Sequence record: PP706156.1
Direction: 5' to 3' (one strand)
DNA: 51,689 nucleotides
Origin: Klebsiella phage LAPAZ
Part shown: positions 1-51,689 of the stretch, piece after piece
How positions within the stretch are numbered: position 1 is the first letter of the stretch
Layout: each line of letters opens with the position of its first letter
Made by a program: the position numbers and the translations under genes
The notes under the pieces: generated by a model
What the model was told of the DNA's origin: nothing
What the model saw: the letters and a program-made list of their open reading frames with translations, nothing else
Databases searched by the model: none

Positions 1-323
1 GTAGGTTTCACCGGGCGGGCATTCACTACGCGGTAGCGCTCCCCGTCGACGTCGATTTCGTCACCTTCCATGATTGGCCCGTCGTGAGTGAAAAACCCGC
101 GCTTATCGCCAGCAAGGATGGTCTCGCCGTTGATATCACGATCATTTACATCCCTGATCGCCCCTTTGATTGTCGTCACCACCTCGCCGGGAATGATATC
201 CTCCCCGGTTTCCGGGTCGATGCCACCGCCAGCGCCTTTCGTGTACTTGTTGAACACGCCGTCAGCGTCGCTGAAGAACTTAATTCCCGCGCTTGCTCGT
301 GCCTGGATTGCTTTGTAGTCCAT
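1..323 (-). CDS. Head-tail joining / head-closure-like protein, N-terminal 107 codons. The gene crosses the circular junction; its last 18 codons and TAA stop lie at 51558..51612, giving 125 aa in total.
   Basis: ATG at 323..321, 2 nt after the TAG of the upstream gene. The reading frame continues without a stop through position 1 into 51612..51558 (…VKPTGTVVAYRPVLRRVATYG*). Sits in the neck-gene position. Confidence 0.5.
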   Translation of the reverse strand, partial: MDYKAIQARASAGIKFFSDADGVFNKYTKGAGGGIDPETGEDIIPGEVVTTIKGAIRDVNDRDINGETILAGDKRGFFTHDGPIMEGDEIDVDGERYRVVNARPVKP

Positions 324-328
324 TGCTA

Positions 329-745
329 TTACCTCCCAACCCCGCAGCGCCGAACGTTGCCAGCGGTAAGCAGGCCGAAGCCACCGCCGCGCATTTTGAG
401 CATACGCCAGTACATTTTGCCCCACGGCGTAGAAAGCATTTCGTTATCGCTTGACGCCGACACGCGATCGAAGGTTTGGGAAAACTCCCCGGTCAGGGTG
501 AACGATGCCACTCGCTGCGTGTAAGACTCCAGGCTTTCGCCTTCTTGCTTCATTGCGCCATCCAAAAACATTAGATGCATGGTCATAAGTGCGATCGCTG
601 TAACAATGGAATCCCCGAACCTTGATTTGCAAACGAACTCCTCGGCAAGCACAACCCACGCAGACAGCAGTTCATCTGGAACTTCTTTAAGCGGAGGTGC
701 AAGGCTGCGCATCTTGTCGATCACATCTTGAATCGTGTAATTCAT
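329..745 (-). CDS. gp6-like head-tail connector/adaptor protein (138 aa)
   Basis: ORF with SD CAGGAG upstream. The N-terminus ([18 protein letters not shown]…) resembles the gp6-like head-tail connector family. Position between capsid and neck genes. Confidence 0.45.
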
Positions 746-756
746 GGTCGATCTCC

Positions 757-790
757 TGATATGAAAAAGGACGCCGAAGCGCCCTTTGTT
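757..790. terminator. Rho-independent terminator (bidirectional) between the 98-aa gene and the connector gene
   Basis: GGACGCCGAAGCGCCC hairpin flanked by A5 and T-runs. Confidence 0.5.
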
Positions 791-798
791 GGTTTTTG

Positions 799-1095
799 TT
801 ATTCCGCGCTTTTAGGCTGCACGATCTCTTTCGCTTTCGCCTTCACTGCTGCGATGTATTCGCGCGTGCGTTTCGGATTGTCGTAGAACTCGACGCGGCC
901 TTTGAAGATTTCGTGGCGGAAGCGGTCGATTTCGTTTTCCGGAACTTCAAAAACCTGCTCATAGACGTAATTTTTGCCTTTATAGCGAATTGCACATGCA
1001 CCAACGTTTTGTAGTTGAACAACCTGCGACTCCTGTTCGGCACTGGTGGTTTCTACGGTTTCGACGGTTTCTACGGTTTCTTTTTTACTGGCCAT
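799..1095 (-). CDS. Hypothetical acidic 98-aa protein with an ETV-ETV-ETV tandem repeat
   Basis: ATG with SD GGAG. Lies between bidirectional terminators. Has a 3x 9-nt tandem repeat in the N-terminus. Confidence 0.5.
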
Positions 1096-1156
1096 TGTTA
1101 ATGCTCCATTGGTTTACTTTAGGTTTCAAATTAAAGCACATTGTAGAATGCAATGC

Positions 1157-1185
1157 AATAAAAAAGCGCCCGAAGGCGCTTTTTG
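1157..1185. terminator. Rho-independent terminator after the major capsid gene
   Basis: AAAAAAGCGCCCGAAGGCGCTTTTTG. Confidence 0.7.
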
Positions 1186-1186
1186 A

Positions 1187-2146
1187 TTAAATCCCGGTAA
1201 GGATCGCAATTGTCAGCGGGCGGTACACGATGAGACCAGTGCATTTGGAGGTGCAAGGAACTTTGAAATGCAGGTCTTTCGGCTGCATCGGCAGCATGTT
1301 GAACCGCTCAGGGATCTCGATGCTCATGTTCATTGGGTCTTTTTCGTATGCCAGCACGCCTTTGGTGCCTGCGCCGTCAATATCTTCCAGCTCCGCCATC
1401 GCCGTAATGGTGATGTTCGGGTGGTTCTTGGTGAACCAGGTCAGATAAGAGTCGCCGCTAGTGTCCGGCATCTTTTTCGTCAGAAGACGACGCTTAGACG
1501 GAGGAATCACGATGTTGGTCGCGTGATGGCGGCCCAGCGTAGTTTCTTCGATCATGTTTAGCAGGTCTTCCAGATCTTCGAATGCCTTTTCAGCCGCTGC
1601 TGCGTCATCGCCCCAAGCCGCGCTGGCGGTCATGCGGTTAATGTTCGGATGGTCGAAAACGCTCACGATGCCGTGAGGAGCGGAGCCTTTGAACACCAGA
1701 TCATTAACGAGCGTCTCATGGCCTTCGCGGGCCAGAGTTGCCTTGCGATCGCTCAGGCTGGAACCCAGCGCCGCGCCAGTTTTAATTTCGTCGATGGAAA
1801 TAAACCACGCGTTACCCAGGCGGAAAACTTTCCCTGACTTCTCTTTTGCCATCGCTTCAACGGTCGGCAGATCGTCGGTGTAATCGGCGATAATTTTCGC
1901 AGAAGTTACGCCATCGAATTCGAGCCACTCAAAGCGGCGGGCGGTCGGCGAGATCTCGGTAGTTACCGGGAAAAGCTCAAGTGCGCTGGTCTGCGGGTAT
2001 GCCTGCTCATACTGGCGATTCAGTAATTGAGTCATCTGCTTAACAGTCCAGATACCGTAAGCATCCAGTTTTGCGGCGTCTACGCCCATGCCCTGCATTG
2101 CGACCTTAATGGCACTCTGTTCGAATGCATCTAATTTCATAGTCAT
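1187..2146 (-). CDS. Major capsid protein (HK97-fold, ~319 aa from ATG at 2146)
   Basis: Long ORF preceded by SD CAGGAG. Sequence reads as an HK97-like major capsid protein. A strong terminator follows the stop, and a terminator-promoter pair lies upstream. Confidence 0.8.
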   Translation of the reverse strand: MTMKLDAFEQSAIKVAMQGMGVDAAKLDAYGIWTVKQMTQLLNRQYEQAYPQTSALELFPVTTEISPTARRFEWLEFDGVTSAKIIADYTDDLPTVEAMAKEKSGKVFRLGNAWFISIDEIKTGAALGSSLSDRKATLAREGHETLVNDLVFKGSAPHGIVSVFDHPNINRMTASAAWGDDAAAAEKAFEDLEDLLNMIEETTLGRHHATNIVIPPSKRRLLTKKMPDTSGDSYLTWFTKNHPNITITAMAELEDIDGAGTKGVLAYEKDPMNMSIEIPERFNMLPMQPKDLHFKVPCTSKCTGLIVYRPLTIAILTGI

Positions 2147-2231
2147 CTGAAAAACTCCTGTTTGTGTATTTGGCTTAACGAGATGAAGAATATCACGAAT
2201 CGTTAAGCCGTCAAAGGTTTTTTTCTGGTGC

Positions 2232-2262
2232 AAAAATGGGGCCGAAGCCCCACCATTTATTA
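2232..2262 (-). terminator. Terminator upstream of the major capsid promoter
   Basis: GGGGCTTCGGCCCC followed by ATTTTTG on the minus strand. Confidence 0.55.
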
Positions 2263-2304
2263 TACGCCAGCGTCGCCAGTTGCAGCCACTGGAGCCACCA
2301 CGCC

Positions 2305-2775
2305 CTAAAGCACCTGAACTTTCACCAGAACAGTGCCATCTGCGTTTTTGGTGTATTCGCCAGTGTGTTTGTAGCCAGTTTTGATAACCCCGGAATCACC
2401 CTTCGCAACTGTGCCATTAGCGGTAAAGGTGACGAAAGAACCGAACGCGCAATCTTCTTCAGTAACAGTTGCGTCCGCGATCGCCCAAATGCGGCCATGA
2501 GTCATAACGTTAACTGCGCTCTCATCATCATACTTGCCTTCAGGCGAGTAGGCTTGCGAGAATTGCGCGATGCCTACAATGATGTCGCTCGCTGCGGTTG
2601 CTGGTTTAACGACCTTATGGCCATTGGAAACTACGCCAGTGGAAGCAACCAGTACGCCAGCTTTGATATCACCTTCAGCAACGCAAGTGCCATCGATATT
2701 ATAAAGCGACGTATCCGCGATCTGGCCCGGAATGCAAATATCGCGCTTGCGGGTATAGGTTGCAGGAATTGCCAT
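2305..2775 (-). CDS. Putative capsid decoration/accessory protein (156 aa)
   Basis: Position between scaffold and major capsid genes. Gly/Thr-rich, beta-rich composition. Confidence 0.4.
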   Translation of the reverse strand: MAIPATYTRKRDICIPGQIADTSLYNIDGTCVAEGDIKAGVLVASTGVVSNGHKVVKPATAASDIIVGIAQFSQAYSPEGKYDDESAVNVMTHGRIWAIADATVTEEDCAFGSFVTFTANGTVAKGDSGVIKTGYKHTGEYTKNADGTVLVKVQVL

Positions 2776-2826
2776 GATTAAATCTCCTTGATTTGGATTT
2801 TGTAGCGGCCCGAAGGCCGCACGGTA

Positions 2827-3957
2827 TTAGTTACGGAATTTGGCTTGCGGGTCGATGATGTTGGAACCATCGAGTTTCGGCGCGCCTTTCTTGTCTTCCT
2901 GCTCACCATCTTCTTTTTTGGCGAAGACTTTAGAGCGATTGCTTGCCATCTTATCAGAATTGGAGATAAAGTCAAAAGAAGCGTCGATATACGAATCTTC
3001 TTTATCTGACAAGTCGCGGCCATCCGCTTCTTTGATGTAAGCAACTTTCATCGCTTTAACGTCCAGGCCGTCGCACTTGATGCCAGCGGCGGATACGATC
3101 GCGACAACTTTCTGCTTCGCGTCTTCGTCGGCTTTGATTTTGGCAACACGTGCCGCCACTTCATCTTCAATGCCATCAACTTTGGTTTGAAGTGCGTCGC
3201 GCTCTGCGGTGATGCTCGTTACCTGACTGGTTGCAGTTGCGATCTGTGCGTCCAGTTTAGCAATATGTGCGCCTACGTTATCGGCTACTTCGACGTCTAC
3301 GCCGTCAATTTTGATAATCATCGTTTTAGCTCCTTTGTGGTTTGAGTCGTCATCATAGGGAAATTCTTGCTCACTATCAAGATTTAATTTCGCAATTCCT
3401 GCACGCCCGCGAAAAACAAGCGCCACATGGTTAACGCGAATCTTCGTTTGCACGGCATCAAAGCGAACCCAATCAGAGACGGAATCGTTTTTCAGTTCTT
3501 CGAAGTTTTCCGGTAGGTCTTCATCGAAGTAGTATTCGCCCGTCGCGTTGTTGCCCCAGCCTTTTTTGTCGATATCGATCGAGGTGTACCCAACGGACAA
3601 TTCAGCCGCTACGCGCTTCTTCGCCTGCTCGATCGACTCCCCGTCGTAAATCATCACCGGAACCAGAACCCCAATCCCGTCCTCTTTGCCAGCGCCGGAA
3701 CAGGATCCGACCACCAGCCCTTTCGCGTTTTTGGCGTTGACCATCTTGTGACCCAAAGTAATTGGCTTGCCCTGGTATGACGCCAGCGATTCAGCGTCGA
3801 ACACCTCGGAGCGCGGGCGAAACTCAACGCGCGGGCCGTTCGGGGTCTGGTAGGTCTGTGCGCCGATACGCGCAACGATCGGGGTATCGACCAGAAAGCC
3901 GTTTTCATCAAAGCGGGCCTTCACCTTTACCGTGTCGAATCTTTGAACTCTTTTCAT
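2827..3957 (-). CDS. Putative scaffolding / prohead protease-scaffold protein (376 aa)
   Basis: N-terminal globular domain followed by a long charged coiled-coil-like C-terminus (AKLDAQIATATSQV…KIKADEDAKQK). Located between the MuF-like and major capsid genes. Its start overlaps the upstream stop (ATGA). Confidence 0.5.
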   Translation of the reverse strand: MKRVQRFDTVKVKARFDENGFLVDTPIVARIGAQTYQTPNGPRVEFRPRSEVFDAESLASYQGKPITLGHKMVNAKNAKGLVVGSCSGAGKEDGIGVLVPVMIYDGESIEQAKKRVAAELSVGYTSIDIDKKGWGNNATGEYYFDEDLPENFEELKNDSVSDWVRFDAVQTKIRVNHVALVFRGRAGIAKLNLDSEQEFPYDDDSNHKGAKTMIIKIDGVDVEVADNVGAHIAKLDAQIATATSQVTSITAERDALQTKVDGIEDEVAARVAKIKADEDAKQKVVAIVSAAGIKCDGLDVKAMKVAYIKEADGRDLSDKEDSYIDASFDFISNSDKMASNRSKVFAKKEDGEQEDKKGAPKLDGSNIIDPQAKFRN

Positions 3958-4724
3958 TGTAATTCCTCTACGTTATTAAAATCGGGAACCGCCCAGCAAC
4001 GGCAACCGTACTCCTCGCCGGGAAAAATGCCGTCACCGTTTACGCGGCGTCGCTTACCTTCTAGTTTGATGTGGCTTTCGCGTTCGCGGTCGTCCATCAT
4101 GCCGAACCAAAAGTAATGCGATACTTTAGCATCTTTTAGTCGCTGCATCATCAACATACTGTTAAAACTTCCGATAATGCCGCTCGCCCGGTTTCGCGAC
4201 CAACTGCCATAAATGGCGTATCGGCCCTCGATGATTTCATCGATCTGTTCGCGAGTCTTGCCGATGTTGTTGGCGGTTCGAACTTTCGTTGTCCAGTCAG
4301 CGACGATATCGGCTGTTAACTTCTGGATTGATGCCTTTGCGGTATCCTGCCATTTCTTCAGCGCCTGCTGATACCACTGCTCATAACCACCAGCGCCGAA
4401 CTCCTTCAGCATCATGACCGCTTCATTATCGCGCCCGCCAGCCGCCAGTGCAACAACCAGCCACTGCTTAGAGTTGAAGCGGTAGATAGTCAGGCCAATG
4501 GAGGCCAGCGCCGCAATGACGGCAGCAAAGAACGCGATCGCCGCCTCGTTGATATCGTCTTCCGCCTCGTTGATTTCCTCCGCCGTGGCGTCGAACTTCA
4601 GGCGGTCTAACCGATCCCGCATTTCCACCACCAGATCGGTTGTCGCGTCCTGCATCAAGCGGGATAAATCCCGCTCGCTTGCTTCAGGATAACGCCAGTT
4701 TGGAATTCTGCCGTTAACTTTCAT
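3954..4724 (-). CDS. Head morphogenesis protein (Mu gpF / SPP1 gp7-like), 256 aa
   Basis: Immediately downstream of portal with overlapping start/stop. Typical size and position for a MuF-like minor head protein. Confidence 0.55.
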   Translation of the reverse strand: MKVNGRIPNWRYPEASERDLSRLMQDATTDLVVEMRDRLDRLKFDATAEEINEAEDDINEAAIAFFAAVIAALASIGLTIYRFNSKQWLVVALAAGGRDNEAVMMLKEFGAGGYEQWYQQALKKWQDTAKASIQKLTADIVADWTTKVRTANNIGKTREQIDEIIEGRYAIYGSWSRNRASGIIGSFNSMLMMQRLKDAKVSHYFWFGMMDDRERESHIKLEGKRRRVNGDGIFPGEEYGCRCWAVPDFNNVEELQ

Positions 4725-6033
4725 CGCCGCCCTCCTCGGTGTTGTTCAGGATCTGCGTGCTTTGCGTTTTGGTCTTGCCTGACCCAGGCGTGCGATCCGG
4801 TAACTTTTTCTGTTCCGGCGCATTGCCTTTCAACTTCAGTTCGGGAACCATCGCGGAAAGGGTATCACGTGCTTCGTTAGCATCAATGACCTGATCCGTT
4901 ACCAGTCCGTGTACTGCGTCTGCGTTCTTCTTAAAGATATCGGCCTTCTCTGAATCGGTCGGCAGTGACAGCGGTTCGAACTCTACACTGAAGTCTTCCT
5001 CAGTGACAATGAATTGTAGCAGGAATTCTAACAGTGGTTTGTAGTCGTCGTTGCGCTTGCGCTCCACCAGCTTATAAAACGTCTGCAATGCAGTGTTTTG
5101 GCTGGCACTAACGCCACCTGTGTTTTTGTTCTTCAGCACGATCTCATGAATTCCTGACAGCGCGACAATCCGATCCATTTTGGCGGACAAGAATTCCGGG
5201 ATGCCTGAAATATCAGAGTTAATCACGGTGTATTCTTCGTCGTCCGCATCAATGCCGATCGTGTTACCAACGCCGGAATTCGCGTCAACCTGGGCCATGC
5301 GCAACCGGGCCGCGTATTCACCCTCCCTGTCGTCGCAGATTAGAGCAAGACCTTTGGCCTTCCACACGCCCTGCTGCTTACGCTTCAGCAACTGCGTTGC
5401 GAGGTACTCCGAATAATCGTAATCAAGAATCGCTTCAATCATCGACTTGTTCAGCACCGTGCCGCCAGCGCCCTTGTTGAGTTTCCGCACCTTGTTGGTT
5501 ACGCGCTCGCCGTCGATGTAGTGCATGCGGGTATAATGCACGTTAAAGTCGCTTCCGCCGTTTAGCGGCTTGACGGTGTACATTTTAGGCTTGCCGAATC
5601 GTGGGCTTCGCGGGTTCTTCTCCTCCTCCGCTACGGACACCGAATCGTAGTCGTAAACGACAATTGATTCCAGCGGCTTACCGCGCTTCGCGGCTGAAGT
5701 CAGCATACGGCCATCGTTAACCATTGCCAGGACGTAAGAGCCACCATACAGGCGCGCCCAGCAGAGGGCATCGGTGATTTGCGGCTCAAGTTTAAGGCCG
5801 TCCCACTCTGACTGGAATTTCGTGTTATCGGAGACGCCGTTAAGCTGGAAGCCGGGCGACACCATTTCTTCCGGGATCACGTCAACAATCTTTTTCGCCA
5901 GTCCGTTGTTGTGATAGAACTCCTCGACTTGCGACATATCCCCGAACGTGCTTGCAATCATCGCCGTGGTTGACGCGTACCCCGCGCCACCATTGAAGAT
6001 CTGATTGTAGTCATCCATCTTGATAGCTTTCAT
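4714..6033 (-). CDS. Portal protein (439 aa)
   Basis: Size and position downstream of TerL. Acidic C-terminus. ATG at 6033. Confidence 0.8.
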   Translation of the reverse strand: MKAIKMDDYNQIFNGGAGYASTTAMIASTFGDMSQVEEFYHNNGLAKKIVDVIPEEMVSPGFQLNGVSDNTKFQSEWDGLKLEPQITDALCWARLYGGSYVLAMVNDGRMLTSAAKRGKPLESIVVYDYDSVSVAEEEKNPRSPRFGKPKMYTVKPLNGGSDFNVHYTRMHYIDGERVTNKVRKLNKGAGGTVLNKSMIEAILDYDYSEYLATQLLKRKQQGVWKAKGLALICDDREGEYAARLRMAQVDANSGVGNTIGIDADDEEYTVINSDISGIPEFLSAKMDRIVALSGIHEIVLKNKNTGGVSASQNTALQTFYKLVERKRNDDYKPLLEFLLQFIVTEEDFSVEFEPLSLPTDSEKADIFKKNADAVHGLVTDQVIDANEARDTLSAMVPELKLKGNAPEQKKLPDRTPGSGKTKTQSTQILNNTEEGGDES

Positions 6034-6079
6034 ATTTTAACCTTGTGTTATTTGTGGGCCGTTAAGCCCACATTATGTA

Positions 6080-7684
6080 TTAGCGGCCCAGCTTTTTCAA
6101 TCCTGCAAGGCGTTTCATTCGTTCTACCGGGTCATCGCTCAGGTTCATTTCCAGGTTCGCGGCGTCAAATACGTTGTCGCAAATGTCATCGTGGGGATGT
6201 GAATCGTCATAGGTAAATGCGCTCATTTCCGCCACAAGCTCCGCAATGAACGGATGGCTGTCCGGCAGTACGACGCGGCCACCCTTGATAATTGGCTGCG
6301 CATCCATAGCGCGAGTCACCTTATCTTTGTCACGCTGAACCGGGACGATCTCACCCATACCATTAACTGCTTTGGTCAGATCCTGGATTAGACCAGTACC
6401 GCTCGCCTTGTCTTCGATGTAAATCTTTCGCAGATTCCCGCATTCCTTGTTTCTGCGCCAGCACTGCTTAATGAATGCCTCAGCCTGCACGCGCAAATCC
6501 GGCGCTTCCCACTTGCCACGGATTCCATCAATGAAGTAGACGCGATCGCGGTACTTGCCCCAATAGCAAAGCACGGAATAGTCGTTTAGTTCGTTCGTCT
6601 TCTGCGCAGTATCCGCCGTAATGAAGGTGTATTCGAACTTGTCCGGGCTCGGTTCATGCGCCTTTTCGCTGTCGCCGTAATAGCGCCACCATTCCGACTT
6701 AAACACGTTGCCGCCCAATGCGATCGGCTCCTGCTGATACTGCGAAAGGAATGTATAAAGATCGGCATCGCGCAAGGCAACCAGGTTCTCGATCGATTCG
6801 TTGTCCTCCCAAAATGACCAGTATTCGACACCATCAATGACCACCGACGGCCCGGATAACACGTCGCGTTCGAACTCAGGACGCAACCAGTCAGGGAGCG
6901 ATTCGCCGTATTCCCTCGTTACCATTGCCGGAATAACAATGCGATCGAATTCGATAGCCATCCCGCCGCTCATCATGAACCAGGTGGAATCCTGTGCATG
7001 CAGCCGCTGCTGTACGGAAAGGATCGGCGTTTCGTCTCCTTGTTTCTTCTTCGCACGACGGGATCGAATGGTGTTCTTCAGCAAGATGTGGCTCTTTTCG
7101 CGCTTCACCTTAGAGAACATATCATCAGGCTTGTCGATATCATCCAGCGCGATTAGGCCGCTGAAACCCGGCGTCATGTACCCGCCACGCTTACCGACGA
7201 TCTGACCACCAGACGAACGGGACACCATTTCCAGCCTTACGCGATCGTTGTCATCCAGAACCTGGAATTCATCGATCTGCTTCCGCCCGAATTTCGAGGG
7301 CCATAGCTCCTGCCATTCGCCCGATGAAAAGATCTTGATTACGCGGTCGGAGTTGCCTTTTGAAAGCGCGTCACCCTGCGAGATCTGAAGGTTGCGAACC
7401 TTCCGGCACTTGAGATACGCATACGGCGCGAGGTGGATAGAAAACGCTTCTGTTTTCGTCGAACCCGGCGCAACGTTTACGATCGTGCTTTTGCGCTTCC
7501 CGGCGATGATTTCATCTACCGTGTGGCAAAAGTAGGAGTGATGCCAGTTCCACATCAGCTTTTCGCCTTGGATAATCTGAAACCAGATCTTCAGGAATAG
7601 CGAAAAGTTGCGCGTGCTCAATGCCTTGATTGCCAGCTTATCGGCTGGCTTCAGGTCTTCCCAAATAATCATTTCGTCATTCAT
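6080..7684 (-). CDS. terL: Terminase large subunit (534 aa)
   Basis: N-terminal ATPase motifs and C-terminal nuclease acidic residues. Typical ~530-aa size. SD AAGGG. Confidence 0.9.
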   Translation of the reverse strand: MNDEMIIWEDLKPADKLAIKALSTRNFSLFLKIWFQIIQGEKLMWNWHHSYFCHTVDEIIAGKRKSTIVNVAPGSTKTEAFSIHLAPYAYLKCRKVRNLQISQGDALSKGNSDRVIKIFSSGEWQELWPSKFGRKQIDEFQVLDDNDRVRLEMVSRSSGGQIVGKRGGYMTPGFSGLIALDDIDKPDDMFSKVKREKSHILLKNTIRSRRAKKKQGDETPILSVQQRLHAQDSTWFMMSGGMAIEFDRIVIPAMVTREYGESLPDWLRPEFERDVLSGPSVVIDGVEYWSFWEDNESIENLVALRDADLYTFLSQYQQEPIALGGNVFKSEWWRYYGDSEKAHEPSPDKFEYTFITADTAQKTNELNDYSVLCYWGKYRDRVYFIDGIRGKWEAPDLRVQAEAFIKQCWRRNKECGNLRKIYIEDKASGTGLIQDLTKAVNGMGEIVPVQRDKDKVTRAMDAQPIIKGGRVVLPDSHPFIAELVAEMSAFTYDDSHPHDDICDNVFDAANLEMNLSDDPVERMKRLAGLKKLGR

Positions 7685-7693
7685 GATCGGCCC

Positions 7694-8218
7694 TTAAATC
7701 TTGTCCAGAATGTTACTAACAGCCTTCTCCAATACTTCATCGGTGATCTCGTTCTTGTTGCCAGCTACGGCGTCAATGTTGAGAACGGCGGGCTTGTCGA
7801 TCCCCATTTCCTTACCGACGAACGAAGCGTTAATCATGCCGACGGCAGCAAGCTGGAATTTCTGCTCATAGATTACAGAGTCGATAAACTCCATGACCGG
7901 GGCATAGTTCGGGTCGTGGCGATAGCGTGCAAGCGTTGACTGGTTCACGCCGCAAAACAGGCTTAACCCTGTGATCGTGAAAATGCGCGGCTTGTTCACG
8001 CCCCACTCGTTAACGTCGCCCTGGAAAGTGGCGGTTTCCGCAGCCTTGATGGCGTTCTCTTCGGCCCACTGGAAATAACCCTTCGCGATCTCGAAGAATT
8101 GTTGTGGCGTCATTTCGGCGGTTCGCCCCAGCACTACGCCAAAATCTTTTTCGTACAGCGCCTTGAAATTGCCTTCGAAGTGCGATTTCGTTACGCGTTT
8201 TTTGCGTTCTTCAGACAT
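7694..8218 (-). CDS. terS: Terminase small subunit (174 aa from ATG at 8218)
   Basis: Strong SD (GAAGGAGGAT). Directly upstream of TerL. Basic N-terminus. Confidence 0.55.
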   Translation of the reverse strand: MSEERKKRVTKSHFEGNFKALYEKDFGVVLGRTAEMTPQQFFEIAKGYFQWAEENAIKAAETATFQGDVNEWGVNKPRIFTITGLSLFCGVNQSTLARYRHDPNYAPVMEFIDSVIYEQKFQLAAVGMINASFVGKEMGIDKPAVLNIDAVAGNKNEITDEVLEKAVSNILDKI

Positions 8219-8295
8219 TGTTAATCCTCCTTCTGTGTTGAGTTGCGAGTATACCAGATTGCAGGCACAAAAAAACCCGCCGAAGCGGGTTATGT

Positions 8296-8559
8296 TCATA
8301 TCAGTTTGTTACGCCGCTTCAGTGTTTTCTGAAGTGATGCAAAAGGCTCACAGTCAACATACGGGAGCGGCGAAAACTCTATTCGTTTCGCGATACCGCC
8401 CGGATCGCCAATTTTTTCCCAGCGTTTCGTTTTCTTGTTGTACAGCATCGCGGCGAAAGTGCCTTCATGCACGCGCTTTGACAGCCGTTCGACAAGGTGG
8501 AAGGTGCCTGCATAGAAGCCTATGACCAGCATAATTAACGCGACAATCAGAGTTATCAT
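8296..8559 (-). CDS. Small membrane protein (87 aa, N-terminal transmembrane segment)
   Basis: Hydrophobic N-terminus LIVALIMLVIGFYAG. Overlaps both neighbouring genes. Confidence 0.45.
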   Translation of the reverse strand: MITLIVALIMLVIGFYAGTFHLVERLSKRVHEGTFAAMLYNKKTKRWEKIGDPGGIAKRIEFSPLPYVDCEPFASLQKTLKRRNKLI

Positions 8560-8750
8560 TGTGTTGCTTCCCTTACGTAGTTGATACTTATTTTGTGAGT
8601 GTCCAGGTTTACGCCGGATTGTTTTTTTGCTTTCTCCACCGCGTCGGCGGTATCGTTCGCTTCAATCGTCATGCTGAACTCTTGAATGCAGGACTTGCAA
8701 AAGCCGCCCATTTTCCTTGCTGTGAGTATGACCTTGTACTGCATCATCAC
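8556..8750 (-). CDS. Hypothetical protein (64 aa)
   Basis: SD GGGGG upstream. First gene after a sigma70-like promoter (TTGACG-17-TATCGT, ~8800..8830) and a hairpin. Confidence 0.4.
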   Translation of the reverse strand: MMMQYKVILTARKMGGFCKSCIQEFSMTIEANDTADAVEKAKKQSGVNLDTHKISINYVREATQ

Positions 8751-8875
8751 CCCCCAATAAATGCCCCAAAGCGGGGCGAGACTTGCGGATGTTTGCCGCC
8801 TCTTGTGTCTACGCTTTTAACGATACCCGGTCAGCGTGAATGCGTCAATAGGCGGTTGATTCGTTCGCTTATTTT

Positions 8876-9109
8876 TTACTCATACTCGCCATCACGGCGA
8901 CCGAAACGGCCTTCGAGATAGCCAGCCAGCCAGATAAACTGACCGCGAGTTAACAGCGTGTTGACTTCGGCCCAATGCTTATCGATCATCCGGGCTGCAA
9001 CCTGATCGTAAGTCTTTTTGTCTTTCCGTATGGCGTCTTTGGTTTCCGCCGTCATTCGTTTCGCCACGCGTTTCACAGCGTTGTACTGCGCCTCATTCAG
9101 TCCGAACAT
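8876..9109 (-). CDS. Hypothetical protein (77 aa)
   Basis: ORF whose start abuts the upstream stop in the leftward early array. Confidence 0.45.
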   Translation of the reverse strand: MFGLNEAQYNAVKRVAKRMTAETKDAIRKDKKTYDQVAARMIDKHWAEVNTLLTRGQFIWLAGYLEGRFGRRDGEYE

Positions 9110-9334
9110 TTAAGCCTTCTCCCATTCGACCCAGGTTCCGCGAGCAATGAAGATCTCGACACGCAGAGGGGCGTTGAAATTTTTGTAGATGAAGATGAAA
9201 CCTTTTTTGCTATCGGTTTCGACCTGTGTAACCGGGAAGGCCAGCGGAGTAATCATATCGACCGACTCACTCATCTGGATACCCGTTACCGTTGCGCCAA
9301 TCGGCATATCTTCGACTTTTGAGAACTCAGACAT
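9110..9334 (-). CDS. Hypothetical protein (74 aa)
   Basis: ORF in the leftward early array. Confidence 0.45.
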   Translation of the reverse strand: MSEFSKVEDMPIGATVTGIQMSESVDMITPLAFPVTQVETDSKKGFIFIYKNFNAPLRVEIFIARGTWVEWEKA

Positions 9335-9403
9335 AGAATCACCTTAATGAAATTTGCGCCCGCCAGAATCGCTTACAGGCGCTTTAAATGGTATACGAAT
9401 TCG

Positions 9404-9979
9404 TTAATTTTTCAAGTGGTGGCACGGCTCGCCATCTTTAACGGCTCCCCACTGGCGGCGCTTGTTCCGCTCCAGCTTTTCCGCCACCGCCACTGCCAAC
9501 TGCTCATCGGTGATTCCGGCGCGGCGGGTTGCGTCCCACACCAGCATGATGATATCGGCGAACTCGCTAATGTCATCCGGCGCTTCGGCGGCTTCGTTGG
9601 CCTCTTTAGCCAGGTGTTTCAGCGGGCCGACCGGGCCAACGTTGCCGAACTGGCGATCCGACCATTCCGCGTGCGCCTGCCGGACAAGGCGGAAGGGATC
9701 CCGGACTGACTCAGCATCGAAGCTGCAAAGGTACAGATCTTTCCACGCCGCCGGGTCGTTTTGCACCTGGCGCATTTCATGCAGTACGGCGTCAACATCC
9801 ATCTTCTCAGGCCAATTGACCTGGAAGGATTCCGGCTGGCGGATGTATTCGACCACTTCGCCGCCCAGCACGCGCTGCTGCATTTCAGCCTGCGCTTTCG
9901 TGTCGCAGGTGAGGCGGCGCGATTTGCGCCCCTCGTTAGTCCCGATAGTGTAGGTCAGTACCCAAATTTTGTTGTTCAT
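9404..9979 (-). CDS. Putative nucleotide pyrophosphohydrolase (MazG-like / DUF550-like), 191 aa
   Basis: The C-terminal helical segment …EANEAAEAPDDISEFADIIMLVWDATRRAGITDEQLAVAVAEKLERNKRRQW resembles the MazG EExxE/D metal-binding helices. ATGA overlap with the upstream gene. Confidence 0.4.
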   Translation of the reverse strand: MNNKIWVLTYTIGTNEGRKSRRLTCDTKAQAEMQQRVLGGEVVEYIRQPESFQVNWPEKMDVDAVLHEMRQVQNDPAAWKDLYLCSFDAESVRDPFRLVRQAHAEWSDRQFGNVGPVGPLKHLAKEANEAAEAPDDISEFADIIMLVWDATRRAGITDEQLAVAVAEKLERNKRRQWGAVKDGEPCHHLKN

Positions 9980-10248
9980 TCTTCGATCACCTTATATTCG
10001 CCTTCGTTAAGTTTGAACCAGTCGGTAGTGAGCACCTGGCCGAATTCTTCGGTGTGGTAGTCGCGCCCCACCTGCGCCCACTTCTCGCCGTCGCTATAGC
10101 ATTCGACGGTCAGTCGATCACCTGCTTTGAATCCGGCCCACTGTGCAAGGGTAGGCTCATCCTGGGAGGTGGTAACGTCCGGGTTGATAATCTCAACAAC
10201 GGCCAGGCCCAGGAATGATTTGTCTTTGGTCGGATACGGAATGCTCAT
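9976..10248 (-). CDS. Hypothetical protein (90 aa)
   Basis: SD CAGGAG. First gene after the promoter cassette at 10285..10329. Confidence 0.5.
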   Translation of the reverse strand: MSIPYPTKDKSFLGLAVVEIINPDVTTSQDEPTLAQWAGFKAGDRLTVECYSDGEKWAQVGRDYHTEEFGQVLTTDWFKLNEGEYKVIEE

Positions 10249-10284
10249 TTGTTTAGCTCCTGATTGGTTCGCTTCAATAAGGCC

Positions 10285-10329
10285 ACTATATCAAATGGCC
10301 TTGCGGAAGTTTTAGCAAAAAGTGCTATT
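10285..10329 (-). promoter_or_regulatory. Conserved promoter cassette (box AATAGCACTTTTTGCTAAAA, 22-nt hairpin spacer, -10 TATAGT)
   Basis: Member of the repeat family; exact 22-nt box-to-(-10) spacing. Confidence 0.5.
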
Positions 10330-11077
10330 TGCCGTCGCGCCACAAACTAACCAGGGCGTCGGCCATCTGGCGGAGAACTTTCGCATGGGTCTGCGCATCA
10401 TCACCTTCCGGCGTGCGCATGGCTTCACGGATTTTCTCGATCGTGTTGTGGGCGGCGTTAAGCTCTGACTCAAGCTCTTTAACCCGGTCAGCGAGCGAGG
10501 CTTCTTTCGTGCCTTCCGGTTTCACGATCATCGACCGCGACAGCATACCCAGGGCTGCAACTGCATCGCTTGCCGACTTCACGCCCTCTTTGAAGTGCGC
10601 GGATTTTTCAGCGCCGATCTTAAATCCACGTGCAACGCCCCGCGACTCATCCCGCCCGAACATGTTCAGCACGCGCTCGGCCAGGGCTTCCAGATCCTGA
10701 TCTTTGTCGCGTTCGTGGGCCTTCAGGTCGGCAAAGAACAGGGGCGACTCAGTGGAGGTGATGCCGCCGAACATTGACGCCGAAGTGTGGATGGGATATT
10801 GCATCGCGCCGCCCACTAACCCGCCGAAGGAGAGTTCGCCACCAGCGAAACAGTTGTTGATTTGCAACTCGATGCTGAACTGACCGCCGCCGATGTAGTG
10901 CGAGTTGCGCGGGTTGACCGCGTACATGTTGCCTTCGTCATCGGTGATTTTGTACAGTGAATCCCCGGTGTATTTGGTGAAAGGCTCGGCCTCATAGCGC
11001 TTGCCTTTGGTGAATTTCGCGCCCACGCCAGCGGGAGAATCAGCGTTCGGGGTCAGGATGAATTTGTAGGTGCTCAT
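10325..11077 (-). CDS. Hypothetical protein (250 aa; beta-rich N-terminal domain, C-terminal coiled-coil)
   Basis: ATG at 11077 with SD AAAGAGGAAAAA. Preceded by the promoter cassette at 11101..11150. Confidence 0.55.
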   Translation of the reverse strand: MSTYKFILTPNADSPAGVGAKFTKGKRYEAEPFTKYTGDSLYKITDDEGNMYAVNPRNSHYIGGGQFSIELQINNCFAGGELSFGGLVGGAMQYPIHTSASMFGGITSTESPLFFADLKAHERDKDQDLEALAERVLNMFGRDESRGVARGFKIGAEKSAHFKEGVKSASDAVAALGMLSRSMIVKPEGTKEASLADRVKELESELNAAHNTIEKIREAMRTPEGDDAQTHAKVLRQMADALVSLWRDGK

Positions 11078-11106
11078 GATTTTTCCTCTTTGGTTGGTGT
11101 GGGGAT

Positions 11107-11150
11107 AGTATGCACCATCCCCGGACGGCGGTTTTAGCAATTCGTGCTAT
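11107..11150 (-). promoter_or_regulatory. Conserved promoter cassette (box TAGCACGAATTGCTAAAA, hairpin GGGGAT…ATCCCC, -10 CATACT)
   Basis: Member of the repeat family. Near-identical to the 19088 copy. Confidence 0.5.
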
Positions 11151-11638
11151 CAAAGCGCGTCTAGTTCGGCCTCAATGAATTCGTACCACTCGTGGCCGTT
11201 AACTGGATCGTGTTCGGTTCCATGCAGCCAGTCCGTATGCGCGGAACAGAATTCGCCGGATTTGTTGAAATAATAGTCGGCCCATGACCGCGCCCAATCG
11301 CCTACGCCAGCGAACGTGCCGAACTTGCGGATGTATGCGTCGGTGTAACCGCGCTCCTTCGCAATGCGCTTCAGTGCACGAACCAGCAACTTGCGCTGTG
11401 ATGCCTTCGATACTTTCCGCAGGTGGAAAAGCGCGTTTTCCGGCTCGCCACCAACACGGATGGTCAAGTCTTCGTCGGTGTCCAGCGGGTTGACGATGAA
11501 TTCGTTCAGGTATCCGCCCTGGATTACGTGCACCGTGCCTAGTGGTTCGTGAACCTCGACGGCATCGAATACGCAGCCGATAAGATGGCGTTCACGCTCG
11601 CGTGCTGCATTGACAACCATAAGTTTGATGGTGTTCAT
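11150..11638 (-). CDS. Hypothetical protein (162 aa)
   Basis: ATGA overlap with the upstream gene. Its TGA stop lies immediately next to the promoter box. Confidence 0.5.
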   Translation of the reverse strand: MNTIKLMVVNAARERERHLIGCVFDAVEVHEPLGTVHVIQGGYLNEFIVNPLDTDEDLTIRVGGEPENALFHLRKVSKASQRKLLVRALKRIAKERGYTDAYIRKFGTFAGVGDWARSWADYYFNKSGEFCSAHTDWLHGTEHDPVNGHEWYEFIEAELDAL

Positions 11639-11847
11639 TAGCGGATCTCCTCGATCGCGTTCAGGCAGAGTAAGTGGGTCGCGTAGTCAAGATCCGTTTC
11701 GGTTGAGCGCTCGGAATGCTCGCCGCCTGATACGCAGAATCGCACGCTGGGAACCTCGATCTGAAGTTCGGTGCCGTCCTCAAGCTCGATGATGGCTACG
11801 GTATCCTCAGCCAGCATGCTTAACAGGTCGATGATGTGGTCATTCAT
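11638..11847 (-). CDS. Hypothetical protein (69 aa)
   Basis: ATG at 11847 with SD GGAG. First gene after the cassette at 11885..11932. Confidence 0.45.
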   Translation of the reverse strand: MNDHIIDLLSMLAEDTVAIIELEDGTELQIEVPSVRFCVSGGEHSERSTETDLDYATHLLCLNAIEEIR

Positions 11848-11887
11848 GGTGTAACTCCTGATTGGTTTGTTTCGCTTCAGTAACGCC

Positions 11888-11932
11888 ACTTTACCAAATG
11901 ACGTTACGGCAGGTTTAACAAAAAGTGCTATT
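11888..11932 (-). promoter_or_regulatory. Conserved promoter cassette (box AATAGCACTTTTTGTTAAAC, -10 TAAAGT)
   Basis: Member of the repeat family. Confidence 0.5.
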
Positions 11933-12107
11933 CTTTGTCGCCAGTGAATGCGGCCCGACGACCACGGCGGAAGCCGTTAATCTCAGAGAGGCGGCTTACC
12001 CCGATGATAACCATCATCATTCCGATCATTTGCCAGCCATCTTCTTTGGCAACCACCAGACCACCCAGGAACAGAACCCAATACAGTGCAATCATTTTCT
12101 TGCTCAT
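11928..12107 (-). CDS. Small two-pass membrane protein (59 aa). Not in the ORF track, which omits ORFs under 60 aa.
   Basis: ATGA overlap with the upstream gene. Two hydrophobic segments (IALYWVLFLGGLVVA and MIGMMMVIIGV). Its TAG stop lies inside the promoter box GAATAGCAC. Confidence 0.45.
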   Translation of the reverse strand: MSKKMIALYWVLFLGGLVVAKEDGWQMIGMMMVIIGVSRLSEINGFRRGRRAAFTGDKE

Positions 12108-12349
12108 AGTTTCACCTCAAATAAAACGTTGTTTTCATATGGTCGATTGTGGTACATCGCGATCTTCTCATCCGGCATGCGGCACGCCAGCCAGAATTCG
12201 CCGTCCTCCGTGGTGGATTCATCGTCCTGCAAAATCCAGACTTCATCCAGGCCAGGGCCGAACCTGGCGTTATACTCCTTGCCGACGGTGAAGAATGGGG
12301 CCATCGGCGCGTAGCTCGCATGAGTGCAAATTACGGTTACGGTTTCCAT
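12104..12349 (-). CDS. Hypothetical protein (81 aa)
   Basis: ATG at 12349 with SD AAGG. Confidence 0.45.
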   Translation of the reverse strand: METVTVICTHASYAPMAPFFTVGKEYNARFGPGLDEVWILQDDESTTEDGEFWLACRMPDEKIAMYHNRPYENNVLFEVKL

Positions 12350-12360
12350 CACATCTGGCC

Positions 12361-12732
12361 TTACAGTTGGTTGGCGAAGATGTGCCAGACGTGGCTTTTC
12401 GGCGTGCGCTTCATGAGTTTGTGCGCCTTGCGGGCCATGCGCTTATAGTCGCGCGAGGTCAGCTTAACCGGATCGGCAACGAACGATTCGACAATCAAGC
12501 CTTCGGAGTGGTATTCGGTATTCCATTCTTGATACGTCCGATCTTCTCGGAAGATGGTTAGACGGCGAACACAATGCACGTCACTGTGAAGGCGCTCCCC
12601 ATGCTCGCCGTAATAGAAAGCTCCTCGCATTTCGCCATCATTCCCAAAGTGCAAAAGGTGAATGCGGCTTTTCTTTCCTTCGAAGTTGGTGCCGACGATG
12701 GCGACGACTGCGTTTTTGATAAAGTGTTTCAT
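12361..12732 (-). CDS. Hypothetical protein (123 aa)
   Basis: Preceded by the cassette at 12758..12804. SD ACGGAG. Confidence 0.5.
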   Translation of the reverse strand: MKHFIKNAVVAIVGTNFEGKKSRIHLLHFGNDGEMRGAFYYGEHGERLHSDVHCVRRLTIFREDRTYQEWNTEYHSEGLIVESFVADPVKLTSRDYKRMARKAHKLMKRTPKSHVWHIFANQL

Positions 12733-12760
12733 GGTAAATCTCCGTTGTTGGTGTGGGATA

Positions 12761-12804
12761 ATTATGCCCGATCCGTTGACCGGGCATTTACCAAAAAGTG
12801 CTAT
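12761..12804 (-). promoter_or_regulatory. Conserved promoter cassette (box AATAGCACTTTTTGGTAAAT, hairpin ATGCCCG…CGGGCAT, -10 CATAAT)
   Basis: Member of the repeat family. Confidence 0.5.
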
Positions 12805-13118
12805 TGCATGGTGCGAAGGTCGATTTGCGATTCTTTCCAGTCAGCGAATGGCTCCATCTCTCCGATTTCCTGCATTTTCGCATCGCAGCGCCCGCAGTCT
12901 ACCCAGGCTTTGTTTACGCCGATAATGCGAACATCTTCGGCGACTGACTCATACGCCCAAATCGCGCCGTCTTCGTCAACGGCAATCGTATTGGCCCACA
13001 CTGGCACGTCGACGGATTTTGCATCGCTGGTGCTGTGGATGTTAATCTGAAACGCCACAACCTGGCGCTGCGCAATGGTGGCAACAACCTTGCCGCCGGA
13101 TTTGATTTCGTTGGTCAT
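12801..13118 (-). CDS. Hypothetical protein (105 aa)
   Basis: ATGA overlap with the upstream gene. Confidence 0.45.
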   Translation of the reverse strand: MTNEIKSGGKVVATIAQRQVVAFQINIHSTSDAKSVDVPVWANTIAVDEDGAIWAYESVAEDVRIIGVNKAWVDCGRCDAKMQEIGEMEPFADWKESQIDLRTMQ

Positions 13119-13330
13119 TATTCGATTACCTTAAAGGTTGCCACGACCGAACCGTTACGGCGTTCGGCGTTGAGGGTTGATTTATTGAAAAAGAACCAGG
13201 TGTTATTACCATGAACCACATCACAGCCGATCGAGCCATGAGGGGTGCGGACGGTAACACCCAGCTCCGCGCTGTACTCAAAGCCAGGGGTGTAGTTGAT
13301 AGTGTTGGAATCGGTGCAACGTAATTTCAT
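13118..13330 (-). CDS. Hypothetical protein (70 aa)
   Basis: Preceded by the cassette at 13355..13405. SD ACGAGG. Confidence 0.45.
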   Translation of the reverse strand: MKLRCTDSNTINYTPGFEYSAELGVTVRTPHGSIGCDVVHGNNTWFFFNKSTLNAERRNGSVVATFKVIE

Positions 13331-13359
13331 GGTGATAGCCTCGTTTGTTGGTATGGGGT

Positions 13360-13405
13360 AACTATACCAGCCTACCCCGATCGAGTTTTAGCAATTCGTG
13401 CTATT
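13360..13405 (-). promoter_or_regulatory. Conserved promoter cassette (box AATAGCACGAATTGCTAAAA, -10 TATAGT inside the GGGGTA…TACCCC hairpin loop)
   Basis: Member of the repeat family. Confidence 0.5.
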
Positions 13406-13610
13406 CAACCACCTTGATTACCCGTTCCGGGCGGTGCGGTGCGCCGGATTTGTGGAGCCAGTAGCGGGCCTGCGTCAACTGGCCGAAGTGCTCGACCGTC
13501 ACCCACCAGAAGAAGGCAACACGACGCTGTGCTGCATACCACTCCACCGGACGCCCGAAGGCGTCAAGCGTCGCAATGCGCACGATCCTGAATTTGCGGT
13601 TAGAAACCAT
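13401..13610 (-). CDS. Hypothetical protein (69 aa, ATG at 13610)
   Basis: Internal ATG is preferred, because the longer track ORF overlaps its upstream neighbour by 110 nt. Confidence 0.35.
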   Translation of the reverse strand: MVSNRKFRIVRIATLDAFGRPVEWYAAQRRVAFFWWVTVEHFGQLTQARYWLHKSGAPHRPERVIKVVE

Positions 13611-13797
13611 AAGCCTGATTCTCCAGGGAGGCGAGCGATGAGAACGTGTAAGTTCTGGTGCATGAGTAATCGCCAACGAATCCGCAGATCTCAATGCTCC
13701 CGGCCTCAATGGTCACGGATATAACTTTCATATCCAGGTGAAAGGCGAACATGGCAAGCGCTTTATGTGCGCGATGCATATATTCGAACTGGTTCAT
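13600..13797 (-). CDS. Hypothetical protein (65 aa)
   Basis: ATGA overlap with the upstream gene. Confidence 0.4.
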   Translation of the reverse strand: MNQFEYMHRAHKALAMFAFHLDMKVISVTIEAGSIEICGFVGDYSCTRTYTFSSLASLENQAYGF

Positions 13798-14012
13798 TTT
13801 TCCGCTCCTTGTGCGATCTCGACGGCATCGGCGACGGACAGCAACTGGTTAGCCAGATCGCGGATTACCTTCGGGTCGTCAAATACACAGCAACCGCTAT
13901 CGTGGGTCGCCATAAGCTCTACGCCAGCAGCGCCACCACTGAACGGCGACACGACCAATTCATCGCCATCCGAATCGCGGTAGCATACCGTTTGCAGTTT
14001 CGGGTCGCTCAT
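13794..14012 (-). CDS. Hypothetical acidic protein (72 aa)
   Basis: ATGA overlap with the upstream gene. Confidence 0.45.
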   Translation of the reverse strand: MSDPKLQTVCYRDSDGDELVVSPFSGGAAGVELMATHDSGCCVFDDPKVIRDLANQLLSVADAVEIAQGAEK

Positions 14013-14263
14013 TTGAACAGCGCCCCTTTGATTTTATTCCAGAAGGCGAACGGTACGCGCTTTGGCTTTAACTCTACCACGTCGTGATCGTAGAAGCCCA
14101 GGAGCACGCCGCATTTCTTCGGCGGTACGTCCCCAATCACATCACCCATGAAGTACCAGCTATCGCCATCCTTAAAGTACAGGCCGACGCATGCGCCAGG
14201 TGCGGCGTGGGTAGCAGTGTCCGGCAGGTTGTAGGTCTTGCCGCGAGATTCAAATTGTTGCAT
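14009..14263 (-). CDS. Hypothetical protein (84 aa)
   Basis: SD AAGGAG. Confidence 0.45.
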   Translation of the reverse strand: MQQFESRGKTYNLPDTATHAAPGACVGLYFKDGDSWYFMGDVIGDVPPKKCGVLLGFYDHDVVELKPKRVPFAFWNKIKGALFK

Positions 14264-14275
14264 GATTTTTTCTCC

Positions 14276-14488
14276 TTACAGAAACATTCCGGCCAGGCGC
14301 AGGCGGTTGATTATATCGTCACGCTTGACGCAAAGGCCATCATAGTAGTCTTCGAGTTGGGGATCCCATGACGGCAGGTCAAGCATTGCTTTCATCTCAT
14401 CGCAGGCTACTTTAAGCGCGTTAAAGTTCTGCTCAACGGCGCGACGGTGAAATGCTGCATTGAGTGGGTTGTTATGGTTGCCGATCAT
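14276..14488 (-). CDS. Hypothetical protein (70 aa)
   Basis: Preceded by the cassette at 14503..14561. SD AGAGGAG. Confidence 0.45.
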   Translation of the reverse strand: MIGNHNNPLNAAFHRRAVEQNFNALKVACDEMKAMLDLPSWDPQLEDYYDGLCVKRDDIINRLRLAGMFL

Positions 14489-14506
14489 GTTTACGCTCCT
14501 CTGTTT

Positions 14507-14561
14507 CGATGGGGTAATGATAGCGCATCACCCCGGTTGCGTTTTAACAAAAAGTGCTATT
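14507..14561 (-). promoter_or_regulatory. Conserved promoter cassette (box AATAGCACTTTTTGTTAAAA, -10 TATCAT)
   Basis: Member of the repeat family. Confidence 0.5.
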
Positions 14562-15051
14562 GCTGTGGGATCTGGAAGCAGAGTTCCCGCCAGTTGCGGT
14601 GCTCGCGGCCAGTGTTACCCAGGAAGCAGACTGTTCGCGCAATGTGGCCGTACTGCTCCGACCCGCGAAGCCATTCGCCCAGGTAATCCTTTGCGTCATC
14701 ATCTTTCGGCAGGCAGTGGCGCGGGCGCATCTTGAATGCGAAGACGTCGCCGTTACCGTCGATGGCAATGTGGGTGGCCCCGCCCTGGATGGCCGTCTGT
14801 GCGGTTGCGGTCGTGGTGCTTTTGTCGATGCCAGCCAGGAAGTTAGAGAATTCGTTCATGGTCATGCTCTTTTGCTCCGGCTCCGACTCGACAAGCAGAA
14901 GTGTATCGTTGCCAACCATCGCAAAGAAGATCGCCGCTGTCATGTTCGACTTCTTCACAATCTTGCCTTCGCGCTTGCGCATCATCACTGCGTCATCTTC
15001 CAGCCAGTAGATAAGGCCATTAAGGGTGTTGAGGTATTCGCGAGATTTCAT
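14557..15051 (-). CDS. Hypothetical protein (164 aa)
   Basis: Preceded by the cassette at 15080..15128. SD ACGGAG. Confidence 0.5.
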   Translation of the reverse strand: MKSREYLNTLNGLIYWLEDDAVMMRKREGKIVKKSNMTAAIFFAMVGNDTLLLVESEPEQKSMTMNEFSNFLAGIDKSTTTATAQTAIQGGATHIAIDGNGDVFAFKMRPRHCLPKDDDAKDYLGEWLRGSEQYGHIARTVCFLGNTGREHRNWRELCFQIPQQ

Positions 15052-15083
15052 TGTGGTGCTCCGTTGTTCGTTTCGATGGGGTT

Positions 15084-15128
15084 ACTATAGCAAGCTACCC
15101 CGATCGTGTTTTAACAAAAAGTGCTATT
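15084..15128 (-). promoter_or_regulatory. Conserved promoter cassette (box AATAGCACTTTTTGTTAAAA, -10 TATAGT)
   Basis: Member of the repeat family. Confidence 0.5.
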
Positions 15129-15339
15129 TGAAGTTGTGAACCTGGTTCCCGCCGCTGTGGTCGTCAATGTCAACGCCGTCGCAGGTGACGTAAAAGCCGC
15201 GAATGACGGTAAAGCGCCAGTGGCCCCGCCAGTGGAAGTACACGCCGAATTCACGGCCAGGCACCGCCTTCGTCGACTCCTTCGGGATCTGAAGCCCGGC
15301 GAAGGTGCGGAGTTGAAGCGTTCTGTTAAAGCGTGGCAT
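15124..15339 (-). CDS. Hypothetical protein (71 aa)
   Basis: Preceded by the cassette at 15368..15415. SD GAGAGGAG. Confidence 0.45.
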   Translation of the reverse strand: MPRFNRTLQLRTFAGLQIPKESTKAVPGREFGVYFHWRGHWRFTVIRGFYVTCDGVDIDDHSGGNQVHNFK

Positions 15340-15370
15340 GGTTGATGCTCCTCTCGTTGGTGATGTGGTG

Positions 15371-15415
15371 ATAATACCCGATCCCTCTGACCGGGTTTTA
15401 CCAAAAAGTGCTATT
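15371..15415 (-). promoter_or_regulatory. Conserved promoter cassette (box AATAGCACTTTTTGGTAAAA, hairpin ACCCG…CGGGT, -10 TATTAT)
   Basis: Member of the repeat family. Confidence 0.5.
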
Positions 15416-15716
15416 GCGGATAGTCCAGGCTAACGATATTGTCGGCACTGTCAAGCATCATCTGAAGCACGTTAGGCGCTCCGACGAACTCCGGTCGCGT
15501 TACTGCCTGGCCTGTTTCGGTAATGTGCTGGATGTATGACTCAGAATCTGGAAGAAATGACATCAAAAGCAAGTCACCTGTAACGCATTCTAAGGCGCTT
15601 GGATTTTCTGCCTGTGATGCATTGATTACTGCGTCGATAACGTCCTGCTCGCTTACTGGCTCGCTTCCCAGGCGCATTGGTGCCGCCGGGTCGGACTGGT
15701 CTTGATAGAGTTTCAT
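15411..15716 (-). CDS. Hypothetical acidic protein (101 aa)
   Basis: ATGA overlap with the upstream gene. Confidence 0.45.
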   Translation of the reverse strand: MKLYQDQSDPAAPMRLGSEPVSEQDVIDAVINASQAENPSALECVTGDLLLMSFLPDSESYIQHITETGQAVTRPEFVGAPNVLQMMLDSADNIVSLDYPQ

Positions 15717-16243
15717 ACCTTTTCCCCTTTGATTCTGGCTTTCAGTGCCATCGTGTACCCATTGTAAAGCAAGCCCTTTGGCATCACTTCGTCAACGATC
15801 GACAAAACCCTTTCCCGTTCAGAGTGAACGCCCTGCTGCCTGTAAGCATCGGCCTCCAGGTCACGTCCCGCGCTATCATCGAACTCAGTGGACACGATGA
15901 TTAACCCGGCTCCCAGGCTTACGCGCAAGACCTCGCCAGGCTCAAGGAGTTTTAGCAGTGGTCGGCGGAAGTGGTTATCGACGGGATGCACGCCGAATTT
16001 TTCCGTGAACTGATCTGCTGTCATCTGGATACGTCGCCCGCCATCCAGGAACATGCGCCGGATCTCCTTCGAGCGGTTGCCTGTGAACGTGCCTTCGTTG
16101 GCCCGGCCAGCCTGGTGATTGCCTTCCGGCTCCCCGAACGTGATCGATTGCAGCCATTCATGGTACGCGGCCTGCTTTTCTGCGTCGTACTGCATCCACT
16201 CGGACACGTCGACTTCTTCGAACTCATAACCTTTGTATTGCAT
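15713..16243 (-). CDS. Hypothetical protein (176 aa). First gene of the leftward early operon.
   Basis: ATG at 16243 with SD GGGGGAG. Immediately downstream of the AT-rich control region. Confidence 0.5.
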   Translation of the reverse strand: MQYKGYEFEEVDVSEWMQYDAEKQAAYHEWLQSITFGEPEGNHQAGRANEGTFTGNRSKEIRRMFLDGGRRIQMTADQFTEKFGVHPVDNHFRRPLLKLLEPGEVLRVSLGAGLIIVSTEFDDSAGRDLEADAYRQQGVHSERERVLSIVDEVMPKGLLYNGYTMALKARIKGEKV

Positions 16244-16433
16244 GTTTCTCCCCCACATTTGCGGCGTTTGTAAGCGTTTGGTAAGGCCATCTTACTTGCT
16301 CCAGGCCTTGCCGTCAAAGGGTTTGTGCGTGTGTGGTAAGATTCGTAAGCATCCCCCATATATGCCTATACCACCAGGCGGCGGCGGAACATCTAAAATT
16401 TATGGCTCTCGCAAGATGATTCCGGTAGCCATG

Positions 16434-16532
16434 CCGGGAGAAATCTTACCAAACATATATAGATAGAGAGAGTAATAATAATAATATTGTTATTTATCAT
16501 ATACTTATATATCTATTATAGGCTTATATTGG
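16434..16532 (+). repeat. ~100-bp AT-rich element, copy A, flanked by the GGTAAGAT-containing sequence CCGGGAGAAATCTTACC
   Basis: About 85% identical to the reverse complement of 33176..33276. Contains (GA)n and a (TAA)4 run. Confidence 0.8.
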
Positions 16533-16822
16533 TCACTTTTTGTGCAATTTTCAGGTAAGATTTTTCCTCCCCCACATTCCCACACGACGCAAATGTTGGT
16601 GAAACACAAGGCACGTTTTGGCAGGATTCGAACGGCGAATTATGTGCATAGTGCATGCATCTATGCAATTCGTTGCACATCATGAAACACTCCATCATCA
16701 CATTGCACAGAATGAAACAATCACAATCAATCATGAATCGTCAAAAGTAATCACCAGGAAGTCAGATGCAATCACAGCCTATTCCAATATTCCGAATGGA
16801 TGGAATAATCGACAATCGGAGG

Positions 16823-16867
16823 AATAGCACAAATAATCAAAATCTGGCTGGTGGGATCGGGTATAGT
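16823..16867 (+). promoter_or_regulatory. Degenerate promoter cassette (box AATAGCACAAATAATCAAAA, -10 TATAGT) for the rightward early operon
   Basis: Box-to-(-10) spacing of 22 nt is preserved. Leader CATCAACCAATCACGGAG. Confidence 0.45.
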
Positions 16868-16898
16868 CATCACATCAACCAATCACGGAGCAAGCACG

Positions 16899-17102
16899 AT
16901 GGCACACATGATGAAGAAGGCGGATTTTCTTAAACTGGCTGGTAAGTTGACTAACCCGCGCGTAAAGTCGCATCGTCACGGCGTGCTCCTGATGGATGGG
17001 AACAAGGTACAAGAGGAAATTTATGTTGCATCATCTTTCAACGAAGCCGGGATCATATCCGCAATGAACCAGGCGGAAAAATATAGAGGGTGGCTGGAAT
17101 GA
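16899..17102 (+). CDS. Hypothetical protein (67 aa). First gene of the rightward early operon.
   Basis: ATG at 16899 with SD GGAG. Downstream of the cassette at 16823..16867. Confidence 0.45.
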   Translation: MAHMMKKADFLKLAGKLTNPRVKSHRHGVLLMDGNKVQEEIYVASSFNEAGIISAMNQAEKYRGWLE

Positions 17103-17275
17103 AAACTAACGCTGTGTATGAAAGCCGTCAATCTGGCGTGCAATGGATGAAGAACGAGGACGGAGTGATCAGGAAACGCATGCCGGGATCTGACGAATGG
17201 ACGTTCAGCGCTGCAACTGAATTTCTGGTTGATATGTGCGTTTGCGACGGATTCGTTTTCGAGGTGAAGCCATGA
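17099..17275 (+). CDS. Hypothetical protein (58 aa)
   Basis: ATGA overlap with the upstream gene. Confidence 0.4.
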   Translation: MKTNAVYESRQSGVQWMKNEDGVIRKRMPGSDEWTFSAATEFLVDMCVCDGFVFEVKP

Positions 17276-17538
17276 ACAAGCAAGAGCTATTCGATCGCGT
17301 TGATGCCTTCATTTCGACGCATGGCTACGTCCCTGTGAATGTGCGCGTTCACTTCGATAAGAACTACGGCCTGGACAGGCAGACGGTCAGTCTTTGGCTT
17401 GTGGGGAAATACAGCGCCGACGAAACGCTTTGCATGGGGATTGATACCCTGTTTCTGAAACGATATCACAGCGCTGAACGGGCAGAAAAAGATGCTTCGC
17501 GGTTCCGCGCCCAAATCAAAAAGGAGTACCAACAATGA
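17272..17538 (+). CDS. Hypothetical protein (88 aa)
   Basis: ATGA overlap with the upstream gene. SD GAGGTG. Confidence 0.45.
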   Translation: MNKQELFDRVDAFISTHGYVPVNVRVHFDKNYGLDRQTVSLWLVGKYSADETLCMGIDTLFLKRYHSAERAEKDASRFRAQIKKEYQQ

Positions 17539-17864
17539 GAATCTTTACCCGTAGTAAGTGGGCCGTGGTTGAGGCTGCGGCGGAGCACAAAGAGCGCAAT
17601 CGTGTGGGGCGCGTTACCTGTCGTGCTACTCAACGTTGGCATGACTACCAGTCCGTCAAAGCGATGGTCGGTCAGTGCCTGGAGTTCGGGGAGTCTGGCG
17701 AGTTCACTATGAACATTTGGCACGAAAGCGCGTCGCATTATCCCCAGCGCGGGATATGGCGATACGGCCATACGGAGTACGAAACCACTCGCGCAACCGT
17801 CACATTTGGCGATCACATCCAGGCCGTGATTTACGGTGATGAAGTTCGGTTCCGCCTGGTGTAA
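17535..17864 (+). CDS. Hypothetical protein (109 aa)
   Basis: ATGA overlap with the upstream gene. Its TAA stop lies next to the promoter box. Confidence 0.45.
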   Translation: MRIFTRSKWAVVEAAAEHKERNRVGRVTCRATQRWHDYQSVKAMVGQCLEFGESGEFTMNIWHESASHYPQRGIWRYGHTEYETTRATVTFGDHIQAVIYGDEVRFRLV

Positions 17865-17908
17865 ATAGCACTTTTTGTTAAAAGCCCAGCGTGGGCTTTT
17901 GCTATTAT
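17865..17908 (+). promoter_or_regulatory. Conserved promoter cassette (box AATAGCACTTTTTGTTAAAA, hairpin GCCCAGCGTGGGC + TTTT, -10 TATTAT). The hairpin doubles as a terminator.
   Basis: Member of the repeat family. Confidence 0.5.
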
Positions 17909-17947
17909 CTCTTCATCGAAACGAAGCAGACAAAAGAGGCAAACATC

Positions 17948-18211
17948 ATGAGCAACGTACATATCCTGACCAAAGAAACTTCCAAAATCATGAGCCTGAT
18001 TTACAAAGCGCAGAAATGCCGCCGTGATAGCAAGTCTTCTAACATTGCAGGTGTACGCGCTTACGGTGAATACCTCGGAGTCATGGCTTGCGATATCAAC
18101 CTGATCTGTGATGCCATCATGGAAAGCAAAAAAGCTGACCTGTTCGATATGCTCGAAGAACTGGCTATTTGGTTCCGCAAAATGGATAAAATTGCTCAGG
18201 GCATCAAATAA
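17948..18211 (+). CDS. Hypothetical protein (87 aa)
   Basis: SD AAGAGG. Downstream of the cassette at 17865..17908. Confidence 0.45.
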   Translation: MSNVHILTKETSKIMSLIYKAQKCRRDSKSSNIAGVRAYGEYLGVMACDINLICDAIMESKKADLFDMLEELAIWFRKMDKIAQGIK

Positions 18212-18252
18212 GCACAAATTGCTAAACGCCGGGCCGCGAGGCCTGGTATCAT
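18207..18252 (+). promoter_or_regulatory. Conserved promoter cassette (box AATAAGCACAAATTGCTAAAC, -10 TATCAT)
   Basis: Member of the repeat family. Confidence 0.5.
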
Positions 18253-18283
18253 TACCACATCGAAACCAATCAGGAGAGCAATC

Positions 18284-18478
18284 ATGAAAGCATTTGGCGA
18301 CGTCGTAATCGGGGACAAAATTCAATATGGCGCAAGCGACCTGTTCCGCACTGTCACCGATATCGAGAAAGGGCGAGGCGTTAACGGGCAGACCGTTTTC
18401 ATCGTGCTCGACGGCGTGGCGCGCTTCGCGGTTGATGCTCGCGATTGGGTCTTCTGCATTGAGAAGGGGAGCGCATGA
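18284..18478 (+). CDS. Hypothetical protein (64 aa)
   Basis: SD CAGGAG. Downstream of the cassette at 18207..18252. Confidence 0.45.
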   Translation: MKAFGDVVIGDKIQYGASDLFRTVTDIEKGRGVNGQTVFIVLDGVARFAVDARDWVFCIEKGSA

Positions 18479-18714
18479 GAAAGCGGAGGGCCGGGGAGGT
18501 GGTTTGCACCTGCGAGGCTTACCCCTTCCCTCATCGGATGTTCGGCGGTTCATGCAACGGGATCGCCATCGTGATAGCCAATGTTGGCGGATCTGATTGC
18601 CAGCATTGCCAGTTACTGAACAACGGGCGCTGTGAGGTTCTCGCCGGGATCGAAAACCCGGTCGAGTGCCACTATGTTGCCGACTTCATCCACCGAAACG
18701 AGGTTAAAATCTAA
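18475..18714 (+). CDS. Cys-rich small protein, putative zinc-binding (79 aa)
   Basis: CxC…C…CxxC…C pattern. ATGA overlap with the upstream gene. Confidence 0.4.
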   Translation: MRKRRAGEVVCTCEAYPFPHRMFGGSCNGIAIVIANVGGSDCQHCQLLNNGRCEVLAGIENPVECHYVADFIHRNEVKI

Positions 18715-19092
18715 ATGAGAACAGTTACCATTTCGAACAGCTTTACCTACATGGTCGGCGCGCCGGATGTTGATATCCAGATCTCGCGTGAGATCGCCGC
18801 CCGTGACGTGACGGAAAAGTTTAAGGCGGCGGCAACTGCTGCAATCATCCACTATTACGGGCGTCACCCTGAAGACTTCAAAGCCGACGACACGCCGTTT
18901 GTCGTCAATACGGTTCCCGAAAGCAAGGCGTGGCAAATCAACGACAAGCAGACGGGGTATTTCATCTTCGGTGCAACACCTTGCAGGGTCGACAGCAACG
19001 ATATCGAGGTTCAGAGCCTGGAGGATGCCGCGCCGCGTGTTCAGCGCACAATCTACATCTGCCAGGATTACACGACCTGCGTTCCCGAATAG
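18715..19092 (+). CDS. Hypothetical protein (125 aa)
   Basis: SD GAGG. Its TAG stop lies inside the promoter box. Confidence 0.45.
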   Translation: MRTVTISNSFTYMVGAPDVDIQISREIAARDVTEKFKAAATAAIIHYYGRHPEDFKADDTPFVVNTVPESKAWQINDKQTGYFIFGATPCRVDSNDIEVQSLEDAAPRVQRTIYICQDYTTCVPE

Positions 19093-19132
19093 CACGAATT
19101 GCTAAAACAGAATTTGGGGATGGTGGCATACT
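19088..19132 (+). promoter_or_regulatory. Conserved promoter cassette (box AATAGCACGAATTGCTAAAA, hairpin GGGGAT…ATCCCC, -10 CATACT)
   Basis: Member of the repeat family. Confidence 0.5.
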
Positions 19133-19164
19133 ATCCCCACGCCAACAAACGAAGGAGTTACACA

Positions 19165-19392
19165 ATGAACCATCCGAAGACTGATTCCATTCTCGCCGTA
19201 CTGAACGCACATGGCCGCGTTGTTCTCCGCATGAACCGCGAATCCGGCTTTACTCAGATCACGATCACCAAATCGAATGGTCGCTATGTTGTCGGCACGG
19301 TTCCGGGCGCTCGCCTGATTCCGTCCTCCCTGGCTGGCGTCACGCTGACGCTGGAATCGAACAGCATGTTCATTGAATCGTGGAGAAGCTAA
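19165..19392 (+). CDS. Hypothetical protein (75 aa)
   Basis: SD AAGGAG. Downstream of the cassette at 19088..19132. Confidence 0.45.
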   Translation: MNHPKTDSILAVLNAHGRVVLRMNRESGFTQITITKSNGRYVVGTVPGARLIPSSLAGVTLTLESNSMFIESWRS

Positions 19393-19733
19393 TGAAAGAA
19401 GGCGATCGCGCATACCTGGAAGTCAACGGCGAAATGCATCATTGCACCGTGCTTCTGAAAAGCAAGGGCGTCTACATGTTCGTTAATGAGTTCGGCGAGG
19501 AGGTCGCGACAGTGCAACTTTTCTGGTCGACGAAGAATCCCGGCGATAGCTCCCTGACTGGTCGAACGGATCACATCGTGGCGAAGGAAAGCATGAAGTG
19601 CTGCGAGGCTCCAGGATGCGGGGCTGTCTATAAGGTCAAGGCGGCGGATCTTAAACGTGGCTGGGGTAAAACCTGTTCGAAGTCATGCGCCGCCAGTTTG
19701 CGAGAATTTAACCGGAGGAAAAGCAATGGCTGA
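19392..19733 (+). CDS. Hypothetical protein with C-terminal Cys cluster (113 aa)
   Basis: SD GGAG. C-terminal KCCEAPGC…CSKSC motif. Confidence 0.45.
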   Translation: MKEGDRAYLEVNGEMHHCTVLLKSKGVYMFVNEFGEEVATVQLFWSTKNPGDSSLTGRTDHIVAKESMKCCEAPGCGAVYKVKAADLKRGWGKTCSKSCAASLREFNRRKSNG

Positions 19734-19965
19734 TAATTACGACGATGCCTACTGGCACCGTTTCTTAACCGCCCAGGATGCGGGGCTTAACCGCGAATAT
19801 TGCATCAAAGTAGCCAATCAGGAAATGACGCTATCGGATGCCCTGGGAGGTATGGATATGGATGCCGAAAGTCTGCCGATGCGTGACGATCTGGCAGAGC
19901 AAGAAGAAAATAGTTGCGGCTGCACTGGTGAAGAAGGTTGCCGCGAATGTATCCCTTTCTGGTGA
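19726..19965 (+). CDS. Hypothetical acidic protein with C-terminal CGC…C..C motif (79 aa)
   Basis: ATG at 19726 with SD GGAGG. Confidence 0.45.
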   Translation: MADNYDDAYWHRFLTAQDAGLNREYCIKVANQEMTLSDALGGMDMDAESLPMRDDLAEQEENSCGCTGEEGCRECIPFW

Positions 19966-19972
19966 GGTGACA

Positions 19973-20665
19973 ATGAAAAAGCGCGTTGTGTGGTGCATGT
20001 TTGACGGTTCCGGGATTATGGGTCTGCCGTGGGCAATTCGCGGTTGCGATGTATATTGCTTTAACGCCGATTCCGGCGACCACGGCGAGTACAAAATCCG
20101 CATGGAGCATGCAAAAATCCAGTATGTCAACATCTGGATTGACAAAGATTTCGACGTGAAGCGCACGATCCTGGGCATCCCGGATCCTGACATTATTTTC
20201 GCTTTCCCGTCCTGCACGCTGTTAGCGCATAGCGGGGTGAAGCACGCCCGGCAGACTCAGGATGTTCTATCAGCCGCCGATGATGCGAAGATGATCGAGC
20301 AATTGGGCGACCAATATAATTGCCCCTGGATGGTAGAAAACCCGGTTGGCAAATTGTCGACGCTTTGGCGCAAGCCGGATTTTTATTTCCACCCTCGCGA
20401 CTTCGGCGGGTATGTTGCGCCGCATGAGGAAGTTTGGCACCCAAAAATGCCGCACTGCGACAATTACACGAAGAAAACGTGCATCTGGCACGGTAACGGA
20501 TTCGTGGAGCCGAAACGTTTATTACCGCCTGAAGGTGTGGAAGGCGTCGATTTCTTTTGGGCGTGGAAATTCCTGGGAGGAAAGTCTGAAAGAACAAAGA
20601 TGCTTCGCTCTATCACTCCGCGCGGATTCGCTCGCGCCGTGTTCCAGGCGAATTTTAATGAATAG
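19973..20665 (+). CDS. Putative DNA (cytosine-5)-methyltransferase-like protein, compact (230 aa)
   Basis: Motif I-like FDGSG. Motif IV-like FPSC (canonical is PCQ). ENV-like WMVENPVGK. SD GGTGAGGTG. Its TAG stop lies in the promoter box. Confidence 0.45.
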   Translation: MKKRVVWCMFDGSGIMGLPWAIRGCDVYCFNADSGDHGEYKIRMEHAKIQYVNIWIDKDFDVKRTILGIPDPDIIFAFPSCTLLAHSGVKHARQTQDVLSAADDAKMIEQLGDQYNCPWMVENPVGKLSTLWRKPDFYFHPRDFGGYVAPHEEVWHPKMPHCDNYTKKTCIWHGNGFVEPKRLLPPEGVEGVDFFWAWKFLGGKSERTKMLRSITPRGFARAVFQANFNE

Positions 20666-20705
20666 CACGAATTGCTAAACGTACCCGCTTAATTGCGGGT
20701 ATAGT
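20661..20705 (+). promoter_or_regulatory. Conserved promoter cassette (box AATAGCACGAATTGCTAAAC, hairpin TACCCGC…GCGGGTA, -10 TATAGT)
   Basis: Member of the repeat family. Confidence 0.5.
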
Positions 20706-20737
20706 TATTCCATCGAAACGCAACGGAGAAAACCAGA

Positions 20738-20947
20738 ATGAAATTCACGATCGCAGTAATGACCGCACTATTTTCTATGCATGGGCCTGGTGCTCTTATC
20801 TTTTCAATCATGGTGTTAGCGGTTGTCGGCATTGTTGACGTCATGCACCACAAAACGATGATTAATATCAGAGTGAATCGCCTAATTAGCGATATCGAAG
20901 GCGCTTGCAAAAACACTAAATTTACGGTGGTGAAATATGATATATAA
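20738..20947 (+). CDS. Small two-pass membrane protein (69 aa)
   Basis: Two hydrophobic segments. SD ACGGAG. Downstream of the cassette at 20661..20705. Confidence 0.45.
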   Translation: MKFTIAVMTALFSMHGPGALIFSIMVLAVVGIVDVMHHKTMINIRVNRLISDIEGACKNTKFTVVKYDI

Positions 20948-21119
20948 AAAACTGGCTGACGTATGCCGCGAAGTTCTGAAGATGAATAACGGCGGCGCAA
21001 CGATGGCGGAGATGCAAAATAAGATCGAATCGCATGTTGGCTTTAAATTGAGTTGCAGAAACAAATCCGACTTTCTGGAACTGGTAAACATCTATATCGA
21101 AATTGGAGATGAGAAATAA
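20937..21119 (+). CDS. Hypothetical protein (60 aa)
   Basis: Start overlaps the upstream stop. Confidence 0.4.
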   Translation: MIYKKLADVCREVLKMNNGGATMAEMQNKIESHVGFKLSCRNKSDFLELVNIYIEIGDEK

Positions 21120-21120
21120 A

Positions 21121-21558
21121 ATGGCAAAGTCAATCAAAATTAAATGCACGTCAAGCCGTGCTGTTAATATCCAGGAAAACAACCTTTATTCCGCTCGCAT
21201 TGACGACGAAGGCAACGTGTCAATGATGGTATATAACAGCGCCGAACTGAAGAAGAAGCGCGTTTACTTGTCGGTCGGAATTAGCGGTGAGTTGTTCATT
21301 TCTGGCGTTGGCGGCGTGGTGGTGGCGACGTTTATCGAACTGAAAACGAAAACCCTGAAATGCGTTGGCCTCGACCACAAAAACCCGGTGAAAAAATCCT
21401 TCACCGTCGGCAAGCGTTACCAGGTGGAAAGTGGTCGAGCGCTGGGCGGCGTCGCCGGGTACATCTTCGACCGTGACGGTTGCCGCTGGACGCTCTACCG
21501 TGAGGAAGTCGGTTTCAGCGTGTCGGACGGCACCACGTTTGAGGCGAAATACCTGTAA
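21121..21558 (+). CDS. Hypothetical protein (145 aa)
   Basis: ATG at 21121. Confidence 0.45.
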   Translation: MAKSIKIKCTSSRAVNIQENNLYSARIDDEGNVSMMVYNSAELKKKRVYLSVGISGELFISGVGGVVVATFIELKTKTLKCVGLDHKNPVKKSFTVGKRYQVESGRALGGVAGYIFDRDGCRWTLYREEVGFSVSDGTTFEAKYL

Positions 21559-21682
21559 CGGATTCGGGGCCATGCGCCCCGATAACCTAAGCACATTTTG
21601 CAAGTGCGTTTAGATTATCACTGGATCTCGGATTTAAGACGGCTTATCATTAGCCGCACGATTAACCAATCAGGAGCAAGGC

Positions 21683-23251
21683 ATGTTTTTAAATGACCGC
21701 GTGTCCCCACAAGATATTATTGCCATCGCAGAGAAGGAAGGCATCAGCCCCTTGCGCGTCGCCATCCGTGCGAACGGGTATCGCGACTCCGTTTCTTTCT
21801 GGCCCAAGCCGAAAGATATCGACGTAAACGCGGACAAGTATCCCACGATCTCGATCGCGAATGATTACGATATCGTCGGCAAGCTGGCGCTCAATGCTGC
21901 TCGCTCCGTTCAATTCCCGGAATCATCGGCTTATATGCATTTCCTCGGAACCGTGTCCGCCGCGATGATGGGTCGCTTTTGGGTGGAGTACCACGGCAGC
22001 GAGCAACCAACGACGCTTTACGTCATTACGTCGCAGCCGCCTTCCGCTGGTAAGTCTGCGATTAACTCGCTGGCTATCGATCCGATCGTCGCAGAGGTTG
22101 AGCGAATCAACGAGGCGCGCAAGAAAGAGCGCAAGAAAATCATGGCGAAGTTGTCCGCCAACAAGCAGGCCATGAAAGGAGAGTTATCGCAGTCCGATAT
22201 GGCGAAACTATTCGAAGACAAAGACGAACTTGAGGAGAAGTTAGAAAGCATGTGCGATCTGACGTTCCCCGTTTCCGATACCACGCCGGAAGGCCTGGCG
22301 AAAATCAACAATCGGCAAGGCAATTTTGCGGTTATCTCGGACGAAGCGACAGCGGTTAACAGCCTGTTAGGGATCACGTATGGCAACGACGGCGGCAAGA
22401 AGACGAACAGCGAACTGGTGTTGAAGGCGTGGGATAAGGGCCACGTATCGATCGCACGTTCCGACGTCAGTAACAATATGTCATTCGTCGCGCTGGGCTG
22501 TATTTGCGTAATTGCCCAGGATGAAACCATCGACGCCATCATGCAAGCTGGTTCTCGCGGTATCGGTGTATCAGAGCGTTTCCTTTTGGTTCGCGAGCAA
22601 ACGCGGTTAGGTGAGCGTGTGTTCATTGACGAAAACGGGAATTCGACCTATGAGCCGATCGACAAGTCTTTACGCGCTGATTACTTCCGCCTCATTCATG
22701 ACATTATGACGGAATCGTATATCAAGCTGGAAGTGACTGAAGCAGGCATGCGTCGGCTGAACAAGGCACGCCAGGAGTTAGAGCCGGAATTAGGCGACGG
22801 CGGGAAGTATTCGCATACGATGCTGCGCGGTGCGATGGGTAAATTCGATAAGCAGGTGATGCGCCTGGCGTCGGTAATCCACACGATCCGCAACTGGCAA
22901 CCTGGCGGCAAGCGCTCGAAGAAGATCGGAACCGAAACGATCGACGAAGCCATCATCATGTTTCATGAGTTGAGCAAAACGTATTTGTCGTCGGCTGATT
23001 CGTCCGGCTTCGCTGGTGAGGGCGCGGAGATTAAGGCGGTGTACGATGTTATCGCCAGCCGTGGCAAGCAGGCGAAAGGCGTGATGACGGTTCAGAGCAT
23101 CTATAACGCGTGCCGCAATCTGAAGATCTTCAAAGGTCAGTCCGGGGTGAGCAAAAGGATTAAGGAAAAATTGCTGCCGAAGATGGAGGAATTAGGGTTC
23201 ATCTGCGTGATTGATTCAGAGGTCTTTATTAACCCTTCGTTCATGAGGTAA
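21683..23251 (+). CDS. DUF3987-family P-loop ATPase (primase/helicase-associated), 522 aa
   Basis: Walker A embedded in YVITSQPPSAGKSAIN, which is the characteristic DUF3987 context. SD CAGGAG. Confidence 0.5.
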   Translation: MFLNDRVSPQDIIAIAEKEGISPLRVAIRANGYRDSVSFWPKPKDIDVNADKYPTISIANDYDIVGKLALNAARSVQFPESSAYMHFLGTVSAAMMGRFWVEYHGSEQPTTLYVITSQPPSAGKSAINSLAIDPIVAEVERINEARKKERKKIMAKLSANKQAMKGELSQSDMAKLFEDKDELEEKLESMCDLTFPVSDTTPEGLAKINNRQGNFAVISDEATAVNSLLGITYGNDGGKKTNSELVLKAWDKGHVSIARSDVSNNMSFVALGCICVIAQDETIDAIMQAGSRGIGVSERFLLVREQTRLGERVFIDENGNSTYEPIDKSLRADYFRLIHDIMTESYIKLEVTEAGMRRLNKARQELEPELGDGGKYSHTMLRGAMGKFDKQVMRLASVIHTIRNWQPGGKRSKKIGTETIDEAIIMFHELSKTYLSSADSSGFAGEGAEIKAVYDVIASRGKQAKGVMTVQSIYNACRNLKIFKGQSGVSKRIKEKLLPKMEELGFICVIDSEVFINPSFMR

Positions 23252-23254
23252 TGA

Positions 23255-23716
23255 ATGTTTATCCTTGACATTTACCGATTCTGCGAGTCTCGCCGGGAAT
23301 TCACCCGGCAAGATTTTGCGAAGTTCGTTTACATGCACCGCGAATCGCCACGCATGGCAAAAGCCGCCAACGTGTCACACCGTATGTTCGCCTCAATGGT
23401 TTCTAAGGAGTTTTTAGCGCGAAGCTATACGAATGGATACCTGGACGGAAAAAACGGCGTGGTGTGGTGTACTGGCCCGGATAACAGGGAGATTGGATTT
23501 AACTTCCGGTCGTTTGAAGGGATGGACAACAAATACATGTGGGAGATGATGCACATTGAGCAACTCGACGATGAAGCCCTATTCGGGAAAGCAGGTGGAA
23601 GATCTGATAACGGAGGTTCACAGGATTGTTTGCGTGAATCAGATCACACCAGAAAATTACTTGCGTGCCGCGCTCACCTTGCTATATCAAGGCATGGCCG
23701 CGACAAACACGGTTGA
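23255..23716 (+). CDS. Hypothetical protein (153 aa). The C-terminal third may be out of frame; see finding.
   Basis: SD GAGG. The C-terminus is low-complexity and overlaps a more protein-like +1 frame. Confidence 0.4.
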   Translation: MFILDIYRFCESRREFTRQDFAKFVYMHRESPRMAKAANVSHRMFASMVSKEFLARSYTNGYLDGKNGVVWCTGPDNREIGFNFRSFEGMDNKYMWEMMHIEQLDDEALFGKAGGRSDNGGSQDCLRESDHTRKLLACRAHLAISRHGRDKHG

Positions 23717-23774
23717 ACATGGGTTGAATGATGAAGATGGCGTGGCACTGCTGCACGTCAAACGGTACATATGA
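23571..23774 (+). CDS. Hypothetical protein (67 aa), in the +1 frame relative to the previous ORF
   Basis: Protein-like composition. Weak SD. Ends at a bidirectional terminator. Confidence 0.35.
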   Translation: MKPYSGKQVEDLITEVHRIVCVNQITPENYLRAALTLLYQGMAATNTVEHGLNDEDGVALLHVKRYI

Positions 23775-23806
23775 AAAAAGGGGCTTACGCCCCTTTATTT
23801 TTTCGC
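23772..23806. terminator. Bidirectional terminator between convergent early-right and lysis operons
   Basis: AAAAAAGGGGCTTACGCCCCTTTATTTTTT. The spanin stop codon lies in the loop. Confidence 0.75.
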
Positions 23807-24210
23807 TCCCGCCACATGCCGAAAACACCGACCGCGAACATGATGGCCCCAACGGCACCAATCAGCCACGGAATCATGCTTCCGCTATCGTCGTTTCGGA
23901 TCTCGATCTTCTCCGCCGTAATCTGGTTCGCGTGAATGCTGGAGGTAGTCACCGCCTTTTTGTTGGAAGTGTCAACCTTGCCAACTGCCGATTCTTTGAA
24001 GGTCGTTTCCTGCTTGCTGGACGTGTCTGTTTTGTTCGTCACGCCAACCGCCTGTTTCACGTTCTCCGCACCGACTTGCGCCGTCATATCCGGCTTGCTG
24101 CCCACCAGATCGGAAAGGATCGGGACGCTGGAAGCGCAACCGGAAACCAGTGCAACCGCCCACACGATGAAGCCGATTGCCAATGCTCGCTGAAAATTTA
24201 AGCTACTCAT
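23785..24210 (-). CDS. Unimolecular spanin (u-spanin): N-terminal lipoprotein signal, C-terminal transmembrane segment
   Basis: Lipobox LVSGC after a signal peptide. C-terminal hydrophobic WLIGAVGAIMFAVGVFGMW followed by basic residues. Located downstream of the endolysin, the arrangement described for T1 gp11. Confidence 0.75.
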   Translation of the reverse strand: MSSLNFQRALAIGFIVWAVALVSGCASSVPILSDLVGSKPDMTAQVGAENVKQAVGVTNKTDTSSKQETTFKESAVGKVDTSNKKAVTTSSIHANQITAEKIEIRNDDSGSMIPWLIGAVGAIMFAVGVFGMWRERKNKGA

Positions 24211-24689
24211 TTTAGATCCTTAATGCACAGATTGAATTCCTGATCCCGGCGATTATGCAGGCCGCGCGATTTTTCCATCTTGCCCGTTTTCGGGTTGCGA
24301 TAGTACGTCCAGCGGTAAAGCTGTTCGCACGCCTCATATAGCCGCCCCTGGTTCGTCAACTTCAGCATAGTGCTGCCGGAGTATGCGCCGCCGCCAGCGT
24401 TGAAAGTGAAGCTGTACATCGACGCCCTGAAGGTGTCCGGCACGGCCACTTTGATTTTGCTGTCAACCACACGCTTTGCGACCTGGATATGCTTCGCCAA
24501 AAGAGCATCGCATTCTGACCGGGTATAGGTTTTCCCCTTGATTACGTCCGGCCCCGTGATGCCTTCGCATACCGTCGAAACGCCAGCGATATCGGTATAA
24601 ACTTTGTATTTCGTGTCCTCCACTTTTGGGAGGAAGGCGACAGCGATCGCCATCGCCGCCGCGAATGTAACCCGCGTTTTAATCCCCAT
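24207..24689 (-). CDS. Endolysin, GH24 lysozyme with an N-terminal SAR (signal-anchor-release) domain
   Basis: Gly/Ala-rich weakly hydrophobic N-terminus VTFAAAMAIAVAFL. Catalytic E…D…T spacing of T4/lambda-like lysozymes. Confidence 0.7.
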   Translation of the reverse strand: MGIKTRVTFAAAMAIAVAFLPKVEDTKYKVYTDIAGVSTVCEGITGPDVIKGKTYTRSECDALLAKHIQVAKRVVDSKIKVAVPDTFRASMYSFTFNAGGGAYSGSTMLKLTNQGRLYEACEQLYRWTYYRNPKTGKMEKSRGLHNRRDQEFNLCIKDLK

Positions 24690-24690
24690 G

Positions 24691-24915
24691 TTATTTACTC
24701 CTGATCTTCACCGCCGTTTTGATATCCCCGGCTTCCAGCGCTTCACGAAGCGCCTTTGAATCTCGCCAGCGCAACCACGCGCCGAAGGAGCCGAATAGAA
24801 TCATGAAAAATAAACCAATGGCCGCAATGATAAGTTGCCCGGTCGCAGAGCCTGCGAGGGTAACACCGCCGCTACCATTGGTTGCCGCGTTGATGAATTC
24901 CCGCATGATATGCAA
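24691..24915 (-). CDS. Holin (two transmembrane segments, pinholin-like), 74 aa
   Basis: Two hydrophobic segments plus a charged C-terminus. Immediately upstream of the SAR endolysin. Has its own promoter-like TTGGCC-17-CATTAT and a terminator upstream. Confidence 0.6.
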   Translation of the reverse strand: MHIMREFINAATNGSGGVTLAGSATGQLIIAAIGLFFMILFGSFGAWLRWRDSKALREALEAGDIKTAVKIRSK

Positions 24916-24967
24916 CCTCTGTTAGTTAAGTGATAATGCGATGATATATGCGTTGGGCCAAATAAAG

Positions 24968-25000
24968 AACAAAAAAAAGGGAACCTGTTAAGGCTCCCAA
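24968..25000 (-). terminator. Terminator after the kinase gene, before the lysis cassette
   Basis: GGGAGCCTTAACAGGTTCCC followed by T8 on the minus strand. Confidence 0.6.
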
Positions 25001-25040
25001 AGTTTAAGGCGGTGATAATAAAGGCATTACGTAGAGAATA

Positions 25041-25613
25041 TTAATACCCTTCAAAAACCATATCAAGGATTTTTTGCGCGTCGTCTTCCGGTTCGCCAGT
25101 CGTCATATCAAAATCGAATTCGTGATAAGTTTCGCAAATCAGATCCGGGCGGCTAATATGCTTGCGGCTATCACCCTCGAAAGTCATGCCGTCACGATGC
25201 AGGCGGACGACAAAGACGTTTACGCTATCGTGCGCCGCGATGTGCTCTACTTCTTCGTCAAATCCGCCGTCGCTGACGACGCAACTAACAGGCGAATTCA
25301 CGACGGAATCGCAAAGCAACTTGCCGAACTGCTTTTTGCCTAACGTCGGCTTTACGAAATTTTCGCTAATGTGAATCAGGAATTCACGCGGCGAGCGGTC
25401 GCCTAAAAAATCGCACTTGACTTCTTTCCGGCTGCGGTCGTGGTAACGGACGGCGAAGCGGGCAAAGTCGGTTGCACCCAGGATGGCGCGCGCAATGTCA
25501 AACATCGGTGACTTGAAACTCAGGATCCGATACTCCCATTTGCGGGCGATGATTTCCGCGATGGTGTCTTTTCCGATGACCGGCGCGCCGTTGAGGATGA
25601 TTACATTTTTCAT
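25041..25613 (-). CDS. P-loop polynucleotide 5'-kinase domain protein (Pnk kinase half), 190 aa
   Basis: Walker A GAPVIGKDT at the N-terminus. ATGA overlap with the phosphatase ORF. Confidence 0.6.
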   Translation of the reverse strand: MKNVIILNGAPVIGKDTIAEIIARKWEYRILSFKSPMFDIARAILGATDFARFAVRYHDRSRKEVKCDFLGDRSPREFLIHISENFVKPTLGKKQFGKLLCDSVVNSPVSCVVSDGGFDEEVEHIAAHDSVNVFVVRLHRDGMTFEGDSRKHISRPDLICETYHEFDFDMTTGEPEDDAQKILDMVFEGY

Positions 25614-26098
25614 TTGTCTACTCCATGAGATTTCAGATGGTCGTGAAGGTTTTCGCCGTAGTCGCAGACCTGGTAAGTTGTGATACCCAGGCTACGGAAG
25701 TGCGCAATAACGTTGGGGGAATCATCCCATGCCGCAACAATGCGATCAAGTCCGATTTTGCGTAACTCCTCCTCCTTGATTACCGTGTCTTTACGGTTAT
25801 CGCTGGCGCGGCGCATGATTAGACTGTCATATTTCACCCCGTAACGGTCAAGCCAAATCATCGTGTCGGTTTTAACCTCATCGGATCGCCCGGTCAGGAT
25901 GATAACGGTCATTCCGGATCGATAAAGCGCATTCGCCACATCAATAGTGCTTTGGATTGGGCTGTCGCCAATGGCCGCACCATTAAATTCGCTCCAGCTT
26001 TCTGTAAGGTGGAGATCTTTTTTCGGCAGCAGGTGCAAGCGGTGGGTTCCGTCGGTAAGCGTGCCATCGAGATCGAAAATGCAGATATTTCTATTCAT
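25610..26098 (-). CDS. HAD-family 3'-phosphatase (Pnk phosphatase half), 162 aa
   Basis: DxDGT motif (FDLDGTLTDG). SD AAGGAA. Confidence 0.6.
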   Translation of the reverse strand: MNRNICIFDLDGTLTDGTHRLHLLPKKDLHLTESWSEFNGAAIGDSPIQSTIDVANALYRSGMTVIILTGRSDEVKTDTMIWLDRYGVKYDSLIMRRASDNRKDTVIKEEELRKIGLDRIVAAWDDSPNVIAHFRSLGITTYQVCDYGENLHDHLKSHGVDK

Positions 26099-26135
26099 CG
26101 GTTTTCCTTATTGGCCCCTCGCGGGGCCGTTGTGG

Positions 26136-27266
26136 TTACATGTTCGGGCGGTAGATAAAGCGTCCTACTTCGCCATATTCTTTGCTGTACAGAATAACCG
26201 CCGCCTGGCGATAGGAGCGCCAACCACCGCGAGCGGCGTAAGCGTCTTTTGCCCCTAACTGGCCGTGTACTTCGTCAATCCCTAACGAGTGCTCCGTGAC
26301 GGTCTGGTGATGCCAATGGCCCGAATGCGTGTAGATGTAGTCGCATTGCCCGAACTCCTTGCGGAAGTCAGTAGCCATTGCGGCAAGGCGCGTTTCTGCC
26401 TTCTTCATCGTGTGGCCGTGAGTGTAGCCCAGCATCGTTTTGCCCCACACGGTACGATGCAGAATGGCGGGGCTGACGTCAACGAATACGCGCGGCTCAT
26501 TTTCATAGAACGCTGCGAGCGCTGCACGCAACCAGATCATACCAGCCTGATCGTGGTTCCCCTCGATTACCTGCACCTCTACTTCCGCGTGATTACTCAG
26601 CAGTAGCGACACGGCGCGGCGCAAGGAGCGAATAGCCACATAGACAAGTTTCGCGTAACGGCTATCCTGATCGAGAACGTGACCACTTGCCGGGGTTACT
26701 GCGTCCAGGCCGTCACTGTGAAGGAAGTCACCGCCGACCAGCAAGACCGCCTTTTTCGACTGCGGGGCAACCGAAACGGAATAGTCAAAGAAGCGGTTAA
26801 GAACCCTTTCGGCTGTGCTGGTGTCGTAGTTCTCGCCGCATTCGTGCTTGTGGGCCATCGCGCCGATGTGCAAGTCGAAGATCGGATACAGGGCAAGCTG
26901 ATCCTCAATGAAAAACTTCGATTCATCCTTCGGCTGCGGTTCAGCGCGCGGGAGGTCTTCGCAGAATGATGCTTGCGCCGCCTCCATCAAAGCGATCATG
27001 CGGTCGCGGTCTACTTCTGACTTGACCCAGCGCACAACTTCGTCACCGTTCGCGCGAATCATGGTCGATGTGCCTTTGACCCCGAACCCGTCCGGGATGT
27101 GTTTCGCTACGTGGTTGTTACCGTGCAAATGCCCCTGGCGGGCAAGTCGAACGCCGCGACGCTCCACACTGCGAACGTTCATGCCGAACTCTTCGGCGAT
27201 CTCGCGGTAGGTCTTGCCTTCCTCGCGGGCGGCTAAAAATTCTTCGTCTGTGATTTTAGGTTGCAT
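26136..27266 (-). CDS. Calcineurin-like metallophosphoesterase with N-terminal HTH, 376 aa
   Basis: GDFLHSDG, GNHD and GHWH metallophosphatase motifs. N-terminal HTH (YREIAEEFGMNVRSVERRGVRL). Confidence 0.65.
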   Translation of the reverse strand: MQPKITDEEFLAAREEGKTYREIAEEFGMNVRSVERRGVRLARQGHLHGNNHVAKHIPDGFGVKGTSTMIRANGDEVVRWVKSEVDRDRMIALMEAAQASFCEDLPRAEPQPKDESKFFIEDQLALYPIFDLHIGAMAHKHECGENYDTSTAERVLNRFFDYSVSVAPQSKKAVLLVGGDFLHSDGLDAVTPASGHVLDQDSRYAKLVYVAIRSLRRAVSLLLSNHAEVEVQVIEGNHDQAGMIWLRAALAAFYENEPRVFVDVSPAILHRTVWGKTMLGYTHGHTMKKAETRLAAMATDFRKEFGQCDYIYTHSGHWHHQTVTEHSLGIDEVHGQLGAKDAYAARGGWRSYRQAAVILYSKEYGEVGRFIYRPNM

Positions 27267-27269
27267 AAT

Positions 27270-27347
27270 TTATCCCAATTGAATTGCGTAGTTAAAGATT
27301 GCGATAGTGAGAACCACCGCCGTAATCAGGATCGCAATATATCGCAT
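27270..27347 (-). CDS. Hydrophobic micropeptide (25 aa, MRYIAILITAVVLTIAIFNYAIQLG). Not in the ORF track, which omits ORFs under 60 aa.
   Basis: ATG with SD GGGAG 8 nt upstream. Stop 3 nt before the phosphoesterase ATG. Confidence 0.35.
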   Translation of the reverse strand: MRYIAILITAVVLTIAIFNYAIQLG

Positions 27348-27361
27348 TCTCAACACTCCCG

Positions 27362-27610
27362 CTACTTGTAATATTTTTTGGTCTGCTTCGACTCATTAAT
27401 GAACATCTTCAGAGCGTCGGCCTCCGCCCGCGTCGCAACTGCTATACGCGTGCGCTTCAGTGGGCGCTCATGAAGATAGGTAAATTTCCCATTGAACACA
27501 ATGGAGATATCCTTGATATCGAAATACTTTGCGATCATCACGATATCGTCACTAATGCCAGCCTCTTTGGCATGCTGCCAGACGGCAGCGCGGCCAGATT
27601 CGACAATCAT
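27362..27610 (-). CDS. Hypothetical protein (82 aa)
   Basis: ATGA overlap with the upstream gene. Confidence 0.45.
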   Translation of the reverse strand: MIVESGRAAVWQHAKEAGISDDIVMIAKYFDIKDISIVFNGKFTYLHERPLKRTRIAVATRAEADALKMFINESKQTKKYYK

Positions 27611-27846
27611 TATTCGTCACCGTAAATGCAGAAGCATTCCGCCATCTGCTCATACATGTGAATTTCTTCGATTCCGTGGGCGGCTCGGAAGTAGATCGCG
27701 CCGATTTCACCATCAAGGCCATTCTCTAAAGGCTTCGCCACGTAGTCGGCCATGCACAGGCGAGAAAGGTTAATCAGGTGGGGCGATACGATGTGCGGCT
27801 TAACTTGTGCGATCTTGATGGTGTCGGCGATGGTTTTGGTGTTCAT
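27610..27846 (-). CDS. Hypothetical protein (78 aa)
   Basis: ATG at 27846 with SD CAGGAG. Downstream of the cassette at 27874..27921. Confidence 0.45.
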   Translation of the reverse strand: MNTKTIADTIKIAQVKPHIVSPHLINLSRLCMADYVAKPLENGLDGEIGAIYFRAAHGIEEIHMYEQMAECFCIYGDE

Positions 27847-27876
27847 GGCGTTAGCTCCTGATTGGTTGATGGAACA

Positions 27877-27921
27877 ATAATACCCGCTCGCGGCGGGCAT
27901 TGTTTAGCAATTAGTGCTGTT
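27877..27921 (-). promoter_or_regulatory. Conserved promoter cassette (box AACAGCACTAATTGCTAAAC, hairpin CCCGC…GCGGG, -10 TATTAT)
   Basis: Member of the repeat family. Confidence 0.5.
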
Positions 27922-28147
27922 TCGCGAAATATTCCGCACCTTCACGCGCCCGAAAATCCAGCAATTCGCGCTCAAGAATCGCGGGCCAGTCAGCAAGCGG
28001 CGTGCCGTTATCCATGAACTCTTGATAAGTGCCGTCGATGCTATCGGCGAAGGCCATCTTTTCTTCATCCGTGCCGATGAAGCCGTACTTGTCCAGCAGG
28101 GTAACGACGATGTGGAGGTATTCGGTGAAATATTCAAGCTGTTCCAT
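27911..28147 (-). CDS. Hypothetical acidic protein (78 aa)
   Basis: ORF with a weak SD. Confidence 0.4.
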   Translation of the reverse strand: MEQLEYFTEYLHIVVTLLDKYGFIGTDEEKMAFADSIDGTYQEFMDNGTPLADWPAILERELLDFRAREGAEYFAKQH

Positions 28148-28150
28148 TTT

Positions 28151-28879
28151 TCAGATCCCACGTTTGCGCATGCGCTTTTTAGTTAATGACGGGCAGATTT
28201 CGCTTACAGGGACGTAGAACGTTTTTTGCTCCTCGCCCGGCTTGAGTTTGCGCATGATGAAAATCACGCTGCCCTTGTTGTTGTTGTCGACTGGCTTCCC
28301 GCTTAGGCCGTTGATGAAGGCCAGGCGACCGGATCGGCTTAGTTGCGTTCCGTCTTCATCCTCCGTGACGTCTGCGACAATCCAAATGATCTCAGCCGCT
28401 GCCTTTTGTGCGTCTCGGAACCACGCTGTAGAGTTGTCGCCGGGAAGCAAAATATCGATCTGGTTGTCATGCTCCATCTGCTCAATGGCTTTCAGCACAA
28501 AGGGATCCGGGAACGAGTAAGGAGGGTTAAGCCAGACGTGCTTATTTTTCCCCCACCAGCGCTTGAGGCAATCTGTCTTTTCGTCGTAAAACTTCGGGCA
28601 GACGGTGTTGCTTTCCTCTGCGGCGGCGTCCAGGTCGTATGGCCCGTAACGCTCCTCCATGTAAGCAATAAGGCTGCGATCGGTTGACCACTTGTCGCGG
28701 ACGATATCCGGCGTCTTGCTCCCGGCGTAGCGGTTGCCCGTTACCTGGTAGAATTTATCAGGCTTGACGGCTTGATAGTGTCCGCCAGTGGCAAGCGCGT
28801 TGCCTATGAACGTTTCACGTTCAAGCTGTTCAAACGTCGTGAACGCGTCGTGAGTGTCTTTGTCAGCTATATCTTTCAT
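28151..28879 (-). CDS. dam: DNA N6-adenine methyltransferase (phage Dam family), 242 aa
   Basis: NPPY catalytic motif (WLNPPYS). Phage-type Dam architecture. Confidence 0.75.
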   Translation of the reverse strand: MKDIADKDTHDAFTTFEQLERETFIGNALATGGHYQAVKPDKFYQVTGNRYAGSKTPDIVRDKWSTDRSLIAYMEERYGPYDLDAAAEESNTVCPKFYDEKTDCLKRWWGKNKHVWLNPPYSFPDPFVLKAIEQMEHDNQIDILLPGDNSTAWFRDAQKAAAEIIWIVADVTEDEDGTQLSRSGRLAFINGLSGKPVDNNNKGSVIFIMRKLKPGEEQKTFYVPVSEICPSLTKKRMRKRGI

Positions 28880-28984
28880 TTAGAAACCCTTAAAATGACC
28901 AGCAAGAGTAATTACCCAAAGGCCGAAGCCAGTGGCAACAACGCCAAAACCTATTGATGCGATTACCCACAAGAAGTTTTTCAT
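28880..28984 (-). CDS. Hydrophobic micropeptide (34 aa, MKNFLWVIASIGFGVVATGFGLWVITLAGHFKGF). Not in the ORF track, which omits ORFs under 60 aa.
   Basis: SD AAGGAG. Downstream of the cassette at 29014..29061. Its TAA stop abuts the Dam ATG (TAAATG). Confidence 0.4.
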   Translation of the reverse strand: MKNFLWVIASIGFGVVATGFGLWVITLAGHFKGF

Positions 28985-29016
28985 GATGTTTCTCCTTTCT
29001 TCGTTTCGATGGGAGA

Positions 29017-29061
29017 ATGATACCCGGCTTTCGCCGGGCAGTTTTAACAAAAAGTGCTATT
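29017..29061 (-). promoter_or_regulatory. Conserved promoter cassette (box AATAGCACTTTTTGTTAAAA, hairpin CCCGGC…GCCGGG, -10 TATCAT)
   Basis: Member of the repeat family. Confidence 0.5.
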
Positions 29062-29464
29062 TGATGGCATCGCAGAAAGCGATCTTGAATTGCTCGAATC
29101 CATAGGCCACGGCAGCGAACCCGCCACGGCTTCGGACGGCTGCGAGGAATTCCCGTTGCTCCTTGCTCACTGGCGATGCCTGGGATTTACCCTGGCGCTT
29201 TAGCTCAATGGCGGCGAACGGGTATTTGCCGCCCAGCCCAATCAGCACAAGGATATCGCTTACGCCTTTGAGTAATCCCATTTGATGATCTGCAACGGCG
29301 CTCGCCTTGTGCTTGCTGCCCTCGTTGACCGTATGCCAGAACAGATAATCGGGGTATTCGTAACGCAGCCACGAAACGCTGTTCATCTGGTCGATTTTTT
29401 CAAGCGGGCAAGCCTTTACAGGCCCGCCGTAATATTCGAGGTAATCCCCTTTGTCTGTAATCAC
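29057..29464 (-). CDS. VRR-NUC domain nuclease (PD-(D/E)xK), 135 aa
   Basis: GVSDILVL … AIELKRQG motifs. GTG start with SD GGAGG, overlapping the helicase TGA stop. Confidence 0.55.
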   Translation of the reverse strand: MITDKGDYLEYYGGPVKACPLEKIDQMNSVSWLRYEYPDYLFWHTVNEGSKHKASAVADHQMGLLKGVSDILVLIGLGGKYPFAAIELKRQGKSQASPVSKEQREFLAAVRSRGGFAAVAYGFEQFKIAFCDAIK

Positions 29465-31497
29465 TCCTCGCCTCCAAAGTCTTTGCGGGAAATAATGTCC
29501 TCCTTCTTGCCGTTGATGCGATGCGTTACGCGCTTCGGAGCGCGGAAGTATTCCGCATACTCCAGGATTTTGCGGGCGTTTTTCATGCCGCCCAACTTGC
29601 CACGCATTACAGCATCATCAACATGCTGGAAGACTGCCTTTTGTCGCCACAACTTACCGCAAATCGCACTTTCTGACTCAGGGAAGAATTTTTCCCTGGC
29701 CGTGAACCGCTCGCCGTCATGGTTGAGCAACACGTAATTAAAGATGATCCCGCTTTGGTTTCGTGTCAATCCCAAATCAAAGCCTACAACCTGATACCAG
29801 TCATTTTGCGTGTAATGCTTCCCGGTGAGGTTGTCGTTAGGATCCTTTAACTGCACGCCACAACATCTGCACTGGCGCGCCACAATGTCGTTTTCAGCGT
29901 GGCATCCCTTGACCTTGATTTTCCCCGTCCTCGGATCCTTTTGGTCTTCGCAGCGCTGGGACGTCCAAAAATACTCGCACCGATTGCCGTTACTATCCTT
30001 GTGGATGCAGCGGCGGGCGTACTCGCTATTTTCGCCTTTGCAGACCGGGCAAATTTTCGGGCCGTTCTTGCTGCTCTTGCGCTTCTGATACTGCGCCTGC
30101 TCAAGAATCGGATCGAAATACAACTGGCCCAGGTCATCCATTGTTCCGGCAAAATCCCAGACAAGGTGATCTTCTTTCACCCACGAATAGGGCGCTTCCT
30201 TCTGCCAGTCTTTGAGCAATCGCATTCCTCGCCCCAAAAGCTGAATCAGCAACGTCAGAGAACCGATCTTGCGAAGGATTACAGAAAAATCCCAAAACGG
30301 AACGTTAACGCCAGTCGTTAGGGCCATCACCTGGAAGATGTACTTAATCTCGCCCCGGTTCGCCTTGTCCAGAATTTCACCGCGTTTCTTCGAGTTCGTC
30401 TTCTCTGTGATGATCGCGTATGTGGCGTCCGGCGGTAAGTAGCTCGCCGCCTCCTTACAGTGGCGCTGGCCCGCGCAAGTGATAAGCACGCCGTTTCGCG
30501 TCTGCGCACGCTCGACCACCTTCTGCATAATAAGTTTAGTCATTTCGCCGGAATCGTGGATTTTCTTCTCCATCTTGCGCAAGTCTTCCGCGCTAAAATC
30601 CTGCGTGCCGTCCTGACTGGAGCCGTGAAACTCTGACAGGTCATAGCCCAGGCCGTCGGCCTCAGTGTCACCAAAGATTGTCGGAACCACCGAACCGAAT
30701 TCGACAAGGTAGTTTGTGTTAATGTCCGTGATCTGCTCGCGCCAGAAACCAGGCTGGCTCTTGTCTTCCTGTAAGATCGGAATGACGCCGCGAAACTCCG
30801 AACCAGTGTAGCCAACGATGCGAAGTTCTCGCCCCGTCTTCTGAAGGCAACGGCGCATTAACTCGATGATTACGATGGTGTATTGAGTGCGCCCTCCGCC
30901 AAATTCAACCGTTTCGAACTTTTCGTTGTACGGGTAATCGGCATCGACGATCTCACCATTCACGCGATACGGCTTATCCTTTGCGCGGCTCATGTACTCG
31001 AAGGATTCATCGTTCGCGATCGCTTCTGCGAGGTCTTGCCAGTCAACCTGATGGCATTCGTCGATTGCCAGGACTGAAGGCACGTAATCGCCCAGCATCT
31101 TAAACAGGCCATTAACCACCGTCCCTTCGGAGCCGACGACGATCGGGAAGTAAGCCGCCTTTGTGCCTAACCCGGCGCAATAAACGGAGTTTGGCACGTC
31201 AAGATTGCTGATTTCTTCGGAATCCTGCTTCACGATCTCGGCCTGCCTGGCGAGAACCATCATAGGCAAGTTCATTGTTTTGCACTGCGCCGCGAGCATG
31301 GCGATCATGATTGTCTTGCCTGCGGATACGGACGCCTTAATGTAGAACGGATGCTCATAGTTCGCGATCCGCTTCGCCGTCTCGATGTACGCGACAGCCT
31401 GGTAAGGGTACGGAACGATATTCCCGACCGTGAACCGCTTTTGAATAGATGGGATCTTGTCTGCGTAGGCTTCAATTTGTTGTTCAATTGTCAGCAT
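29461..31497 (-). CDS. SF2 DNA helicase with C-terminal Cys-rich zinc-finger region, ~678 aa from ATG at 31497
   Basis: Walker A SAGKT, DECH box, helicase C-terminal motifs, and multiple CxxC pairs near the C-terminus. Preceded by the cassette at 31534..31577. Confidence 0.75.
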   Translation of the reverse strand: MLTIEQQIEAYADKIPSIQKRFTVGNIVPYPYQAVAYIETAKRIANYEHPFYIKASVSAGKTIMIAMLAAQCKTMNLPMMVLARQAEIVKQDSEEISNLDVPNSVYCAGLGTKAAYFPIVVGSEGTVVNGLFKMLGDYVPSVLAIDECHQVDWQDLAEAIANDESFEYMSRAKDKPYRVNGEIVDADYPYNEKFETVEFGGGRTQYTIVIIELMRRCLQKTGRELRIVGYTGSEFRGVIPILQEDKSQPGFWREQITDINTNYLVEFGSVVPTIFGDTEADGLGYDLSEFHGSSQDGTQDFSAEDLRKMEKKIHDSGEMTKLIMQKVVERAQTRNGVLITCAGQRHCKEAASYLPPDATYAIITEKTNSKKRGEILDKANRGEIKYIFQVMALTTGVNVPFWDFSVILRKIGSLTLLIQLLGRGMRLLKDWQKEAPYSWVKEDHLVWDFAGTMDDLGQLYFDPILEQAQYQKRKSSKNGPKICPVCKGENSEYARRCIHKDSNGNRCEYFWTSQRCEDQKDPRTGKIKVKGCHAENDIVARQCRCCGVQLKDPNDNLTGKHYTQNDWYQVVGFDLGLTRNQSGIIFNYVLLNHDGERFTAREKFFPESESAICGKLWRQKAVFQHVDDAVMRGKLGGMKNARKILEYAEYFRAPKRVTHRINGKKEDIISRKDFGGEE

Positions 31498-31510
31498 GGT
31501 TAATCCTGAT

Positions 31511-31538
31511 TTGTCATTCGCATGGTTGCGTGTATAAT
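31511..31538 (+). promoter_or_regulatory. Near-consensus sigma70 promoter (TTGTCA-16-TATAAT) driving the rightward HTH-primase operon
   Basis: TTGTCA at 31511..31516 and TATAAT at 31533..31538, ~50 nt upstream of ATG 31588. Shares its -10 region with the divergent helicase cassette. Confidence 0.6.
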
Positions 31539-31577
31539 ACAGAGCAAATTTTATCGTGTTTAACAAAAAGTGCTGTG
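31534..31577 (-). promoter_or_regulatory. Promoter cassette for the helicase gene (box CACAGCACTTTTTGTTAAAC, -10 TATTAT). Back-to-back with the rightward sigma70 promoter.
   Basis: Box variant. The -10 overlaps the complement of the plus-strand TATAAT. Confidence 0.45.
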
Positions 31578-31587
31578 AGGTTAAATT

Positions 31588-31989
31588 ATGGAACAAATGG
31601 CAAAGGTAGACAAGCGAACTTTGAACGGCAATAACGGGACGTCACGCGGGAAAGATAAGAAGCCCCGCAAGAAGCCGACAGGCTATTACGTCCTGAAGGA
31701 TGAAGTAAGGGCGGGCCTGACTACCCGGATGGAATTGGTGATCGAGGCATACGGCGGCATCGCCAAAACAGCAAAGGAGTTGGGCGTTAGCATCCAGGTT
31801 GTTCAGCAGTGGATTAAGCGCGGCATGATTTCAGCCGATGGTGCTTACCTGGTTCATAAGAGTTACCGCCGCAATGACTGCAAAGGCTTCAGGGCTTCAT
31901 TTTGCCGCCCGGATCTCAGATTCGACAGCAACGGCAAGCCGATTACGCGCCGCTGCGACCGCCGCGAAATGCTTCGCGTAGTCCGATAG
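31588..31989 (+). CDS. HTH DNA-binding protein (133 aa). Candidate immediate-early regulator.
   Basis: HTH IAKTAKELGVSIQVVQQWIKRG and a basic N-terminus. First gene downstream of a near-consensus sigma70 promoter. SD GAGGT. Confidence 0.55.
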   Translation: MEQMAKVDKRTLNGNNGTSRGKDKKPRKKPTGYYVLKDEVRAGLTTRMELVIEAYGGIAKTAKELGVSIQVVQQWIKRGMISADGAYLVHKSYRRNDCKGFRASFCRPDLRFDSNGKPITRRCDRREMLRVVR

Positions 31990-32009
31990 CACAATTTGAC
32001 TAACTACTA

Positions 32010-32050
32010 AACGCCTACCGGGTTATGATTCTCGCGTGGGCGTTTTTTTT
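32010..32050 (+). terminator. Terminator/attenuator after the HTH gene
   Basis: AACGCC…GGGCGTT hairpin followed by T8. Confidence 0.5.
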
Positions 32051-32066
32051 ATTTGGAGGTTATGAC

Positions 32067-33029
32067 GTGGATTTTTACGACGAAAAAGAGGTTTTGCCAT
32101 ACATGCCGGGGATGTGGCGCGAGGCGCTACAAAATATTTGCGGCATCCACTCCCGCTATTTCAACGGCAAACACCAGGACTGCCCTAACTGCGGCGGTAA
32201 GGATCGCTTCCGCTGGACTGACAAATTAGAGAATCGCGGCGACGGCGGGGCATATTGCAGCGGCTGCGGTGCCGATAAGGGGATCGGATGGTTAATGAAG
32301 TTGAGCGGCGAGCCGTATAGCGAGTGCATCAACATTCTTGGGCGATACCTGGGCAAAGTTCCGCAAGAGTACGTAGTTAAGCGCAACAAGCAGGTTACTC
32401 GCGATAACGGGTACGACTATGGCAAGATGGCAGATCACGATCGCGTCGTGGCGATAATGAACAGAACGGAGGCCGTCGACAGCACGCCTGTAACGCTCTA
32501 TGAGGGCATTGAAAATGAGTTCGTTGAATCATACCGGGTTGGCGTAAAAACCCACGAGAACGGCAGGCAAGAGCTATTTCATGCACTCCCGATGCAACTG
32601 GTGCATGAAGACGGGCCGGACGATGAATACTGCAACATCTTATTCATTGATGAGGAGGGCCGCGAGAAGATGTTAGCTGGCGACCTGACTTTCGGATCGG
32701 TGATCGTAACCAATCAGAGCGAAGGCGGTAACGGGCCAATTTACCTGGCTCGCTCTTGGGTGGAGGCGATGCACTTCAATATCGCAAGCTCGTTTAAGTG
32801 TGACGTGTGGGCATGCATCATCCCGTCCAACGTTGAGATCGTGGCCTACCGATATAAAGGAAAGGGCGGCGGCGAAGGCAAGCGAGAATTGCGAGTAGTA
32901 TGCAGCAGGAAAGATCGGGATATGCTGGCGGCGGCTGAAGAACGCGATATGAAAGTTATCGTGCCGAACAATGACAACTTCAAAGGCGGATTCGAACGAA
33001 AGCTCTACGTGGCATCATCCCTTCTCTGA
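32067..33029 (+). CDS. DNA primase (zinc-ribbon + Toprim-like), ~320 aa from GTG at 32067
   Basis: CPNCGGKDRFRW…CSGCG zinc ribbon. Acidic Toprim-like FIDEEGRE. SD GGAGG 7 nt before the GTG. Confidence 0.65.
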   Translation: MDFYDEKEVLPYMPGMWREALQNICGIHSRYFNGKHQDCPNCGGKDRFRWTDKLENRGDGGAYCSGCGADKGIGWLMKLSGEPYSECINILGRYLGKVPQEYVVKRNKQVTRDNGYDYGKMADHDRVVAIMNRTEAVDSTPVTLYEGIENEFVESYRVGVKTHENGRQELFHALPMQLVHEDGPDDEYCNILFIDEEGREKMLAGDLTFGSVIVTNQSEGGNGPIYLARSWVEAMHFNIASSFKCDVWACIIPSNVEIVAYRYKGKGGGEGKRELRVVCSRKDRDMLAAAEERDMKVIVPNNDNFKGGFERKLYVASSLL

Positions 33030-33137
33030 TTAAAACGTGAACAAATTTTAGGTAAGATTGATAATTTCAGTCTTACCTTTTTTTATGCCCAAAATTCATC
33101 GACTTACCAACTGGTCGACCACTTTAAGTAAGATTAG

Positions 33138-33153
33138 GTAAGATGCATCTTAC
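33138..33153. promoter_or_regulatory. Perfect 16-bp palindrome GTAAGATGCATCTTAC (iteron/operator-like), copy 1
   Basis: Exact palindrome. Repeated at 33391..33406. Begins a ~45-bp direct repeat. Confidence 0.6.
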
Positions 33154-33175
33154 GTAAATTTCGCTCATTTTTTAA

Positions 33176-33276
33176 CCAATATCGCACCATAGAATATATA
33201 TAAGTATATGATATCTAACTATATTATTATTATTACTCTCTCTATATCTCTCTGTGTAGGTAAGATTTTCTCCGGG
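33176..33276 (-). repeat. ~100-bp AT-rich element, copy B (inverted relative to copy A)
   Basis: Reverse complement aligns to 16434..16532, including the flanking GGTAAGATTTTCTCCGGG. Confidence 0.8.
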
Positions 33277-33390
33277 TATATGTATTTTGCTTTGCGATTT
33301 CGGCCCAATTTTCCTGTGAATATTTACCTATAGGCATCTTACCATCTTACCGATTTGGGTTAACCGCATGAAATATATAAAGAAAATCAC

Positions 33391-33406
33391 GTAAGATGCA
33401 TCTTAC
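33391..33406. promoter_or_regulatory. Perfect 16-bp palindrome GTAAGATGCATCTTAC, copy 2
   Basis: Identical to copy 1. Followed by the repeated sequence CTTACGTAAATTTCGCTCA(C/T)TTTTT(G/A)ACCA. Confidence 0.6.
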
Positions 33407-33448
33407 TAAATCTTACGTAAATTTCGCTCACTTTTTGACCAGTTGGCG

Positions 33449-33492
33449 AATAGCACTTTTTGCCTTGCACCCGGAATCGTGATGCGTATACT
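33449..33492 (+). promoter_or_regulatory. Promoter cassette variant (box AATAGCACTTTTTGCCTTGCAC, -10 TATACT) for the exonuclease-ERF-SSB operon
   Basis: Box conserved. Spacing to the -10 is 21-22 nt. Confidence 0.45.
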
Positions 33493-33525
33493 TAACGCAA
33501 CGAAACCACAATAGGAGCAATATCA

Positions 33526-34572
33526 ATGGCTGAAGCAATTTTTAAGGCATACACCAACGCGGAATTATCCAACGATGATTACCACGATCCTAACTCCTGG
33601 TGCGCCAGATACGTTAGCGGCTCAAGCCTCGGTGAGATTTACGCAACCTCCCCGGCCCACTGGAAATACAAGGAGCGAGAAGAAACAGCCGCGCTTTCAT
33701 TCGGCACTTGCTCCCATACCTGCATGCTTGAGACGTCCAAATTTAATGGCGAGTACCTGCGAGCGACCGCGCCGGGCGACGTTAAGGATCTGATTACTTC
33801 GAAATCGGCATTGTCTGCGAAATTGAAAGCGTGTGGCCTGATTGGGACGTCCAACAAGGACTACCCCGAATTGCTGGAAATGGCATACCGCGCCGGGATT
33901 GATGTTAACGTGTGGTGGGCGATCGAACTCTGCGACGAAAGCGCCGCCATCAACTCAGGCCGGAAGCTGGTCAAGGATTCTGATTTCGATGCGGTCGTGC
34001 AAATGCGAAACGTGATGCTGGCTAACCCACGGCACGCGGCGTGCATTGAATCGGATACAGCGCAACGCGAGTTGTCAATCTTCGGCGAAATTTTCGGCGT
34101 CCCGGTAAAGGTTCGGCTCGATCATGTTGACGTCGTGTCGGATCCCGAACTCATCAAAGAGTGGGGGTTTAACCCGGATGAAGTTTTCGAAGTGGTGGTG
34201 ATTACCGACTACAAAACTACTCAGACCTCTAAACCGGATGACTTCGGGCGGCTGGCGTTCAACTTGGGCTACTATCTCAAAATGGCATTGCAGCGCGATC
34301 TGTTCGTTAAGACGTACAACGAAAAACGCCCGGTTGTTGTCCGCCTGCTGACGCAGGAGAAAAAATCACCGTTCGCGCCTCTCGCGTTCACGTTAACGGA
34401 TCAGCAGATTGAGATCGGGCGGAAGCAGTATCAAAGCGTGATTCACCAGTACGCCGAATGCGTCAAGCATGACGTTTGGCCGTCATACGAATCGAACGCA
34501 GCGGAAGTGAAGTTGCCCACGCCGCAATTCGTGAAATACATGTTCCCGGAAGTATACGGCACAAATAGCTAA
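33526..34572 (+). CDS. RecE/YqaJ-like 5'-3' exonuclease (PD-(D/E)xK), 348 aa
   Basis: LDHVD … EVVVITDYKTT nuclease motifs. Position directly upstream of the ERF recombinase. SD AGGAG. Confidence 0.6.
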   Translation: MAEAIFKAYTNAELSNDDYHDPNSWCARYVSGSSLGEIYATSPAHWKYKEREETAALSFGTCSHTCMLETSKFNGEYLRATAPGDVKDLITSKSALSAKLKACGLIGTSNKDYPELLEMAYRAGIDVNVWWAIELCDESAAINSGRKLVKDSDFDAVVQMRNVMLANPRHAACIESDTAQRELSIFGEIFGVPVKVRLDHVDVVSDPELIKEWGFNPDEVFEVVVITDYKTTQTSKPDDFGRLAFNLGYYLKMALQRDLFVKTYNEKRPVVVRLLTQEKKSPFAPLAFTLTDQQIEIGRKQYQSVIHQYAECVKHDVWPSYESNAAEVKLPTPQFVKYMFPEVYGTNS

Positions 34573-34631
34573 ACACTACGGCGCACTTGTGATATAGTGC
34601 GCTCCACCAATCAGGAAAAGGAAAGTTTGTC

Positions 34632-35288
34632 ATGCGTACATCTGAAAGTTTCAAAGAGATCGCCGTTGCGTTAATCAAAGCGAAGTCTGGCTTCGTCGCC
34701 GCGAAGAAAAGCGGGAAGAATAGCCACCTGGGGAACACCTACGCCAATCTCGGCGATATCCTGGACGCCATCGGGCCATCGCTGGAAAAGAACAAAATTA
34801 TGGTCATTCAATCAATGATGGATACCAGCACCGACAAGGTTATGCACCTTGAAACGATGTTCCTGCACGAATCTGGCGAGTGGATGGCGTTTCAGTTCAA
34901 TATGCCGATCAGCAAAACCGTTGAGCAAGCGTATGGTTCGACAACCTCATACGCTCGCCGTTATGCGTTAGCCGCCGCGCTGGGCATCAAGCAGGCCGAC
35001 GATGACGCAGAGATCGCGAAGATGAAGCCGCAAGACTTCAAAAAACGCATTGATGCGTGCGAAGACCTCGAATCTCTCCGCGAGATTTACAAGCTGGCTA
35101 AACAGACGTTGACGCCTGCGGAATGGAAGGTGACGGAAGACGATATCACGAAGCGCCAGGCGCAACTAAAAGTGACGCCAGCGAACGGATTTAACCCCGG
35201 CAAGCCGCAAGAGGTTGCGAAACGTGATCCGGAACAGGTAGAATCAAAGCCTGAACCTGAAGCACAAGATATCTCATCTTTCAACTAA
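34632..35288 (+). CDS. erf: ERF-family single-strand annealing protein, 218 aa
   Basis: Hallmark STTSYARRYAL motif. Adjacent to SSB. Confidence 0.8.
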   Translation: MRTSESFKEIAVALIKAKSGFVAAKKSGKNSHLGNTYANLGDILDAIGPSLEKNKIMVIQSMMDTSTDKVMHLETMFLHESGEWMAFQFNMPISKTVEQAYGSTTSYARRYALAAALGIKQADDDAEIAKMKPQDFKKRIDACEDLESLREIYKLAKQTLTPAEWKVTEDDITKRQAQLKVTPANGFNPGKPQEVAKRDPEQVESKPEPEAQDISSFN

Positions 35289-35324
35289 TTTAACCGGGCG
35301 GGAAACCGCCCCATAGGAATAAAA

Positions 35325-35786
35325 ATGCATGTTGTAACAGGGGTAATCCGAAAAGCGCCTTACGTCAAAGAGGGCAGCAACAATAACGGGCCGTGGAAGA
35401 TGTACGCGGTCGACCTGTCGGAGCGAATGAAGATCCGCAATCGCGACGGCCAGGACGAAACTGTATACACCAACTATCGCGCCGTCTTCTTCGCGAAGGA
35501 AAGCATGATTGCGTGGTACGATGAAGCGTTACAGGTGGACAAGGTTATTAGCGTAACCTGCCGGACACTTCAGATCGTAAACCGCGAGCACAACGGCGCA
35601 ACTTACAGCCACAATGAAATGATTATGCCGCAACTGGAATTCAGCCAGCGCGAACCAACGCAGGGCGGCGGTAATCAGCAGGGTGGGTGGGGCCAGCCTC
35701 AGCAACCGAAGCCGCAACAACAACCGAAGCCGCAAAGCGGTGGTGGCAATCAGGGCATGGATTTCGATGATGATATCCCGTTCTGA
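35325..35786 (+). CDS. ssb: Single-stranded DNA-binding protein, 153 aa
   Basis: OB-fold N-terminus, Gly/Gln-rich linker and the canonical acidic C-terminal tail DFDDDIPF. Confidence 0.85.
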   Translation: MHVVTGVIRKAPYVKEGSNNNGPWKMYAVDLSERMKIRNRDGQDETVYTNYRAVFFAKESMIAWYDEALQVDKVISVTCRTLQIVNREHNGATYSHNEMIMPQLEFSQREPTQGGGNQQGGWGQPQQPKPQQQPKPQSGGGNQGMDFDDDIPF

Positions 35787-35797
35787 TTTGACAACTA

Positions 35798-35826
35798 AAG
35801 GGGCCGCAAGGCTCCTTTTTTTATTT
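35798..35826 (+). terminator. Terminator after ssb
   Basis: GGGGCCGCAAGGCTCC followed by T7. A -10 TATTAT and a family-type leader follow immediately. Confidence 0.65.
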
Positions 35827-35878
35827 CTTCATTGATGCTATTATCTGCGTTACTCAACCAACCAAAAGAGGTCTTAAA

Positions 35879-38557
35879 ATGGCACTATACAGACAAGGCA
35901 AAGCCGCGATGGACGCAAACGGCGTTATCACCGGGACTGGCACGAAGTGGCAATCAGCCTTATCGCTCATTCGCCCAGGCTCAACAATCATGTTTTTATC
36001 GTCGCCGATTCAGATGGCGGTGATTAACAAGGTTGTCAGTGATACGCAAATTAACGCCATCACCACAAACGGCGCTGTCGTAGCGTCTACTGACTACGCG
36101 ATCCTGTTAAGCGACTCTCTGACCGTTGACGGACTGGCGCAAGATGTTGCTGAAACTTTGCGCTACTACCAGTCGCAAGAAACCGTAATTGCGGAGGCGG
36201 TCGAGTTCTTTAAGGATTTTGATTTCGAAGCGCTTCAAAATCTTGCTAATCAGGTGAAAGCAGACTCTGAAGCTGCGGACGCAAGCGCTTCGGCGGCGGC
36301 TGCGTCAGAAGGGGCGGCGAAAACTTCAGAAACTAACTCTAAGGCATCGGAGCAAGCGGCGCTAACAGCACGACAACAAGCCGGGTCGGCAAGGGATCAG
36401 ACTCAAGATCTTTATAACCAGACTGTCGATCTTGTGGCTGGAGTTCAAGCGCCGGATAAAATCAGCAATATTGCTGGCGGTGCTAAATCATGGATGAAGA
36501 TCGCCAACATTAAAAGCGCCGGGCAATCTTATTGCTTCGTGCAATTTATTGTCGGCGGCGGGGCTGGCTTTGGAGCGGCTAACGTTCCGGTTGATATCTT
36601 CTCCTTGTCAGGAAGGGGGCTTCCGGCTACGCTAACCAGCGACAATATTGATATCAATTTCACGCAGCGCTCGTTGATTAGCGCCAGGCCTGGATCTCAG
36701 CGCTTGGGTTTGGGAGTAGTGAAAAATTCGGATGGTTCATGTGATGTTTATTTGTACGCTCCCGCTGGTTACATTCCTAACCTATGGTTGAATCGCTTAA
36801 ACGTCCAGGCCAACAACGGATTGATTACGGGGCCAATCATCGATCGCACTGGCTATGTGTGGATTACGACGGAACCAGCGGGTATTGTATACAATTCACC
36901 CGCTGATTACCTGGCGTCTAATGATAATACGGTTGCCCGCACCAACGTAGCTAACACGTTCAGCCAGCCGCAAGCGATCTCCGTCCCTGGTGGTAACGCT
37001 ACGCTAACCCTGAACGGTGCCGTAGTTCGGGCCAATAACAACAACGCGATCGTTTACTCCATCCCTGAAGACGGTCAAGGCATGTACTTCCGCCCGAATG
37101 GCGATATGAACAGCGCGAAGCAGGTTGTTTTTGATGCGGCAAACTTTACCGTTACCGGGTTAAATGCCACTTTCAGCTATGCAGTTACGATGTTAAGCAC
37201 GCTCCGCGTCAATGGTGCATCCAACCTTCGCGGCGGTGTTGATGTTACCGCTTCGCAGAAATTGCCACTGAAGGAGACGACCGCGACAACCGGAGTTGGC
37301 GTTAACTTTATCGGCGACAACGCAACGGAATGCTCTTTCGGGATTGAGAATACGGCTGGCGGATCTGCTGTATTCCATAACTATGCGCGAGGGGCGTCCA
37401 ATAGCGTAACTAAGAACAATCAGCTTTTAGGTGGTTATGGTTCTCGCCCGTGGTTAGGATCTGACTACACGGAGCACAGTAACGCGGCCTTGCATTTCCT
37501 TGGCGCTGGCGATACATCTGGAACCAATCACGGCGGCTGGATTCGCTTGCTTGTAACCCCTAAAGGTAAGACGATTAGCGATAGGGTTCCGGCGTTCAGG
37601 CTGTCGGATAATGGCGATCTTTGGCTGGTTCCAGACGGCGCTATGCACCCGGATCTTGGGCTTGTGCGTAGCTTTGAGACGTTGAACGCAGTCGTTCCGG
37701 CGTTTAATGCTCCGACTAACCAGGATGGGCGAGGGTTGAAAATTGTTGGTTCTCCAGCGCCAGAAATTAACATGATCGCGCCGCGTGGCTCTAACACATC
37801 GTCGCCAGCGATTCGCGCTATGTGGTGCGATGGAAGTCTGTCCGATGAAACTAGATATATTGGCGCTGTGCAAAACGGTTCGACTTTCTATTTCGGTGCG
37901 TCTGGTCATGATGGCGAGAAGTTCGACTCAATGCGTGGTAGCGTGACAATCAAGGCAAATGCGGGCTGGGGTAAAACTTCAACTCCAACACAGGTTGTGT
38001 TTGAGACTTGTGAATCTGGAACTATTACTCGCATGCCGCGATGGGGGGTTGACCATAACGGAACGTTAATGCCGATGGCGGATAACAAATACAACTTAGG
38101 TTGGGGATCTGGCCGGGCAATGAACATTTACGCCGTAAACGGAACTATCAACACCTCCGATGCACGGTTGAAAAATGATGTTCGAACCATGAGCGATCCT
38201 GAAACCGAAGCGGCGAAGGAAATTGCGAAGGAGATCGGTTTTTGGACGTGGAAGGAGCAAGCGGATATGAACGACGTCCGCGAGCACTGCGGTTTAACGG
38301 TTCAGCGCGCAATGGAGATTATGGAAAGTCACGGATTAAAACCGTTTGATTATGCTTTTATCTGTTACGATAAATGGGAAGAAACAACCGTTGTTGACAG
38401 CTACGGGCCAGCAAATGAAGACGGAACAGAAAACCCGATCTACAAAACAATCCCGGCTGGCGATCGATATTCGTTCCGACTCGACGAACTTAACATGTTT
38501 ATCGCGAAGGGGTTCGAAGCGCGTCTTTCAGCAATTGAGGAGAAGTTAGGTATGTAA
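35879..38557 (+). CDS. Lateral tail fibre with C-terminal S74 intramolecular-chaperone (autoproteolytic) domain, 892 aa
   Basis: The C-terminal ~130 aa (…[35 protein letters not shown]…) match the endosialidase-chaperone/T5 pb1-type domain. Followed by a strong bidirectional terminator. Confidence 0.7.
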
Positions 38558-38588
38558 AAAAAGGGGCCGAATGGCCCCTTTATTTTTA
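38556..38588. terminator. Bidirectional terminator between the tail fibre gene and the convergent RBP genes
   Basis: AAAAAAGGGGCCGAATGGCCCCTTTATTTTT. Confidence 0.8.
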
Positions 38589-39245
38589 GTCGTATCTTGA
38601 ACAATCAATAGCAATGCAGGTGTTTTTCATATCGACGTAGGTGAGGTCGCTAGCTGTCCCTCCAGGAGCCTGCGTTAGATATGCGGTAAGTTGCGTACTT
38701 GAGCCGTTAAAAAATGCCGCTGCGCCATAGTCTCCCTGGAATGGTCTTGGGTACGGATCACGAATAACACCAACGATCGCGCCTAACTGAACGGGACTAA
38801 CCGCCCACTTCCCGCCGTTAGTGACGTTTAGATTAAATCCAGTCCCGTAGGTCTGTACGTCTGAAAGCGTCCTGGTCTCATTGGTCAAAATCAGCGTGCC
38901 GTTTTCATCCCAAATTGCAAGGCCATACCCAGGATTTGATTGCGGGAACACGGAGAAAAAATAAACCTCCGCATATACTCCTTGTGAACCAGCGGAAAAA
39001 ACAACGCTGCAAGTGTTTCCGTCGTACTTGATTTTTGTGAAAGCACCTCTTGGTGATGAGCTATGAAAGACCACGAACGGAACGCATGGGTGATTCGTGT
39101 CGTAAGTAACCGACCTTACTTCATCGGAATTAGTCCCGCCCTTTAGGGTAATGCTTTGCTTTGATAGCAGTGCCAGTGGGATGCTTTGAGGAGAAACCCA
39201 AACATTGCCGCTATCGTTGGTAAGTAAAATTCCGTAATCTGCCAT
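38586..39245 (-). CDS. Putative receptor-binding / tail-tip accessory protein (219 aa)
   Basis: Second gene downstream of the gpJ homologue, the usual RBP locus position in T1-like phages. No signal peptide. Confidence 0.35.
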   Translation of the reverse strand: MADYGILLTNDSGNVWVSPQSIPLALLSKQSITLKGGTNSDEVRSVTYDTNHPCVPFVVFHSSSPRGAFTKIKYDGNTCSVVFSAGSQGVYAEVYFFSVFPQSNPGYGLAIWDENGTLILTNETRTLSDVQTYGTGFNLNVTNGGKWAVSPVQLGAIVGVIRDPYPRPFQGDYGAAAFFNGSSTQLTAYLTQAPGGTASDLTYVDMKNTCIAIDCSRYD

Positions 39246-39250
39246 AATCT

Positions 39251-39559
39251 TTAACTCATAATTTGAACAACAATAAAGCCCTGCGTAGCCGGATAAACTC
39301 CTGATTCGAGCACATCATCTGGCGCGTCAGAAACAACGATCTGATTACCACTAACTGTAATTCTCCTCTTTGATGTGCCGTACTGGTCTTGATTTGCCAC
39401 CCAAAAGAAACTAAGCCTCAAGCCAGGCGGGACGTTGTAAGACCATGCTCCGCTTTTCTGGCCTTGCGCTAACGCAATATATCCAGCAACCGAAACAGGG
39501 ACGATACCATAGTTGTTGGGGTTTCCGTTCGCATCCCAAGATTGAAAACCGTAAGCCAT
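39251..39559 (-). CDS. Putative tail-tip accessory / RBP-associated protein (102 aa)
   Basis: Immediately downstream of the gpJ homologue. SD GGAGG. Confidence 0.35.
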   Translation of the reverse strand: MAYGFQSWDANGNPNNYGIVPVSVAGYIALAQGQKSGAWSYNVPPGLRLSFFWVANQDQYGTSKRRITVSGNQIVVSDAPDDVLESGVYPATQGFIVVQIMS

Positions 39560-39604
39560 AAAATACCTCCATTGGTTAAGCCGGGATTTCTCCCGGCGTT
39601 AATT

Positions 39605-42600
39605 TTACCACGTTCCAGTGATTCGACCCAACTGACAACGGACACGGTTGTTACCATCTCGAACCGTAATATTCTGGTTCGTTTGCTTGATGGAGCCTTC
39701 GCCAGAGGTTGAACCATAGTTGACAAAGACGCCATTTTTATTAAGCTGCCAGCCAGCAACGTTCTCTTGAAAGTTGTTGGACTGAATGACGTTACCGATC
39801 TTCGCGTTAGTGATCGATCCATCCTGAATCAGCGCGTTATTCATGAACACCTGATCATTCTGCACAACAAACGGAAGCGTGTAAGCGCCGGATGCCGCAT
39901 TGCGGATAATAGCAAATCTATCGGCAATAAACAGCACTTGTGAAACAACGTTGCTTCCCTGCGCGGTAAGCTGTAACGCCATCCCTGAATTGTATTCCTG
40001 TCCGTTGTACGTTAGCCCTAACTTCATTGTGTACATGGAACCTACGCCATCAACATTGGCCCACGAATCCAGCTTTTGCGCCAGCGCTGCGGAGTTCTCG
40101 CCGATTTTGGCATCTAACGCCGCCTCGGACGTTGCACGCGCTTCACTTTCGTTTGCGATCGCCTCGTTAACCTGCGTAAACCCTGCTTCCATATCCTCCC
40201 CAAATTGTGTTTGCAACTGGTTAATTTGGGTTGCTCGCGTTTCGCTTTCATCTGCCAGCGCTTCGTTCAGGATCGTAATCTGCGACGTGATATCCTCATC
40301 AATCTGCGTTTTAAGCTGTGTGATCTCAGCCGCCCTCGCTTCAGTCTCGTTAGCGATCAGCACGGTGGTATGCGAGATTTCCGCCTTCCGCTTGCCATTT
40401 TCCTTGCGCATAACCCTGACGTCTGCATCGTTGGCTAACGCGTTCTGAATGATGCTGTTCGCGTAGTCGTTGAGTTTAGACGCGCTGTCCTGTGCGCTCT
40501 CCTGCAATTCCTTCATGGCGTCGCTATCCAGAATTTCATCCAGGATCTGATCTGTGATAATGCTAACGTCAGTCGATGACATACCGCGAGCGTAATCAGT
40601 CCAAGGTGAAACGTTGCCGATCCGGTCTACGCTTCTGGCTTTGTAGAAGTTCACGTAGCCAGCGGGCAAAATTGAGTGCCAGTATTCAGCCGCCGGATAA
40701 GGAATCAGAGTAAGCAGGCTTGCATCCTGATCGGTTCCGCTTTGCGACTGGTAAAGCTCAATGTATGCCGTATCCTCTGCACCTTCAGGCATGGCCCACT
40801 TAACGCGAATCCCAAAGATTTCATTATCCGACGCGAAAAGGTTAATTGGCCCTTTCGGCGCTCCAATTTTCCCGGTCAGCGATGCACTAGCCAAAGCAGA
40901 CCACGGAGACGCGATATTGCCGCCGCTAATGCACCTTACGCGCGCCTGGTATTCGCCAGCATAAATCCCTTCAATGTCAACCTGCGTTGTCGCTGTGCGC
41001 GGCACGTTGTTCCAGTTTCCGCCATCCTTACGCCATTGCACCTCGTAAAGTTTTGCGTACTGCACGGCAGACCAGCCGATTACCATCGTCTCGACGCTCA
41101 TCCCCTGCACAATGCGTGAGAATGAACTAATCGACACGTTTTCCGGCGCTCCCATTGAATCCGGGTCAACAACCGACGTTGGGCGGTCGTCAGTGATTAC
41201 GCCGTTGTCGATCGCGTCGTACTTGTTCGGGTTGTATTGGGTGGCTGTGATGGCGAAAGTAAATTCGTCGTCATCGCTCCCCTTCTCAATCCTGGTAACA
41301 ACGTACTGTTCAGCCGCCAGTTGGTCACTTTCGATCAGGAATACGCTGTCCGGCGCAACGTCGAAGTTATATCCCACGTTTAGCGTCAGGGTTTTTCCGT
41401 CTGCTGATACGCTGGCAATGGTTCGGCGTAATGGCTTGCCGTCGTCAGTGTTCAGAATCAGCGTATCGCCCGCCTTCGCGTCGCAGCGGAAAGCCAGGAA
41501 AACCTGCGTTCCCGTTACTTCCATGATTCGCCCCGAAAGCACCAGGTTAAAGGCCGATTGCCAGTGCGGATCTGCAACGTAAATCACATCGCCGCATGAC
41601 GGGATCATGCCTTCCAGGCCAGTAGAAAACGAAACGGTGGTTGCGCTTAGGTTCGTTTGCAGAATCCAGCGCCCACGGCGGTTTGCTTCTGTCCGTCTGG
41701 TGCAACCGATCGCCGTGATGCTTGTCGGGTTGTGACCAAACCGCATTGCAGCGTCAGCGTTGAATACTGGTTCAACGTCCTGTTCGTACTGGTTCTCTTC
41801 GTCGTCGAACATCACGTTGCACGACGTGTACATCGTTTTTTCGCTCGGAAAAGTTCGCACGAATACGCCATCAACGACGTTATCAGCAGTGAACAGGTAA
41901 ACCGGATCGCGTGGCTTATCGACGATAATCGAAAGGCTTTCCCCATTGTAGAACGTCATTCCACGGAATGCGGAACAAACATCCCTGACCAACTGGAAGG
42001 CTTCGACCTGCGACTGCACGACCATATCCATCAGGTAACGCGGTTCCATCCCGCCGCGATTGTCCGGCACAAGCTCATCACAGTATTGCGACACCTCATA
42101 GAGCGACCACTTGTCGACCGGGATCCCTAACTCGCGCTGGTCTAACCCATAACGCTGATTCATGATCAGGTCGTAAAGAACCCAGGCCGGGTTGTTGCTC
42201 CACGCCCATTTGAAAGTTCCGTCCCACGTCCCGGCATACGTCCTGTTAACAGGGTCGTAGTTACTCGGAACCTGGACAATCTTCCACTTCTTCTTGAGCG
42301 AGATTGTCGGGATCTGGTTCTGGAACAGATCGCTATCAAACTCGACGTAAAGCATTGCCGTCAGCGGATAGCGGAATTTTGCATCGATCACCTCAGCATA
42401 GGACTGAACCTGGAAGGCATCGACTACCTTCACCCCGTCAGCGTCCGGCGTAATTCGGCTTACGCGGATAAGAACCTGCGACGTGAAGTCTTGCGGCAAG
42501 TTGACGCGGATGCTGCGATCGTAACCGCCAGTCGTGTTTTTCCCGTCGATTTTGTCGGTCAAGTAGGTTTGATAACTCGCACCGTCAACCGCCATTTCGA

Positions 42601-43030
42601 TCTTGTACTCAACGACCGAACCTACCATATCGCCATTATCTTTTTGCGTCAGCACGCGGGGCCATAACAGGCGGAAGCGGATAGCAGAAAGATTCTTGTT
42701 CGATACCGTCAGCGTGTACGGCGTGTTAAAGGTAACGTCGCGTGCAACCTGGAATTCAGCGCTTGATTCACTGAAGCCCTGGATGTAACTCTGCGTTTGC
42801 GTGCCGGGGCGAAATTCTGCAATAACTCCCTCATAGTTATAGCTCCCGTCTTCGTTCTGAACCGGAACGCCGCCGAAATGCAACTGCTTCAGGCTGAAGT
42901 CATCCACTACTTCACCGTCAGAAACGGCCAGCAATAACTTGATCTTGTCTTTCGAGATCAGGTTATCAGGCATTTCTACCGGGGTGCGCGGCTGGCTGGA
43001 ACCGCCCTTGCGGGCCTTGATATTAGTCAT
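39605..43030 (-). CDS. Central tail fibre / host-specificity protein (lambda gpJ-like), 1141 aa
   Basis: Size, position after the gpI-like gene, and fibronectin-III-like repeats. SD CAGGAGG. Confidence 0.8.
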   Translation of the reverse strand: MTNIKARKGGSSQPRTPVEMPDNLISKDKIKLLLAVSDGEVVDDFSLKQLHFGGVPVQNEDGSYNYEGVIAEFRPGTQTQSYIQGFSESSAEFQVARDVTFNTPYTLTVSNKNLSAIRFRLLWPRVLTQKDNGDMVGSVVEYKIEMAVDGASYQTYLTDKIDGKNTTGGYDRSIRVNLPQDFTSQVLIRVSRITPDADGVKVVDAFQVQSYAEVIDAKFRYPLTAMLYVEFDSDLFQNQIPTISLKKKWKIVQVPSNYDPVNRTYAGTWDGTFKWAWSNNPAWVLYDLIMNQRYGLDQRELGIPVDKWSLYEVSQYCDELVPDNRGGMEPRYLMDMVVQSQVEAFQLVRDVCSAFRGMTFYNGESLSIIVDKPRDPVYLFTADNVVDGVFVRTFPSEKTMYTSCNVMFDDEENQYEQDVEPVFNADAAMRFGHNPTSITAIGCTRRTEANRRGRWILQTNLSATTVSFSTGLEGMIPSCGDVIYVADPHWQSAFNLVLSGRIMEVTGTQVFLAFRCDAKAGDTLILNTDDGKPLRRTIASVSADGKTLTLNVGYNFDVAPDSVFLIESDQLAAEQYVVTRIEKGSDDDEFTFAITATQYNPNKYDAIDNGVITDDRPTSVVDPDSMGAPENVSISSFSRIVQGMSVETMVIGWSAVQYAKLYEVQWRKDGGNWNNVPRTATTQVDIEGIYAGEYQARVRCISGGNIASPWSALASASLTGKIGAPKGPINLFASDNEIFGIRVKWAMPEGAEDTAYIELYQSQSGTDQDASLLTLIPYPAAEYWHSILPAGYVNFYKARSVDRIGNVSPWTDYARGMSSTDVSIITDQILDEILDSDAMKELQESAQDSASKLNDYANSIIQNALANDADVRVMRKENGKRKAEISHTTVLIANETEARAAEITQLKTQIDEDITSQITILNEALADESETRATQINQLQTQFGEDMEAGFTQVNEAIANESEARATSEAALDAKIGENSAALAQKLDSWANVDGVGSMYTMKLGLTYNGQEYNSGMALQLTAQGSNVVSQVLFIADRFAIIRNAASGAYTLPFVVQNDQVFMNNALIQDGSITNAKIGNVIQSNNFQENVAGWQLNKNGVFVNYGSTSGEGSIKQTNQNITVRDGNNRVRCQLGRITGTW

Positions 43031-43117
43031 CGTTTAGCCTCCTGTTAATAGTTTTGCAATTGTACACGACAAAAAGCCCGGAGGCTATGCCCCCAGGCTA
43101 AAAAGCGAATCGCTTAA

Positions 43118-43720
43118 TTAGTTGTTATCTTCGGCGTAAGACCCTGAACCGAACAGCGCACCGCCAGCCAATCTGTAACCATATGGCAACTGGATTGGAT
43201 AACCCGCCGCCGTGGTGTTAATCGGCCCACCGAAAGCATACGACGGTTTATTTTCCGGCGACTCGCTCGCTCGCATGTTGCCGCCCATCTGCGGTGCAAT
43301 CATCTGCATTACGCCACCCAAAACCATTGAGCCACCAGCCATAAAAGCCGCCGACGAAAAAGCGCCCATAGCCGCCAGCGAACCACCACCAGTAAAGAAG
43401 GCCGCAACCATAATCGCAGCGCCGATAACGATCTGCAACAATCCGCCGTTCTTTCTGGCCTTCGGGATGGGGATGATTCTGATCTCCTTCGCTACGGCGA
43501 ACGTTGCAAAGTCATTCGTGCTGATTGGTTTTCCGTCCGCGACGATACCAAAGCGCATGTTAGAACCAACCTTACTCTGCATGAAGGCTTTAAACCCTTC
43601 CACCTGGTAGGATAGCGCCCGAATGCATTCGCCGACTGAATCGACTGCGAGGTTATGGAAGACACCGAACCGACGGCCCAGGGATCCTGAAAGTTTAATC
43701 GTCTTTGTATGTGATGCCAT
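43118..43720 (-). CDS. Tail assembly protein (lambda gpI-like), 200 aa
   Basis: Gly/Ala-rich hydrophobic central region typical of gpI. Overlaps the gpK-like gene. Confidence 0.65.
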   Translation of the reverse strand: MASHTKTIKLSGSLGRRFGVFHNLAVDSVGECIRALSYQVEGFKAFMQSKVGSNMRFGIVADGKPISTNDFATFAVAKEIRIIPIPKARKNGGLLQIVIGAAIMVAAFFTGGGSLAAMGAFSSAAFMAGGSMVLGGVMQMIAPQMGGNMRASESPENKPSYAFGGPINTTAAGYPIQLPYGYRLAGGALFGSGSYAEDNN

Positions 43721-44432
43721 GTTTAAGATCCTTATGTCTGCAAATTAAAACCTTGTGCTGCTCATACCACCCGGAATAGATATCCCGGCGCGATAGCTTG
43801 CCGAAAGCGTGGTGAAGGATATTATTGTTTCCAACGTAAATCCCAGCGTGGTTCCACTTTTCCGCCTGAAGCTGGAAGATAATCATATCGCCCACTTCTG
43901 GATCGCCAGTGTTTTCGATGAATCCATCTTCGCGCCAGTAGTCGCGGTAAAGATCCTCTTTGTATTCCGGCTTCCACCATTCGAACGGCAGTCGGCGGTC
44001 AGTCAGCGTGACGCCGTGGCGCTTGTGAAAATCCATCACCAGGCCGTAGCAATCATACGCGCCCAAAGCCCAGGGGCGACCAATCAGCGGCCTGCGCTTC
44101 GGTTCGATAATCCGCATATCACCTTCTGGAATCGACACGATAACCCACGACAAGCCAGATTCATCACAGAAGCATAAATCTGTGGCGCTCGGAACGGTGG
44201 TTGCACCGTCGCCAGTGTGAGAGTGAACGAAGGCGATCGGCTCACCTTCCAGTGACGCCAGCGCGTACTGTGTTTCGTCAGGCATTGATTCGTTCTCAGG
44301 ATCCGGCGAAACGTTATCGAGTCGGTGATATTTCTGCACGCGTGATTTCTGCGTTACCAGCCCTGCGCACTCATGCGGGTAAACTTCCTTCGCATGCTGC
44401 ATGATCTGCATTTTGATTTTTGGAGTTAACAT
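43695..44432 (-). CDS. Tail tip protein (lambda gpK-like; MPN/JAB + NlpC/P60), 245 aa
   Basis: JAB-like HxH…ACG context (YPHECAG, HSH) plus an NlpC/P60-like Cys/His C-terminal half. Confidence 0.65.
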   Translation of the reverse strand: MLTPKIKMQIMQHAKEVYPHECAGLVTQKSRVQKYHRLDNVSPDPENESMPDETQYALASLEGEPIAFVHSHTGDGATTVPSATDLCFCDESGLSWVIVSIPEGDMRIIEPKRRPLIGRPWALGAYDCYGLVMDFHKRHGVTLTDRRLPFEWWKPEYKEDLYRDYWREDGFIENTGDPEVGDMIIFQLQAEKWNHAGIYVGNNNILHHAFGKLSRRDIYSGWYEQHKVLICRHKDLKHGITYKDD

Positions 44433-44433
44433 A

Positions 44434-45186
44434 TTACCGTCCGCTTTTCAAGGTTGCAGTAGCGCAACCGCCAAAATCCAAAGCCTCATTTCCGAATCGC
44501 AATCTGCACGACGAAACAAGGCCACCGCAAACATCCTGGCTGGGATCATCAACCCTATTCCCGTATTTGTCAAAGTATCCGTTTTGCCCGTTGTAACTGC
44601 ATCCCTTCCCGGTTTTGTACCAGCCGCGTTGCGCCCAATAACAAACGGTTTGAGTCTGGCGGGCCGGAATCATCAAGCCATCCATATCGAAGACGGATGT
44701 TAGCTCAAACGTGGCCTTCTGCGGGTCAACCTGTTTAGGTCTTTCGATATAGTAAACGAACCGCCGAAAATCGCCATCAGCCACGTTGCCATCTTCTTTC
44801 AGCAAATCCTTGACCAAAACCCACACCGTAACTTTCGCTTGCATGAGGCCGTTGTAGGCGCGAATAAGAGCACTCGCTTGCGCATCAATATTGCTAACCG
44901 TCAGCGTTGGCTTTTCTACCGTGCCGTCACTTGACATTGCAATCCCACCGATCCCGAACGGGCGCGGGCCGTATTGCTCACCGCGAAACGTGATCGCCTT
45001 CGGTGTCAGCGTGCCGCCGTTAACCGCCGCCAAAAGTTCTTCGGTTGAGTAGGCGATATTCTCGTTGTGGAATCGGTAGACCTGCCCGCCGAACTTTGTC
45101 GCGTCAATGTCAATCAGCGTTAAGATCTCGCCTGGGAACAGCTTTTGCAAGCAGTTCGCAAACTCTTTTGAAACGTTAGTTGTCAT
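44434..45186 (-). CDS. Minor tail protein (lambda gpL-like) with C-terminal Cys cluster, 250 aa from ATG at 45186
   Basis: Strong SD GAGGAGG before the ATG at 45186. C-terminal CGGLVSSCRLRFG Fe-S-type cluster typical of gpL. Confidence 0.65.
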   Translation of the reverse strand: MTTNVSKEFANCLQKLFPGEILTLIDIDATKFGGQVYRFHNENIAYSTEELLAAVNGGTLTPKAITFRGEQYGPRPFGIGGIAMSSDGTVEKPTLTVSNIDAQASALIRAYNGLMQAKVTVWVLVKDLLKEDGNVADGDFRRFVYYIERPKQVDPQKATFELTSVFDMDGLMIPARQTQTVCYWAQRGWYKTGKGCSYNGQNGYFDKYGNRVDDPSQDVCGGLVSSCRLRFGNEALDFGGCATATLKSGR

Positions 45187-45221
45187 ATAAATTTCCTCCT
45201 CTTGTCGACTCCAGATCATAG

Positions 45222-45252
45222 GCCAAAAAAAAGCACCCGTAAAGGGCGCTTT
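45222..45252 (-). terminator. Terminator between the gpM-like and gpL-like genes
   Basis: GCGCCCTTTACGGGTGC followed by T8 on the minus strand. Confidence 0.5.
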
Positions 45253-45255
45253 GTG

Positions 45256-45600
45256 CTATCCGGCTGAAGAGAACCGTTCCGCAAACTCTGCTGTTACTTC
45301 GCATAACCCACCGCCCTGCGGCGCGAGGGTAACAGAGTCTGCCGTTACGACGAATACACCCATTCTTCCATCTGGTGCCGTCCAGATAAAGGGCTTCGTT
45401 ACGTGATCCTGACAAAAATCATAAACCTCCTCCCAATCCATTCCGCCATAAACGATCGGAACCGTCCGGCGCTTTGTGTTGATGCCACTCGATGCAGTCT
45501 GGATGTATCCGTTACCGAAACTAACCGCTCGAACGTTGTTTGAAACGGCGACTTTCGCCGCCCCTCCTTGAATTTGAGTACACCAGGAAAAAGAATCCAC
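45256..45600 (-). CDS. Minor tail protein (lambda gpM-like), 114 aa
   Basis: Size and position immediately after the tape measure gene. Confidence 0.6.
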   Translation of the reverse strand: MDSFSWCTQIQGGAAKVAVSNNVRAVSFGNGYIQTASSGINTKRRTVPIVYGGMDWEEVYDFCQDHVTKPFIWTAPDGRMGVFVVTADSVTLAPQGGGLCEVTAEFAERFSSAG

Positions 45601-45602
45601 TG

Positions 45603-48569
45603 TTAACCCCTCGTTTTCTCGTTTACGTATTTCGCAATGCGTCCGTTTTGGCTCAATGCCTCCGTGAACATATCATTCACGATCTGCCTTACTCCCTGCT
45701 CTAAGCCCTTGCTATCCTGACCGGAACCCATCGTGATGTTCACGTCACCCATGCTAAACACCATTGCTGCCGATGCCGCAACATTCCCGCCATTCGTCAC
45801 ACCAGATCCTGACGAACCGTTAGAGCCTACCAGACCGCCGGAAGCATAGCCACGCATCAGCCTGTATAAATTTTCCGGCCCTAATCGGCTGGTCGCCTCT
45901 TTGGTAAAGACGAATTCGCCGCCATGCACAACGCCTTTAGGTTCGTACTTTCCACCGTTGCCAGTATAGCCGCCGTTGGCGAACCCTTTGCTGAACATGC
46001 TGGCGAAGCTGAACGTACCGCCACCGCCGAACGCAGAAGACATTGCATTGAACAGCGCCATTTTGATTAGCATGCTGGTAATGTCACTAATCACGCTTCT
46101 GGCGAAGTCGCTGAAGCTGGCCTTACCCGTCATGACAAAATCAGTTAGCACAGTAGCCATTCCGTTAAATGCGTTTTGTGTGATGCTCCCGATATTGGAG
46201 TACACGTCATTAACTTCGTTGCCAATGTCAGCCCATGCATGCGTGAATCCCGCTTTCCAGTCAAGCATCTGCGCATCCTGCTGCGCGTAAAACTGTTCGC
46301 TTGCTGCCTGCATCTGCTTAAATTGGGCGTCGTCAAGCGAGCCTCCGTTATTCTTCCAGTCCGCCGCCATCTGCGCATTTGCCCTGTAGCGCTCCTGCTG
46401 CTTACTCCCCATCCCGGCGGTATCCTGAAGCGCTTTTGTCTTCTCAGCCATCTGGTTCTGATACTTCACCGACTTGTCAAGCAAGGCGTTCAGGCGCTGC
46501 TGCCGGACAATCTGATCGCCCACGATCGCTTTCTGTTCCGCCATAGCGATGATACTTTGCTTATTGGCTAACATCTGCTTTTCGCTCTGCGTCAGCTTAC
46601 GCTTGGCGCTCGCTTCTTCCAGCACCTGGAATTTTGCGACAGTGGTAAAGTAGTCTTTGCGCTGCTGGCTGATTTTGTCGTCAAGCCCTTTGTGCTGCTG
46701 TAATACTTTCAACTGCGCCTGCAATGACAGCAATTCGGACTGATACTGTTCATCGATCTTAACCCCGGCGTCTACCTGCTCCTTTCTGGCGTTTCGGTTC
46801 TTCAGGATATCCTTTTCTTCCTGATTTACCTTATCCTTTGTTGCACTGCTGTAGCCGCCGGACACGTTTTTGTTTTTGGCCGCGTCAATGTAACCCATTT
46901 CGCCTTTCGCGATCCTTGCCTGCTGCTCCGCAATGGTCTTCGCCAGTTCCGCTGATTTTGCTTTGGAATCCTTGATTAGCTGTTCTTGCTGTGCAAGAAA
47001 ATCATTCCCAAAGTCACCCATGCCAGGCACTTTCTGCAACTGACGACCAGCATCAACGATGAATTGTGCGATCATGGCGTCGCCATCCGCAATCAGTTTC
47101 CTGATAACGTTGATGATAGATGAAACCGTATCAACAATAAGGTTTAGCGCGCCGACGGTGTGATCACCTACCCACTTCCAGGAGTCTGCGGCCCACTTTT
47201 TAATGTCAGTCCACATCGTTTCAAGCGGCGTTGCGCTGTCTGCGATATCCTTCAGGCGTTTATCCATCGTGTCAGCAAAGAGTTTCGTTGCCGCTTCCGC
47301 TGCCGCCGTCTCACCTTTGGTTTTTCGCAAAGATTCGATGTAGGTTAACTGCCCTTCCTTCAGGAAATTAAACTGATCATTCAGTTCGGCAAGCCCCTTA
47401 ACCGGATCCTTTGCGATAGAGTCAAAGTAACCAGTAATGGTTTTTTCGCTCTCCCCGGTCTGCGCCGACCATTCCGCCGTAGTCTTCGTGATCGCCTTAA
47501 TCTGGTTGATGCTGTATTTTCCAGATTGAGCCAGTGACGTTGCGATCGCCTGAATGCTTCCGACAGTAGCCGATGATGTTTTGTTGATTTCATCGGTTAG
47601 GGAGGTGATTTGCCCGGTAGTTGTTGCAGCATAGCCACCAGTCAGCACCAATGCATTCGCTAGATCTCGCTGTGACTTCCAGGAGTCGTACCCAGCTTTG
47701 GCGATAGCCGCAAGAGCAACACCCAAAGCAACCGCGCCAACTGTTAGCGGGTTAATGTAGCTCAACAAAACTTTGAACGTGTTCCCGATACCGCCGAAGC
47801 TATCCTTGATTTGCCCTCCTTGCTGAATAGCCACTAACCATACTGGCATCCCGGAAGCAAGAGACGTTACTACGTCAGTGATCTGCGCCGGAAGTTGGCG
47901 CATCGCCATTTTATATTGACCCGCTGAAATTCCAGCAAGCCCCATAGCATTCTGCTGTTTCTTTAACGCCTGCTCTTGCTGCTTCAGGGCGTTAATGAAC
48001 GGTGCCGCTTCAGTTGAAACGCCTAATTGTGCCGCCTTCATTTCCAGCAGTTCGGCGCGAGTCTTGCCGATCGAGTCTGCTTGCTGTTTCAGGCTGGCGA
48101 CAAAATCACGCCCGGCGTTAGTAGCCTTCTGTTTCGCCTCAGCCTCAGCGATTGCCGCGCGGCCTTCTTCGGTTAGCGCCAACTGCTGCTGTCTCAGCTT
48201 GTTGGTGGTCGACTCAATGACAGCACCCAGGCGGAAGAATTCCTTGTCCGGCACAAGGCCCAATTGCCAGGCCTTATCCAGTTCTTCCGAAGCCTTGCGC
48301 AAGTTAGCCATTTTCGCGATCGTGGGATCGATAGCGCCCGCGATGTTGTTGAAATTGGTCTTGGCCTTTTCCGTGGTTTTCTTTTGGTTCTGCAACGCGC
48401 GGTTCATTTCCTCAGTCTGCGCCGTCGCGCGCTTCTCAGCGTCCGCCAGCGACTGAAGACCCGCCCCGGTTTGTTGGCTTTGGTTCTTCAGTTCGGCAAG
48501 TGATCGCACCGCTCTGTCAACCTGCGACACGTCAACGCCGAACGTCAAGCCAGCTACTTTATCAGCCAT
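45603..48569 (-). CDS. Tail tape measure protein (~988 aa from ATG at 48569)
   Basis: About 1-kb Ala/Gln/Lys-rich helical protein with a C-terminal Gly-rich region. SD GGGGG. Downstream of the G/GT chaperones. Confidence 0.85.
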   Translation of the reverse strand: MADKVAGLTFGVDVSQVDRAVRSLAELKNQSQQTGAGLQSLADAEKRATAQTEEMNRALQNQKKTTEKAKTNFNNIAGAIDPTIAKMANLRKASEELDKAWQLGLVPDKEFFRLGAVIESTTNKLRQQQLALTEEGRAAIAEAEAKQKATNAGRDFVASLKQQADSIGKTRAELLEMKAAQLGVSTEAAPFINALKQQEQALKKQQNAMGLAGISAGQYKMAMRQLPAQITDVVTSLASGMPVWLVAIQQGGQIKDSFGGIGNTFKVLLSYINPLTVGAVALGVALAAIAKAGYDSWKSQRDLANALVLTGGYAATTTGQITSLTDEINKTSSATVGSIQAIATSLAQSGKYSINQIKAITKTTAEWSAQTGESEKTITGYFDSIAKDPVKGLAELNDQFNFLKEGQLTYIESLRKTKGETAAAEAATKLFADTMDKRLKDIADSATPLETMWTDIKKWAADSWKWVGDHTVGALNLIVDTVSSIINVIRKLIADGDAMIAQFIVDAGRQLQKVPGMGDFGNDFLAQQEQLIKDSKAKSAELAKTIAEQQARIAKGEMGYIDAAKNKNVSGGYSSATKDKVNQEEKDILKNRNARKEQVDAGVKIDEQYQSELLSLQAQLKVLQQHKGLDDKISQQRKDYFTTVAKFQVLEEASAKRKLTQSEKQMLANKQSIIAMAEQKAIVGDQIVRQQRLNALLDKSVKYQNQMAEKTKALQDTAGMGSKQQERYRANAQMAADWKNNGGSLDDAQFKQMQAASEQFYAQQDAQMLDWKAGFTHAWADIGNEVNDVYSNIGSITQNAFNGMATVLTDFVMTGKASFSDFARSVISDITSMLIKMALFNAMSSAFGGGGTFSFASMFSKGFANGGYTGNGGKYEPKGVVHGGEFVFTKEATSRLGPENLYRLMRGYASGGLVGSNGSSGSGVTNGGNVAASAAMVFSMGDVNITMGSGQDSKGLEQGVRQIVNDMFTEALSQNGRIAKYVNEKTRG

Positions 48570-48582
48570 GTTAGCCCCCATA

Positions 48583-48606
48583 TGAAAAAAGCGCCCGTAG
48601 GCGCTT
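48583..48606 (-). terminator. Terminator/attenuator between the gpT-frame ORF and the tape measure gene
   Basis: AAGCGCCTACGGGCGC followed by T6 on the minus strand. Confidence 0.5.
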
Positions 48607-49000
48607 ATTGTGATTTTTTGTAGATCTGCTTGAGGTATTCACCCTCCAGGATCTGCAAGTCAAGCAATGCCGCTTCTCGATTGTCGATTTTATACAATTC
48701 AAAGAACATAGGCAATGTATTATAGTCCAGCCCCGTTGGGCCATTCATCCCAATGCGCCATTGCGTTTGCATGGCCTGGAATAGTTGCCAACTTTGGGCG
48801 GTCTGCTCATCGAAGAAAATTTCCTCTAAATCAGCCTCGTAATCCGATCGCCGTAAACCATACTCAGCAAGCTGGCGATCGGTTAACTCAGGCTGAAGCG
48901 TTAGATAAACAGCCCGCCTTAGACTTTTGCACGATGCCCGGCAAGCGCGGCCATGTACGTTTGAGGCAATGCCATGACAAAGGAAGGGTAATGCGAGCAC
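48605..49000 (-). CDS. Tail assembly chaperone gpT-like frame, expressed as a G-T fusion by -1 frameshift
   Basis: Overlaps the 3' end of the gpG-like ORF in the -1 frame. Slippery GCAAAAG lies 2 codons before the G stop. Confidence 0.55.
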   Translation of the reverse strand: MLALPFLCHGIASNVHGRACRASCKSLRRAVYLTLQPELTDRQLAEYGLRRSDYEADLEEIFFDEQTAQSWQLFQAMQTQWRIGMNGPTGLDYNTLPMFFELYKIDNREAALLDLQILEGEYLKQIYKKSQ

Positions 49001-49245
49001 AGCCAGGAAATGTTTTCATCCGTAAATTCTTCGTCCAGATCCCAGCCTTCGGCCATGAAGCGGATAAAATCCACGTTACCTTTCGGCGCTTTTTCTTCGC
49101 TTTCATAAAACTCCTTCATTTCATCGGTGGAGTGATGTTTTACCGTCATGTTGATGGTTGCATCTTTGCCATCGGGGCAAGTGAAAGTTACCGGAAGTTT
49201 GAAGGATGGGAGTTCGCCGCCAATACGAATTTTAAACTTAGCCAT
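48919..49245 (-). CDS. Tail assembly chaperone gpG-like (108 aa from ATG at 49245)
   Basis: SD AGGAG. Position between the major tail and tape measure genes. Acidic C-terminus. Confidence 0.6.
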   Translation of the reverse strand: MAKFKIRIGGELPSFKLPVTFTCPDGKDATINMTVKHHSTDEMKEFYESEEKAPKGNVDFIRFMAEGWDLDEEFTDENISWLCSHYPSFVMALPQTYMAALAGHRAKV

Positions 49246-49289
49246 TTTGTAATCTCCTGATTGGTATGTGTTGAATGCTATTATGCATA

Positions 49290-49326
49290 AAAAAAGGCGA
49301 GGCACAAGCCCCGCCAGTTATTATTT
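49290..49326. terminator. Terminator after major tail paralogue 2
   Basis: GGCGGGGCTTGTGCCTCGCC followed by T7 on the minus strand. Confidence 0.55.
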
Positions 49327-49331
49327 GCCAG

Positions 49332-49979
49332 TTACACAGGCAGGAAGACGTGCGAACCCTTCAGCGCAATGTCAAGGGTGACGGTTTCCATTTCGTTCAC
49401 AGCCGTAGACGGGATATCGTCAAAGGAGGCGACGCCAGACCAATAACGAACTTCGCTTGCTCGCGGTACGTACATGTACATCGCTTTTGCCTCTTTGCTG
49501 GCATCGGCAGCACGCAGGATCGGGTAGATCGCATTGTCGTACTCATGCGCAAATTGGTAGTTGAGCGTTACCGCCGATTTGTAGGTCGGTTCTGACTGCT
49601 CGCGTTCGTCGCTCAGGCACTGGTAGTTATAATACTGCTGCTCGTTGCCGTCTTTGCCTAAATCCTGAATGCATGGCATTTCGATCCAGTCAGAGATAAC
49701 GCTAACTTTGCCAGTTGCCGCCGTCGGATATTTGTTAACGTCAGAAGTGTCGAATTCTTCCAGCGTCGCAACACCTGCCGCCACCGATTTAACTCGCGCC
49801 ACCTTGTTCACAAAGTCGCCCCAGGTGCAATCCGTGAAGATTACGATATCTTTCGGCTTCAGTGCATTTTCAGCAACCGTGATTTTCGGGTTTAACGCGT
49901 CGTTTGACATTGCGGTAAACGGGATCTCCGCTCCGCGTGACTTCTCAAAGAAGACTTTAGCACCGTTTGGTAAATGCAT
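49332..49979 (-). CDS. Major tail (tube) protein, paralogue 2 (215 aa from ATG at 49979)
   Basis: MHLPNGAKVF… N-terminus and …VSFDDIPSTAVNEMETVTL…FLPV C-terminus shared with the upstream paralogue. SD AGGAG. Confidence 0.65.
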   Translation of the reverse strand: MHLPNGAKVFFEKSRGAEIPFTAMSNDALNPKITVAENALKPKDIVIFTDCTWGDFVNKVARVKSVAAGVATLEEFDTSDVNKYPTAATGKVSVISDWIEMPCIQDLGKDGNEQQYYNYQCLSDEREQSEPTYKSAVTLNYQFAHEYDNAIYPILRAADASKEAKAMYMYVPRASEVRYWSGVASFDDIPSTAVNEMETVTLDIALKGSHVFLPV

Positions 49980-50030
49980 GTTCAATACTCCTGTTTGATG
50001 TTTGATTAACCTCGCCATTATGCCCGCTAG

Positions 50031-50717
50031 TTAGCTAGATGGCAAGAAATTATAAGCGCCTCGAATCGCCATGCGTAGCGTCACCGTCTCCATTTCGTTT
50101 ACCGTCGTTGACGGAATGTCATCGAATGAGACGTTACCAGCCCAATAGCGGTTTTCTTTTGCGCGCGGAATGTGCATGCGCATCGCCATCAGCCGCTTGC
50201 TGGCCTCATTCTCCCTCATCACCGCATAGGTGGGGTTGTCGGGATCGTGCGCCATGACGTAGGACATAAACAACGCTGATTTCGTCGTCTTCTGTCTTTC
50301 CTCCCTTCCGCTACTCAGGCACTGGTAAGTATACCAGTTTTGTTCGTTGCCTTCCTTATCGATTGACTGCACGCAAGGCAGTTCCGCCCATGATGAAATG
50401 CGACGAACCTTTCCGGGCGATGAAATGTAATTACCAACTGGCAAATCATTAGCTCGGTACTCCGGCCATACCCTAACCCTCGAAACATCCCCATTAACAG
50501 AGCGGATCGAGTATACATTACCCTCGATCAGCTTGTTGTCGCAATCGGTGATCACTACGATATCGCCAACACCAAAAGCGCTGACACCAGCCGCCTGATT
50601 CAACACGAGAACATAAGTGTTTGGGATGCCAACATCAGTTGTGTCAAGCCACTTAAAATCGTACTCTCTCTCGTTGCTGGCCTCAATAAAAATCTTGCTC
50701 CCGTTAGGTAAGTGCAT
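50031..50717 (-). CDS. Major tail (tube) protein, paralogue 1 (228 aa from ATG at 50717)
   Basis: MHLPNGSKIF… start with SD GGAGG. Alignable over its whole length to the 49332..49979 product. Confidence 0.65.
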   Translation of the reverse strand: MHLPNGSKIFIEASNEREYDFKWLDTTDVGIPNTYVLVLNQAAGVSAFGVGDIVVITDCDNKLIEGNVYSIRSVNGDVSRVRVWPEYRANDLPVGNYISSPGKVRRISSWAELPCVQSIDKEGNEQNWYTYQCLSSGREERQKTTKSALFMSYVMAHDPDNPTYAVMRENEASKRLMAMRMHIPRAKENRYWAGNVSFDDIPSTTVNEMETVTLRMAIRGAYNFLPSS

Positions 50718-51138
50718 ACCCGCTCGCCTCCATTTGTTCACATCTTACCGTAAAGCGAACGGGGAAGAACCACCCTGTTTGCGCCTTCTGCACTCCGTGA
50801 ACCTCAGCCCACTCGCTTACGTAAAGATTAATTTTGTCATCGCCCAAGATTTTACCTTCAGGGAAATATTTTGCAACGTTTTGCGCGATTAACCTTGCGG
50901 CGTCGGTGCCAGTTCCGGGTTTAAAGATCACATCAACCTGAACCAGCCCCATGTAAACGCGACACTCCCTGGAGAGGCTAACAGATCGGGAATCCGCTTC
51001 GATGTATGAAAATTTAAGGTGCGTACCGCCGTTGGCTGGCGGCTTAAAGTCAACGTTATCGCTCGCGATCATAATCCCGTTATCGGCGGCAAATTTAGCC
51101 GCCGCTGCCTTGCATTTTAACGCAATATCATAGTGCAT
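50704..51138 (-). CDS. Tail completion / tail terminator-like protein (144 aa)
   Basis: Position between the neck and major tail genes. Confidence 0.45.
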   Translation of the reverse strand: MHYDIALKCKAAAAKFAADNGIMIASDNVDFKPPANGGTHLKFSYIEADSRSVSLSRECRVYMGLVQVDVIFKPGTGTDAARLIAQNVAKYFPEGKILGDDKINLYVSEWAEVHGVQKAQTGWFFPVRFTVRCEQMEASGYALT

Positions 51139-51565
51139 TTTTCGCCCTCGCTCGTTTGATTGCTTCAGTCACATATACGCCTAATCGGATCGCGACGACT
51201 CCCATAACGCCATTCGGCGCTTGTTTTGAGTGTCCGTATTCGAGCGCGTTAGCATAGATTAGCATGTTACTGAACCAGATCGAAGTAATCCCGGCTCCCT
51301 TTGTGAACAGCGCAATGTTCGCGTTACCGTTCTGGATAGTCTTCGTCCCGGTCTGGTCGTATGCGTTGATTGCGTAAAGTGGCGCACGGTTAAAAGTGAT
51401 TTGCCAGTTGCCACGGAAGCGGCCTGTATCGACAGGAGAGCGCATTACAAGATCCTTTAGGATATCATTGCACGTCATGCGTACAACGTCCTCCAGCGCA
51501 TCACCAGCCGCCTTGCACCATGCATCAATCGCACCTGTGAATTCACGGATGGTGTAATTAGCCAT
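51128..51565 (-). CDS. Neck / head-tail joining protein (HK97 gp10-like), 145 aa from ATG at 51565
   Basis: ATG overlaps the TAA of the junction-spanning gene. Size and position typical of the family. Confidence 0.45.
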   Translation of the reverse strand: MANYTIREFTGAIDAWCKAAGDALEDVVRMTCNDILKDLVMRSPVDTGRFRGNWQITFNRAPLYAINAYDQTGTKTIQNGNANIALFTKGAGITSIWFSNMLIYANALEYGHSKQAPNGVMGVVAIRLGVYVTEAIKRARAKNAL

Positions 51566-51689
51566 AAGTCGCCACCCTTCGCAAAACAGGGCGGTAGGCA
51601 ACAACGGTTCCGGTAGGTTTCACCGGGCGGGCATTCACTACGCGGTAGCGCTCCCCGTCGACGTCGATTTCGTCACCTTCCATGATTGG
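51558..51689 (-). CDS. C-terminal part (including stop) of the junction-spanning head-tail joining gene. Positions 51613..51689 duplicate 1..77.
   Basis: In frame with 1..323 across the 77-bp terminal overlap. The TAA stop at 51558..51560 overlaps the ATG of the next gene (ATGGCTAA). Confidence 0.45.
   Translation of the reverse strand, partial: PIMEGDEIDVDGERYRVVNARPVKPTGTVVAYRPVLRRVATYG

What the first reader, a model, noticed from the sequence alone, without database searches (positions are those of the whole stretch)
10285..33492. At least 17 copies of a ~70-bp promoter cassette: palindromic box TAGCA-N5-TGNTA, exactly 22 nt of GC hairpin, then a -10
The 20-mer AATAGCAC(T/G)(T/A)(T/A)TTG(N)TAAAA recurs on both strands. 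The 17 annotated copies are at 10310, 11132, 11913, 12785, 13385, 14542, 15109, 15396, 16823, 17865, 18207, 19088, 20661, 27901, 29042, 31558 and 33449, with degenerate copies at ~21587 and ~31990. It is always oriented with the downstream gene. It is followed by a 22-nt spacer (21-22 in the 31558 and 33449 copies) whose sequence varies but always forms a 5-7-bp GC-rich hairpin, often ending GATCGGG. Then comes a -10-like hexamer (TATTAT, TATAGT, TATCAT, CATAAT, CATACT or TAAAGT), often with an extended-10 TG. Then a conserved leader (CCCATCGAAAC… or CCACACCAAC…), a Shine-Dalgarno site and an ATG. The box is an inverted repeat (TAGCA N5 TGCTA) whose centre lies about 42 bp upstream of the inferred transcription start. 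That is the classical class-II activator position, and it displaces a sigma70 -35 element; the 22-nt spacing is incompatible with a normal -35/-10 pair. This points to a phage-specific activator-dependent (middle) promoter class. The arrangement is reminiscent of T4 MotA-box promoters and of T4 PeSL mobile regulatory cassettes, but the sequence and geometry are different. The box frequently supplies the stop codon (GAATAGCAC) of the preceding gene, so each small gene is a self-contained cassette.
Basis: partly seen in the sequence, partly recalled or inferred. Interest (0 to 1): 0.85.

Follow-up and report, generated by a model that had tools for sequence, protein, structure and literature searches.

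The report
T1-like phage promoter–hairpin intergenic cassettes
About twenty small intergenic cassettes in this T1-like Klebsiella phage each combine the upstream gene's stop codon, an unusual promoter (a conserved 20-bp box exactly 22 bp before the -10 element, with no normal -35) and a hairpin; the box itself is already published as a repeat of unknown function, and this architecture gives that open question a testable answer.

Summary
The window is a near-complete Klebsiella Webervirus genome (Drexlerviridae, T1-like). It holds 19 co-oriented cassettes between 10.2 and 34.6 kb. Each has the box AATAGCAC-KWW-TTGNTAAAA, then 22 bp (21 bp in three copies), then a TAnnnT/CAnnnT hexamer, an inferred C-1/A+1 start, a leader of about 26 nt, an SD and an ATG.

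The box is not new. The 2024 TLS re-annotation paper reports it as a 21-nt repeat of unknown function. What this analysis adds:
- The box sits at -51..-32 of an extended -10-like sigma70 promoter with no canonical -35. The spacing holds in 147 cassettes from nine genomes and also in Pantoea phage AAM37 (Dibbivirus).
- The hairpin is a separate module. 54% straddle the -10, 36% lie in the spacer, the arms are co-adapted within each copy, and the hairpin is mostly missing where no upstream gene reads in. It most likely attenuates or terminates upstream transcripts.
- The upstream stop codon lies inside the box, and indel breakpoints cluster at cassettes, as in T4-type PeSLs.

Who reads the box is unresolved. 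The Cro-like regulator Pir is the best candidate (published T1 reporters), but its HTH is poorly conserved, so a host reader remains a strong rival. "Middle, activator-dependent" is plausible but unproven.

The parts
10249..10329 (-). Cassette 1: box 10310-10329, -10 TATAGT 10285-10290, inferred TSS ~10278. The hairpin straddles the -10. Drives gene 9976-10248.
11078..11151 (-). Cassette 2 (G-type box): box 11132-11151, -10 CATACT 11107-11112. The hairpin GGGGAT..ATCCCC straddles the -10. Drives gene 10325-11077.
11848..11932 (-). Cassette 3: box 11913-11932, -10 TAAAGT 11888-11893. The hairpin straddles the -10.
12733..12805 (-). Cassette 4: box 12786-12805, -10 CATAAT 12761-12766. The hairpin lies in the spacer.
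13331..13405 (-). Cassette 5 (G-type): box 13386-13405, -10 TATAGT 13361-13366. The arms GGGGTA..TACCCC flank the -10.
14489..14561 (-). Cassette 6: box 14542-14561, -10 TATCAT 14517-14522. The hairpin straddles the -10.
15052..15128 (-). Cassette 7: box 15109-15128, -10 TATAGT 15084-15089. The hairpin straddles the -10.
15340..15415 (-). Cassette 8: box 15396-15415, -10 TATTAT 15371-15376. The hairpin lies in the spacer.
16823..16898 (+). Cassette 9: degenerate box (ATAGCACAAATAATCA) 16823-16842, -10 TATAGT 16862-16867. No significant hairpin. It is the first rightward cassette after the AT-rich divergent region.
17864..17947 (+). Cassette 10: box 17864-17883, -10 TATTAT 17903-17908. The spacer hairpin is followed by TTTT, so it looks like a true terminator.
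18208..18283 (+). Cassette 11 (A-type, TAAGCAC): box 18208-18227, -10 TATCAT 18247-18252. The spacer hairpin has a GCGA loop.
19088..19164 (+). Cassette 12 (G-type): box 19088-19107, -10 CATACT 19127-19132. The hairpin straddles the -10.
20661..20737 (+). Cassette 13 (G-type): box 20661-20680, -10 TATAGT 20700-20705. The hairpin lies in the spacer.
21587..21682 (+). Degenerate cassette: TAAGCACATTTTGCAAGTG, with TATCAT about 40 nt downstream and a typical AACCAATCAGGAG leader. It is preceded by a hairpin and lies upstream of the DUF3987 ATPase gene 21683-23251.
27847..27921 (-). Cassette 14: box (AACAGCACTAATTGCTAAAC) 27902-27921, -10 TATTAT 27877-27882. The hairpin lies in the spacer.
28985..29061 (-). 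Cassette 15: box 29042-29061, -10 TATCAT 29017-29022. The spacer hairpin is CCCGGC-GAAA-GCCGGG.
31498..31577 (-). Cassette 16 (helicase promoter): box (ACAGCAC..) 31558-31577, 21-nt spacer, -10 TATTAT 31534-31539. No hairpin and no upstream co-oriented gene. Its -10 overlaps the -10 of Ppir face to face.
31511..31538 (+). Ppir: canonical sigma70 promoter TTGTCA-16-TATAAT for the regulator gene. The inverted box lies in its 5'UTR DNA, about 11 nt before the pir ATG.
   Evidence: same layout in T1 and TLS
31588..31989 (+). pir ortholog (133 aa, phrog_2856). It has a Cro/cI-type HTH fold and is the candidate reader of the box.
   Evidence: T1 experiments in PMC6737242
31985..32066 (+). Cassette 17 (degenerate box ATAGCACAATTTGACT): -10 TATGAT 32024-32029. 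The hairpin straddles the -10 and is followed by T8, a true terminator after pir. Drives primase.
33449..33525 (+). Cassette 18 (degenerate box, 21-nt spacer): -10 TATACT 33487-33492. Drives recE.
34555..34631 (+). Cassette 19 (not in the finding): degenerate box ACGGCACAAATAGCTAAA, 21-nt spacer, -10 TATAGT 34593-34598. The hairpin GCGCAC..GTGCGC straddles the -10. Drives erf.

Best explanation
Each repeat is a compact intergenic 'stop-promoter-attenuator-leader' cassette. This is the standard transcription unit boundary of T1-like phages. It has four layers.

(1) Promoter (shown by sequence statistics, start site inferred). Host sigma70 RNA polymerase uses an extended -10-type element (G-14, TAnnnT) and starts at a conserved C-1/A+1. 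That gives a leader of about 26 nt with an SD. No -35 hexamer lies at 16-18 bp.

(2) Box (inferred). The invariant 20-bp box AATAGCAC-KWW-TTGNTAAAA occupies -51..-32. Its dyad TAGCA-N5-TGCTA is centred at -42 and always lies 22 (+/-1) bp from the -10. The box replaces the -35 as the docking site of a protein that recruits or stabilises RNA polymerase in class-II fashion, as lambda cI does at PRM, CRP at galP1, and Mor/C in phage Mu. The most likely reader is the conserved Cro-fold regulator Pir (window 31588-31989). Pir is itself made from a canonical sigma70 promoter whose -10 overlaps the box-dependent helicase promoter face to face. Pir binding at that box would switch RNA polymerase from Ppir to Phelicase, giving autorepression, and would turn on the other roughly 18 cassettes.

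(3) Hairpin (shown statistically, function inferred). The copy-specific hairpin is not part of promoter recognition. It is squeezed into the spacer or around the -10, and it acts on RNA read through from the upstream gene as an attenuator, terminator or 3'-end-protecting structure.

(4) Module boundary (shown as an association). The upstream gene ends inside the box and the cassettes share about 75 bp of similarity. They therefore also serve as module boundaries and recombination linkers, like T4-type PeSLs.
For: Motif and spacing
- 13 hits against 0 expected.
- The spacer is 22 nt in 16 of 19 window copies. Across nine genomes from four Drexlerviridae lineages, 147 cassettes have a 21-23 nt spacer, nearly all 22.
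- TAnnnT occurs at offset 22 in 87 of 143 copies, against at most 9 at any other offset.

Features not imposed by the search
- G-14 in 101 of 117, A+1 in 102 of 117, C-1 in 88 of 117, median leader 26 nt.
- A canonical sigma70 scan of 10-21.5 kb finds no more than chance (13 against 9.1 expected) and misses the cassettes.
- In orthologous cassettes of five Weberviruses, 3.6% of box columns and 4% of -10 columns vary, against 9.8% in the spacer and 27% in the upstream CDS end.

Experiments in the literature
- T1 Pdam and Porf65 fragments (150 bp or less) contain such cassettes and were used as GFP promoter reporters in uninfected E. coli. Pir activates Pdam and represses its own promoter (PMC6737242).
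- Ppir reads through an inverted box in T1, TLS and the window.

Pir
- It co-occurs with the box in every Drexlerviridae genome examined (830 phage records; 90 protein clusters, all on T1-sized contigs). A 35%-identical Pir-like protein is present in AAM37, which also has the cassettes.

Hairpins
- 90 of 100 unique cassettes fold. Native MFE is -13.4 kcal/mol against -9.3 for spacer/downstream chimeras (p = 8e-12). For -10-straddling hairpins the figures are -15.1 against -7.6.
- Median MFE is -14.5 with an upstream co-oriented gene (n = 121) and -7.75 without (n = 26), p = 9e-5.
- A cassette preceded by a canonical terminator has no internal hairpin.

Module boundaries
- The stop codon is the box TAG in 77 of 126 cassettes.
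- 15 of 34 indel breakpoints lie at cassettes, against 3.65 expected.
Against: - No 5'-end mapping exists for any T1-like phage in the searched literature, so the start site and the -42 position are inferred.
- The Pir HTH helices 2-3 are the least conserved part of the protein, while the box is invariant across lineages whose Pir proteins are only 45-70% identical, and 35% in AAM37. Phage regulator and operator pairs normally co-diverge.
- Porf65, which has a perfect box, did not respond to Pir. Pir also affects Phol and T1 PrecE, which have no box.
- The reporters work in uninfected cells, so at least some box promoters do not strictly need a phage protein.
- The box is asymmetric in conservation: the left TAGCA is invariant, the right TGNTA is variable, and the flanks are unequal.
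- AAM37 has no box between its helicase and pir-like genes.
- Most hairpins lack a U-tract, so efficient intrinsic termination is doubtful.
- The breakpoint enrichment is partly explained by cassettes lying at gene junctions.
Confidence: 0.55

Rival explanations
1. The box is read by the host, not by a phage protein. It would be a strong upstream promoter element for unmodified host machinery. Candidates are RNA polymerase itself (alpha-CTD on the T/A tracts, sigma region 4 on the -35-like TTGNTA) or an abundant, conserved host DNA-binding protein such as Lrp. The cassettes would then be constitutive early promoters, and Pir would only fine-tune a few of them.
For: - The box is as invariant as the host-read -10 (3.6% against 4% variable columns). 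It is identical across four Drexlerviridae lineages and a Dibbivirus, while the Pir HTH diverges.
- Reporters with box promoters are active in uninfected E. coli, and Porf65 is independent of Pir.
- Within TTGNTA only the TTG is invariant, as in -35 hexamers.
- The box TAGCAC-TTT-TTGCTA matches the E. coli Lrp consensus yAGhAwATTwTdCTr at 13 of 15 positions. Both outer half-sites match perfectly and the 15-bp geometry is the same (consensus quoted in PMC5554404).
- The first cassettes of operons also carry boxes.
Against: - A 22-bp gap puts TTG 5 bp, about half a helical turn, too far for sigma region 4.
- The T/A tracts are about 8 bp closer to the -10 than a UP element would be, and UP elements do not need the invariant GC-containing ATAGCAC.
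- The Lrp-like conservation profile does not fit. Position 13 (C in the Lrp consensus) is the variable N, and C-44 is invariant where Lrp has W.
- No literature link between lrp and Drexlerviridae was found.
- A separate canonical promoter for pir suggests a cascade.
Confidence: 0.3
2. The boxes are repressor sites of the 'stoperator' kind, as the TLS paper suggested. A phage protein, for example Pir or T1 Orf65, would bind them to silence or roadblock transcription, for instance in the carrier or pseudolysogenic state reported for T1.
For: - The boxes are oriented with transcription and sit in short intergenic regions, as in L5 (PMC11447400).
- The box in the pir 5'UTR DNA fits the reported repression of Ppir by Pir and by Orf65.
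- Box-only copies without a -10 occur in late regions of T1 and TLS.
Against: - The fixed 22-bp phasing to a -10, with a variable spacer sequence, is a promoter-geometry constraint that a roadblock does not need.
- The site lies upstream of the polymerase footprint core, at -42, not over the -10 or +1.
- Pir activates the box promoter Pdam.
Confidence: 0.07
3. The box plus hairpin is primarily an RNA element in read-through transcripts. It could be a processing site (RNase E or similar), a terminator, or a nut-like antitermination signal. On this view the -10-like hexamer is incidental.
For: - It lies immediately after stop codons and is always in the sense orientation.
- A conserved single-stranded A/U-rich segment is followed by a stable hairpin with GNRA-type loops in several copies.
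- Hairpin presence tracks the presence of an upstream gene.
Against: - It does not explain G-14, TAnnnT, C-1/A+1 or the exact 22-bp spacing.
- Hairpins move relative to the box (in the spacer, around the -10, in the leader, or before the box), so box and hairpin are not one RNA motif.
- Cassettes at operon starts keep the box but lose the hairpin.
- No Rfam family matches.
Confidence: 0.06
4. These are sigma54 promoters, because the box resembles TGGCAC-N5-TTGC, served by a phage enhancer-binding ATPase.
For: - There is a superficial resemblance between TAGCAC-N3-TTGC and the -24/-12 consensus.
- The TLS paper mentions 'enhancer-binding sequences'.
- An ATPase gene lies at 21683-23251.
Against: - The -24 position has AG, not GG.
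- The spacing is 2 bp too short.
- The 'C' of the -12 GC is the variable N.
- The ATPase is a DUF3987 helicase-type protein, not a bEBP.
- A sigma70-type -10 is conserved downstream.
Confidence: 0.01

Closest known systems
The 21-nt intergenic direct repeat of T1-like phages (aaATAGCACnnnTTGnTAAAA), described for TLS and noted for T1, Rtp and Rogue1 (PMC11447400)
   Same: It is the same sequence, with the same orientation relative to transcription, the same distance of about 76 nt to the start codon, and the same A/T/G subtypes. The window copies are members of this repeat family.
   Different: The paper leaves the function open, suggesting stoperators, enhancer sites or UP elements, and found only three sigma70 promoters. 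It does not report the fixed 22-bp spacing to a -10, the hairpin module, the stop-codon overlap, or the occurrence outside Drexlerviridae.
PeSL (promoter-early stem-loop) cassettes of T4-type phages RB49 and phi1 (PMC2839356)
   Same: - Both are roughly 75-100-bp intergenic cassettes that begin with the upstream stop codon in an A/T-rich stretch.
- Both contain a host-type promoter and a stem-loop placed between the upstream element and the -10 or overlapping the -10, often GGGG..CCCC, followed by an SD and ATG.
- Both flank small ORFans and coincide with indel boundaries.
   Different: - PeSLs have a canonical -35/-10 sigma70 promoter. Here the -35 is replaced by a 20-bp box 22 bp from the -10.
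- The sequences are unrelated and the phage family is different.
- Promoter activity, terminator activity and mini-circles were shown for PeSLs and not here.
Class-II activator-dependent promoters: CRP at galP1 (-41.5, extended -10, no -35), lambda cI at PRM (-42, contacts sigma region 4), Mu Mor/C (about -51 to -33). These positions are recalled from established knowledge.
   Same: - A dyad site is centred at about -42 and covers about -51..-32.
- The -35 is absent or weak.
- An extended -10 is present in many copies.
- The candidate reader has the Cro/cI fold.
   Different: - The activator is unproven and the box is strongly asymmetric.
- About 20 copies per genome have an invariant sequence.
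- At least some copies act without the phage protein.
T4 MotA/AsiA middle promoters
   Same: A phage-specific upstream box containing TGCT replaces the -35 in front of a sigma70 -10.
   Different: The MotA box is centred at -30, 11-13 bp from the -10. Here the TGNTA ends 22 bp upstream, with the centre at -42 overall. No MotA- or AsiA-like protein turned up among the proteins scanned.

Membership tests
T1-like 21-nt intergenic repeat (TLS 'DR' elements) | Consensus aaATAGCACnnnTTGnTAAAA | tested here: met
   13 copies with at most 2 mismatches and 19 with a looser match. The per-position counts match.
T1-like 21-nt intergenic repeat (TLS 'DR' elements) | Intergenic, in the direction of transcription, about 76 nt upstream of the start codon, with subgroups AAA/TTT/GAA | tested here: met
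   All 19 copies are co-oriented. The distance from box start to ATG is 73-85 nt. TTT, GAA and AAA/TAA types are all present.
PeSL cassettes (T4-type phages) | Canonical sigma70 promoter (-35 and -10 at about 17 bp) | tested here: not met
   There is no -35 at 16-18 bp; that slot reads AAAACN. The generic scan misses the cassettes.
PeSL cassettes (T4-type phages) | Stable stem-loop between the promoter elements or overlapping the -10 | tested here: met
   90 of 100 unique cassettes fold: 36 in the spacer and 54 straddling the -10.
PeSL cassettes (T4-type phages) | The cassette starts at the upstream stop codon and ends at the SD and ATG, and is associated with variable ORFans and indel boundaries | tested here: met
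   The stop codon lies in the box in 16 of 19 window copies. 15 of 34 breakpoints lie at cassettes against 3.65 expected (part of this is a gene-junction effect).
PeSL cassettes (T4-type phages) | Demonstrated promoter and terminator activity, and mini-circle formation | not testable with these tools
   Only indirect evidence exists: the T1 Pdam and Porf65 reporters (PMC6737242).
Class-II activator-dependent sigma70 promoter | Activator site centred near -41.5/-42 and overlapping the -35 region, with a weak or absent -35 | tested here: met
   The dyad centre is at -42 relative to the conserved C-1/A+1. The start site is inferred, not mapped.
Class-II activator-dependent sigma70 promoter | Transcription depends on a bound activator that contacts RNA polymerase | tested here: inconclusive
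   In the literature, Pir raises Pdam but not Porf65, and the reporters work in uninfected cells. Binding has never been tested. The Pir HTH is poorly conserved.
T4 MotA-box middle promoter | MotA box centred at -30, 11-13 bp upstream of the -10 | tested here: not met
   The box ends 19-22 bp upstream of the -10 and is centred at -42.
sigma54 promoter | GG at -24 and GC at -12, separated by exactly 10 nt | tested here: not met
   The box has AG instead of GG, the spacing is 2 bp shorter, and the C of GC is the variable N.
Lrp binding site (E. coli) | Match to yAGhAwATTwTdCTr | tested here: inconclusive
   The match is 13 of 15 for the T-type box and 11-12 of 15 for the G and A types. The outer half-sites match perfectly, but the conservation profile differs. 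Binding was not tested.
Intrinsic (rho-independent) terminator | GC-rich hairpin immediately followed by a U-tract | tested here: not met
   Only the hairpins at 17865 and 31986 are followed by a T-run. The terminator scan gives 16 against 13 expected.
Mycobacteriophage L5-type stoperator | Asymmetric repressor site, oriented with transcription, acting as a block inside transcription units | tested here: inconclusive
   The orientation criterion is met. However, the fixed phasing to a -10 and the activation of Pdam argue for a promoter role. Only the box in the pir 5'UTR fits a blocking role.

The most novel reading that the evidence does not exclude
T1-like phages, and at least one unrelated Pantoea phage, may run almost their whole early and DNA-metabolism programme from a distinct promoter class. 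In this class a 20-bp element centred at -42 replaces the -35. It would be read by the Pir family, a previously uncharacterised group of Cro-fold proteins whose conserved determinants lie outside the HTH: an N-terminal basic arm and an invariant FCRPDL-x-FD motif. Pir would recruit or reposition sigma70 polymerase at an obligatory 22-bp spacing. The same promoter-attenuator cassette would be exchanged between phage families as a mobile regulatory module.
Probability: 0.25. Interest if true: 0.7.

Novelty: new variant of a known kind. Interest (0 to 1): 0.55.

Why it matters
T1 is one of the seven classical T phages, and Drexlerviridae, including the Klebsiella Weberviruses, are heavily used in phage therapy. 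Even so, their transcription programme is essentially unmapped.

[quoted passage not shown] Placing the box at -51..-32 of an extended -10 promoter, with an obligatory 22-bp spacing, turns that question into simple experiments: spacer and box mutants, in vitro transcription with and without Pir, and 5'-end mapping.

The result has three practical uses. It gives a rule for annotating about 15-20 promoters in each of the several hundred related phage genomes in the collection searched. It identifies compact promoter-attenuator parts for phage engineering. It also suggests a PeSL-like mechanism for gene shuffling in a second, unrelated phage group.

Tried and rejected
- **Sigma54 reading of the box.** Rejected because of AG in place of GG, spacing 2 bp too short, and a variable C at -12.
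- **Sigma32 reading of the CCCCAT leader.** Rejected because the -35-like element lies about 30 nt away.
- **Alternative -10 at 17 bp after TTGNTA.** None exists.
- **CRP, Fis, IHF, DnaA and ArcA consensus comparisons (from memory).** No convincing match. Only Lrp gave a notable match, and it is kept as a low-probability lead.
- **T1 Orf65 as a universal box reader.** Rejected because it has no homolog in the window.
- **The two other conserved 'HTH' proteins (window 21121-21558 and 23255-23716).** They have no Pfam hits, flank a DUF3987 helicase-type ATPase, and are absent from AAM37, which has the cassettes. They are unlikely readers.
- **Cruciform or hairpin promoter (N4-like) idea.** Rejected because hairpin position varies and hairpin-less cassettes exist at operon starts.
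- **Genome-wide scan of bacterial genomes for box-19N-TAnnnT.** It gave only scattered single hits plus two conserved loci (Vibrio, Xenorhabdus) that are compatible with chance.
- **Literature searches for TSS mapping or transcriptomics of Drexlerviridae.** Nothing was found.
- **Rfam and tRNA scans of the window.** No hits.

Full report
**What the window is.** The 51.7-kb window is a near-complete genome of a Klebsiella Webervirus (Drexlerviridae, T1-like). It is 94-97% identical over 10-22 kb to phages such as vB_KvaS-KLPN6, vB_KpnS_Call and KA1-2. The cassette region (10.2-34.6 kb) holds the small early ORFs and the DNA-metabolism genes: methylases, a DUF3987 ATPase, helicase, primase, RecE/Erf/SSB, kinases and the lysis genes. 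The genes are arranged in divergent blocks around an AT-rich region at about 16.5 kb and around the helicase/regulator junction at about 31.55 kb.

**Checking the observation.** The 20-mer AATAGCACKWWTTGNTAAAA, allowing up to 2 mismatches, occurs 13 times against 0 expected in shuffles. With a looser match and a required -10 there are 19 cassettes, all co-oriented with the downstream gene.
- The distance from the end of TTGNTA to a TAnnnT/CAnnnT hexamer is 22 nt in 16 copies and 21 nt in 3.
- The '~21587' copy is degenerate, with its -10 about 40 nt away.
- The observation therefore stands, with one correction. The hairpin is not always 'the 22-nt spacer': in about half the copies its arms flank the -10, and two copies have no hairpin.

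**It is a known repeat.** The 2024 re-annotation of phage TLS (PMC11447400) reports a 21-nt direct repeat, aaATAGCACnnnTTGnTAAAA, at 21 sites. The sites lie in the direction of transcription, about 76 nt upstream of start codons, with A, T and G subtypes. Similar repeats are noted for T1, Rtp and Rogue1.
- The authors found only three sigma70-like promoters with a TTGACA-N15-19-TATAAT search.
- They offered stoperators, enhancer sites or UP elements as possibilities, and listed the repeat's function as an open question.
- I found no other description and no 5'-end mapping for any Drexlerviridae phage.

**Anatomy across the family.** I scanned nine complete genomes: five Weberviruses, T1, TLS, a Hanrivervirus and a Braunvirinae member. 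I also scanned IMG/VR fragments.
- Each genome has 15-18 box-plus-(-10) cassettes.
- All 147 have a 21-23 nt spacer, and the per-genome tallies put nearly all of them at exactly 22.
- In 143 unique copies, TAnnnT sits at offset 22 in 87, against at most 9 at any other offset.
- Features the search did not impose are strongly conserved in 117 unique 22-nt cassettes: G at -14 in 101, T at -15 in 55, A at +1 in 102, C at -1 in 88, and a median leader of 26 nt before the start codon.
- This is the signature of an extended -10-type sigma70 promoter with a defined start.
- With that start, the box covers -51..-31 and the dyad TAGCA-N5-TGNTA is centred at -42. The normal -35 slot reads AAAACN.
- A generic sigma70 and terminator scan of 10-21.5 kb finds nothing above chance and misses the cassettes.
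- In orthologous cassettes of five Weberviruses, the box (3.6% variable columns) and the -10 (4%) are the most constrained parts. The spacer varies at 9.8% and the upstream CDS end at 27%.
- A fixed spacer length combined with a variable spacer sequence is the strongest argument that the box and the -10 work together on DNA as one promoter.

**The hairpin is a separate module.** Of 100 unique cassettes, 54 have a hairpin whose arms flank the -10, 36 have one wholly in the spacer (often with GNRA-type loops), and 10 have a weak one or none.
- The arms are co-adapted within each copy. Native folding energy averages -13.4 kcal/mol, against -9.3 for chimeras that join the spacer of one cassette to the downstream half of another (p = 8e-12). 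For the -10-straddling class the figures are -15.1 against -7.6.
- Hairpin strength depends on context. Median MFE is -14.5 when a co-oriented gene ends at the box (n = 121) and -7.75 when none does (n = 26; p = 9e-5).
- The helicase cassette, which diverges from pir, lacks a hairpin in all Weberviruses, in TLS and in E6.
- A Braunvirinae cassette preceded by a canonical terminator has no internal hairpin. In other copies the hairpin sits in the leader or spans the whole leader.
- Only 2-3 window hairpins are followed by a T-run.
- A structure that can sit anywhere around the promoter, and that is needed only when something transcribes into it, most plausibly acts on the upstream read-through RNA as an attenuator, terminator or 3'-end protector. 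It is not a promoter recognition element.
- This is what was shown experimentally for the stem-loops of T4-type PeSL cassettes. Those likewise lie between the promoter elements or over the -10 and are often GGGG..CCCC (PMC2839356).

**Module boundaries.** The upstream ORF's stop codon is the TAG inside the box in 77 of 126 cassettes, and it lies somewhere in the box in 16 of 19 window copies. Between the window and four other Weberviruses, 15 of 34 indel or replacement breakpoints fall within 30 nt of a cassette, against 3.65 expected at random. Part of this is simply because cassettes lie at gene junctions. The same cassettes also occur in Pantoea phage vB_PagM_AAM37 (genus Dibbivirus, outside Drexlerviridae). 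There are at least 10 copies, with the box, a 22-nt spacer, TATTAT/TAATAT, hairpins and the TAG stop.

**Who reads the box?** Experimental data exist for T1 (Laganenka et al. 2019, PMC6737242). Fragments of 150 bp or less upstream of dam and of orf65 were fused to gfp and measured in uninfected E. coli with and without the phage regulators. Both fragments contain a perfect cassette.
- T1 Orf23, 'Pir', is 54% identical to the window protein 31588-31989.
- Pir activates Pdam and Phol. It represses its own promoter and PrecE.
- Porf65 is independent of Pir and is activated by Orf65.
- cAMP-CRP inhibits Ppir, Pdam and PrecE.

In T1, TLS and the window, Ppir is a canonical sigma70 promoter. In the window it is TTGTCA-16-TATAAT at 31511-31538. 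Its -10 overlaps the -10 of the box-dependent helicase promoter face to face, and it transcribes through the inverted box just before the pir SD. A box-bound protein would therefore favour the helicase promoter and shut Ppir, which matches the reported autorepression.

- Such proteins bind as dimers to half-sites 10 bp apart, which is the geometry of TAGCA-N5-TGCTA.
- Pir homologs are found on T1-sized contigs throughout, and a 35%-identical short version is present in AAM37.

Evidence that does not fit:
- The HTH helices, including the recognition helix, are the least conserved part of Pir, while the box is invariant.
- The conserved parts are instead an N-terminal basic arm (DKRTxNGNNGTRRGKDKKxRKR) and a C-terminal FCRPDLxFD motif.
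- Porf65 did not respond to Pir, and Pir affects promoters that have no box.
- Orf65 has no homolog in the window, so it cannot be the general reader.

A host reader is therefore a serious rival. Points for and against it:
- The TTG of TTGNTA is conserved like a -35, but it lies 5 bp too far from the -10.
- The T/A tracts resemble a UP element, but they are misplaced, and the invariant ATAGCAC would be unexplained.
- The box matches the E. coli Lrp consensus yAGhAwATTwTdCTr at 13 of 15 positions with perfect outer half-sites. However, the pattern of conserved and variable positions does not fit, and no literature link exists.
- A scan of about 186,000 bacterial genomes for box-19N-TAnnnT gave scattered single hits. 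None of the matches examined was from Enterobacteriaceae, and the two conserved loci found (Vibrio, Xenorhabdus) are compatible with chance.

**Conclusion.** The claims that they form a 'middle', strictly activator-dependent class, and that the hairpin is an integral spacer feature, are not supported as stated. The element is a member of an already published repeat family, so the novelty lies in the architecture and mechanism. I rate it a new variant of known kinds (PeSL-type cassettes combined with class-II or extended -10 promoters). It is of moderate to high interest because it makes a stated open question about a classical phage group directly testable.

Noticed in passing
window 31511-31577 (and T1 L002 36432-36524, TLS L003 35833-35920): The canonical pir promoter (TTGTCA-16-TATAAT, + strand) and the box-dependent helicase promoter (- strand) have overlapping, face-to-face -10 hexamers. 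The box lies in the pir 5'UTR DNA, 10-12 nt from the pir ATG. The layout is conserved in three genera and looks like a built-in genetic switch.
   Followed up: partly
window 16250-16850: This AT-rich divergent region between the leftward and rightward early blocks carries other repeats. GGTAAGATT occurs three times (as TGGTAAGAT it resembles an extended -10), CCCCCACATT occurs twice, and there is an (AAT)n run. A leftward TTGACG-17-TAAGAT match lies at 16317-16289. These are possibly the immediate-early promoters or an origin.
   Followed up: partly
L249 (Pantoea phage vB_PagM_AAM37, NC_048766 24000-49990), e.g. 20321, 22075, 22346, 13166, 8331: A phage of a different genus (Dibbivirus), outside Drexlerviridae, carries at least 10 cassettes with the same box, the same 22-nt spacing, hairpins and the TAG stop. 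It also has a short (73-83 aa) Pir-like protein that keeps the FCRPDL motif but lacks the N-terminal arm.
   Followed up: partly
T1 L002 15069(-), 18833(-), 25021(+), 8362(+); TLS L003 15025(-), 24908(+): Box copies without a proper -10 occur in the late regions, and some are conserved in position between T1 and TLS. Two are antisense to capsid or tail genes. Others lie directly in front of the SD and ATG of the tail-fibre and terS genes. Possible roles are antisense promoters or regulatory sites of another kind.
   Followed up: no
Pir family alignment A3 (window 31588-31989 as reference): The conservation pattern is unusual for an HTH regulator. Helices 2-3 are the most variable part. An N-terminal disordered basic arm (DKRTxNGNNGTRRGKDKKxRKR, AT-hook-like) and a C-terminal GxRASFCRPDLxFDxNGK motif are nearly invariant.
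   Followed up: partly
window cassettes 12787, 13387, 15110, 15397, 16824 (spacer about -21..-18): Five of the 19 spacers contain GATC (GATCGGG/GATCGGGG). The phage encodes a homolog of the T1 Dam methylase (window 28151-28879), so promoter methylation state could matter.
   Followed up: no
L166, L215, L220, L227 (Xenorhabdus spp.) and L134, L148, L156, L178 etc. (Vibrio spp.): Two conserved bacterial loci match box-22 nt-TAnnnT. The first is a prophage-like Xenorhabdus locus: AATAGCACTTTTTGCTAAAA-N19-TATAAT in front of a hairpin-plus-T-run sequence that looks like a small RNA (inferred, no Rfam match), with a C4 antisense RNA about 1.3 kb away. The second is a site about 450 nt upstream of a Vibrio porin gene. 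Both are compatible with chance, at one event each, but would be worth a look if a host factor reads the box.
   Followed up: partly
box, all copies: The 15-bp core TAGCAC-TTT-TTGCTA matches the E. coli Lrp SELEX consensus yAGhAwATTwTdCTr at 13 of 15 positions, with both outer half-sites perfect.
   Followed up: partly
window 24892-25056 (upstream of holin), T1 L002 42728-42892, TLS L003 41718-41882: A conserved (T)TATCACC motif followed by a strong terminator precedes the holin gene in all three genera. T1 Phol is Pir-activated but has no box.
   Followed up: no

What the first reader, a model, noticed from the sequence alone, without database searches (positions are those of the whole stretch)
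16260..16900. Divergent early control region with GGTAAGAT sites, a TGCA-rich palindrome and AATCAC repeats
The 640-bp non-coding region between the two divergent early arrays carries four motifs: GGTAAGGCCATCTTAC (16282..16297), GGTAAGATTCGTAAGC (16335..), GAGAAATCTTACC (16438..) and GGTAAGATTTTTCC (16554..). These are the same motif seen at the putative origin in region B. It also carries a 36-bp imperfect palindrome, TGTGCATAGTGCATGCATCTATGCAATTCGTTGCACA, at 16644..16679. At 16690..16780 there are four or more AATCAC/ATCAC repeats. The region lies upstream of the rightward cassette promoter at 16823. Its density of symmetric sites suggests a multi-protein regulatory switch, such as an early/late or replication-coupled control, rather than a simple promoter pair.
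Basis: seen in the sequence. Interest (0 to 1): 0.55.

Follow-up and report, generated by a model that had tools for sequence, protein, structure and literature searches.

The report
Conserved non-coding hub of T1-like phage
The 650-bp gap between two divergent early gene arrays of this Klebsiella T1-like phage is a strongly conserved non-coding hub that holds ordinary outer promoters, one of only two AT-rich, repeat-flanked modules in the genome (a candidate replication origin, so far unidentified in this family), and a repeat block at the place where relatives have their DNA-packaging end.

Summary
The window is a complete Klebsiella Webervirus genome (T1-like, Drexlerviridae). The motifs exist, with offsets of 1-2 bp. 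No ORF in 16244-16898 stays open in 27 relatives, and nothing supports a structured RNA, yet the DNA is as conserved as the neighbouring gene.

GTAAGAT occurs 16 times in the genome. Fourteen copies lie in two intergenic regions: this one (A) and 33030-33525 (B, upstream of recE). A and B hold the genome's only two AT-rich cores and share a 109-nt inverted homology.

The same layout, an AT core flanked by short repeats, lies upstream of recE in all 51 Drexlerviridae loci examined, including T1. TLS shows it in its region A. The repeat sequence follows phage lineage, not host, so the binder is probably phage-encoded. The best candidate is a Cro-like HTH protein next to the primase gene.

The first "site" (16289) is really the -10 of a conserved sigma-70 promoter. 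The "palindrome" folds no better than shuffled sequence; it is a TGCA repeat cluster. The TGCA/AATCAC block lies where the T1 and TLS records open, the end mapped for TLS.

Verdict: a composite cis-acting hub of promoters, an origin-like module and a packaging-end block, not only a transcription switch. All functions are inferred. Interest is moderate.

The parts
16289..16317 (-). Leftward sigma-70 promoter PL for gene 15713-16243. The -35 is TTGACG (16312-16317), the spacer is 17 bp and the -10 is TAAGAT (16289-16294).
   Evidence: Found by the consensus scan. A promoter at this column is present in 24 of 28 genomes, with the -10 as TAAGAT or TATTAT and an invariant TTGACG. The TAnnnT conservation pattern is visible.
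16335..16342 (+). GGTAAGAT site 2. It forms a 14-nt inverted repeat, TGTGTGGTAAGATT / AATCTTACCAAACA, with site 3.
   Evidence: I2. Conserved in 25 of 28 genomes.
16443..16450 (-). GGTAAGAT site 3, extended form GGTAAGATTTCTCC. It is on the left flank of the AT-rich core and faces outward.
   Evidence: Conserved in 27 of 28 genomes. Homologous to 33259-33272 in region B.
16451..16553 (.). AT-rich core, with a minimum GC of 0.16 in 80 nt. It is one of only two such segments in the genome and the most conserved block of the region.
   Evidence: low-GC scan. (identity 0.85 in distant relatives, against 0.79 for the adjacent gene). I1 and (109-nt inverted homology with 33147-33255; score 109 against a shuffle maximum of 34).
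16554..16561 (+). GGTAAGAT site 4, extended form GGTAAGATTTTTCCTCCCCC. It is on the right flank of the AT-rich core and faces outward.
   Evidence: Conserved in 27 of 28 genomes.
16643..16722 (.).
   Evidence: D1. T1 has GTTGCATGGTGTGCAAC at position 1 of its record.
16719..16775 (+). AATCA(C) repeats, which read TGATT on the other strand. This is the candidate packaging-end (pac-proximal) block.
   Evidence: D4. The TLS record opens inside TGATT repeats and the T1 record just after them. PMC11447400 describes mapping of the TLS pac. PMC7718038 places the pac of T1-like phages in this UTR.
16781..16827 (.). Nested ATTCC / GGAAT inverted repeats: CTATTCC, TATTCC, GGAATA, GGAATAG.
   Evidence: The same four-copy arrangement is present in T1 (48745-48800) and in K62PH164C2.
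16822..16867 (+). Rightward 'cassette'. It is a degenerate copy of the T1-family 21-nt repeat (GAATAGCACAAATAATCAAAA) plus the -10-like TATAGT at 16862-16867, upstream of gene 16899-17102.
   Evidence: D4. One search shows relatives carrying the canonical AATAGCAnnnnTTGnTAAAA. PMC11447400 describes the repeat.
33030..33525 (.). Region B, the second iteron/AT-rich module. It holds 10 GTAAGAT sites, including two perfect 16-bp palindromes GTAAGATGCATCTTAC at 33138 and 33391. It lies between the primase terminator and the recE cassette promoter.
   Evidence: There are 8-10 sites in every Webervirus locus examined.
31588..31989 (+). Cro-like HTH protein of 133 aa, the first gene of the primase operon. 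It is the candidate binder of the GTAAGAT sites.
   Evidence: phrog_2856; sub-threshold YdaS and P22_Cro hits. (the HTH segment is the most variable part). (AF2 pLDDT 86.5; best folds are Xfaso1 and N15 Cro).

Best explanation
Region 16244-16898 is the conserved non-coding hub that T1-like phages carry between their two divergent arrays of small early genes. It is a composite of four kinds of element.

(a) Two outward promoters lie at its edges. One is a consensus-like sigma-70 promoter for the leftward array. The other is a T1-family 'cassette' (21-nt repeat plus TATAGT) for the rightward array.

(b) In the centre-left is an AT-rich core of about 100 bp flanked by outward-facing GGTAAGATTTnCTCC sites, with a third site forming an inverted pair. 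This module exists twice in the genome; the second copy lies upstream of recE. The same layout recurs across Drexlerviridae with lineage-specific repeats. I infer that the repeats are iterons for a phage-encoded sequence-specific protein, most likely the Cro-like HTH protein encoded just before the primase. I infer further that the AT core is the DNA that this complex opens, so the two modules would be the replication origins of the phage.

(c) To the right is a block of TGCA and AATCA(C) repeats. It is unique in the genome and lies where the T1 and TLS records open (the end mapped for TLS). I infer that it is the packaging (pac) recognition and first-cut region.

(d) ATTCC/GGAAT inverted repeats, conserved as far as T1, sit next to the cassette. 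Their binder is unknown.

Shown: anatomy, conservation, uniqueness, family-wide recurrence, and the lineage (not host) specificity of the repeats. Inferred: every protein-DNA interaction, and both the origin and the pac functions.
For: Non-coding but constrained. No ORF is conserved. There is no Rfam hit and no covariation. Identity in 19 distant relatives is 0.74-0.85, against 0.79 for the adjacent gene.

Motif enrichment. GGTAAGAT occurs 9 times against 0.75 expected, and 14 of 16 GTAAGAT copies lie in A and B. Sites 2, 3 and 4 are conserved in 25-27 of 28 genomes.

Two modules only. The only two segments with GC of 25% or less are 16430-16569 and 33146-33274. The A/B local alignment scores 109 against a shuffle maximum of 34. 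T1 also shows A/B similarity, 66 against 37.

Family-wide recurrence. An AT core lies about 340-370 nt upstream of recE in nearly all 51 Drexlerviridae loci, with flanking repeats that differ by lineage: GTAAGAT, GGAGGAT, GGGACAAA, GATTACAC, GTGTAACA, GAGAACAA, GAAACAA. T1 and TLS show the same layout in their region A.

Most sites are not promoters. Ten sites in both orientations within 400 bp, two of them perfect palindromes, cannot all be promoters. The T1 and TLS repeats do not resemble a -10 hexamer.

The module is not needed as a promoter. Region B sits between a terminator (33050-33078 followed by seven T) and recE's own promoter. In region A the PL and cassette promoters lie at the edges.

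Not a host factor. Klebsiella phages of other lineages have 0 GTAAGAT sites upstream of recE.

Candidate binder. The HTH segment is the most variable part of an otherwise conserved family-wide protein (1.80 bits against 0.64 and 0.87). Its fold resembles all-alpha Cro proteins that bind palindromic operators. Lineages with similar recognition helices have similar repeats.

Packaging end. The TLS record starts inside TGATT repeats and the T1 record starts between such repeats and a TGCA palindrome, in the same block order as the window's minus strand. Papers place the pac of TLS, T1 and SU57 in this UTR.

Literature gap. No origin has been identified in TLS or SU57.
Against: No experimental data exist for any Webervirus here. 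The paper library holds no transcription-start data for the family and no pac coordinates for Webervirus.

Covariation of the HTH protein with the repeats is confounded by phylogeny. K62PH164C2 keeps GGTAAG/T sites although its recognition helix differs (TYQALQNW against SIQVVQQW). The DUF3987 helicase (21683-23251) has a variable C-terminus and is an untested alternative binder.

GGTAAGAT contains a good -10 hexamer (TAAGAT). Sites 2 and 3 carry an extended -10 TG, and the geometry around the AT core fits two back-to-back promoters with UP elements. A promoter or operator role is therefore not excluded, and in T7 and T4 promoters are themselves parts of origins (own knowledge).

TerS does not co-vary with the TGATT block. 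K62's TerS is closer to T1's (68%) than to the window's (54%), yet K62 largely lacks the block. TLS pac mapping by restriction digests cannot separate the TGATT block from the AT core 200 bp away.

GC skew follows transcription and adds nothing. There is no DnaA-box enrichment.
Confidence: 0.5

Rival explanations
1. Pure transcription-control region. The GGTAAGAT sites would be operators, or the -10 elements of a special promoter class. The AT core would supply UP elements for two back-to-back early promoters. A phage regulator binding the sites would switch early transcription off or middle transcription on, in both A and B.
For: TAAGAT matches TAnnnT, and one copy (16289) clearly serves as the -10 of PL. 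Sites 2 and 3 carry TGn extended -10 motifs, and site 2 scores as a conserved extended -10 promoter in 22 of 28 genomes. The outward-facing sites lie 107 bp apart across the AT core, which suits two divergent promoters with UP elements. The best structural matches of the candidate binder are Cro repressors. In B, the sites at 33391-33416 lie just upstream of the recE cassette promoter.
Against: The equivalent repeats in T1 (GTGTAACA, CGATTAAC), TLS (CGTGAACA) and other lineages do not look like -10 elements. Face-to-face palindromes and ten sites in 400 bp make no sense as promoters. None of the core-flanking sites has a usable -35. Both flanking operons have separate promoters close to their first genes. 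A regulatory array would not by itself explain a conserved AT core of about 100 bp kept alike in two copies within each lineage.
Confidence: 0.3
2. The shared AT-rich, repeat-flanked module is a DNA-transaction site other than an origin. It could be the true pac or terminase entry site, or a preferred entry point for the recE/erf recombination system that drives concatemer formation.
For: The module lies within about 200-300 bp of the T1 and TLS record starts, inside the resolution of restriction mapping. The second copy always accompanies recE. Similarity between A and B within each genome could reflect gene conversion.
Against: Two pac-like sites 17 kb apart would give two packaging series. 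The TLS paper describes a single sub-molar pac fragment, and from memory the classical T1 data show the same. The TGCA/TGATT block, not the module, is unique to region A. No terminase-related specificity change tracks the repeats.
Confidence: 0.1
3. The sites bind a host regulator. TAAGATGCATCTTA resembles the RcsB/RcsAB box TN(G/A)GAN4TC(T/C)NA. This consensus is recalled from memory and was not verified here.
For: The two palindromes in B fit that recalled consensus at every specified position. The host is a capsulated Klebsiella.
Against: Klebsiella phages of other Drexlerviridae lineages (KLB26, K50_evo33) have no GTAAGAT in the equivalent region. Instead they carry the repeat type of their own lineage. 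Coliphages T1 and TLS each have different repeats in the same layout. The repeat therefore follows phage lineage, not host.
Confidence: 0.03
4. The conservation reflects an unannotated small protein gene or a structured non-coding RNA.
For: Some GenBank relatives annotate two small ORFs here, of 35 aa and 72 aa ('putative membrane protein'). The region is 86% identical on average across 17 genomes.
Against: All seven candidate ORFs are broken by stops or frameshifts in many relatives. There is no Rfam family. RNAalifold gives a covariation term of -0.12 kcal/mol, and only 1 of 47 pairs shows a compensatory change.
Confidence: 0.03

Closest known systems
Two-site iteron origins of phages and satellites: SPP1 oriL/oriR bound by G38P; P4 ori plus crr bound by the alpha protein; SaPI ori with iterons flanking an AT-rich region. 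All are recalled from own knowledge (Missich 1997; Ziegelin 1993-95; Ubeda 2007-12).
   Same: Short repeats of 7-8 bp lie in direct and inverted orientation around an AT-rich stretch. There are two separate copies in one genome. The repeat sequence is specific to each lineage. The elements lie among replication genes (primase, helicases, recE/erf/ssb).
   Different: No initiator binding or initiation has been shown here. The candidate binder is a Cro-type HTH protein rather than a G38P, alpha or Rep-type initiator. One copy sits in the early control and packaging-end region rather than inside or next to the initiator gene. Copy number is uneven (3 conserved sites in A, 10 in B).
The terminal untranslated region of T1, TLS and SU57 that holds pac (PMC11447400, PMC7718038; GenBank AY216660, AY308796).
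   Same: It has the same position between the two divergent small-gene arrays. The order of blocks is also the same: cassette repeat, inverted repeats, TGATT/TGCA repeats, iterons, AT core, iterons, sigma-70 promoter.
   Different: The published descriptions mention only pac (assigned in TLS from an AGATTT match to P22 pac) and the 21-nt repeats. They state that no origin-like repeats were found. Webervirus uses GGTAAGAT instead of the T1 and TLS repeats. Its recE block, with module B, is inverted relative to T1.
T1-family intergenic 21-nt repeat aaATAGCACnnnTTGnTAAAA (PMC11447400).
   Same: [quoted passage not shown] It matches the 5' half of the repeat, and relatives carry the canonical form at the same column.
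   Different: In the window this copy has lost the TTGnTA part (CAAATAATCAAAA). It is only the right-hand edge of the finding and does not explain the rest.
Lambda-type divergent control region (OR/OL with Cro and CI).
   Same: A Cro-fold HTH protein and palindromic 16-bp sites, GTAAGAT-GC-ATCTTAC, are present.
   Different: The conserved sites do not overlap conserved promoters. The sites flank an AT-rich core and are duplicated 17 kb away. The phage is virulent and has no repressor/integrase module.

Membership tests
Iteron-type replication origin | A cluster of short repeated binding sites (iterons) enriched far above chance | tested here: met
   GGTAAGAT occurs 9 times against 0.75 expected. 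Fourteen of 16 GTAAGAT copies lie in two intergenic regions. The sites are conserved in 25-27 of 28 relatives.
Iteron-type replication origin | An adjacent AT-rich stretch that could serve as the unwinding element | tested here: met
   The only two segments with GC of 25% or less in 80 nt are 16430-16569 and 33146-33274, each flanked by sites. An AT core is present in 51 of 51 family loci upstream of recE.
Iteron-type replication origin | A cognate initiator whose DNA-recognition part co-varies with the iterons | tested here: inconclusive
   The HTH segment of the Cro-like protein is its most variable part, and similar helices go with similar repeats. However, K62PH164C2 has the same repeat with a different helix, and phylogeny confounds the test.
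Iteron-type replication origin | Replication initiates there, or the fragment supports replication | not testable with these tools
   This needs nascent-strand or marker-frequency mapping, or an ori-plasmid assay.
pac site of headful-packaging T1-like phages | Lies at the position of the mapped genome end in relatives | tested here: met
   The T1 and TLS records open inside the homologous TGATT/TGCA block. The papers place pac in this UTR.
pac site of headful-packaging T1-like phages | Unique in the genome | tested here: met
   The densest TGCA and AATCA clusters of the whole genome are both here and nowhere else.
pac site of headful-packaging T1-like phages | Recognition repeats change together with the small terminase | tested here: not met
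   TerS identity is 54% for window-K62, 50% for window-T1 and 68% for K62-T1. T1 shares TGATT repeats with the window, yet K62 largely lacks them. With only three genomes this is weak evidence against.
pac site of headful-packaging T1-like phages | First terminase cut and a sub-molar fragment map here in this phage | not testable with these tools
   No reads or virion DNA are available. Webervirus papers report only 'headful' packaging.
Divergent sigma-70 promoter/operator switch | Conserved -35/-10 promoters facing both operons | tested here: met
   PL is TTGACG-17-TAAGAT/TATTAT in 24 of 28 genomes. The rightward cassette with TATAGT/TATGAT is conserved.
Divergent sigma-70 promoter/operator switch | Operators overlap the promoters they control | tested here: not met
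   The only overlap (16289) is not conserved as a GTAAGAT site. The three conserved sites lie 20-270 bp away from PL and 260-490 bp from the cassette -10.
T1-family 21-nt repeat (aaATAGCACnnnTTGnTAAAA) | Match to the consensus, intergenic, in the direction of transcription, about 76 nt before a start codon | tested here: met
   The element at 16822-16842 lies 77 nt before the ATG at 16899. Its 5' half matches, and its 3' half is degenerate in the window but canonical in relatives.
Structured non-coding RNA | Match to a known family or covariation-supported structure | tested here: not met
   Rfam gives 0 hits. The covariation term is -0.12 and there is 1 compensatory pair among 47.

The most novel reading that the evidence does not exclude
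Drexlerviridae (T1-like phages), for which no replication origin has been identified, would carry two origins of one design. Each is an AT-rich core of about 100 bp flanked by lineage-specific 7-8-bp iterons. One lies in the packaging-end/early control region and one upstream of recE. Both would be recognised by the family-wide Cro-like HTH protein encoded at the head of the primase operon, whose recognition helix has diversified together with the iterons. In Webervirus the iteron is GGTAAGAT.
Probability: 0.35. Interest if true: 0.6.

Novelty: new member of a known kind. Interest (0 to 1): 0.45.

Why it matters
Weberviruses are among the phages most often isolated for therapy against Klebsiella pneumoniae, and T1 is a classic model. 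Yet the cis-acting DNA of the family is almost unmapped. The TLS archetype paper states that no origin-like repeats were found, and it lists the intergenic repeats among its open questions. This analysis gives exact, conserved and testable coordinates. It identifies two candidate origins with a defined iteron and a named candidate binder. It also identifies a candidate packaging-start block and the two outer promoters of the early region. Those coordinates make origin mapping, pac mapping and engineering directly approachable, for example choosing safe insertion points, building minimal replicons, or avoiding transduction-prone pac mimics. If instead the module proves to be a regulatory array, it would define the operator of an uncharacterised family-wide Cro-like regulator.

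Tried and rejected
- **Small ORFs inside the region.** I tested 16516-16734(-), annotated as a membrane protein in some records, along with 16618-16827(+), 16393-16500(-) and others. All are broken in relatives.
- **tRNA remnant.** I suspected one from GGATTCGAAC. ARAGORN found no tRNA, and the motif is GCTTCGATCGGC in half of the relatives.
- **Known or new structured RNA.** Rfam found nothing and there is no covariation.
- **Cruciform palindrome at 16643-16679.** The fold z-score is -0.77 and the arms do not co-vary.
- **Host RcsB/RcsAB box.** The resemblance is recalled from memory. I rejected it because the repeat follows phage lineage, not host.
- **Host DnaA boxes.** They are not enriched; there are 54 matches against 82 expected genome-wide and only one in region A.
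- **GC skew as an origin indicator.** It simply follows gene orientation.
- **TerS/pac covariation using K62PH164C2.** It did not support the pac assignment.
- **DUF3987 helicase as iteron binder.** The locus search reached only Webervirus and T1-like genomes, so covariation could not be tested. Domain-wise identity to K62 was uninformative.
- **Literature.** I looked for the motif, for Webervirus promoters, for transcription-start maps of Drexlerviridae and for Webervirus pac coordinates. Nothing specific turned up. The T1 genome paper is not held in the library.
Full report
**What the window is.** BLAST of 15700-17300 finds 350 phage records, 344 of them Klebsiella phages of the genus Webervirus (Drexlerviridae, T1-like), at up to 96% identity. 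Bases 1-77 repeat at 51613-51689, so the window is a whole circularly closed genome. The finding lies between gene 15713-16243 on the minus strand (phrog_10392, function unknown) and gene 16899-17102 on the plus strand. These are the first genes of two divergent arrays of small genes.

**The observation.** All the described strings exist. GGTAAGGCCATCTTAC is at 16280-16295, 2 bp left of the stated position. GGTAAGAT is at 16335 (+), 16443 (-) and 16554 (+). The 37-nt TGCA-rich string is at 16643-16679. AATCAC is at 16719, 16749 and 16770.

- GGTAAGAT occurs 9 times in the genome against 0.75 expected.
- The 7-mer GTAAGAT occurs 16 times. Fourteen copies lie in two intergenic regions that make up 2% of the genome. 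These are region A (this finding) and region B (33030-33525), between the primase and recE/exonuclease VIII genes.
- The genome-wide densest clusters of TGCA, AATCA and ATTCC/GGAAT all fall within 16645-16825.

**The region is truly non-coding but constrained.**
- I extracted the homologous region from 27 IMG/VR relatives. None of seven candidate ORFs stays open in them, including two that some GenBank records annotate.
- Rfam finds nothing, ARAGORN finds no tRNA, and RNAalifold finds no covariation.
- In the 19 more distant relatives the blocks of the region are 74-85% identical to the window. The adjacent protein gene is 79% identical. The first rightward gene is not homologous at all.
- The constraint is therefore on the DNA sequence itself.

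**Corrections to the motif list.**
- In relatives the site at 16289 reads TAAGAT, TATTAT or TAATCT. It always lies 17 bp from an invariant TTGACG. This is the TAnnnT signature of a sigma-70 -10 hexamer, so it marks the leftward promoter PL rather than a conserved GTAAGAT site.
- The other three sites are conserved in 25-27 of 28 genomes.
- Sites 3 and 4 flank an AT-rich core (16451-16553), face outward, and share the longer form GGTAAGATTTnCTCC.
- Site 2 forms a 14-nt inverted repeat with site 3.
- The 'palindrome' folds no better than shuffled sequence (z = -0.77), and its arms do not co-vary. It is a cluster of TGCA(T/A) units with 20-nt direct repeats.

**Two modules per genome.**
- The only two stretches of the genome with GC of 25% or less are 16430-16569 and 33146-33274.
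- They share a 109-nt inverted homology of 75% identity. The local alignment scores 109 against a shuffle maximum of 34.
- Region B carries 10 GTAAGAT sites in both orientations, including two perfect 16-bp palindromes GTAAGATGCATCTTAC.
- Region B begins with a terminator-like hairpin followed by seven T, built from two half-sites. It ends with recE's own cassette promoter.

**Family-wide recurrence.**
- T1 has the same layout in mirror orientation. Its region A shows iterons (CGATTAAC three times, GTTAATC, GTGTAACA), an ATATATA-rich core, more iterons, then a TTGACA promoter. A second core upstream of recE is flanked by GTGTAACA/TGTTACA.
- The two T1 modules also resemble each other (score 66 against a shuffle maximum of 37).
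- TLS shows CGTTCAC / CGTGAACACGTGAACA around an AT core.
- In 51 Drexlerviridae loci anchored on recE, the most AT-rich 80-nt stretch (GC 0.10-0.25) lies about 340-370 nt upstream of recE in nearly all. The flanking repeats differ by lineage: GTAAGAT, GGAGGAT, GGGACAAA, GATTACAC, GTGTAACA, GAGAACAA, GAAACAA.
- The modules are thus alike within a genome and different between lineages. That fits two sites read by one lineage-specific factor.

**Host or phage factor.** TAAGATGCATCTTA resembles the RcsB box as I recall it. However, Klebsiella phages of other Drexlerviridae lineages (KLB26 on Klebsiella sp. M5a1; K50_evo33 on K. pneumoniae) have no GTAAGAT there and carry the repeat type of their own lineage. 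K62PH164C2, a sister lineage of Webervirus, has GGTAA(G/T) sites in both of its modules. The repeat follows phage ancestry, so the binder is most likely phage-encoded.

**Candidate binder.**
- The 133-aa protein encoded at 31588-31989 heads the primase operon and is present across the family.
- Its helix-turn-helix segment is the most variable part of an otherwise well conserved protein: 1.80 bits, against 0.64 for the N-terminal part and 0.87 for the C-terminal part.
- The AlphaFold model (pLDDT 86.5) best matches all-alpha Cro proteins of Xfaso 1 and N15, which bind palindromic operators as dimers.
- Lineages with similar recognition helices have similar repeats.
- This is confounded by phylogeny, and K62 keeps the repeat with a different helix, so the assignment is tentative.
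- The DUF3987 helicase (21683-23251) is an alternative that I could not test.

**Promoter or origin.** TAAGAT is a plausible -10, and sites 2 and 3 carry an extended -10 TG, so some promoter or operator activity cannot be excluded. Four points argue that the module is not mainly a promoter:
- The equivalent repeats of T1, TLS and other lineages are not -10-like.
- Ten sites in 400 bp, including face-to-face palindromes, cannot all be promoters.
- There is no usable -35.
- Both modules are flanked by separate promoters next to the first genes.

Iterons around an AT-rich core, in two copies, among primase, helicase and recombination genes, is the anatomy of SPP1 oriL/oriR, P4 ori/crr and SaPI origins (own knowledge). 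The TLS and SU57 papers report that no origin could be found. I therefore rate 'replication origin' as the most likely function of the module, at about 0.4, ahead of 'regulatory array' at about 0.3.

**The right half.**
- Read on the minus strand, the window shows the same order of blocks as T1 and TLS: 5' UTR and -10 of the first gene, the 21-nt cassette repeat, ATTCC/GGAAT inverted repeats (TLS has a different repeat at this place), then TGATT and TGCA repeats, then the iteron module.
- The T1 record opens between its TGTGATT repeats and GTTGCATGGTGTGCAAC. The TLS record opens inside GTGATTGAAATTGATTTGATTTGATT.
- The TLS start was placed by restriction mapping of the sub-molar pac fragment. 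The SU57 paper states that the pac of T1 and other T1-like phages lies in this UTR.
- The AATCAC/TGCA block of the window is therefore the positional and sequence equivalent of the packaging end.
- Caveats: the mapping resolution cannot exclude the nearby AT core. K62PH164C2 largely lacks the block although its TerS is closer to T1's. No Webervirus pac coordinates are published in the library.

**The cassette.** The element at 16822-16842 belongs to the 21-nt repeat aaATAGCACnnnTTGnTAAAA already described for TLS, T1, Rtp and Rogue1. The function of that repeat is listed as an open question. The window copy is degenerate in its 3' half, and relatives have the canonical form.

**Verdict.** The evidence, however, points to a composite of outer promoters, one of two origin-like iteron/AT-rich modules, and a packaging-end repeat block, rather than to an early/late transcription switch. 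Every function is inferred. The anatomy, conservation and family-wide pattern are shown. The kind of element is known; its recognition in this family appears to be new.

Noticed in passing
window 10264-10338, 11087-11153, 11867-11941, 12754-12807, 13341-13406, 14496-14563, 15063-15137, 15353-15417, 28996-29070 (minus-strand genes); 17863-17929, 18207-18226, 19087-19152, 20659-20679, 33447-33495 (plus-strand genes): There are at least 14 copies of the T1-family 21-nt repeat (AATAGCACnnnTTGnTAAAA). In most copies it is followed by a G+C-rich hairpin (for example GGGGTA..TACCCC) that encloses a TATAGT-like hexamer. That hexamer lies 22 nt after TTGnTA, too far for TTGnTA to act as a sigma-70 -35. 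The repeat is known (PMC11447400) but its function is open. The hairpin around the -10 is not mentioned in the passages of that paper I read.
   Followed up: partly
window 33050-33085: The terminator-like hairpin after the primase gene is built from two GTAAGA(T/C) half-sites in inverted orientation, followed by seven T. The same sequence could therefore be both a terminator and a binding site.
   Followed up: partly
window 16899-17102: The first rightward gene is not homologous to the gene at that position in any of the 27 IMG/VR relatives (about 26% aligned identity), although the upstream non-coding DNA is conserved. A mosaic junction lies at the cassette. Locus L032 shows the converse on the other side: the adjacent leftward gene is 77% identical while the region-A blocks from 16331 on are 90-100% identical.
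   Followed up: partly
window 16249-16260, 16352-16361, 16567-16578: A C-rich box, TCCCCCACATT, occurs three times. On the minus strand it reads AATGTGGGGGAG. One copy is the Shine-Dalgarno region of gene 15713-16243. The copy after GGTAAGAT site 4 has no start codon behind it.
   Followed up: no
window 16381-16432: A conserved block, GCGGCGGAACATCTAAAATTTATGGCT, is followed by a short inverted repeat (ATGGCT..AGCCAT). The pairing partners of that repeat differ between relatives (TTATGG..CCATAA). It could be a small hairpin in a leftward transcript.
   Followed up: no
window 21683-23251: This is a second, DUF3987-type helicase (phrog_2373), present in addition to the SF2 helicase at 29461-31596. 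It is flanked by two small proteins that T1's annotation calls HTH-like. Its last 40 residues are the least conserved part. It is a possible origin-binding helicase.
   Followed up: partly
window 31588-31989 and homologues P0001-P0090: The Cro-like protein has an invariant basic N-terminal motif (DKRxxNGNNGTxRGxDKKPRKR) and a conserved Cys-containing C-terminal domain (GFRASFCRPDLRFDxNGK..RC). Neither has a Pfam match. The family appears restricted to phage contigs of about 50 kb.
   Followed up: partly
L169, L174-L176 (Klebsiella phage vB_Kpn_K62PH164C2): This is a mosaic genome. Its replication module and GGTAAG repeats are Webervirus-like. Its terminase genes are much closer to T1's (TerS 68%, TerL 81%) than to the window's (54%, 65%). 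In place of the TGCA/TGATT block it has GTCATTTTGAC twice.
   Followed up: partly
window 30771 and 50742: These are the only two GTAAGAT copies outside regions A and B. Both lie inside coding sequence (the helicase gene and a gene on the minus strand). They are probably chance occurrences.
   Followed up: no
window 1-77 and 51613-51689: An exact 77-bp direct repeat lies at the two ends of the window. It is the overlap of a circularly closed assembly, not a biological terminal repeat.
   Followed up: yes

What the first reader, a model, noticed from the sequence alone, without database searches (positions are those of the whole stretch)
33040..33445. Iteron-like array between primase and exonuclease: GGTAAGAT repeats, two perfect GTAAGATGCATCTTAC palindromes and a ~45-bp direct repeat
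The 33.04-33.45 kb intergenic region contains at least 8 GTAAGAT/ATCTTAC motifs. These include GGTAAGATTGATAATTTCAGTCTTACC, a 7-bp inverted pair. There are also two exact 16-bp palindromes (33138..33153 and 33391..33406). Each palindrome starts a direct repeat, GTAAGATGCATCTTAC(…)GTAAATTTCGCTCA(T/C)TTTTT(A/G)ACCA, and the second copy carries an internal TAAATCTTAC duplication. This is the classic architecture of an iteron/operator cluster bound by a dimeric initiator or repressor. It sits next to the primase and the AT-rich element, which supports an origin.
Basis: seen in the sequence. Interest (0 to 1): 0.7.

Follow-up and report, generated by a model that had tools for sequence, protein, structure and literature searches.

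The report
Candidate replication origin of T1-like phage
The repeat cluster is real, and it is one of two copies of a conserved element (short phage-specific repeats flanking the most AT-rich DNA in the genome) that is most likely the still-unidentified replication origin of T1-like (Drexlerviridae) phages.

Summary
The window is a complete Webervirus genome (a T1-like Klebsiella phage). GTAAGAT occurs 16 times against 3.7 expected: 10 copies lie in 33052-33416 and 4 in 16289-16561. Both 16-bp palindromes and the ~45-bp direct repeat are exact as described.

The array is one of two homologous modules. Each has repeats on both sides of an AT-rich core, and the two cores are the most AT-rich 60-mers in the genome. 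The ten heptamers are almost invariant across 36 distinct Weberviruses, while the surrounding DNA is only about 80% conserved.

Every Drexlerviridae genus examined has the same two-locus architecture with its own repeat: GTGTAACA in T1, GTGAACA in TLS, and others. More distant phages carry a single copy directly upstream of a DUF3987 helicase gene.

That helicase (window 21683-23251) models as MCM-like with a fast-evolving C-terminal winged helix. This matches the design of SaPI Rep-and-iteron origins.

Best reading (about 0.6): these are iteron-type replication origins bound by the phage helicase-initiator. The main rival (about 0.2) is an operator array for the nearby HTH regulator. All evidence is computational. 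The first inverted pair also reads as the primase terminator.

The parts
33050..33085 (+). Hairpin built from an iteron inverted pair (GGTAAGA...TCTTACC, 12 pairs counting G-T) followed by T7. It is terminator-like, lies just after the primase stop codon, and is the leftmost pair of iterons in locus B.
   Evidence: A terminator is annotated at the equivalent place in PhiKpNIH-10. KMI8 keeps the repeats there but has no T-run.
33127..33154 (.). Left iteron cluster of locus B: AGTAAGAT(+), GGTAAGAT(+) and CGTAAGAT(-). The last two form perfect palindrome 1 (33138-33153).
   Evidence: Each heptamer is exact in 35-36 of 36 Weberviruses.
33147..33178 (+). Conserved spacer and direct-repeat unit ATCTTAC-GTAAATTTCGCTCATTTTTTAACCA (copy 1). 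The same unit recurs at 33410-33441 and, inverted, at 16561-16525.
   Evidence: The block CGCTCA..TTTT is conserved in KMI8 at both loci.
33180..33258 (.). AT-rich core of locus B, proposed as the DNA unwinding element. It contains TATATATAAGTATATGATA and (TTA)4, and is the second most AT-rich 60-mer in the genome (33189-33248, 83% AT).
   Evidence: It is an inverted copy of 16431-16512 (86% over 84 bp).
33259..33266 (+). Iteron GGTAAGAT abutting the right edge of the AT core.
   Evidence: Exact in 36 of 36 Weberviruses. Conserved in KMI8.
33336..33351 (-). Tandem pair of GGTAAGAT iterons on the minus strand (ATCTTACCATCTTACC).
   Evidence: Conserved in KMI8.
33390..33441 (.). Right iteron cluster: palindrome 2 (33391-33406), a third iteron at 33410-33417(-), and copy 2 of the direct repeat (33410-33441).
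33446..33492 (+). Not part of the array. This is the promoter-type element for the recE-erf-ssb operon: an ATAGCACTTTTTG box, then TTGCAC (33465-33470), a 16-nt spacer, and TATACT (33487-33492).
   Evidence: It corresponds to the 21-nt intergenic repeat described in TLS (PMC11447400).
16280..16561 (.). Locus A, the second (inverted) copy of the element, in the divergent early intergenic region. Iterons are at 16289-16296(-), 16335-16342(+), 16443-16450(-) and 16554-16561(+), with a partial GGTAAGG at 16280. The AT core is about 16451-16530 and includes the most AT-rich 60-mer in the genome (16471-16530, 87% AT).
   Evidence: Conserved across Weberviruses.
16289..16317 (-). Promoter-like site TTGACG-17-TAAGAT for the leftward early operon. 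Its -10 hexamer is an iteron.
21683..23251 (+). DUF3987 MCM-like helicase of 522 aa with a C-terminal lid and winged-helix domain (about aa 445-522). Proposed iteron-binding initiator-helicase.
   Evidence: Pfam PF13148, E 8e-38. AF2 models with pLDDT 87 and 89. The top 50 Foldseek hits are all MCM subunits. The C-terminal domain gives winged-helix hits. The winged helix evolves faster than the core and tracks the motif class.
32025..33029 (+). Zn-ribbon DNA primase, homologous to the N-terminal primase domain of P4 alpha.
   Evidence: tblastn with P4 alpha gives E 1e-8.
31588..31989 (+). 133-aa Cro/YdaS/MerR-like HTH protein annotated as a transcriptional regulator. It is the alternative candidate binder.
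   Evidence: Conserved across Drexlerviridae. Absent from L011, L013 and L057.

Best explanation
The 33.04-33.45 kb array (locus B) and its inverted partner at 16.28-16.56 kb (locus A) are most likely the replication origins of this T1-like phage. Each has an AT-rich unwinding core flanked on both sides by 8-bp iterons (GGTAAGAT) in opposed orientations.

Proposed mechanism, all of it inferred. The phage's MCM-like DUF3987 helicase (21683-23251) recognises the iterons through its C-terminal winged-helix domain. It self-assembles on both sides of the core and melts it. The P4-alpha-type primase (32025-33029) then primes, and host DNA polymerase III elongates. RecE/Erf/SSB, encoded just downstream of locus B, later drive recombination-dependent concatemer formation.

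Shown here: the motif statistics, the two-copy architecture, its conservation, the lineage-specific repeats, and the fold of the helicase. Inferred: that the helicase binds the iterons, that the core melts, that replication starts there, and what the two copies do relative to each other.
For: (1) Confinement: 14 of 16 GTAAGAT and 8 of 9 GGTAAGAT lie in two loci that make up under 2% of the genome.
(2) The two cores are the two most AT-rich 60-mers in the genome, at 0.87 and 0.83 against 0.75 for the next.
(3) Footprint: across 36 distinct Webervirus sequences (75-98% identical), iteron columns are 99.7% conserved against 80.2% for the rest (p = 2.6e-12). Each heptamer is exact in 33-36 of 36. 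KMI8, from another genus, keeps the repeats and the core while the flanks diverge.
(4) Architecture is conserved but the repeat is lineage-specific: GGTAAGAT (Webervirus, KMI8), GTGTAACA (T1), GTGAACA/GGAACA (TLS, aaroes), GTAAC (C119), GGTAACAC, GTGTTAAT, TAACAAC, TTGTACGC, TATGCCCA, GGGGAAG and CCTTACCGGAA in other lineages. In every case there are at least two copies on each side of an AT core. This implies a co-evolving phage-encoded binder.
(5) In distant phages (L011, L013, L057) the single element lies in the divergent intergenic region at the head of the operon that encodes the DUF3987 helicase; in L011 and L057 only a 72-73-aa ORF separates it from the helicase gene, in L013 a 215-aa gene does. 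No homolog of the HTH regulator is present in those loci.
(6) The helicase models as MCM-like, with all top 50 PDB hits being MCM subunits (E from 3e-5). It has a C-terminal winged helix. This agrees with Kazlauskas et al. 2016 (PMC4889955). A DUF3987 protein has been shown experimentally to be a primase-binding helicase (PMC11724360).
(7) The winged helix diverges faster than the helicase core (for example 36% against 70% between Webervirus and C119). It is most similar between phages that share a repeat: 68% for TLS-aaroes and 54% for Webervirus-KMI8, against 25-48% across motif classes. Identity of the HTH regulator does not track the repeat.
(8) The architecture matches SaPI origins: 6-12 iterons of 5-6 nt, an AT-rich centre, at least two iterons per side in opposite directions, and binding by the winged helix of Rep (PMC9371898).
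(9) Locus B lies in an apparently untranscribed gap between a terminator-like hairpin and the next promoter-like element.
(10) The TLS 2024 paper found no origin in TLS and the SU57 paper none in SU57, and my literature searches found no mapped origin for T1-like phages.
Against: There is no experimental evidence of binding, melting or initiation. GC skew follows transcription only and gives no origin signal. The helicase gene is 5 kb from locus A and 10 kb from locus B, not adjacent as in SaPIs. The covariation between winged helix and repeat rests on 9 lineages and is confounded by phylogeny. One same-motif pair, T1 and L012, has only 34% winged-helix identity. Perfect 16-bp palindromes are more typical of dimeric HTH operators, and an HTH regulator gene lies directly beside the primase gene. 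One iteron coincides with the -10 of a good early promoter. Locus A lies in the region where early promoters must be, and within a few hundred bp of the mapped pac end in T1 and TLS. Why two copies exist is unexplained.
Confidence: 0.6

Rival explanations
1. Operator array. The repeats are binding sites for a phage transcription factor, most obviously the 133-aa Cro/MerR-like HTH protein at 31588-31989. It would switch off the divergent early promoters at locus A and modulate the recE-erf-ssb operon at locus B. On this reading the AT-rich cores are UP-element or bent promoter DNA.
For: There are two perfect 16-bp palindromes typical of dimeric HTH operators. An HTH regulator gene lies next to the primase gene and is conserved in 830 phage records. 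The iteron at 16289(-) is the -10 of TTGACG-17-TAAGAT, facing the leftward early operon. Locus A sits exactly where the two early transcription units diverge. Locus B always lies upstream of recE in the same orientation. Lineage-specific repeats fit a phage-encoded regulator equally well.
Against: Only 1 of 15 sites has a usable -35. The repeat of T1 (GTGTAACA) does not resemble a -10 hexamer (own reading of the motif), and the last TLS repeat cluster lies about 110 bp upstream of the recE promoter (own count on the sequence printed). The recE promoter element is separate, and its -35 lies about 60 bp downstream of the last iteron. Ten or eleven sites spread over 370 bp around an 80-bp AT core is origin-like rather than operator-like. 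Regulator identity does not track the repeat: Webervirus-aaroes is 68% with different repeats, and TLS-aaroes is 55% with the same repeat. Phages L011, L013 and L057 have the element but no regulator homolog in the 18-21 kb examined.
Confidence: 0.2
2. Dual-purpose or bipartite system on the P4 model. One locus is the true origin, and the other is a cis-acting enhancer like P4 crr that shares the same repeats and is looped to it by the initiator.
For: Two dispersed loci share the same octamer, as in P4 ori and crr. The primase is homologous to the P4 alpha primase domain. The TLS repeat core TGTTCAC is identical to the P4 type-1 repeat TGTTCACC.
Against: No homolog of the alpha helicase or C-terminal origin-binding domain was found. 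Both loci carry a full AT core, whereas in the P4 record only the ori region reads as having an AT-rich stretch (own reading of the sequences printed). Distant relatives manage with one locus.
Confidence: 0.1
3. Packaging or recombination site. The repeats would be terminase (pac) recognition sites or RecE/Erf recombination hot spots.
For: Locus A lies about 200 bp from the sequence start of T1 and TLS, which was set at or near the mapped pac end. P1-type pac sites also have repeats flanking a central region (from memory). Locus B abuts the recombination operon.
Against: T1 and TLS show a single pac fragment, but there are two elements. In distant phages the element is linked to the helicase gene, not the terminase gene. 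A different repeat-rich stretch at 16600-16800 is a better match to the T1 and TLS physical ends.
Confidence: 0.05

Closest known systems
SaPI (staphylococcal pathogenicity island) ori with the Rep self-loading helicase
   Same: Short iterons are arrayed in two sets on either side of an AT-rich centre, with at least two per side in opposite directions. The initiator is itself a hexameric helicase with a C-terminal winged helix that reads the iterons. A separate or fused primase is present. Iteron sequence differs between elements and defines specificity (PMC9371898).
   Different: Here the helicase is a DUF3987 protein whose best structural matches are all MCM subunits. SaPI Rep was not among the top 50 fold hits. 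The origin is not immediately downstream of the helicase gene. There are two copies per genome. The host is a virulent siphovirus of enterobacteria. Nothing has been tested biochemically.
Satellite phage P4 ori/crr with the alpha protein
   Same: Two separated cis loci carry the same octamer repeat (TGTTCACC, 16 copies). The Drexlerviridae primase is homologous to the alpha N-terminal primase domain. The TLS repeat core is identical to the P4 repeat.
   Different: P4 fuses primase, SF3 helicase and winged-helix origin binder in one protein. No homolog of the last two parts was detected here. The Webervirus repeat is GGTAAGAT. Both loci here have an AT core.
Lambda-type ori (O-protein iterons plus an AT-rich region)
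   Same: Repeated sites with internal symmetry lie next to an AT-rich region and are bound by a phage initiator.
   Different: Lambda iterons are about 19 bp, number four in tandem, and lie inside the O gene. The host DnaB helicase is recruited through the P protein. Here the sites are 8 bp, lie on both sides of the core, and are intergenic, and the phage encodes its own helicase.
21-nt intergenic repeat of TLS and T1-like phages (aaATAGCACnnnTTGnTAAAA)
   Same: It is also a repeated non-coding element of T1-like phages, and one copy lies at the right edge of the finding (33450-33462).
   Different: It is a different sequence, occurs upstream of many genes and co-oriented with transcription (14 exact copies), and is already described (PMC11447400). 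The GGTAAGAT array is distinct from it. The TLS paper reports no lambda-type iterons inside the helicase gene or anywhere else in the TLS genome.

Membership tests
Iteron-flanked AT-rich origin with a helicase-initiator (SaPI ori/Rep type) | Multiple short (5-8 nt) repeats in two sets on either side of an AT-rich region, at least two per side, in opposite orientations | tested here: met
   Locus B reads + + + - [core] + - - + - -. Locus A has the same order, inverted. The same layout occurs in 12 other lineages.
Iteron-flanked AT-rich origin with a helicase-initiator (SaPI ori/Rep type) | The central AT-rich segment is the easiest DNA in the replicon to melt | tested here: met
   The two cores are the top two AT-rich 60-mers in the genome, at 0.87 and 0.83 against a genome mean of 0.48. 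This uses composition only, with no SIDD or melting assay.
Iteron-flanked AT-rich origin with a helicase-initiator (SaPI ori/Rep type) | The element encodes a replicative helicase with a C-terminal winged-helix DNA-binding domain | tested here: met
   DUF3987. The AF2 full-length model resembles MCM. The C-terminal winged helix is modelled at pLDDT 87. This is a prediction, not a solved structure.
Iteron-flanked AT-rich origin with a helicase-initiator (SaPI ori/Rep type) | The ori lies directly beside the rep gene | tested here: not met
   In the window the helicase gene is 5 kb from locus A and 10 kb from locus B. The element lies in the intergenic region at the head of the helicase operon only in the distant phages L011, L013 and L057.
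Iteron-flanked AT-rich origin with a helicase-initiator (SaPI ori/Rep type) | The initiator binds the iterons specifically and melts the AT region, and replication starts there | not testable with these tools
   This needs EMSA or footprinting, KMnO4 probing, and marker-frequency or 2D-gel analysis.
P4 ori/crr-alpha system | Two separated cis loci share the same octamer repeat | tested here: met
   Loci A and B share GGTAAGAT and a 133-bp homologous module. P4 was checked.
P4 ori/crr-alpha system | An alpha-type protein with primase, SF3 helicase and C-terminal origin-binding domains | tested here: not met
   Only the primase domain (alpha aa 14-262) has a homolog. Nothing matches the helicase or origin-binding part at tblastn E below 10.
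P4 ori/crr-alpha system | Repeat sequence TGTTCACC | tested here: not met
   The window repeat is GGTAAGAT. Only TLS shares the core TGTTCAC.
DnaA/oriC-type origin | DnaA boxes, a cluster of GATC sites, and IHF sites | tested here: not met
   Both loci have no DnaA boxes, no IHF consensus and no GATC (about 6 GATC expected).
Lambda-type origin | Iterons inside the initiator gene, with O/P-type initiator proteins | tested here: not met
   The arrays are intergenic. The TLS paper also found no iterons within the helicase gene. O/P homologs were not searched for specifically.
Cro/CI-type operator array | Palindromic sites that overlap the -35 or -10 of the regulated promoters | tested here: inconclusive
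   Two perfect palindromes exist. Only 1 of 15 sites overlaps a plausible promoter. No transcription start-site data are available.
Cro/CI-type operator array | A cognate HTH regulator that co-varies with the operator sequence | tested here: inconclusive
   The regulator is present. Its identity does not track the repeat class, and it is absent from three phages that have the element. The sample is small.
Rho-independent terminator (33050-33085 only) | A stable hairpin followed by a T-run, downstream of a stop codon | tested here: met
   A 12-pair stem followed by TTTTTTT lies 21 nt after the primase stop codon. It is annotated as a terminator in PhiKpNIH-10.

The most novel reading that the evidence does not exclude
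T1-like phages use a two-site origin system read by an MCM-like, self-loading helicase. The two inverted iteron and AT-core modules cooperate, either as ori plus enhancer in the P4 manner or as two origins firing in opposite directions. Iterons that overlap early promoters couple the onset of replication to the shut-off of early transcription. This would be the first defined origin for a DUF3987/MCM-like bacterial-virus helicase. It would give a simple bacterial model of MCM-type origin recognition by a winged-helix domain.
Probability: 0.2. Interest if true: 0.75.

Novelty: new member of a known kind. Interest (0 to 1): 0.58.

Why it matters
T1 is one of the classic T phages, and its family (Drexlerviridae) includes hundreds of Klebsiella and E. 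coli therapy candidates. The 2024 TLS re-annotation found no iterons anywhere in the TLS genome, the SU57 paper found no oriC-like origin, and my searches turned up no mapped origin for the family.

This analysis gives two precise, testable candidate origins per genome, a rule for finding them in any family member, and a named candidate initiator. If it is confirmed, three things follow:
- It would define how DUF3987/MCM-like phage helicases find their start sites.
- It would explain replication specificity between co-infecting T1-like phages.
- It would supply parts for phage engineering, such as origin-carrying plasmids or satellites, and for interpreting marker-frequency data.

Tried and rejected
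- Sigma-70 -10 boxes: TAAGAT fits TAnnnT, but only 1 of 15 sites has a -35, and the T1 and TLS repeats do not resemble a -10 hexamer (for the sites; own reading of the motifs).
- Small gene: the 41-aa ORF 33208-33333, annotated 'hypothetical' in relatives, is intact in 29 of 36 sequences. Variable sites are spread 23/19/19 over the three codon positions, and KMI8 has a stop at codon 3. It was rejected as coding.
- Known RNA family: no Rfam match at E <= 1 in either locus.
- GC-skew origin signal: the cumulative skew only mirrors gene orientation.
- Host-factor origin: no DnaA, IHF or GATC sites.
- P4 alpha origin-binding domain homolog: none by tblastn. 1KA8 was not among the top fold hits for the winged-helix model.
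- PDB sequence searches with the primase, the helicase and the 153-aa neighbouring ORF gave nothing useful.
- One literature search on transcription start sites returned only irrelevant papers.
- Searching for the AT-richest 60-mer picked coding DNA in L053, L054 and L058. L054 was resolved by inspecting the intergenic region directly. L053 (contig end) and L058 (rearranged) gave no clear element.
- Plasmid search: the only hit is a 49.6-kb 'Paraclostridium plasmid' that is probably a misfiled Webervirus.
Full report
**What the window is**

The 3.3 kb around the finding is 98.7% identical to Klebsiella phage vB_KpnS_CS_ER23 and matches 346 phage records, almost all of them Klebsiella phages. 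At least one close relative is classified as Webervirus in the family Drexlerviridae. The 51.7-kb window is therefore a whole, circularly permuted T1-like phage genome.

The genes around the finding are:
- an SF2 helicase at 29461-31596 (-);
- a 133-aa HTH 'transcriptional regulator' at 31588-31989 (+);
- a Zn-ribbon primase at 32025-33029 (+);
- the intergenic region 33030-33525;
- exonuclease VIII/RecE at 33526-34572;
- Erf at 34632-35288, followed by SSB.

**Checking the observation**

- GTAAGAT occurs 16 times against 3.66 expected, and no shuffle reaches 16. Ten copies lie in 33052-33416, four in 16289-16561, and two are strays.
- The full octamer GGTAAGAT occurs nine times, eight of them in the two loci.
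- The two perfect 16-bp palindromes are at 33138-33153 and 33391-33406.
- The direct repeat is 33147-33178 against 33410-33441, at 94% identity. The extra TAAATCTTAC in copy 2 is as stated.

Three points refine the picture.
- The leftmost inverted pair (33050-33078) is followed by T7 and scores as an intrinsic terminator for the primase gene. It is annotated that way in PhiKpNIH-10.
- The right end of the intergenic region (33446-33492) is a different element. It has an ATAGCACTTTTTG box followed by TTGCAC-16-TATACT. This belongs to a family of 14 exact copies that are all co-oriented with transcription. It is the 21-nt intergenic repeat already described for TLS (PMC11447400).
- The AT-rich core with its flanking repeats (33147-33279) is an inverted copy of 16561-16431, at 76% over 133 bp with an 84-bp stretch at 86%.

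The order of sites around the two cores is the same: (-) spacer, core, (+), then (-)(-), then (+)(-).

**The second copy**

Locus A lies in the intergenic region from which the two early transcription units diverge. ATAGCAC boxes are on the minus strand to its left and on the plus strand to its right. The two cores are the two most AT-rich 60-mers in the genome, at 87% and 83% AT. The next highest is 75% and the genome mean is 48%.

**Is the element under selection?**

I collected 36 distinct Webervirus versions of locus B that are 75-98% identical to the window. The 70 iteron columns are 99.7% conserved, against 80.2% for the other 346 columns (Mann-Whitney p = 2.6e-12). Each heptamer is exact in 33-36 of the 36 sequences.

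KMI8 belongs to another Drexlerviridae genus. Its flanks have diverged beyond easy alignment, yet the GGTAAGAT sites, the CGCTCA..TTTT spacer block and the (TTA)n core persist at both of its loci.

A 41-aa ORF across the core is annotated 'hypothetical' in some relatives. It shows no third-position bias (23/19/19 variable sites) and is broken in KMI8, so it is not coding. There is no Rfam match.

**Family-wide comparison**

Every Drexlerviridae genome I examined in full has the same two elements. One lies just upstream of the recE-erf-ssb operon and in a fixed orientation relative to it. The other lies in the divergent early intergenic region, which corresponds to the sequence ends in T1 and TLS. 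The short repeat differs between lineages:

| Phage or locus | Repeat |
|---|---|
| Webervirus, KMI8 | GGTAAGAT |
| T1 | GTGTAACA (TGTAACA: 6 copies inside the loci, 0 outside) |
| TLS, aaroes | GTGAACA / GGAACA |
| C119 | GTAAC |

Further lineages reached through homologs of the helicase show an AT core (69-93% AT where measured) with at least two repeats on each side:

| Locus | Repeat |
|---|---|
| L012 | GGTAACAC |
| L054 | GTGTTAAT / AACACG |
| L055 | TAACAAC |
| L056 | TTGTACGC |
| L057 | TATGCCCA |
| L011 | GGGGAAG (plus GGGTTA) |
| L013 | CCTTACCGGAA |

A conserved architecture with a lineage-specific repeat points to a co-evolving, phage-encoded sequence reader. It argues against a host factor or a bare promoter hexamer. 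Consistent with that, only one of 15 sites has a usable -35: TTGACG-17-TAAGAT at 16317 to 16289, facing the leftward early operon. Neither locus contains a DnaA box, an IHF consensus or a single GATC, although about 6 GATC are expected.

**Who reads the repeats?**

There are two candidates.

(a) The 133-aa HTH protein beside the primase gene. It gives weak Cro/YdaS/MerR-like matches, and its best PDB hit is RacA at E 0.005. It is conserved in 830 phage records.

(b) The 522-aa DUF3987 protein at 21683-23251 (PF13148, E 8e-38).
- Its AF2 model (pLDDT 89, pTM 0.87) has only MCM subunits among its 50 best PDB matches, with E from 3e-5 and probability 1.00.
- Its last ~80 residues fold as a classic winged helix preceded by lid helices. 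The matches include the MCM4 winged helix, MukE, MarR, and the lid-plus-winged-helix regions of ORC/Cdc6 and RuvB. These matches have high probability but weak E-values.
- This agrees with Kazlauskas et al. 2016, who classed DUF3987 proteins as SF6/MCM-like replicative helicases with a C-terminal wHTH (PMC4889955).
- A DUF3987 protein has been shown to be a helicase that binds its primase (PMC11724360).

Three observations favour candidate (b).
- The winged helix evolves faster than the helicase core in every comparison, for example 36% against 70% between Webervirus and C119.
- Winged-helix identity is highest between phages that share a repeat: 68% for TLS-aaroes and 54% for Webervirus-KMI8, against 25-48% across classes. 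Regulator identity does not track the repeat: Webervirus-KMI8 is 68%, Webervirus-aaroes is 68%, and TLS-aaroes is 55%.
- The distant phages L011, L013 and L057 carry the element in the intergenic region at the head of the helicase operon. They have no homolog of the regulator in the 18-21 kb examined.

This evidence has limits. It covers nine lineages, it has no phylogenetic correction, and one same-repeat pair (T1 and L012) shares only 34% winged-helix identity.

**Comparison with known systems**

The closest match in design is the SaPI origin. It has 6-12 iterons of 5-6 nt, an AT-rich centre, and at least two iterons on each side in opposite directions. They are read by the C-terminal winged helix of the self-loading Rep helicase, with a separate or fused primase (PMC9371898).

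The second is P4. Its record annotates 16 'type 1' repeats (TGTTCACC) split between ori and the distant crr. The Drexlerviridae primase is homologous to the primase domain of P4 alpha (E 1e-8 to 2e-11). The TLS repeat core TGTTCAC is the same as P4's. The alpha helicase and origin-binding domains have no homolog here, so this is a resemblance in logic and not membership.

Lambda-type and oriC-type origins fail their defining features.

**Conclusion and weights**

I put about 0.6 on 'these are the phage's replication origins'. Within that, I put roughly 0.45 overall on the DUF3987 winged helix being the iteron reader.

The main rival is an operator array for the HTH regulator, at about 0.2. It is kept alive by the perfect palindromes, the neighbouring regulator gene, the promoter-overlapping iteron, and the position of locus A at the early-promoter hub. 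The two functions could also coexist.

A P4-like ori-plus-enhancer division of labour gets about 0.1. A packaging or recombination role gets about 0.05. The latter is disfavoured because there are two elements but one pac fragment, and because a different repeat-rich stretch (16600-16800) corresponds to the T1 and TLS ends.

**Novelty**

The TLS paper reports no lambda-type iterons inside the helicase gene or anywhere else in the TLS genome, and the SU57 paper found no oriC-like origin in SU57. My literature searches found no description of these arrays.

The kind of element is known: an iteron-flanked AT-rich origin with a helicase-initiator. This would be a new member of that kind, in a classic phage family. 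It has two unusual features: two dispersed copies, and an MCM-like helicase.

All functional steps remain inference until binding, melting and initiation are measured.

Noticed in passing
window 10316-33462 (14 exact sites, for example 33450-33462, 31986-31998, 17865-17877): ATAGCACNNNTTG occurs 14 times exactly, against about 3 expected with one mismatch allowed. It is always co-oriented with transcription and lies upstream of genes. Its orientation flips at locus A. This is the 21-nt intergenic repeat reported for TLS, whose function is still listed as an open question.
   Followed up: partly
window 16600-16830: To the right of locus A lies a TGCA-rich stretch with repeated ATGAAACA/TGCAC motifs (gcatagtgcatgcatctatgcaattcgttgcacatcatgaaaca...). 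It corresponds in position to the sequence ends of T1 and TLS, so it is a better candidate for the pac region than the iteron array. Other genera have their own repeats there, for example GTCATTTTGAC in KMI8 and L012 and GACCGATTGGTC in TLS and L012.
   Followed up: partly
window 16243-16733 and 33030-33525: Both loci contain no GATC sites, although the genome has 312 (about 6 expected in 987 bp) and encodes two DNA methyltransferases. This is the opposite of the GATC clustering seen in oriC.
   Followed up: partly
window 33208-33333 (+) and 16500-16393 (-): Small ORFs of 41 and 35 aa start at the same ATG inside both AT cores and are annotated as hypothetical proteins in several GenBank relatives. 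Their substitution pattern (23/19/19 by codon position) and their loss in KMI8 indicate annotation artefacts.
   Followed up: yes
L006 (TLS) 28707-29165 and 1-588; L007 (P4) 4291-4590 and 9310-9413: The TLS repeat core TGTTCAC/GTGAACA is identical to the type-1 ori/crr repeat of satellite phage P4 (TGTTCACC). The TLS and T1 primases are homologous to the P4 alpha primase domain. This may reflect shared ancestry of the replication modules, or it may be coincidence.
   Followed up: partly
L005 (T1) about 395-425: T1 locus A also carries a tandem triple CGATTAACACGATTAACACGATTAACC. GATTAACA occurs 5 times inside the loci and once outside. L054 uses a related GTGTTAAT repeat. This suggests a second class of repeat, or a composite site, in some lineages.
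   Followed up: no
plasmid record CP124687.1, 19967-20358: A 49.6-kb 'Paraclostridium bifermentans plasmid' matches locus B at 80% over 97% of its length. It is probably a Webervirus genome misfiled as a plasmid or a contaminant.
   Followed up: no
phage records MG065685, MG065643, MG065687, MG065688: Twenty 'Campylobacter phage' records encode a T1-type regulator that is 64-70% identical to the window's. They look like Drexlerviridae (E. coli-type) genomes and may carry wrong host labels.
   Followed up: no
window 23255-23716 (+): A 153-aa ORF lies directly after the DUF3987 helicase gene and is conserved across the family at 43-53% identity. Its TLS homolog is annotated as an 'HTH domain protein'. 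It has no Pfam or PDB match here and is absent from L011. Its role beside the helicase is unknown.
   Followed up: partly
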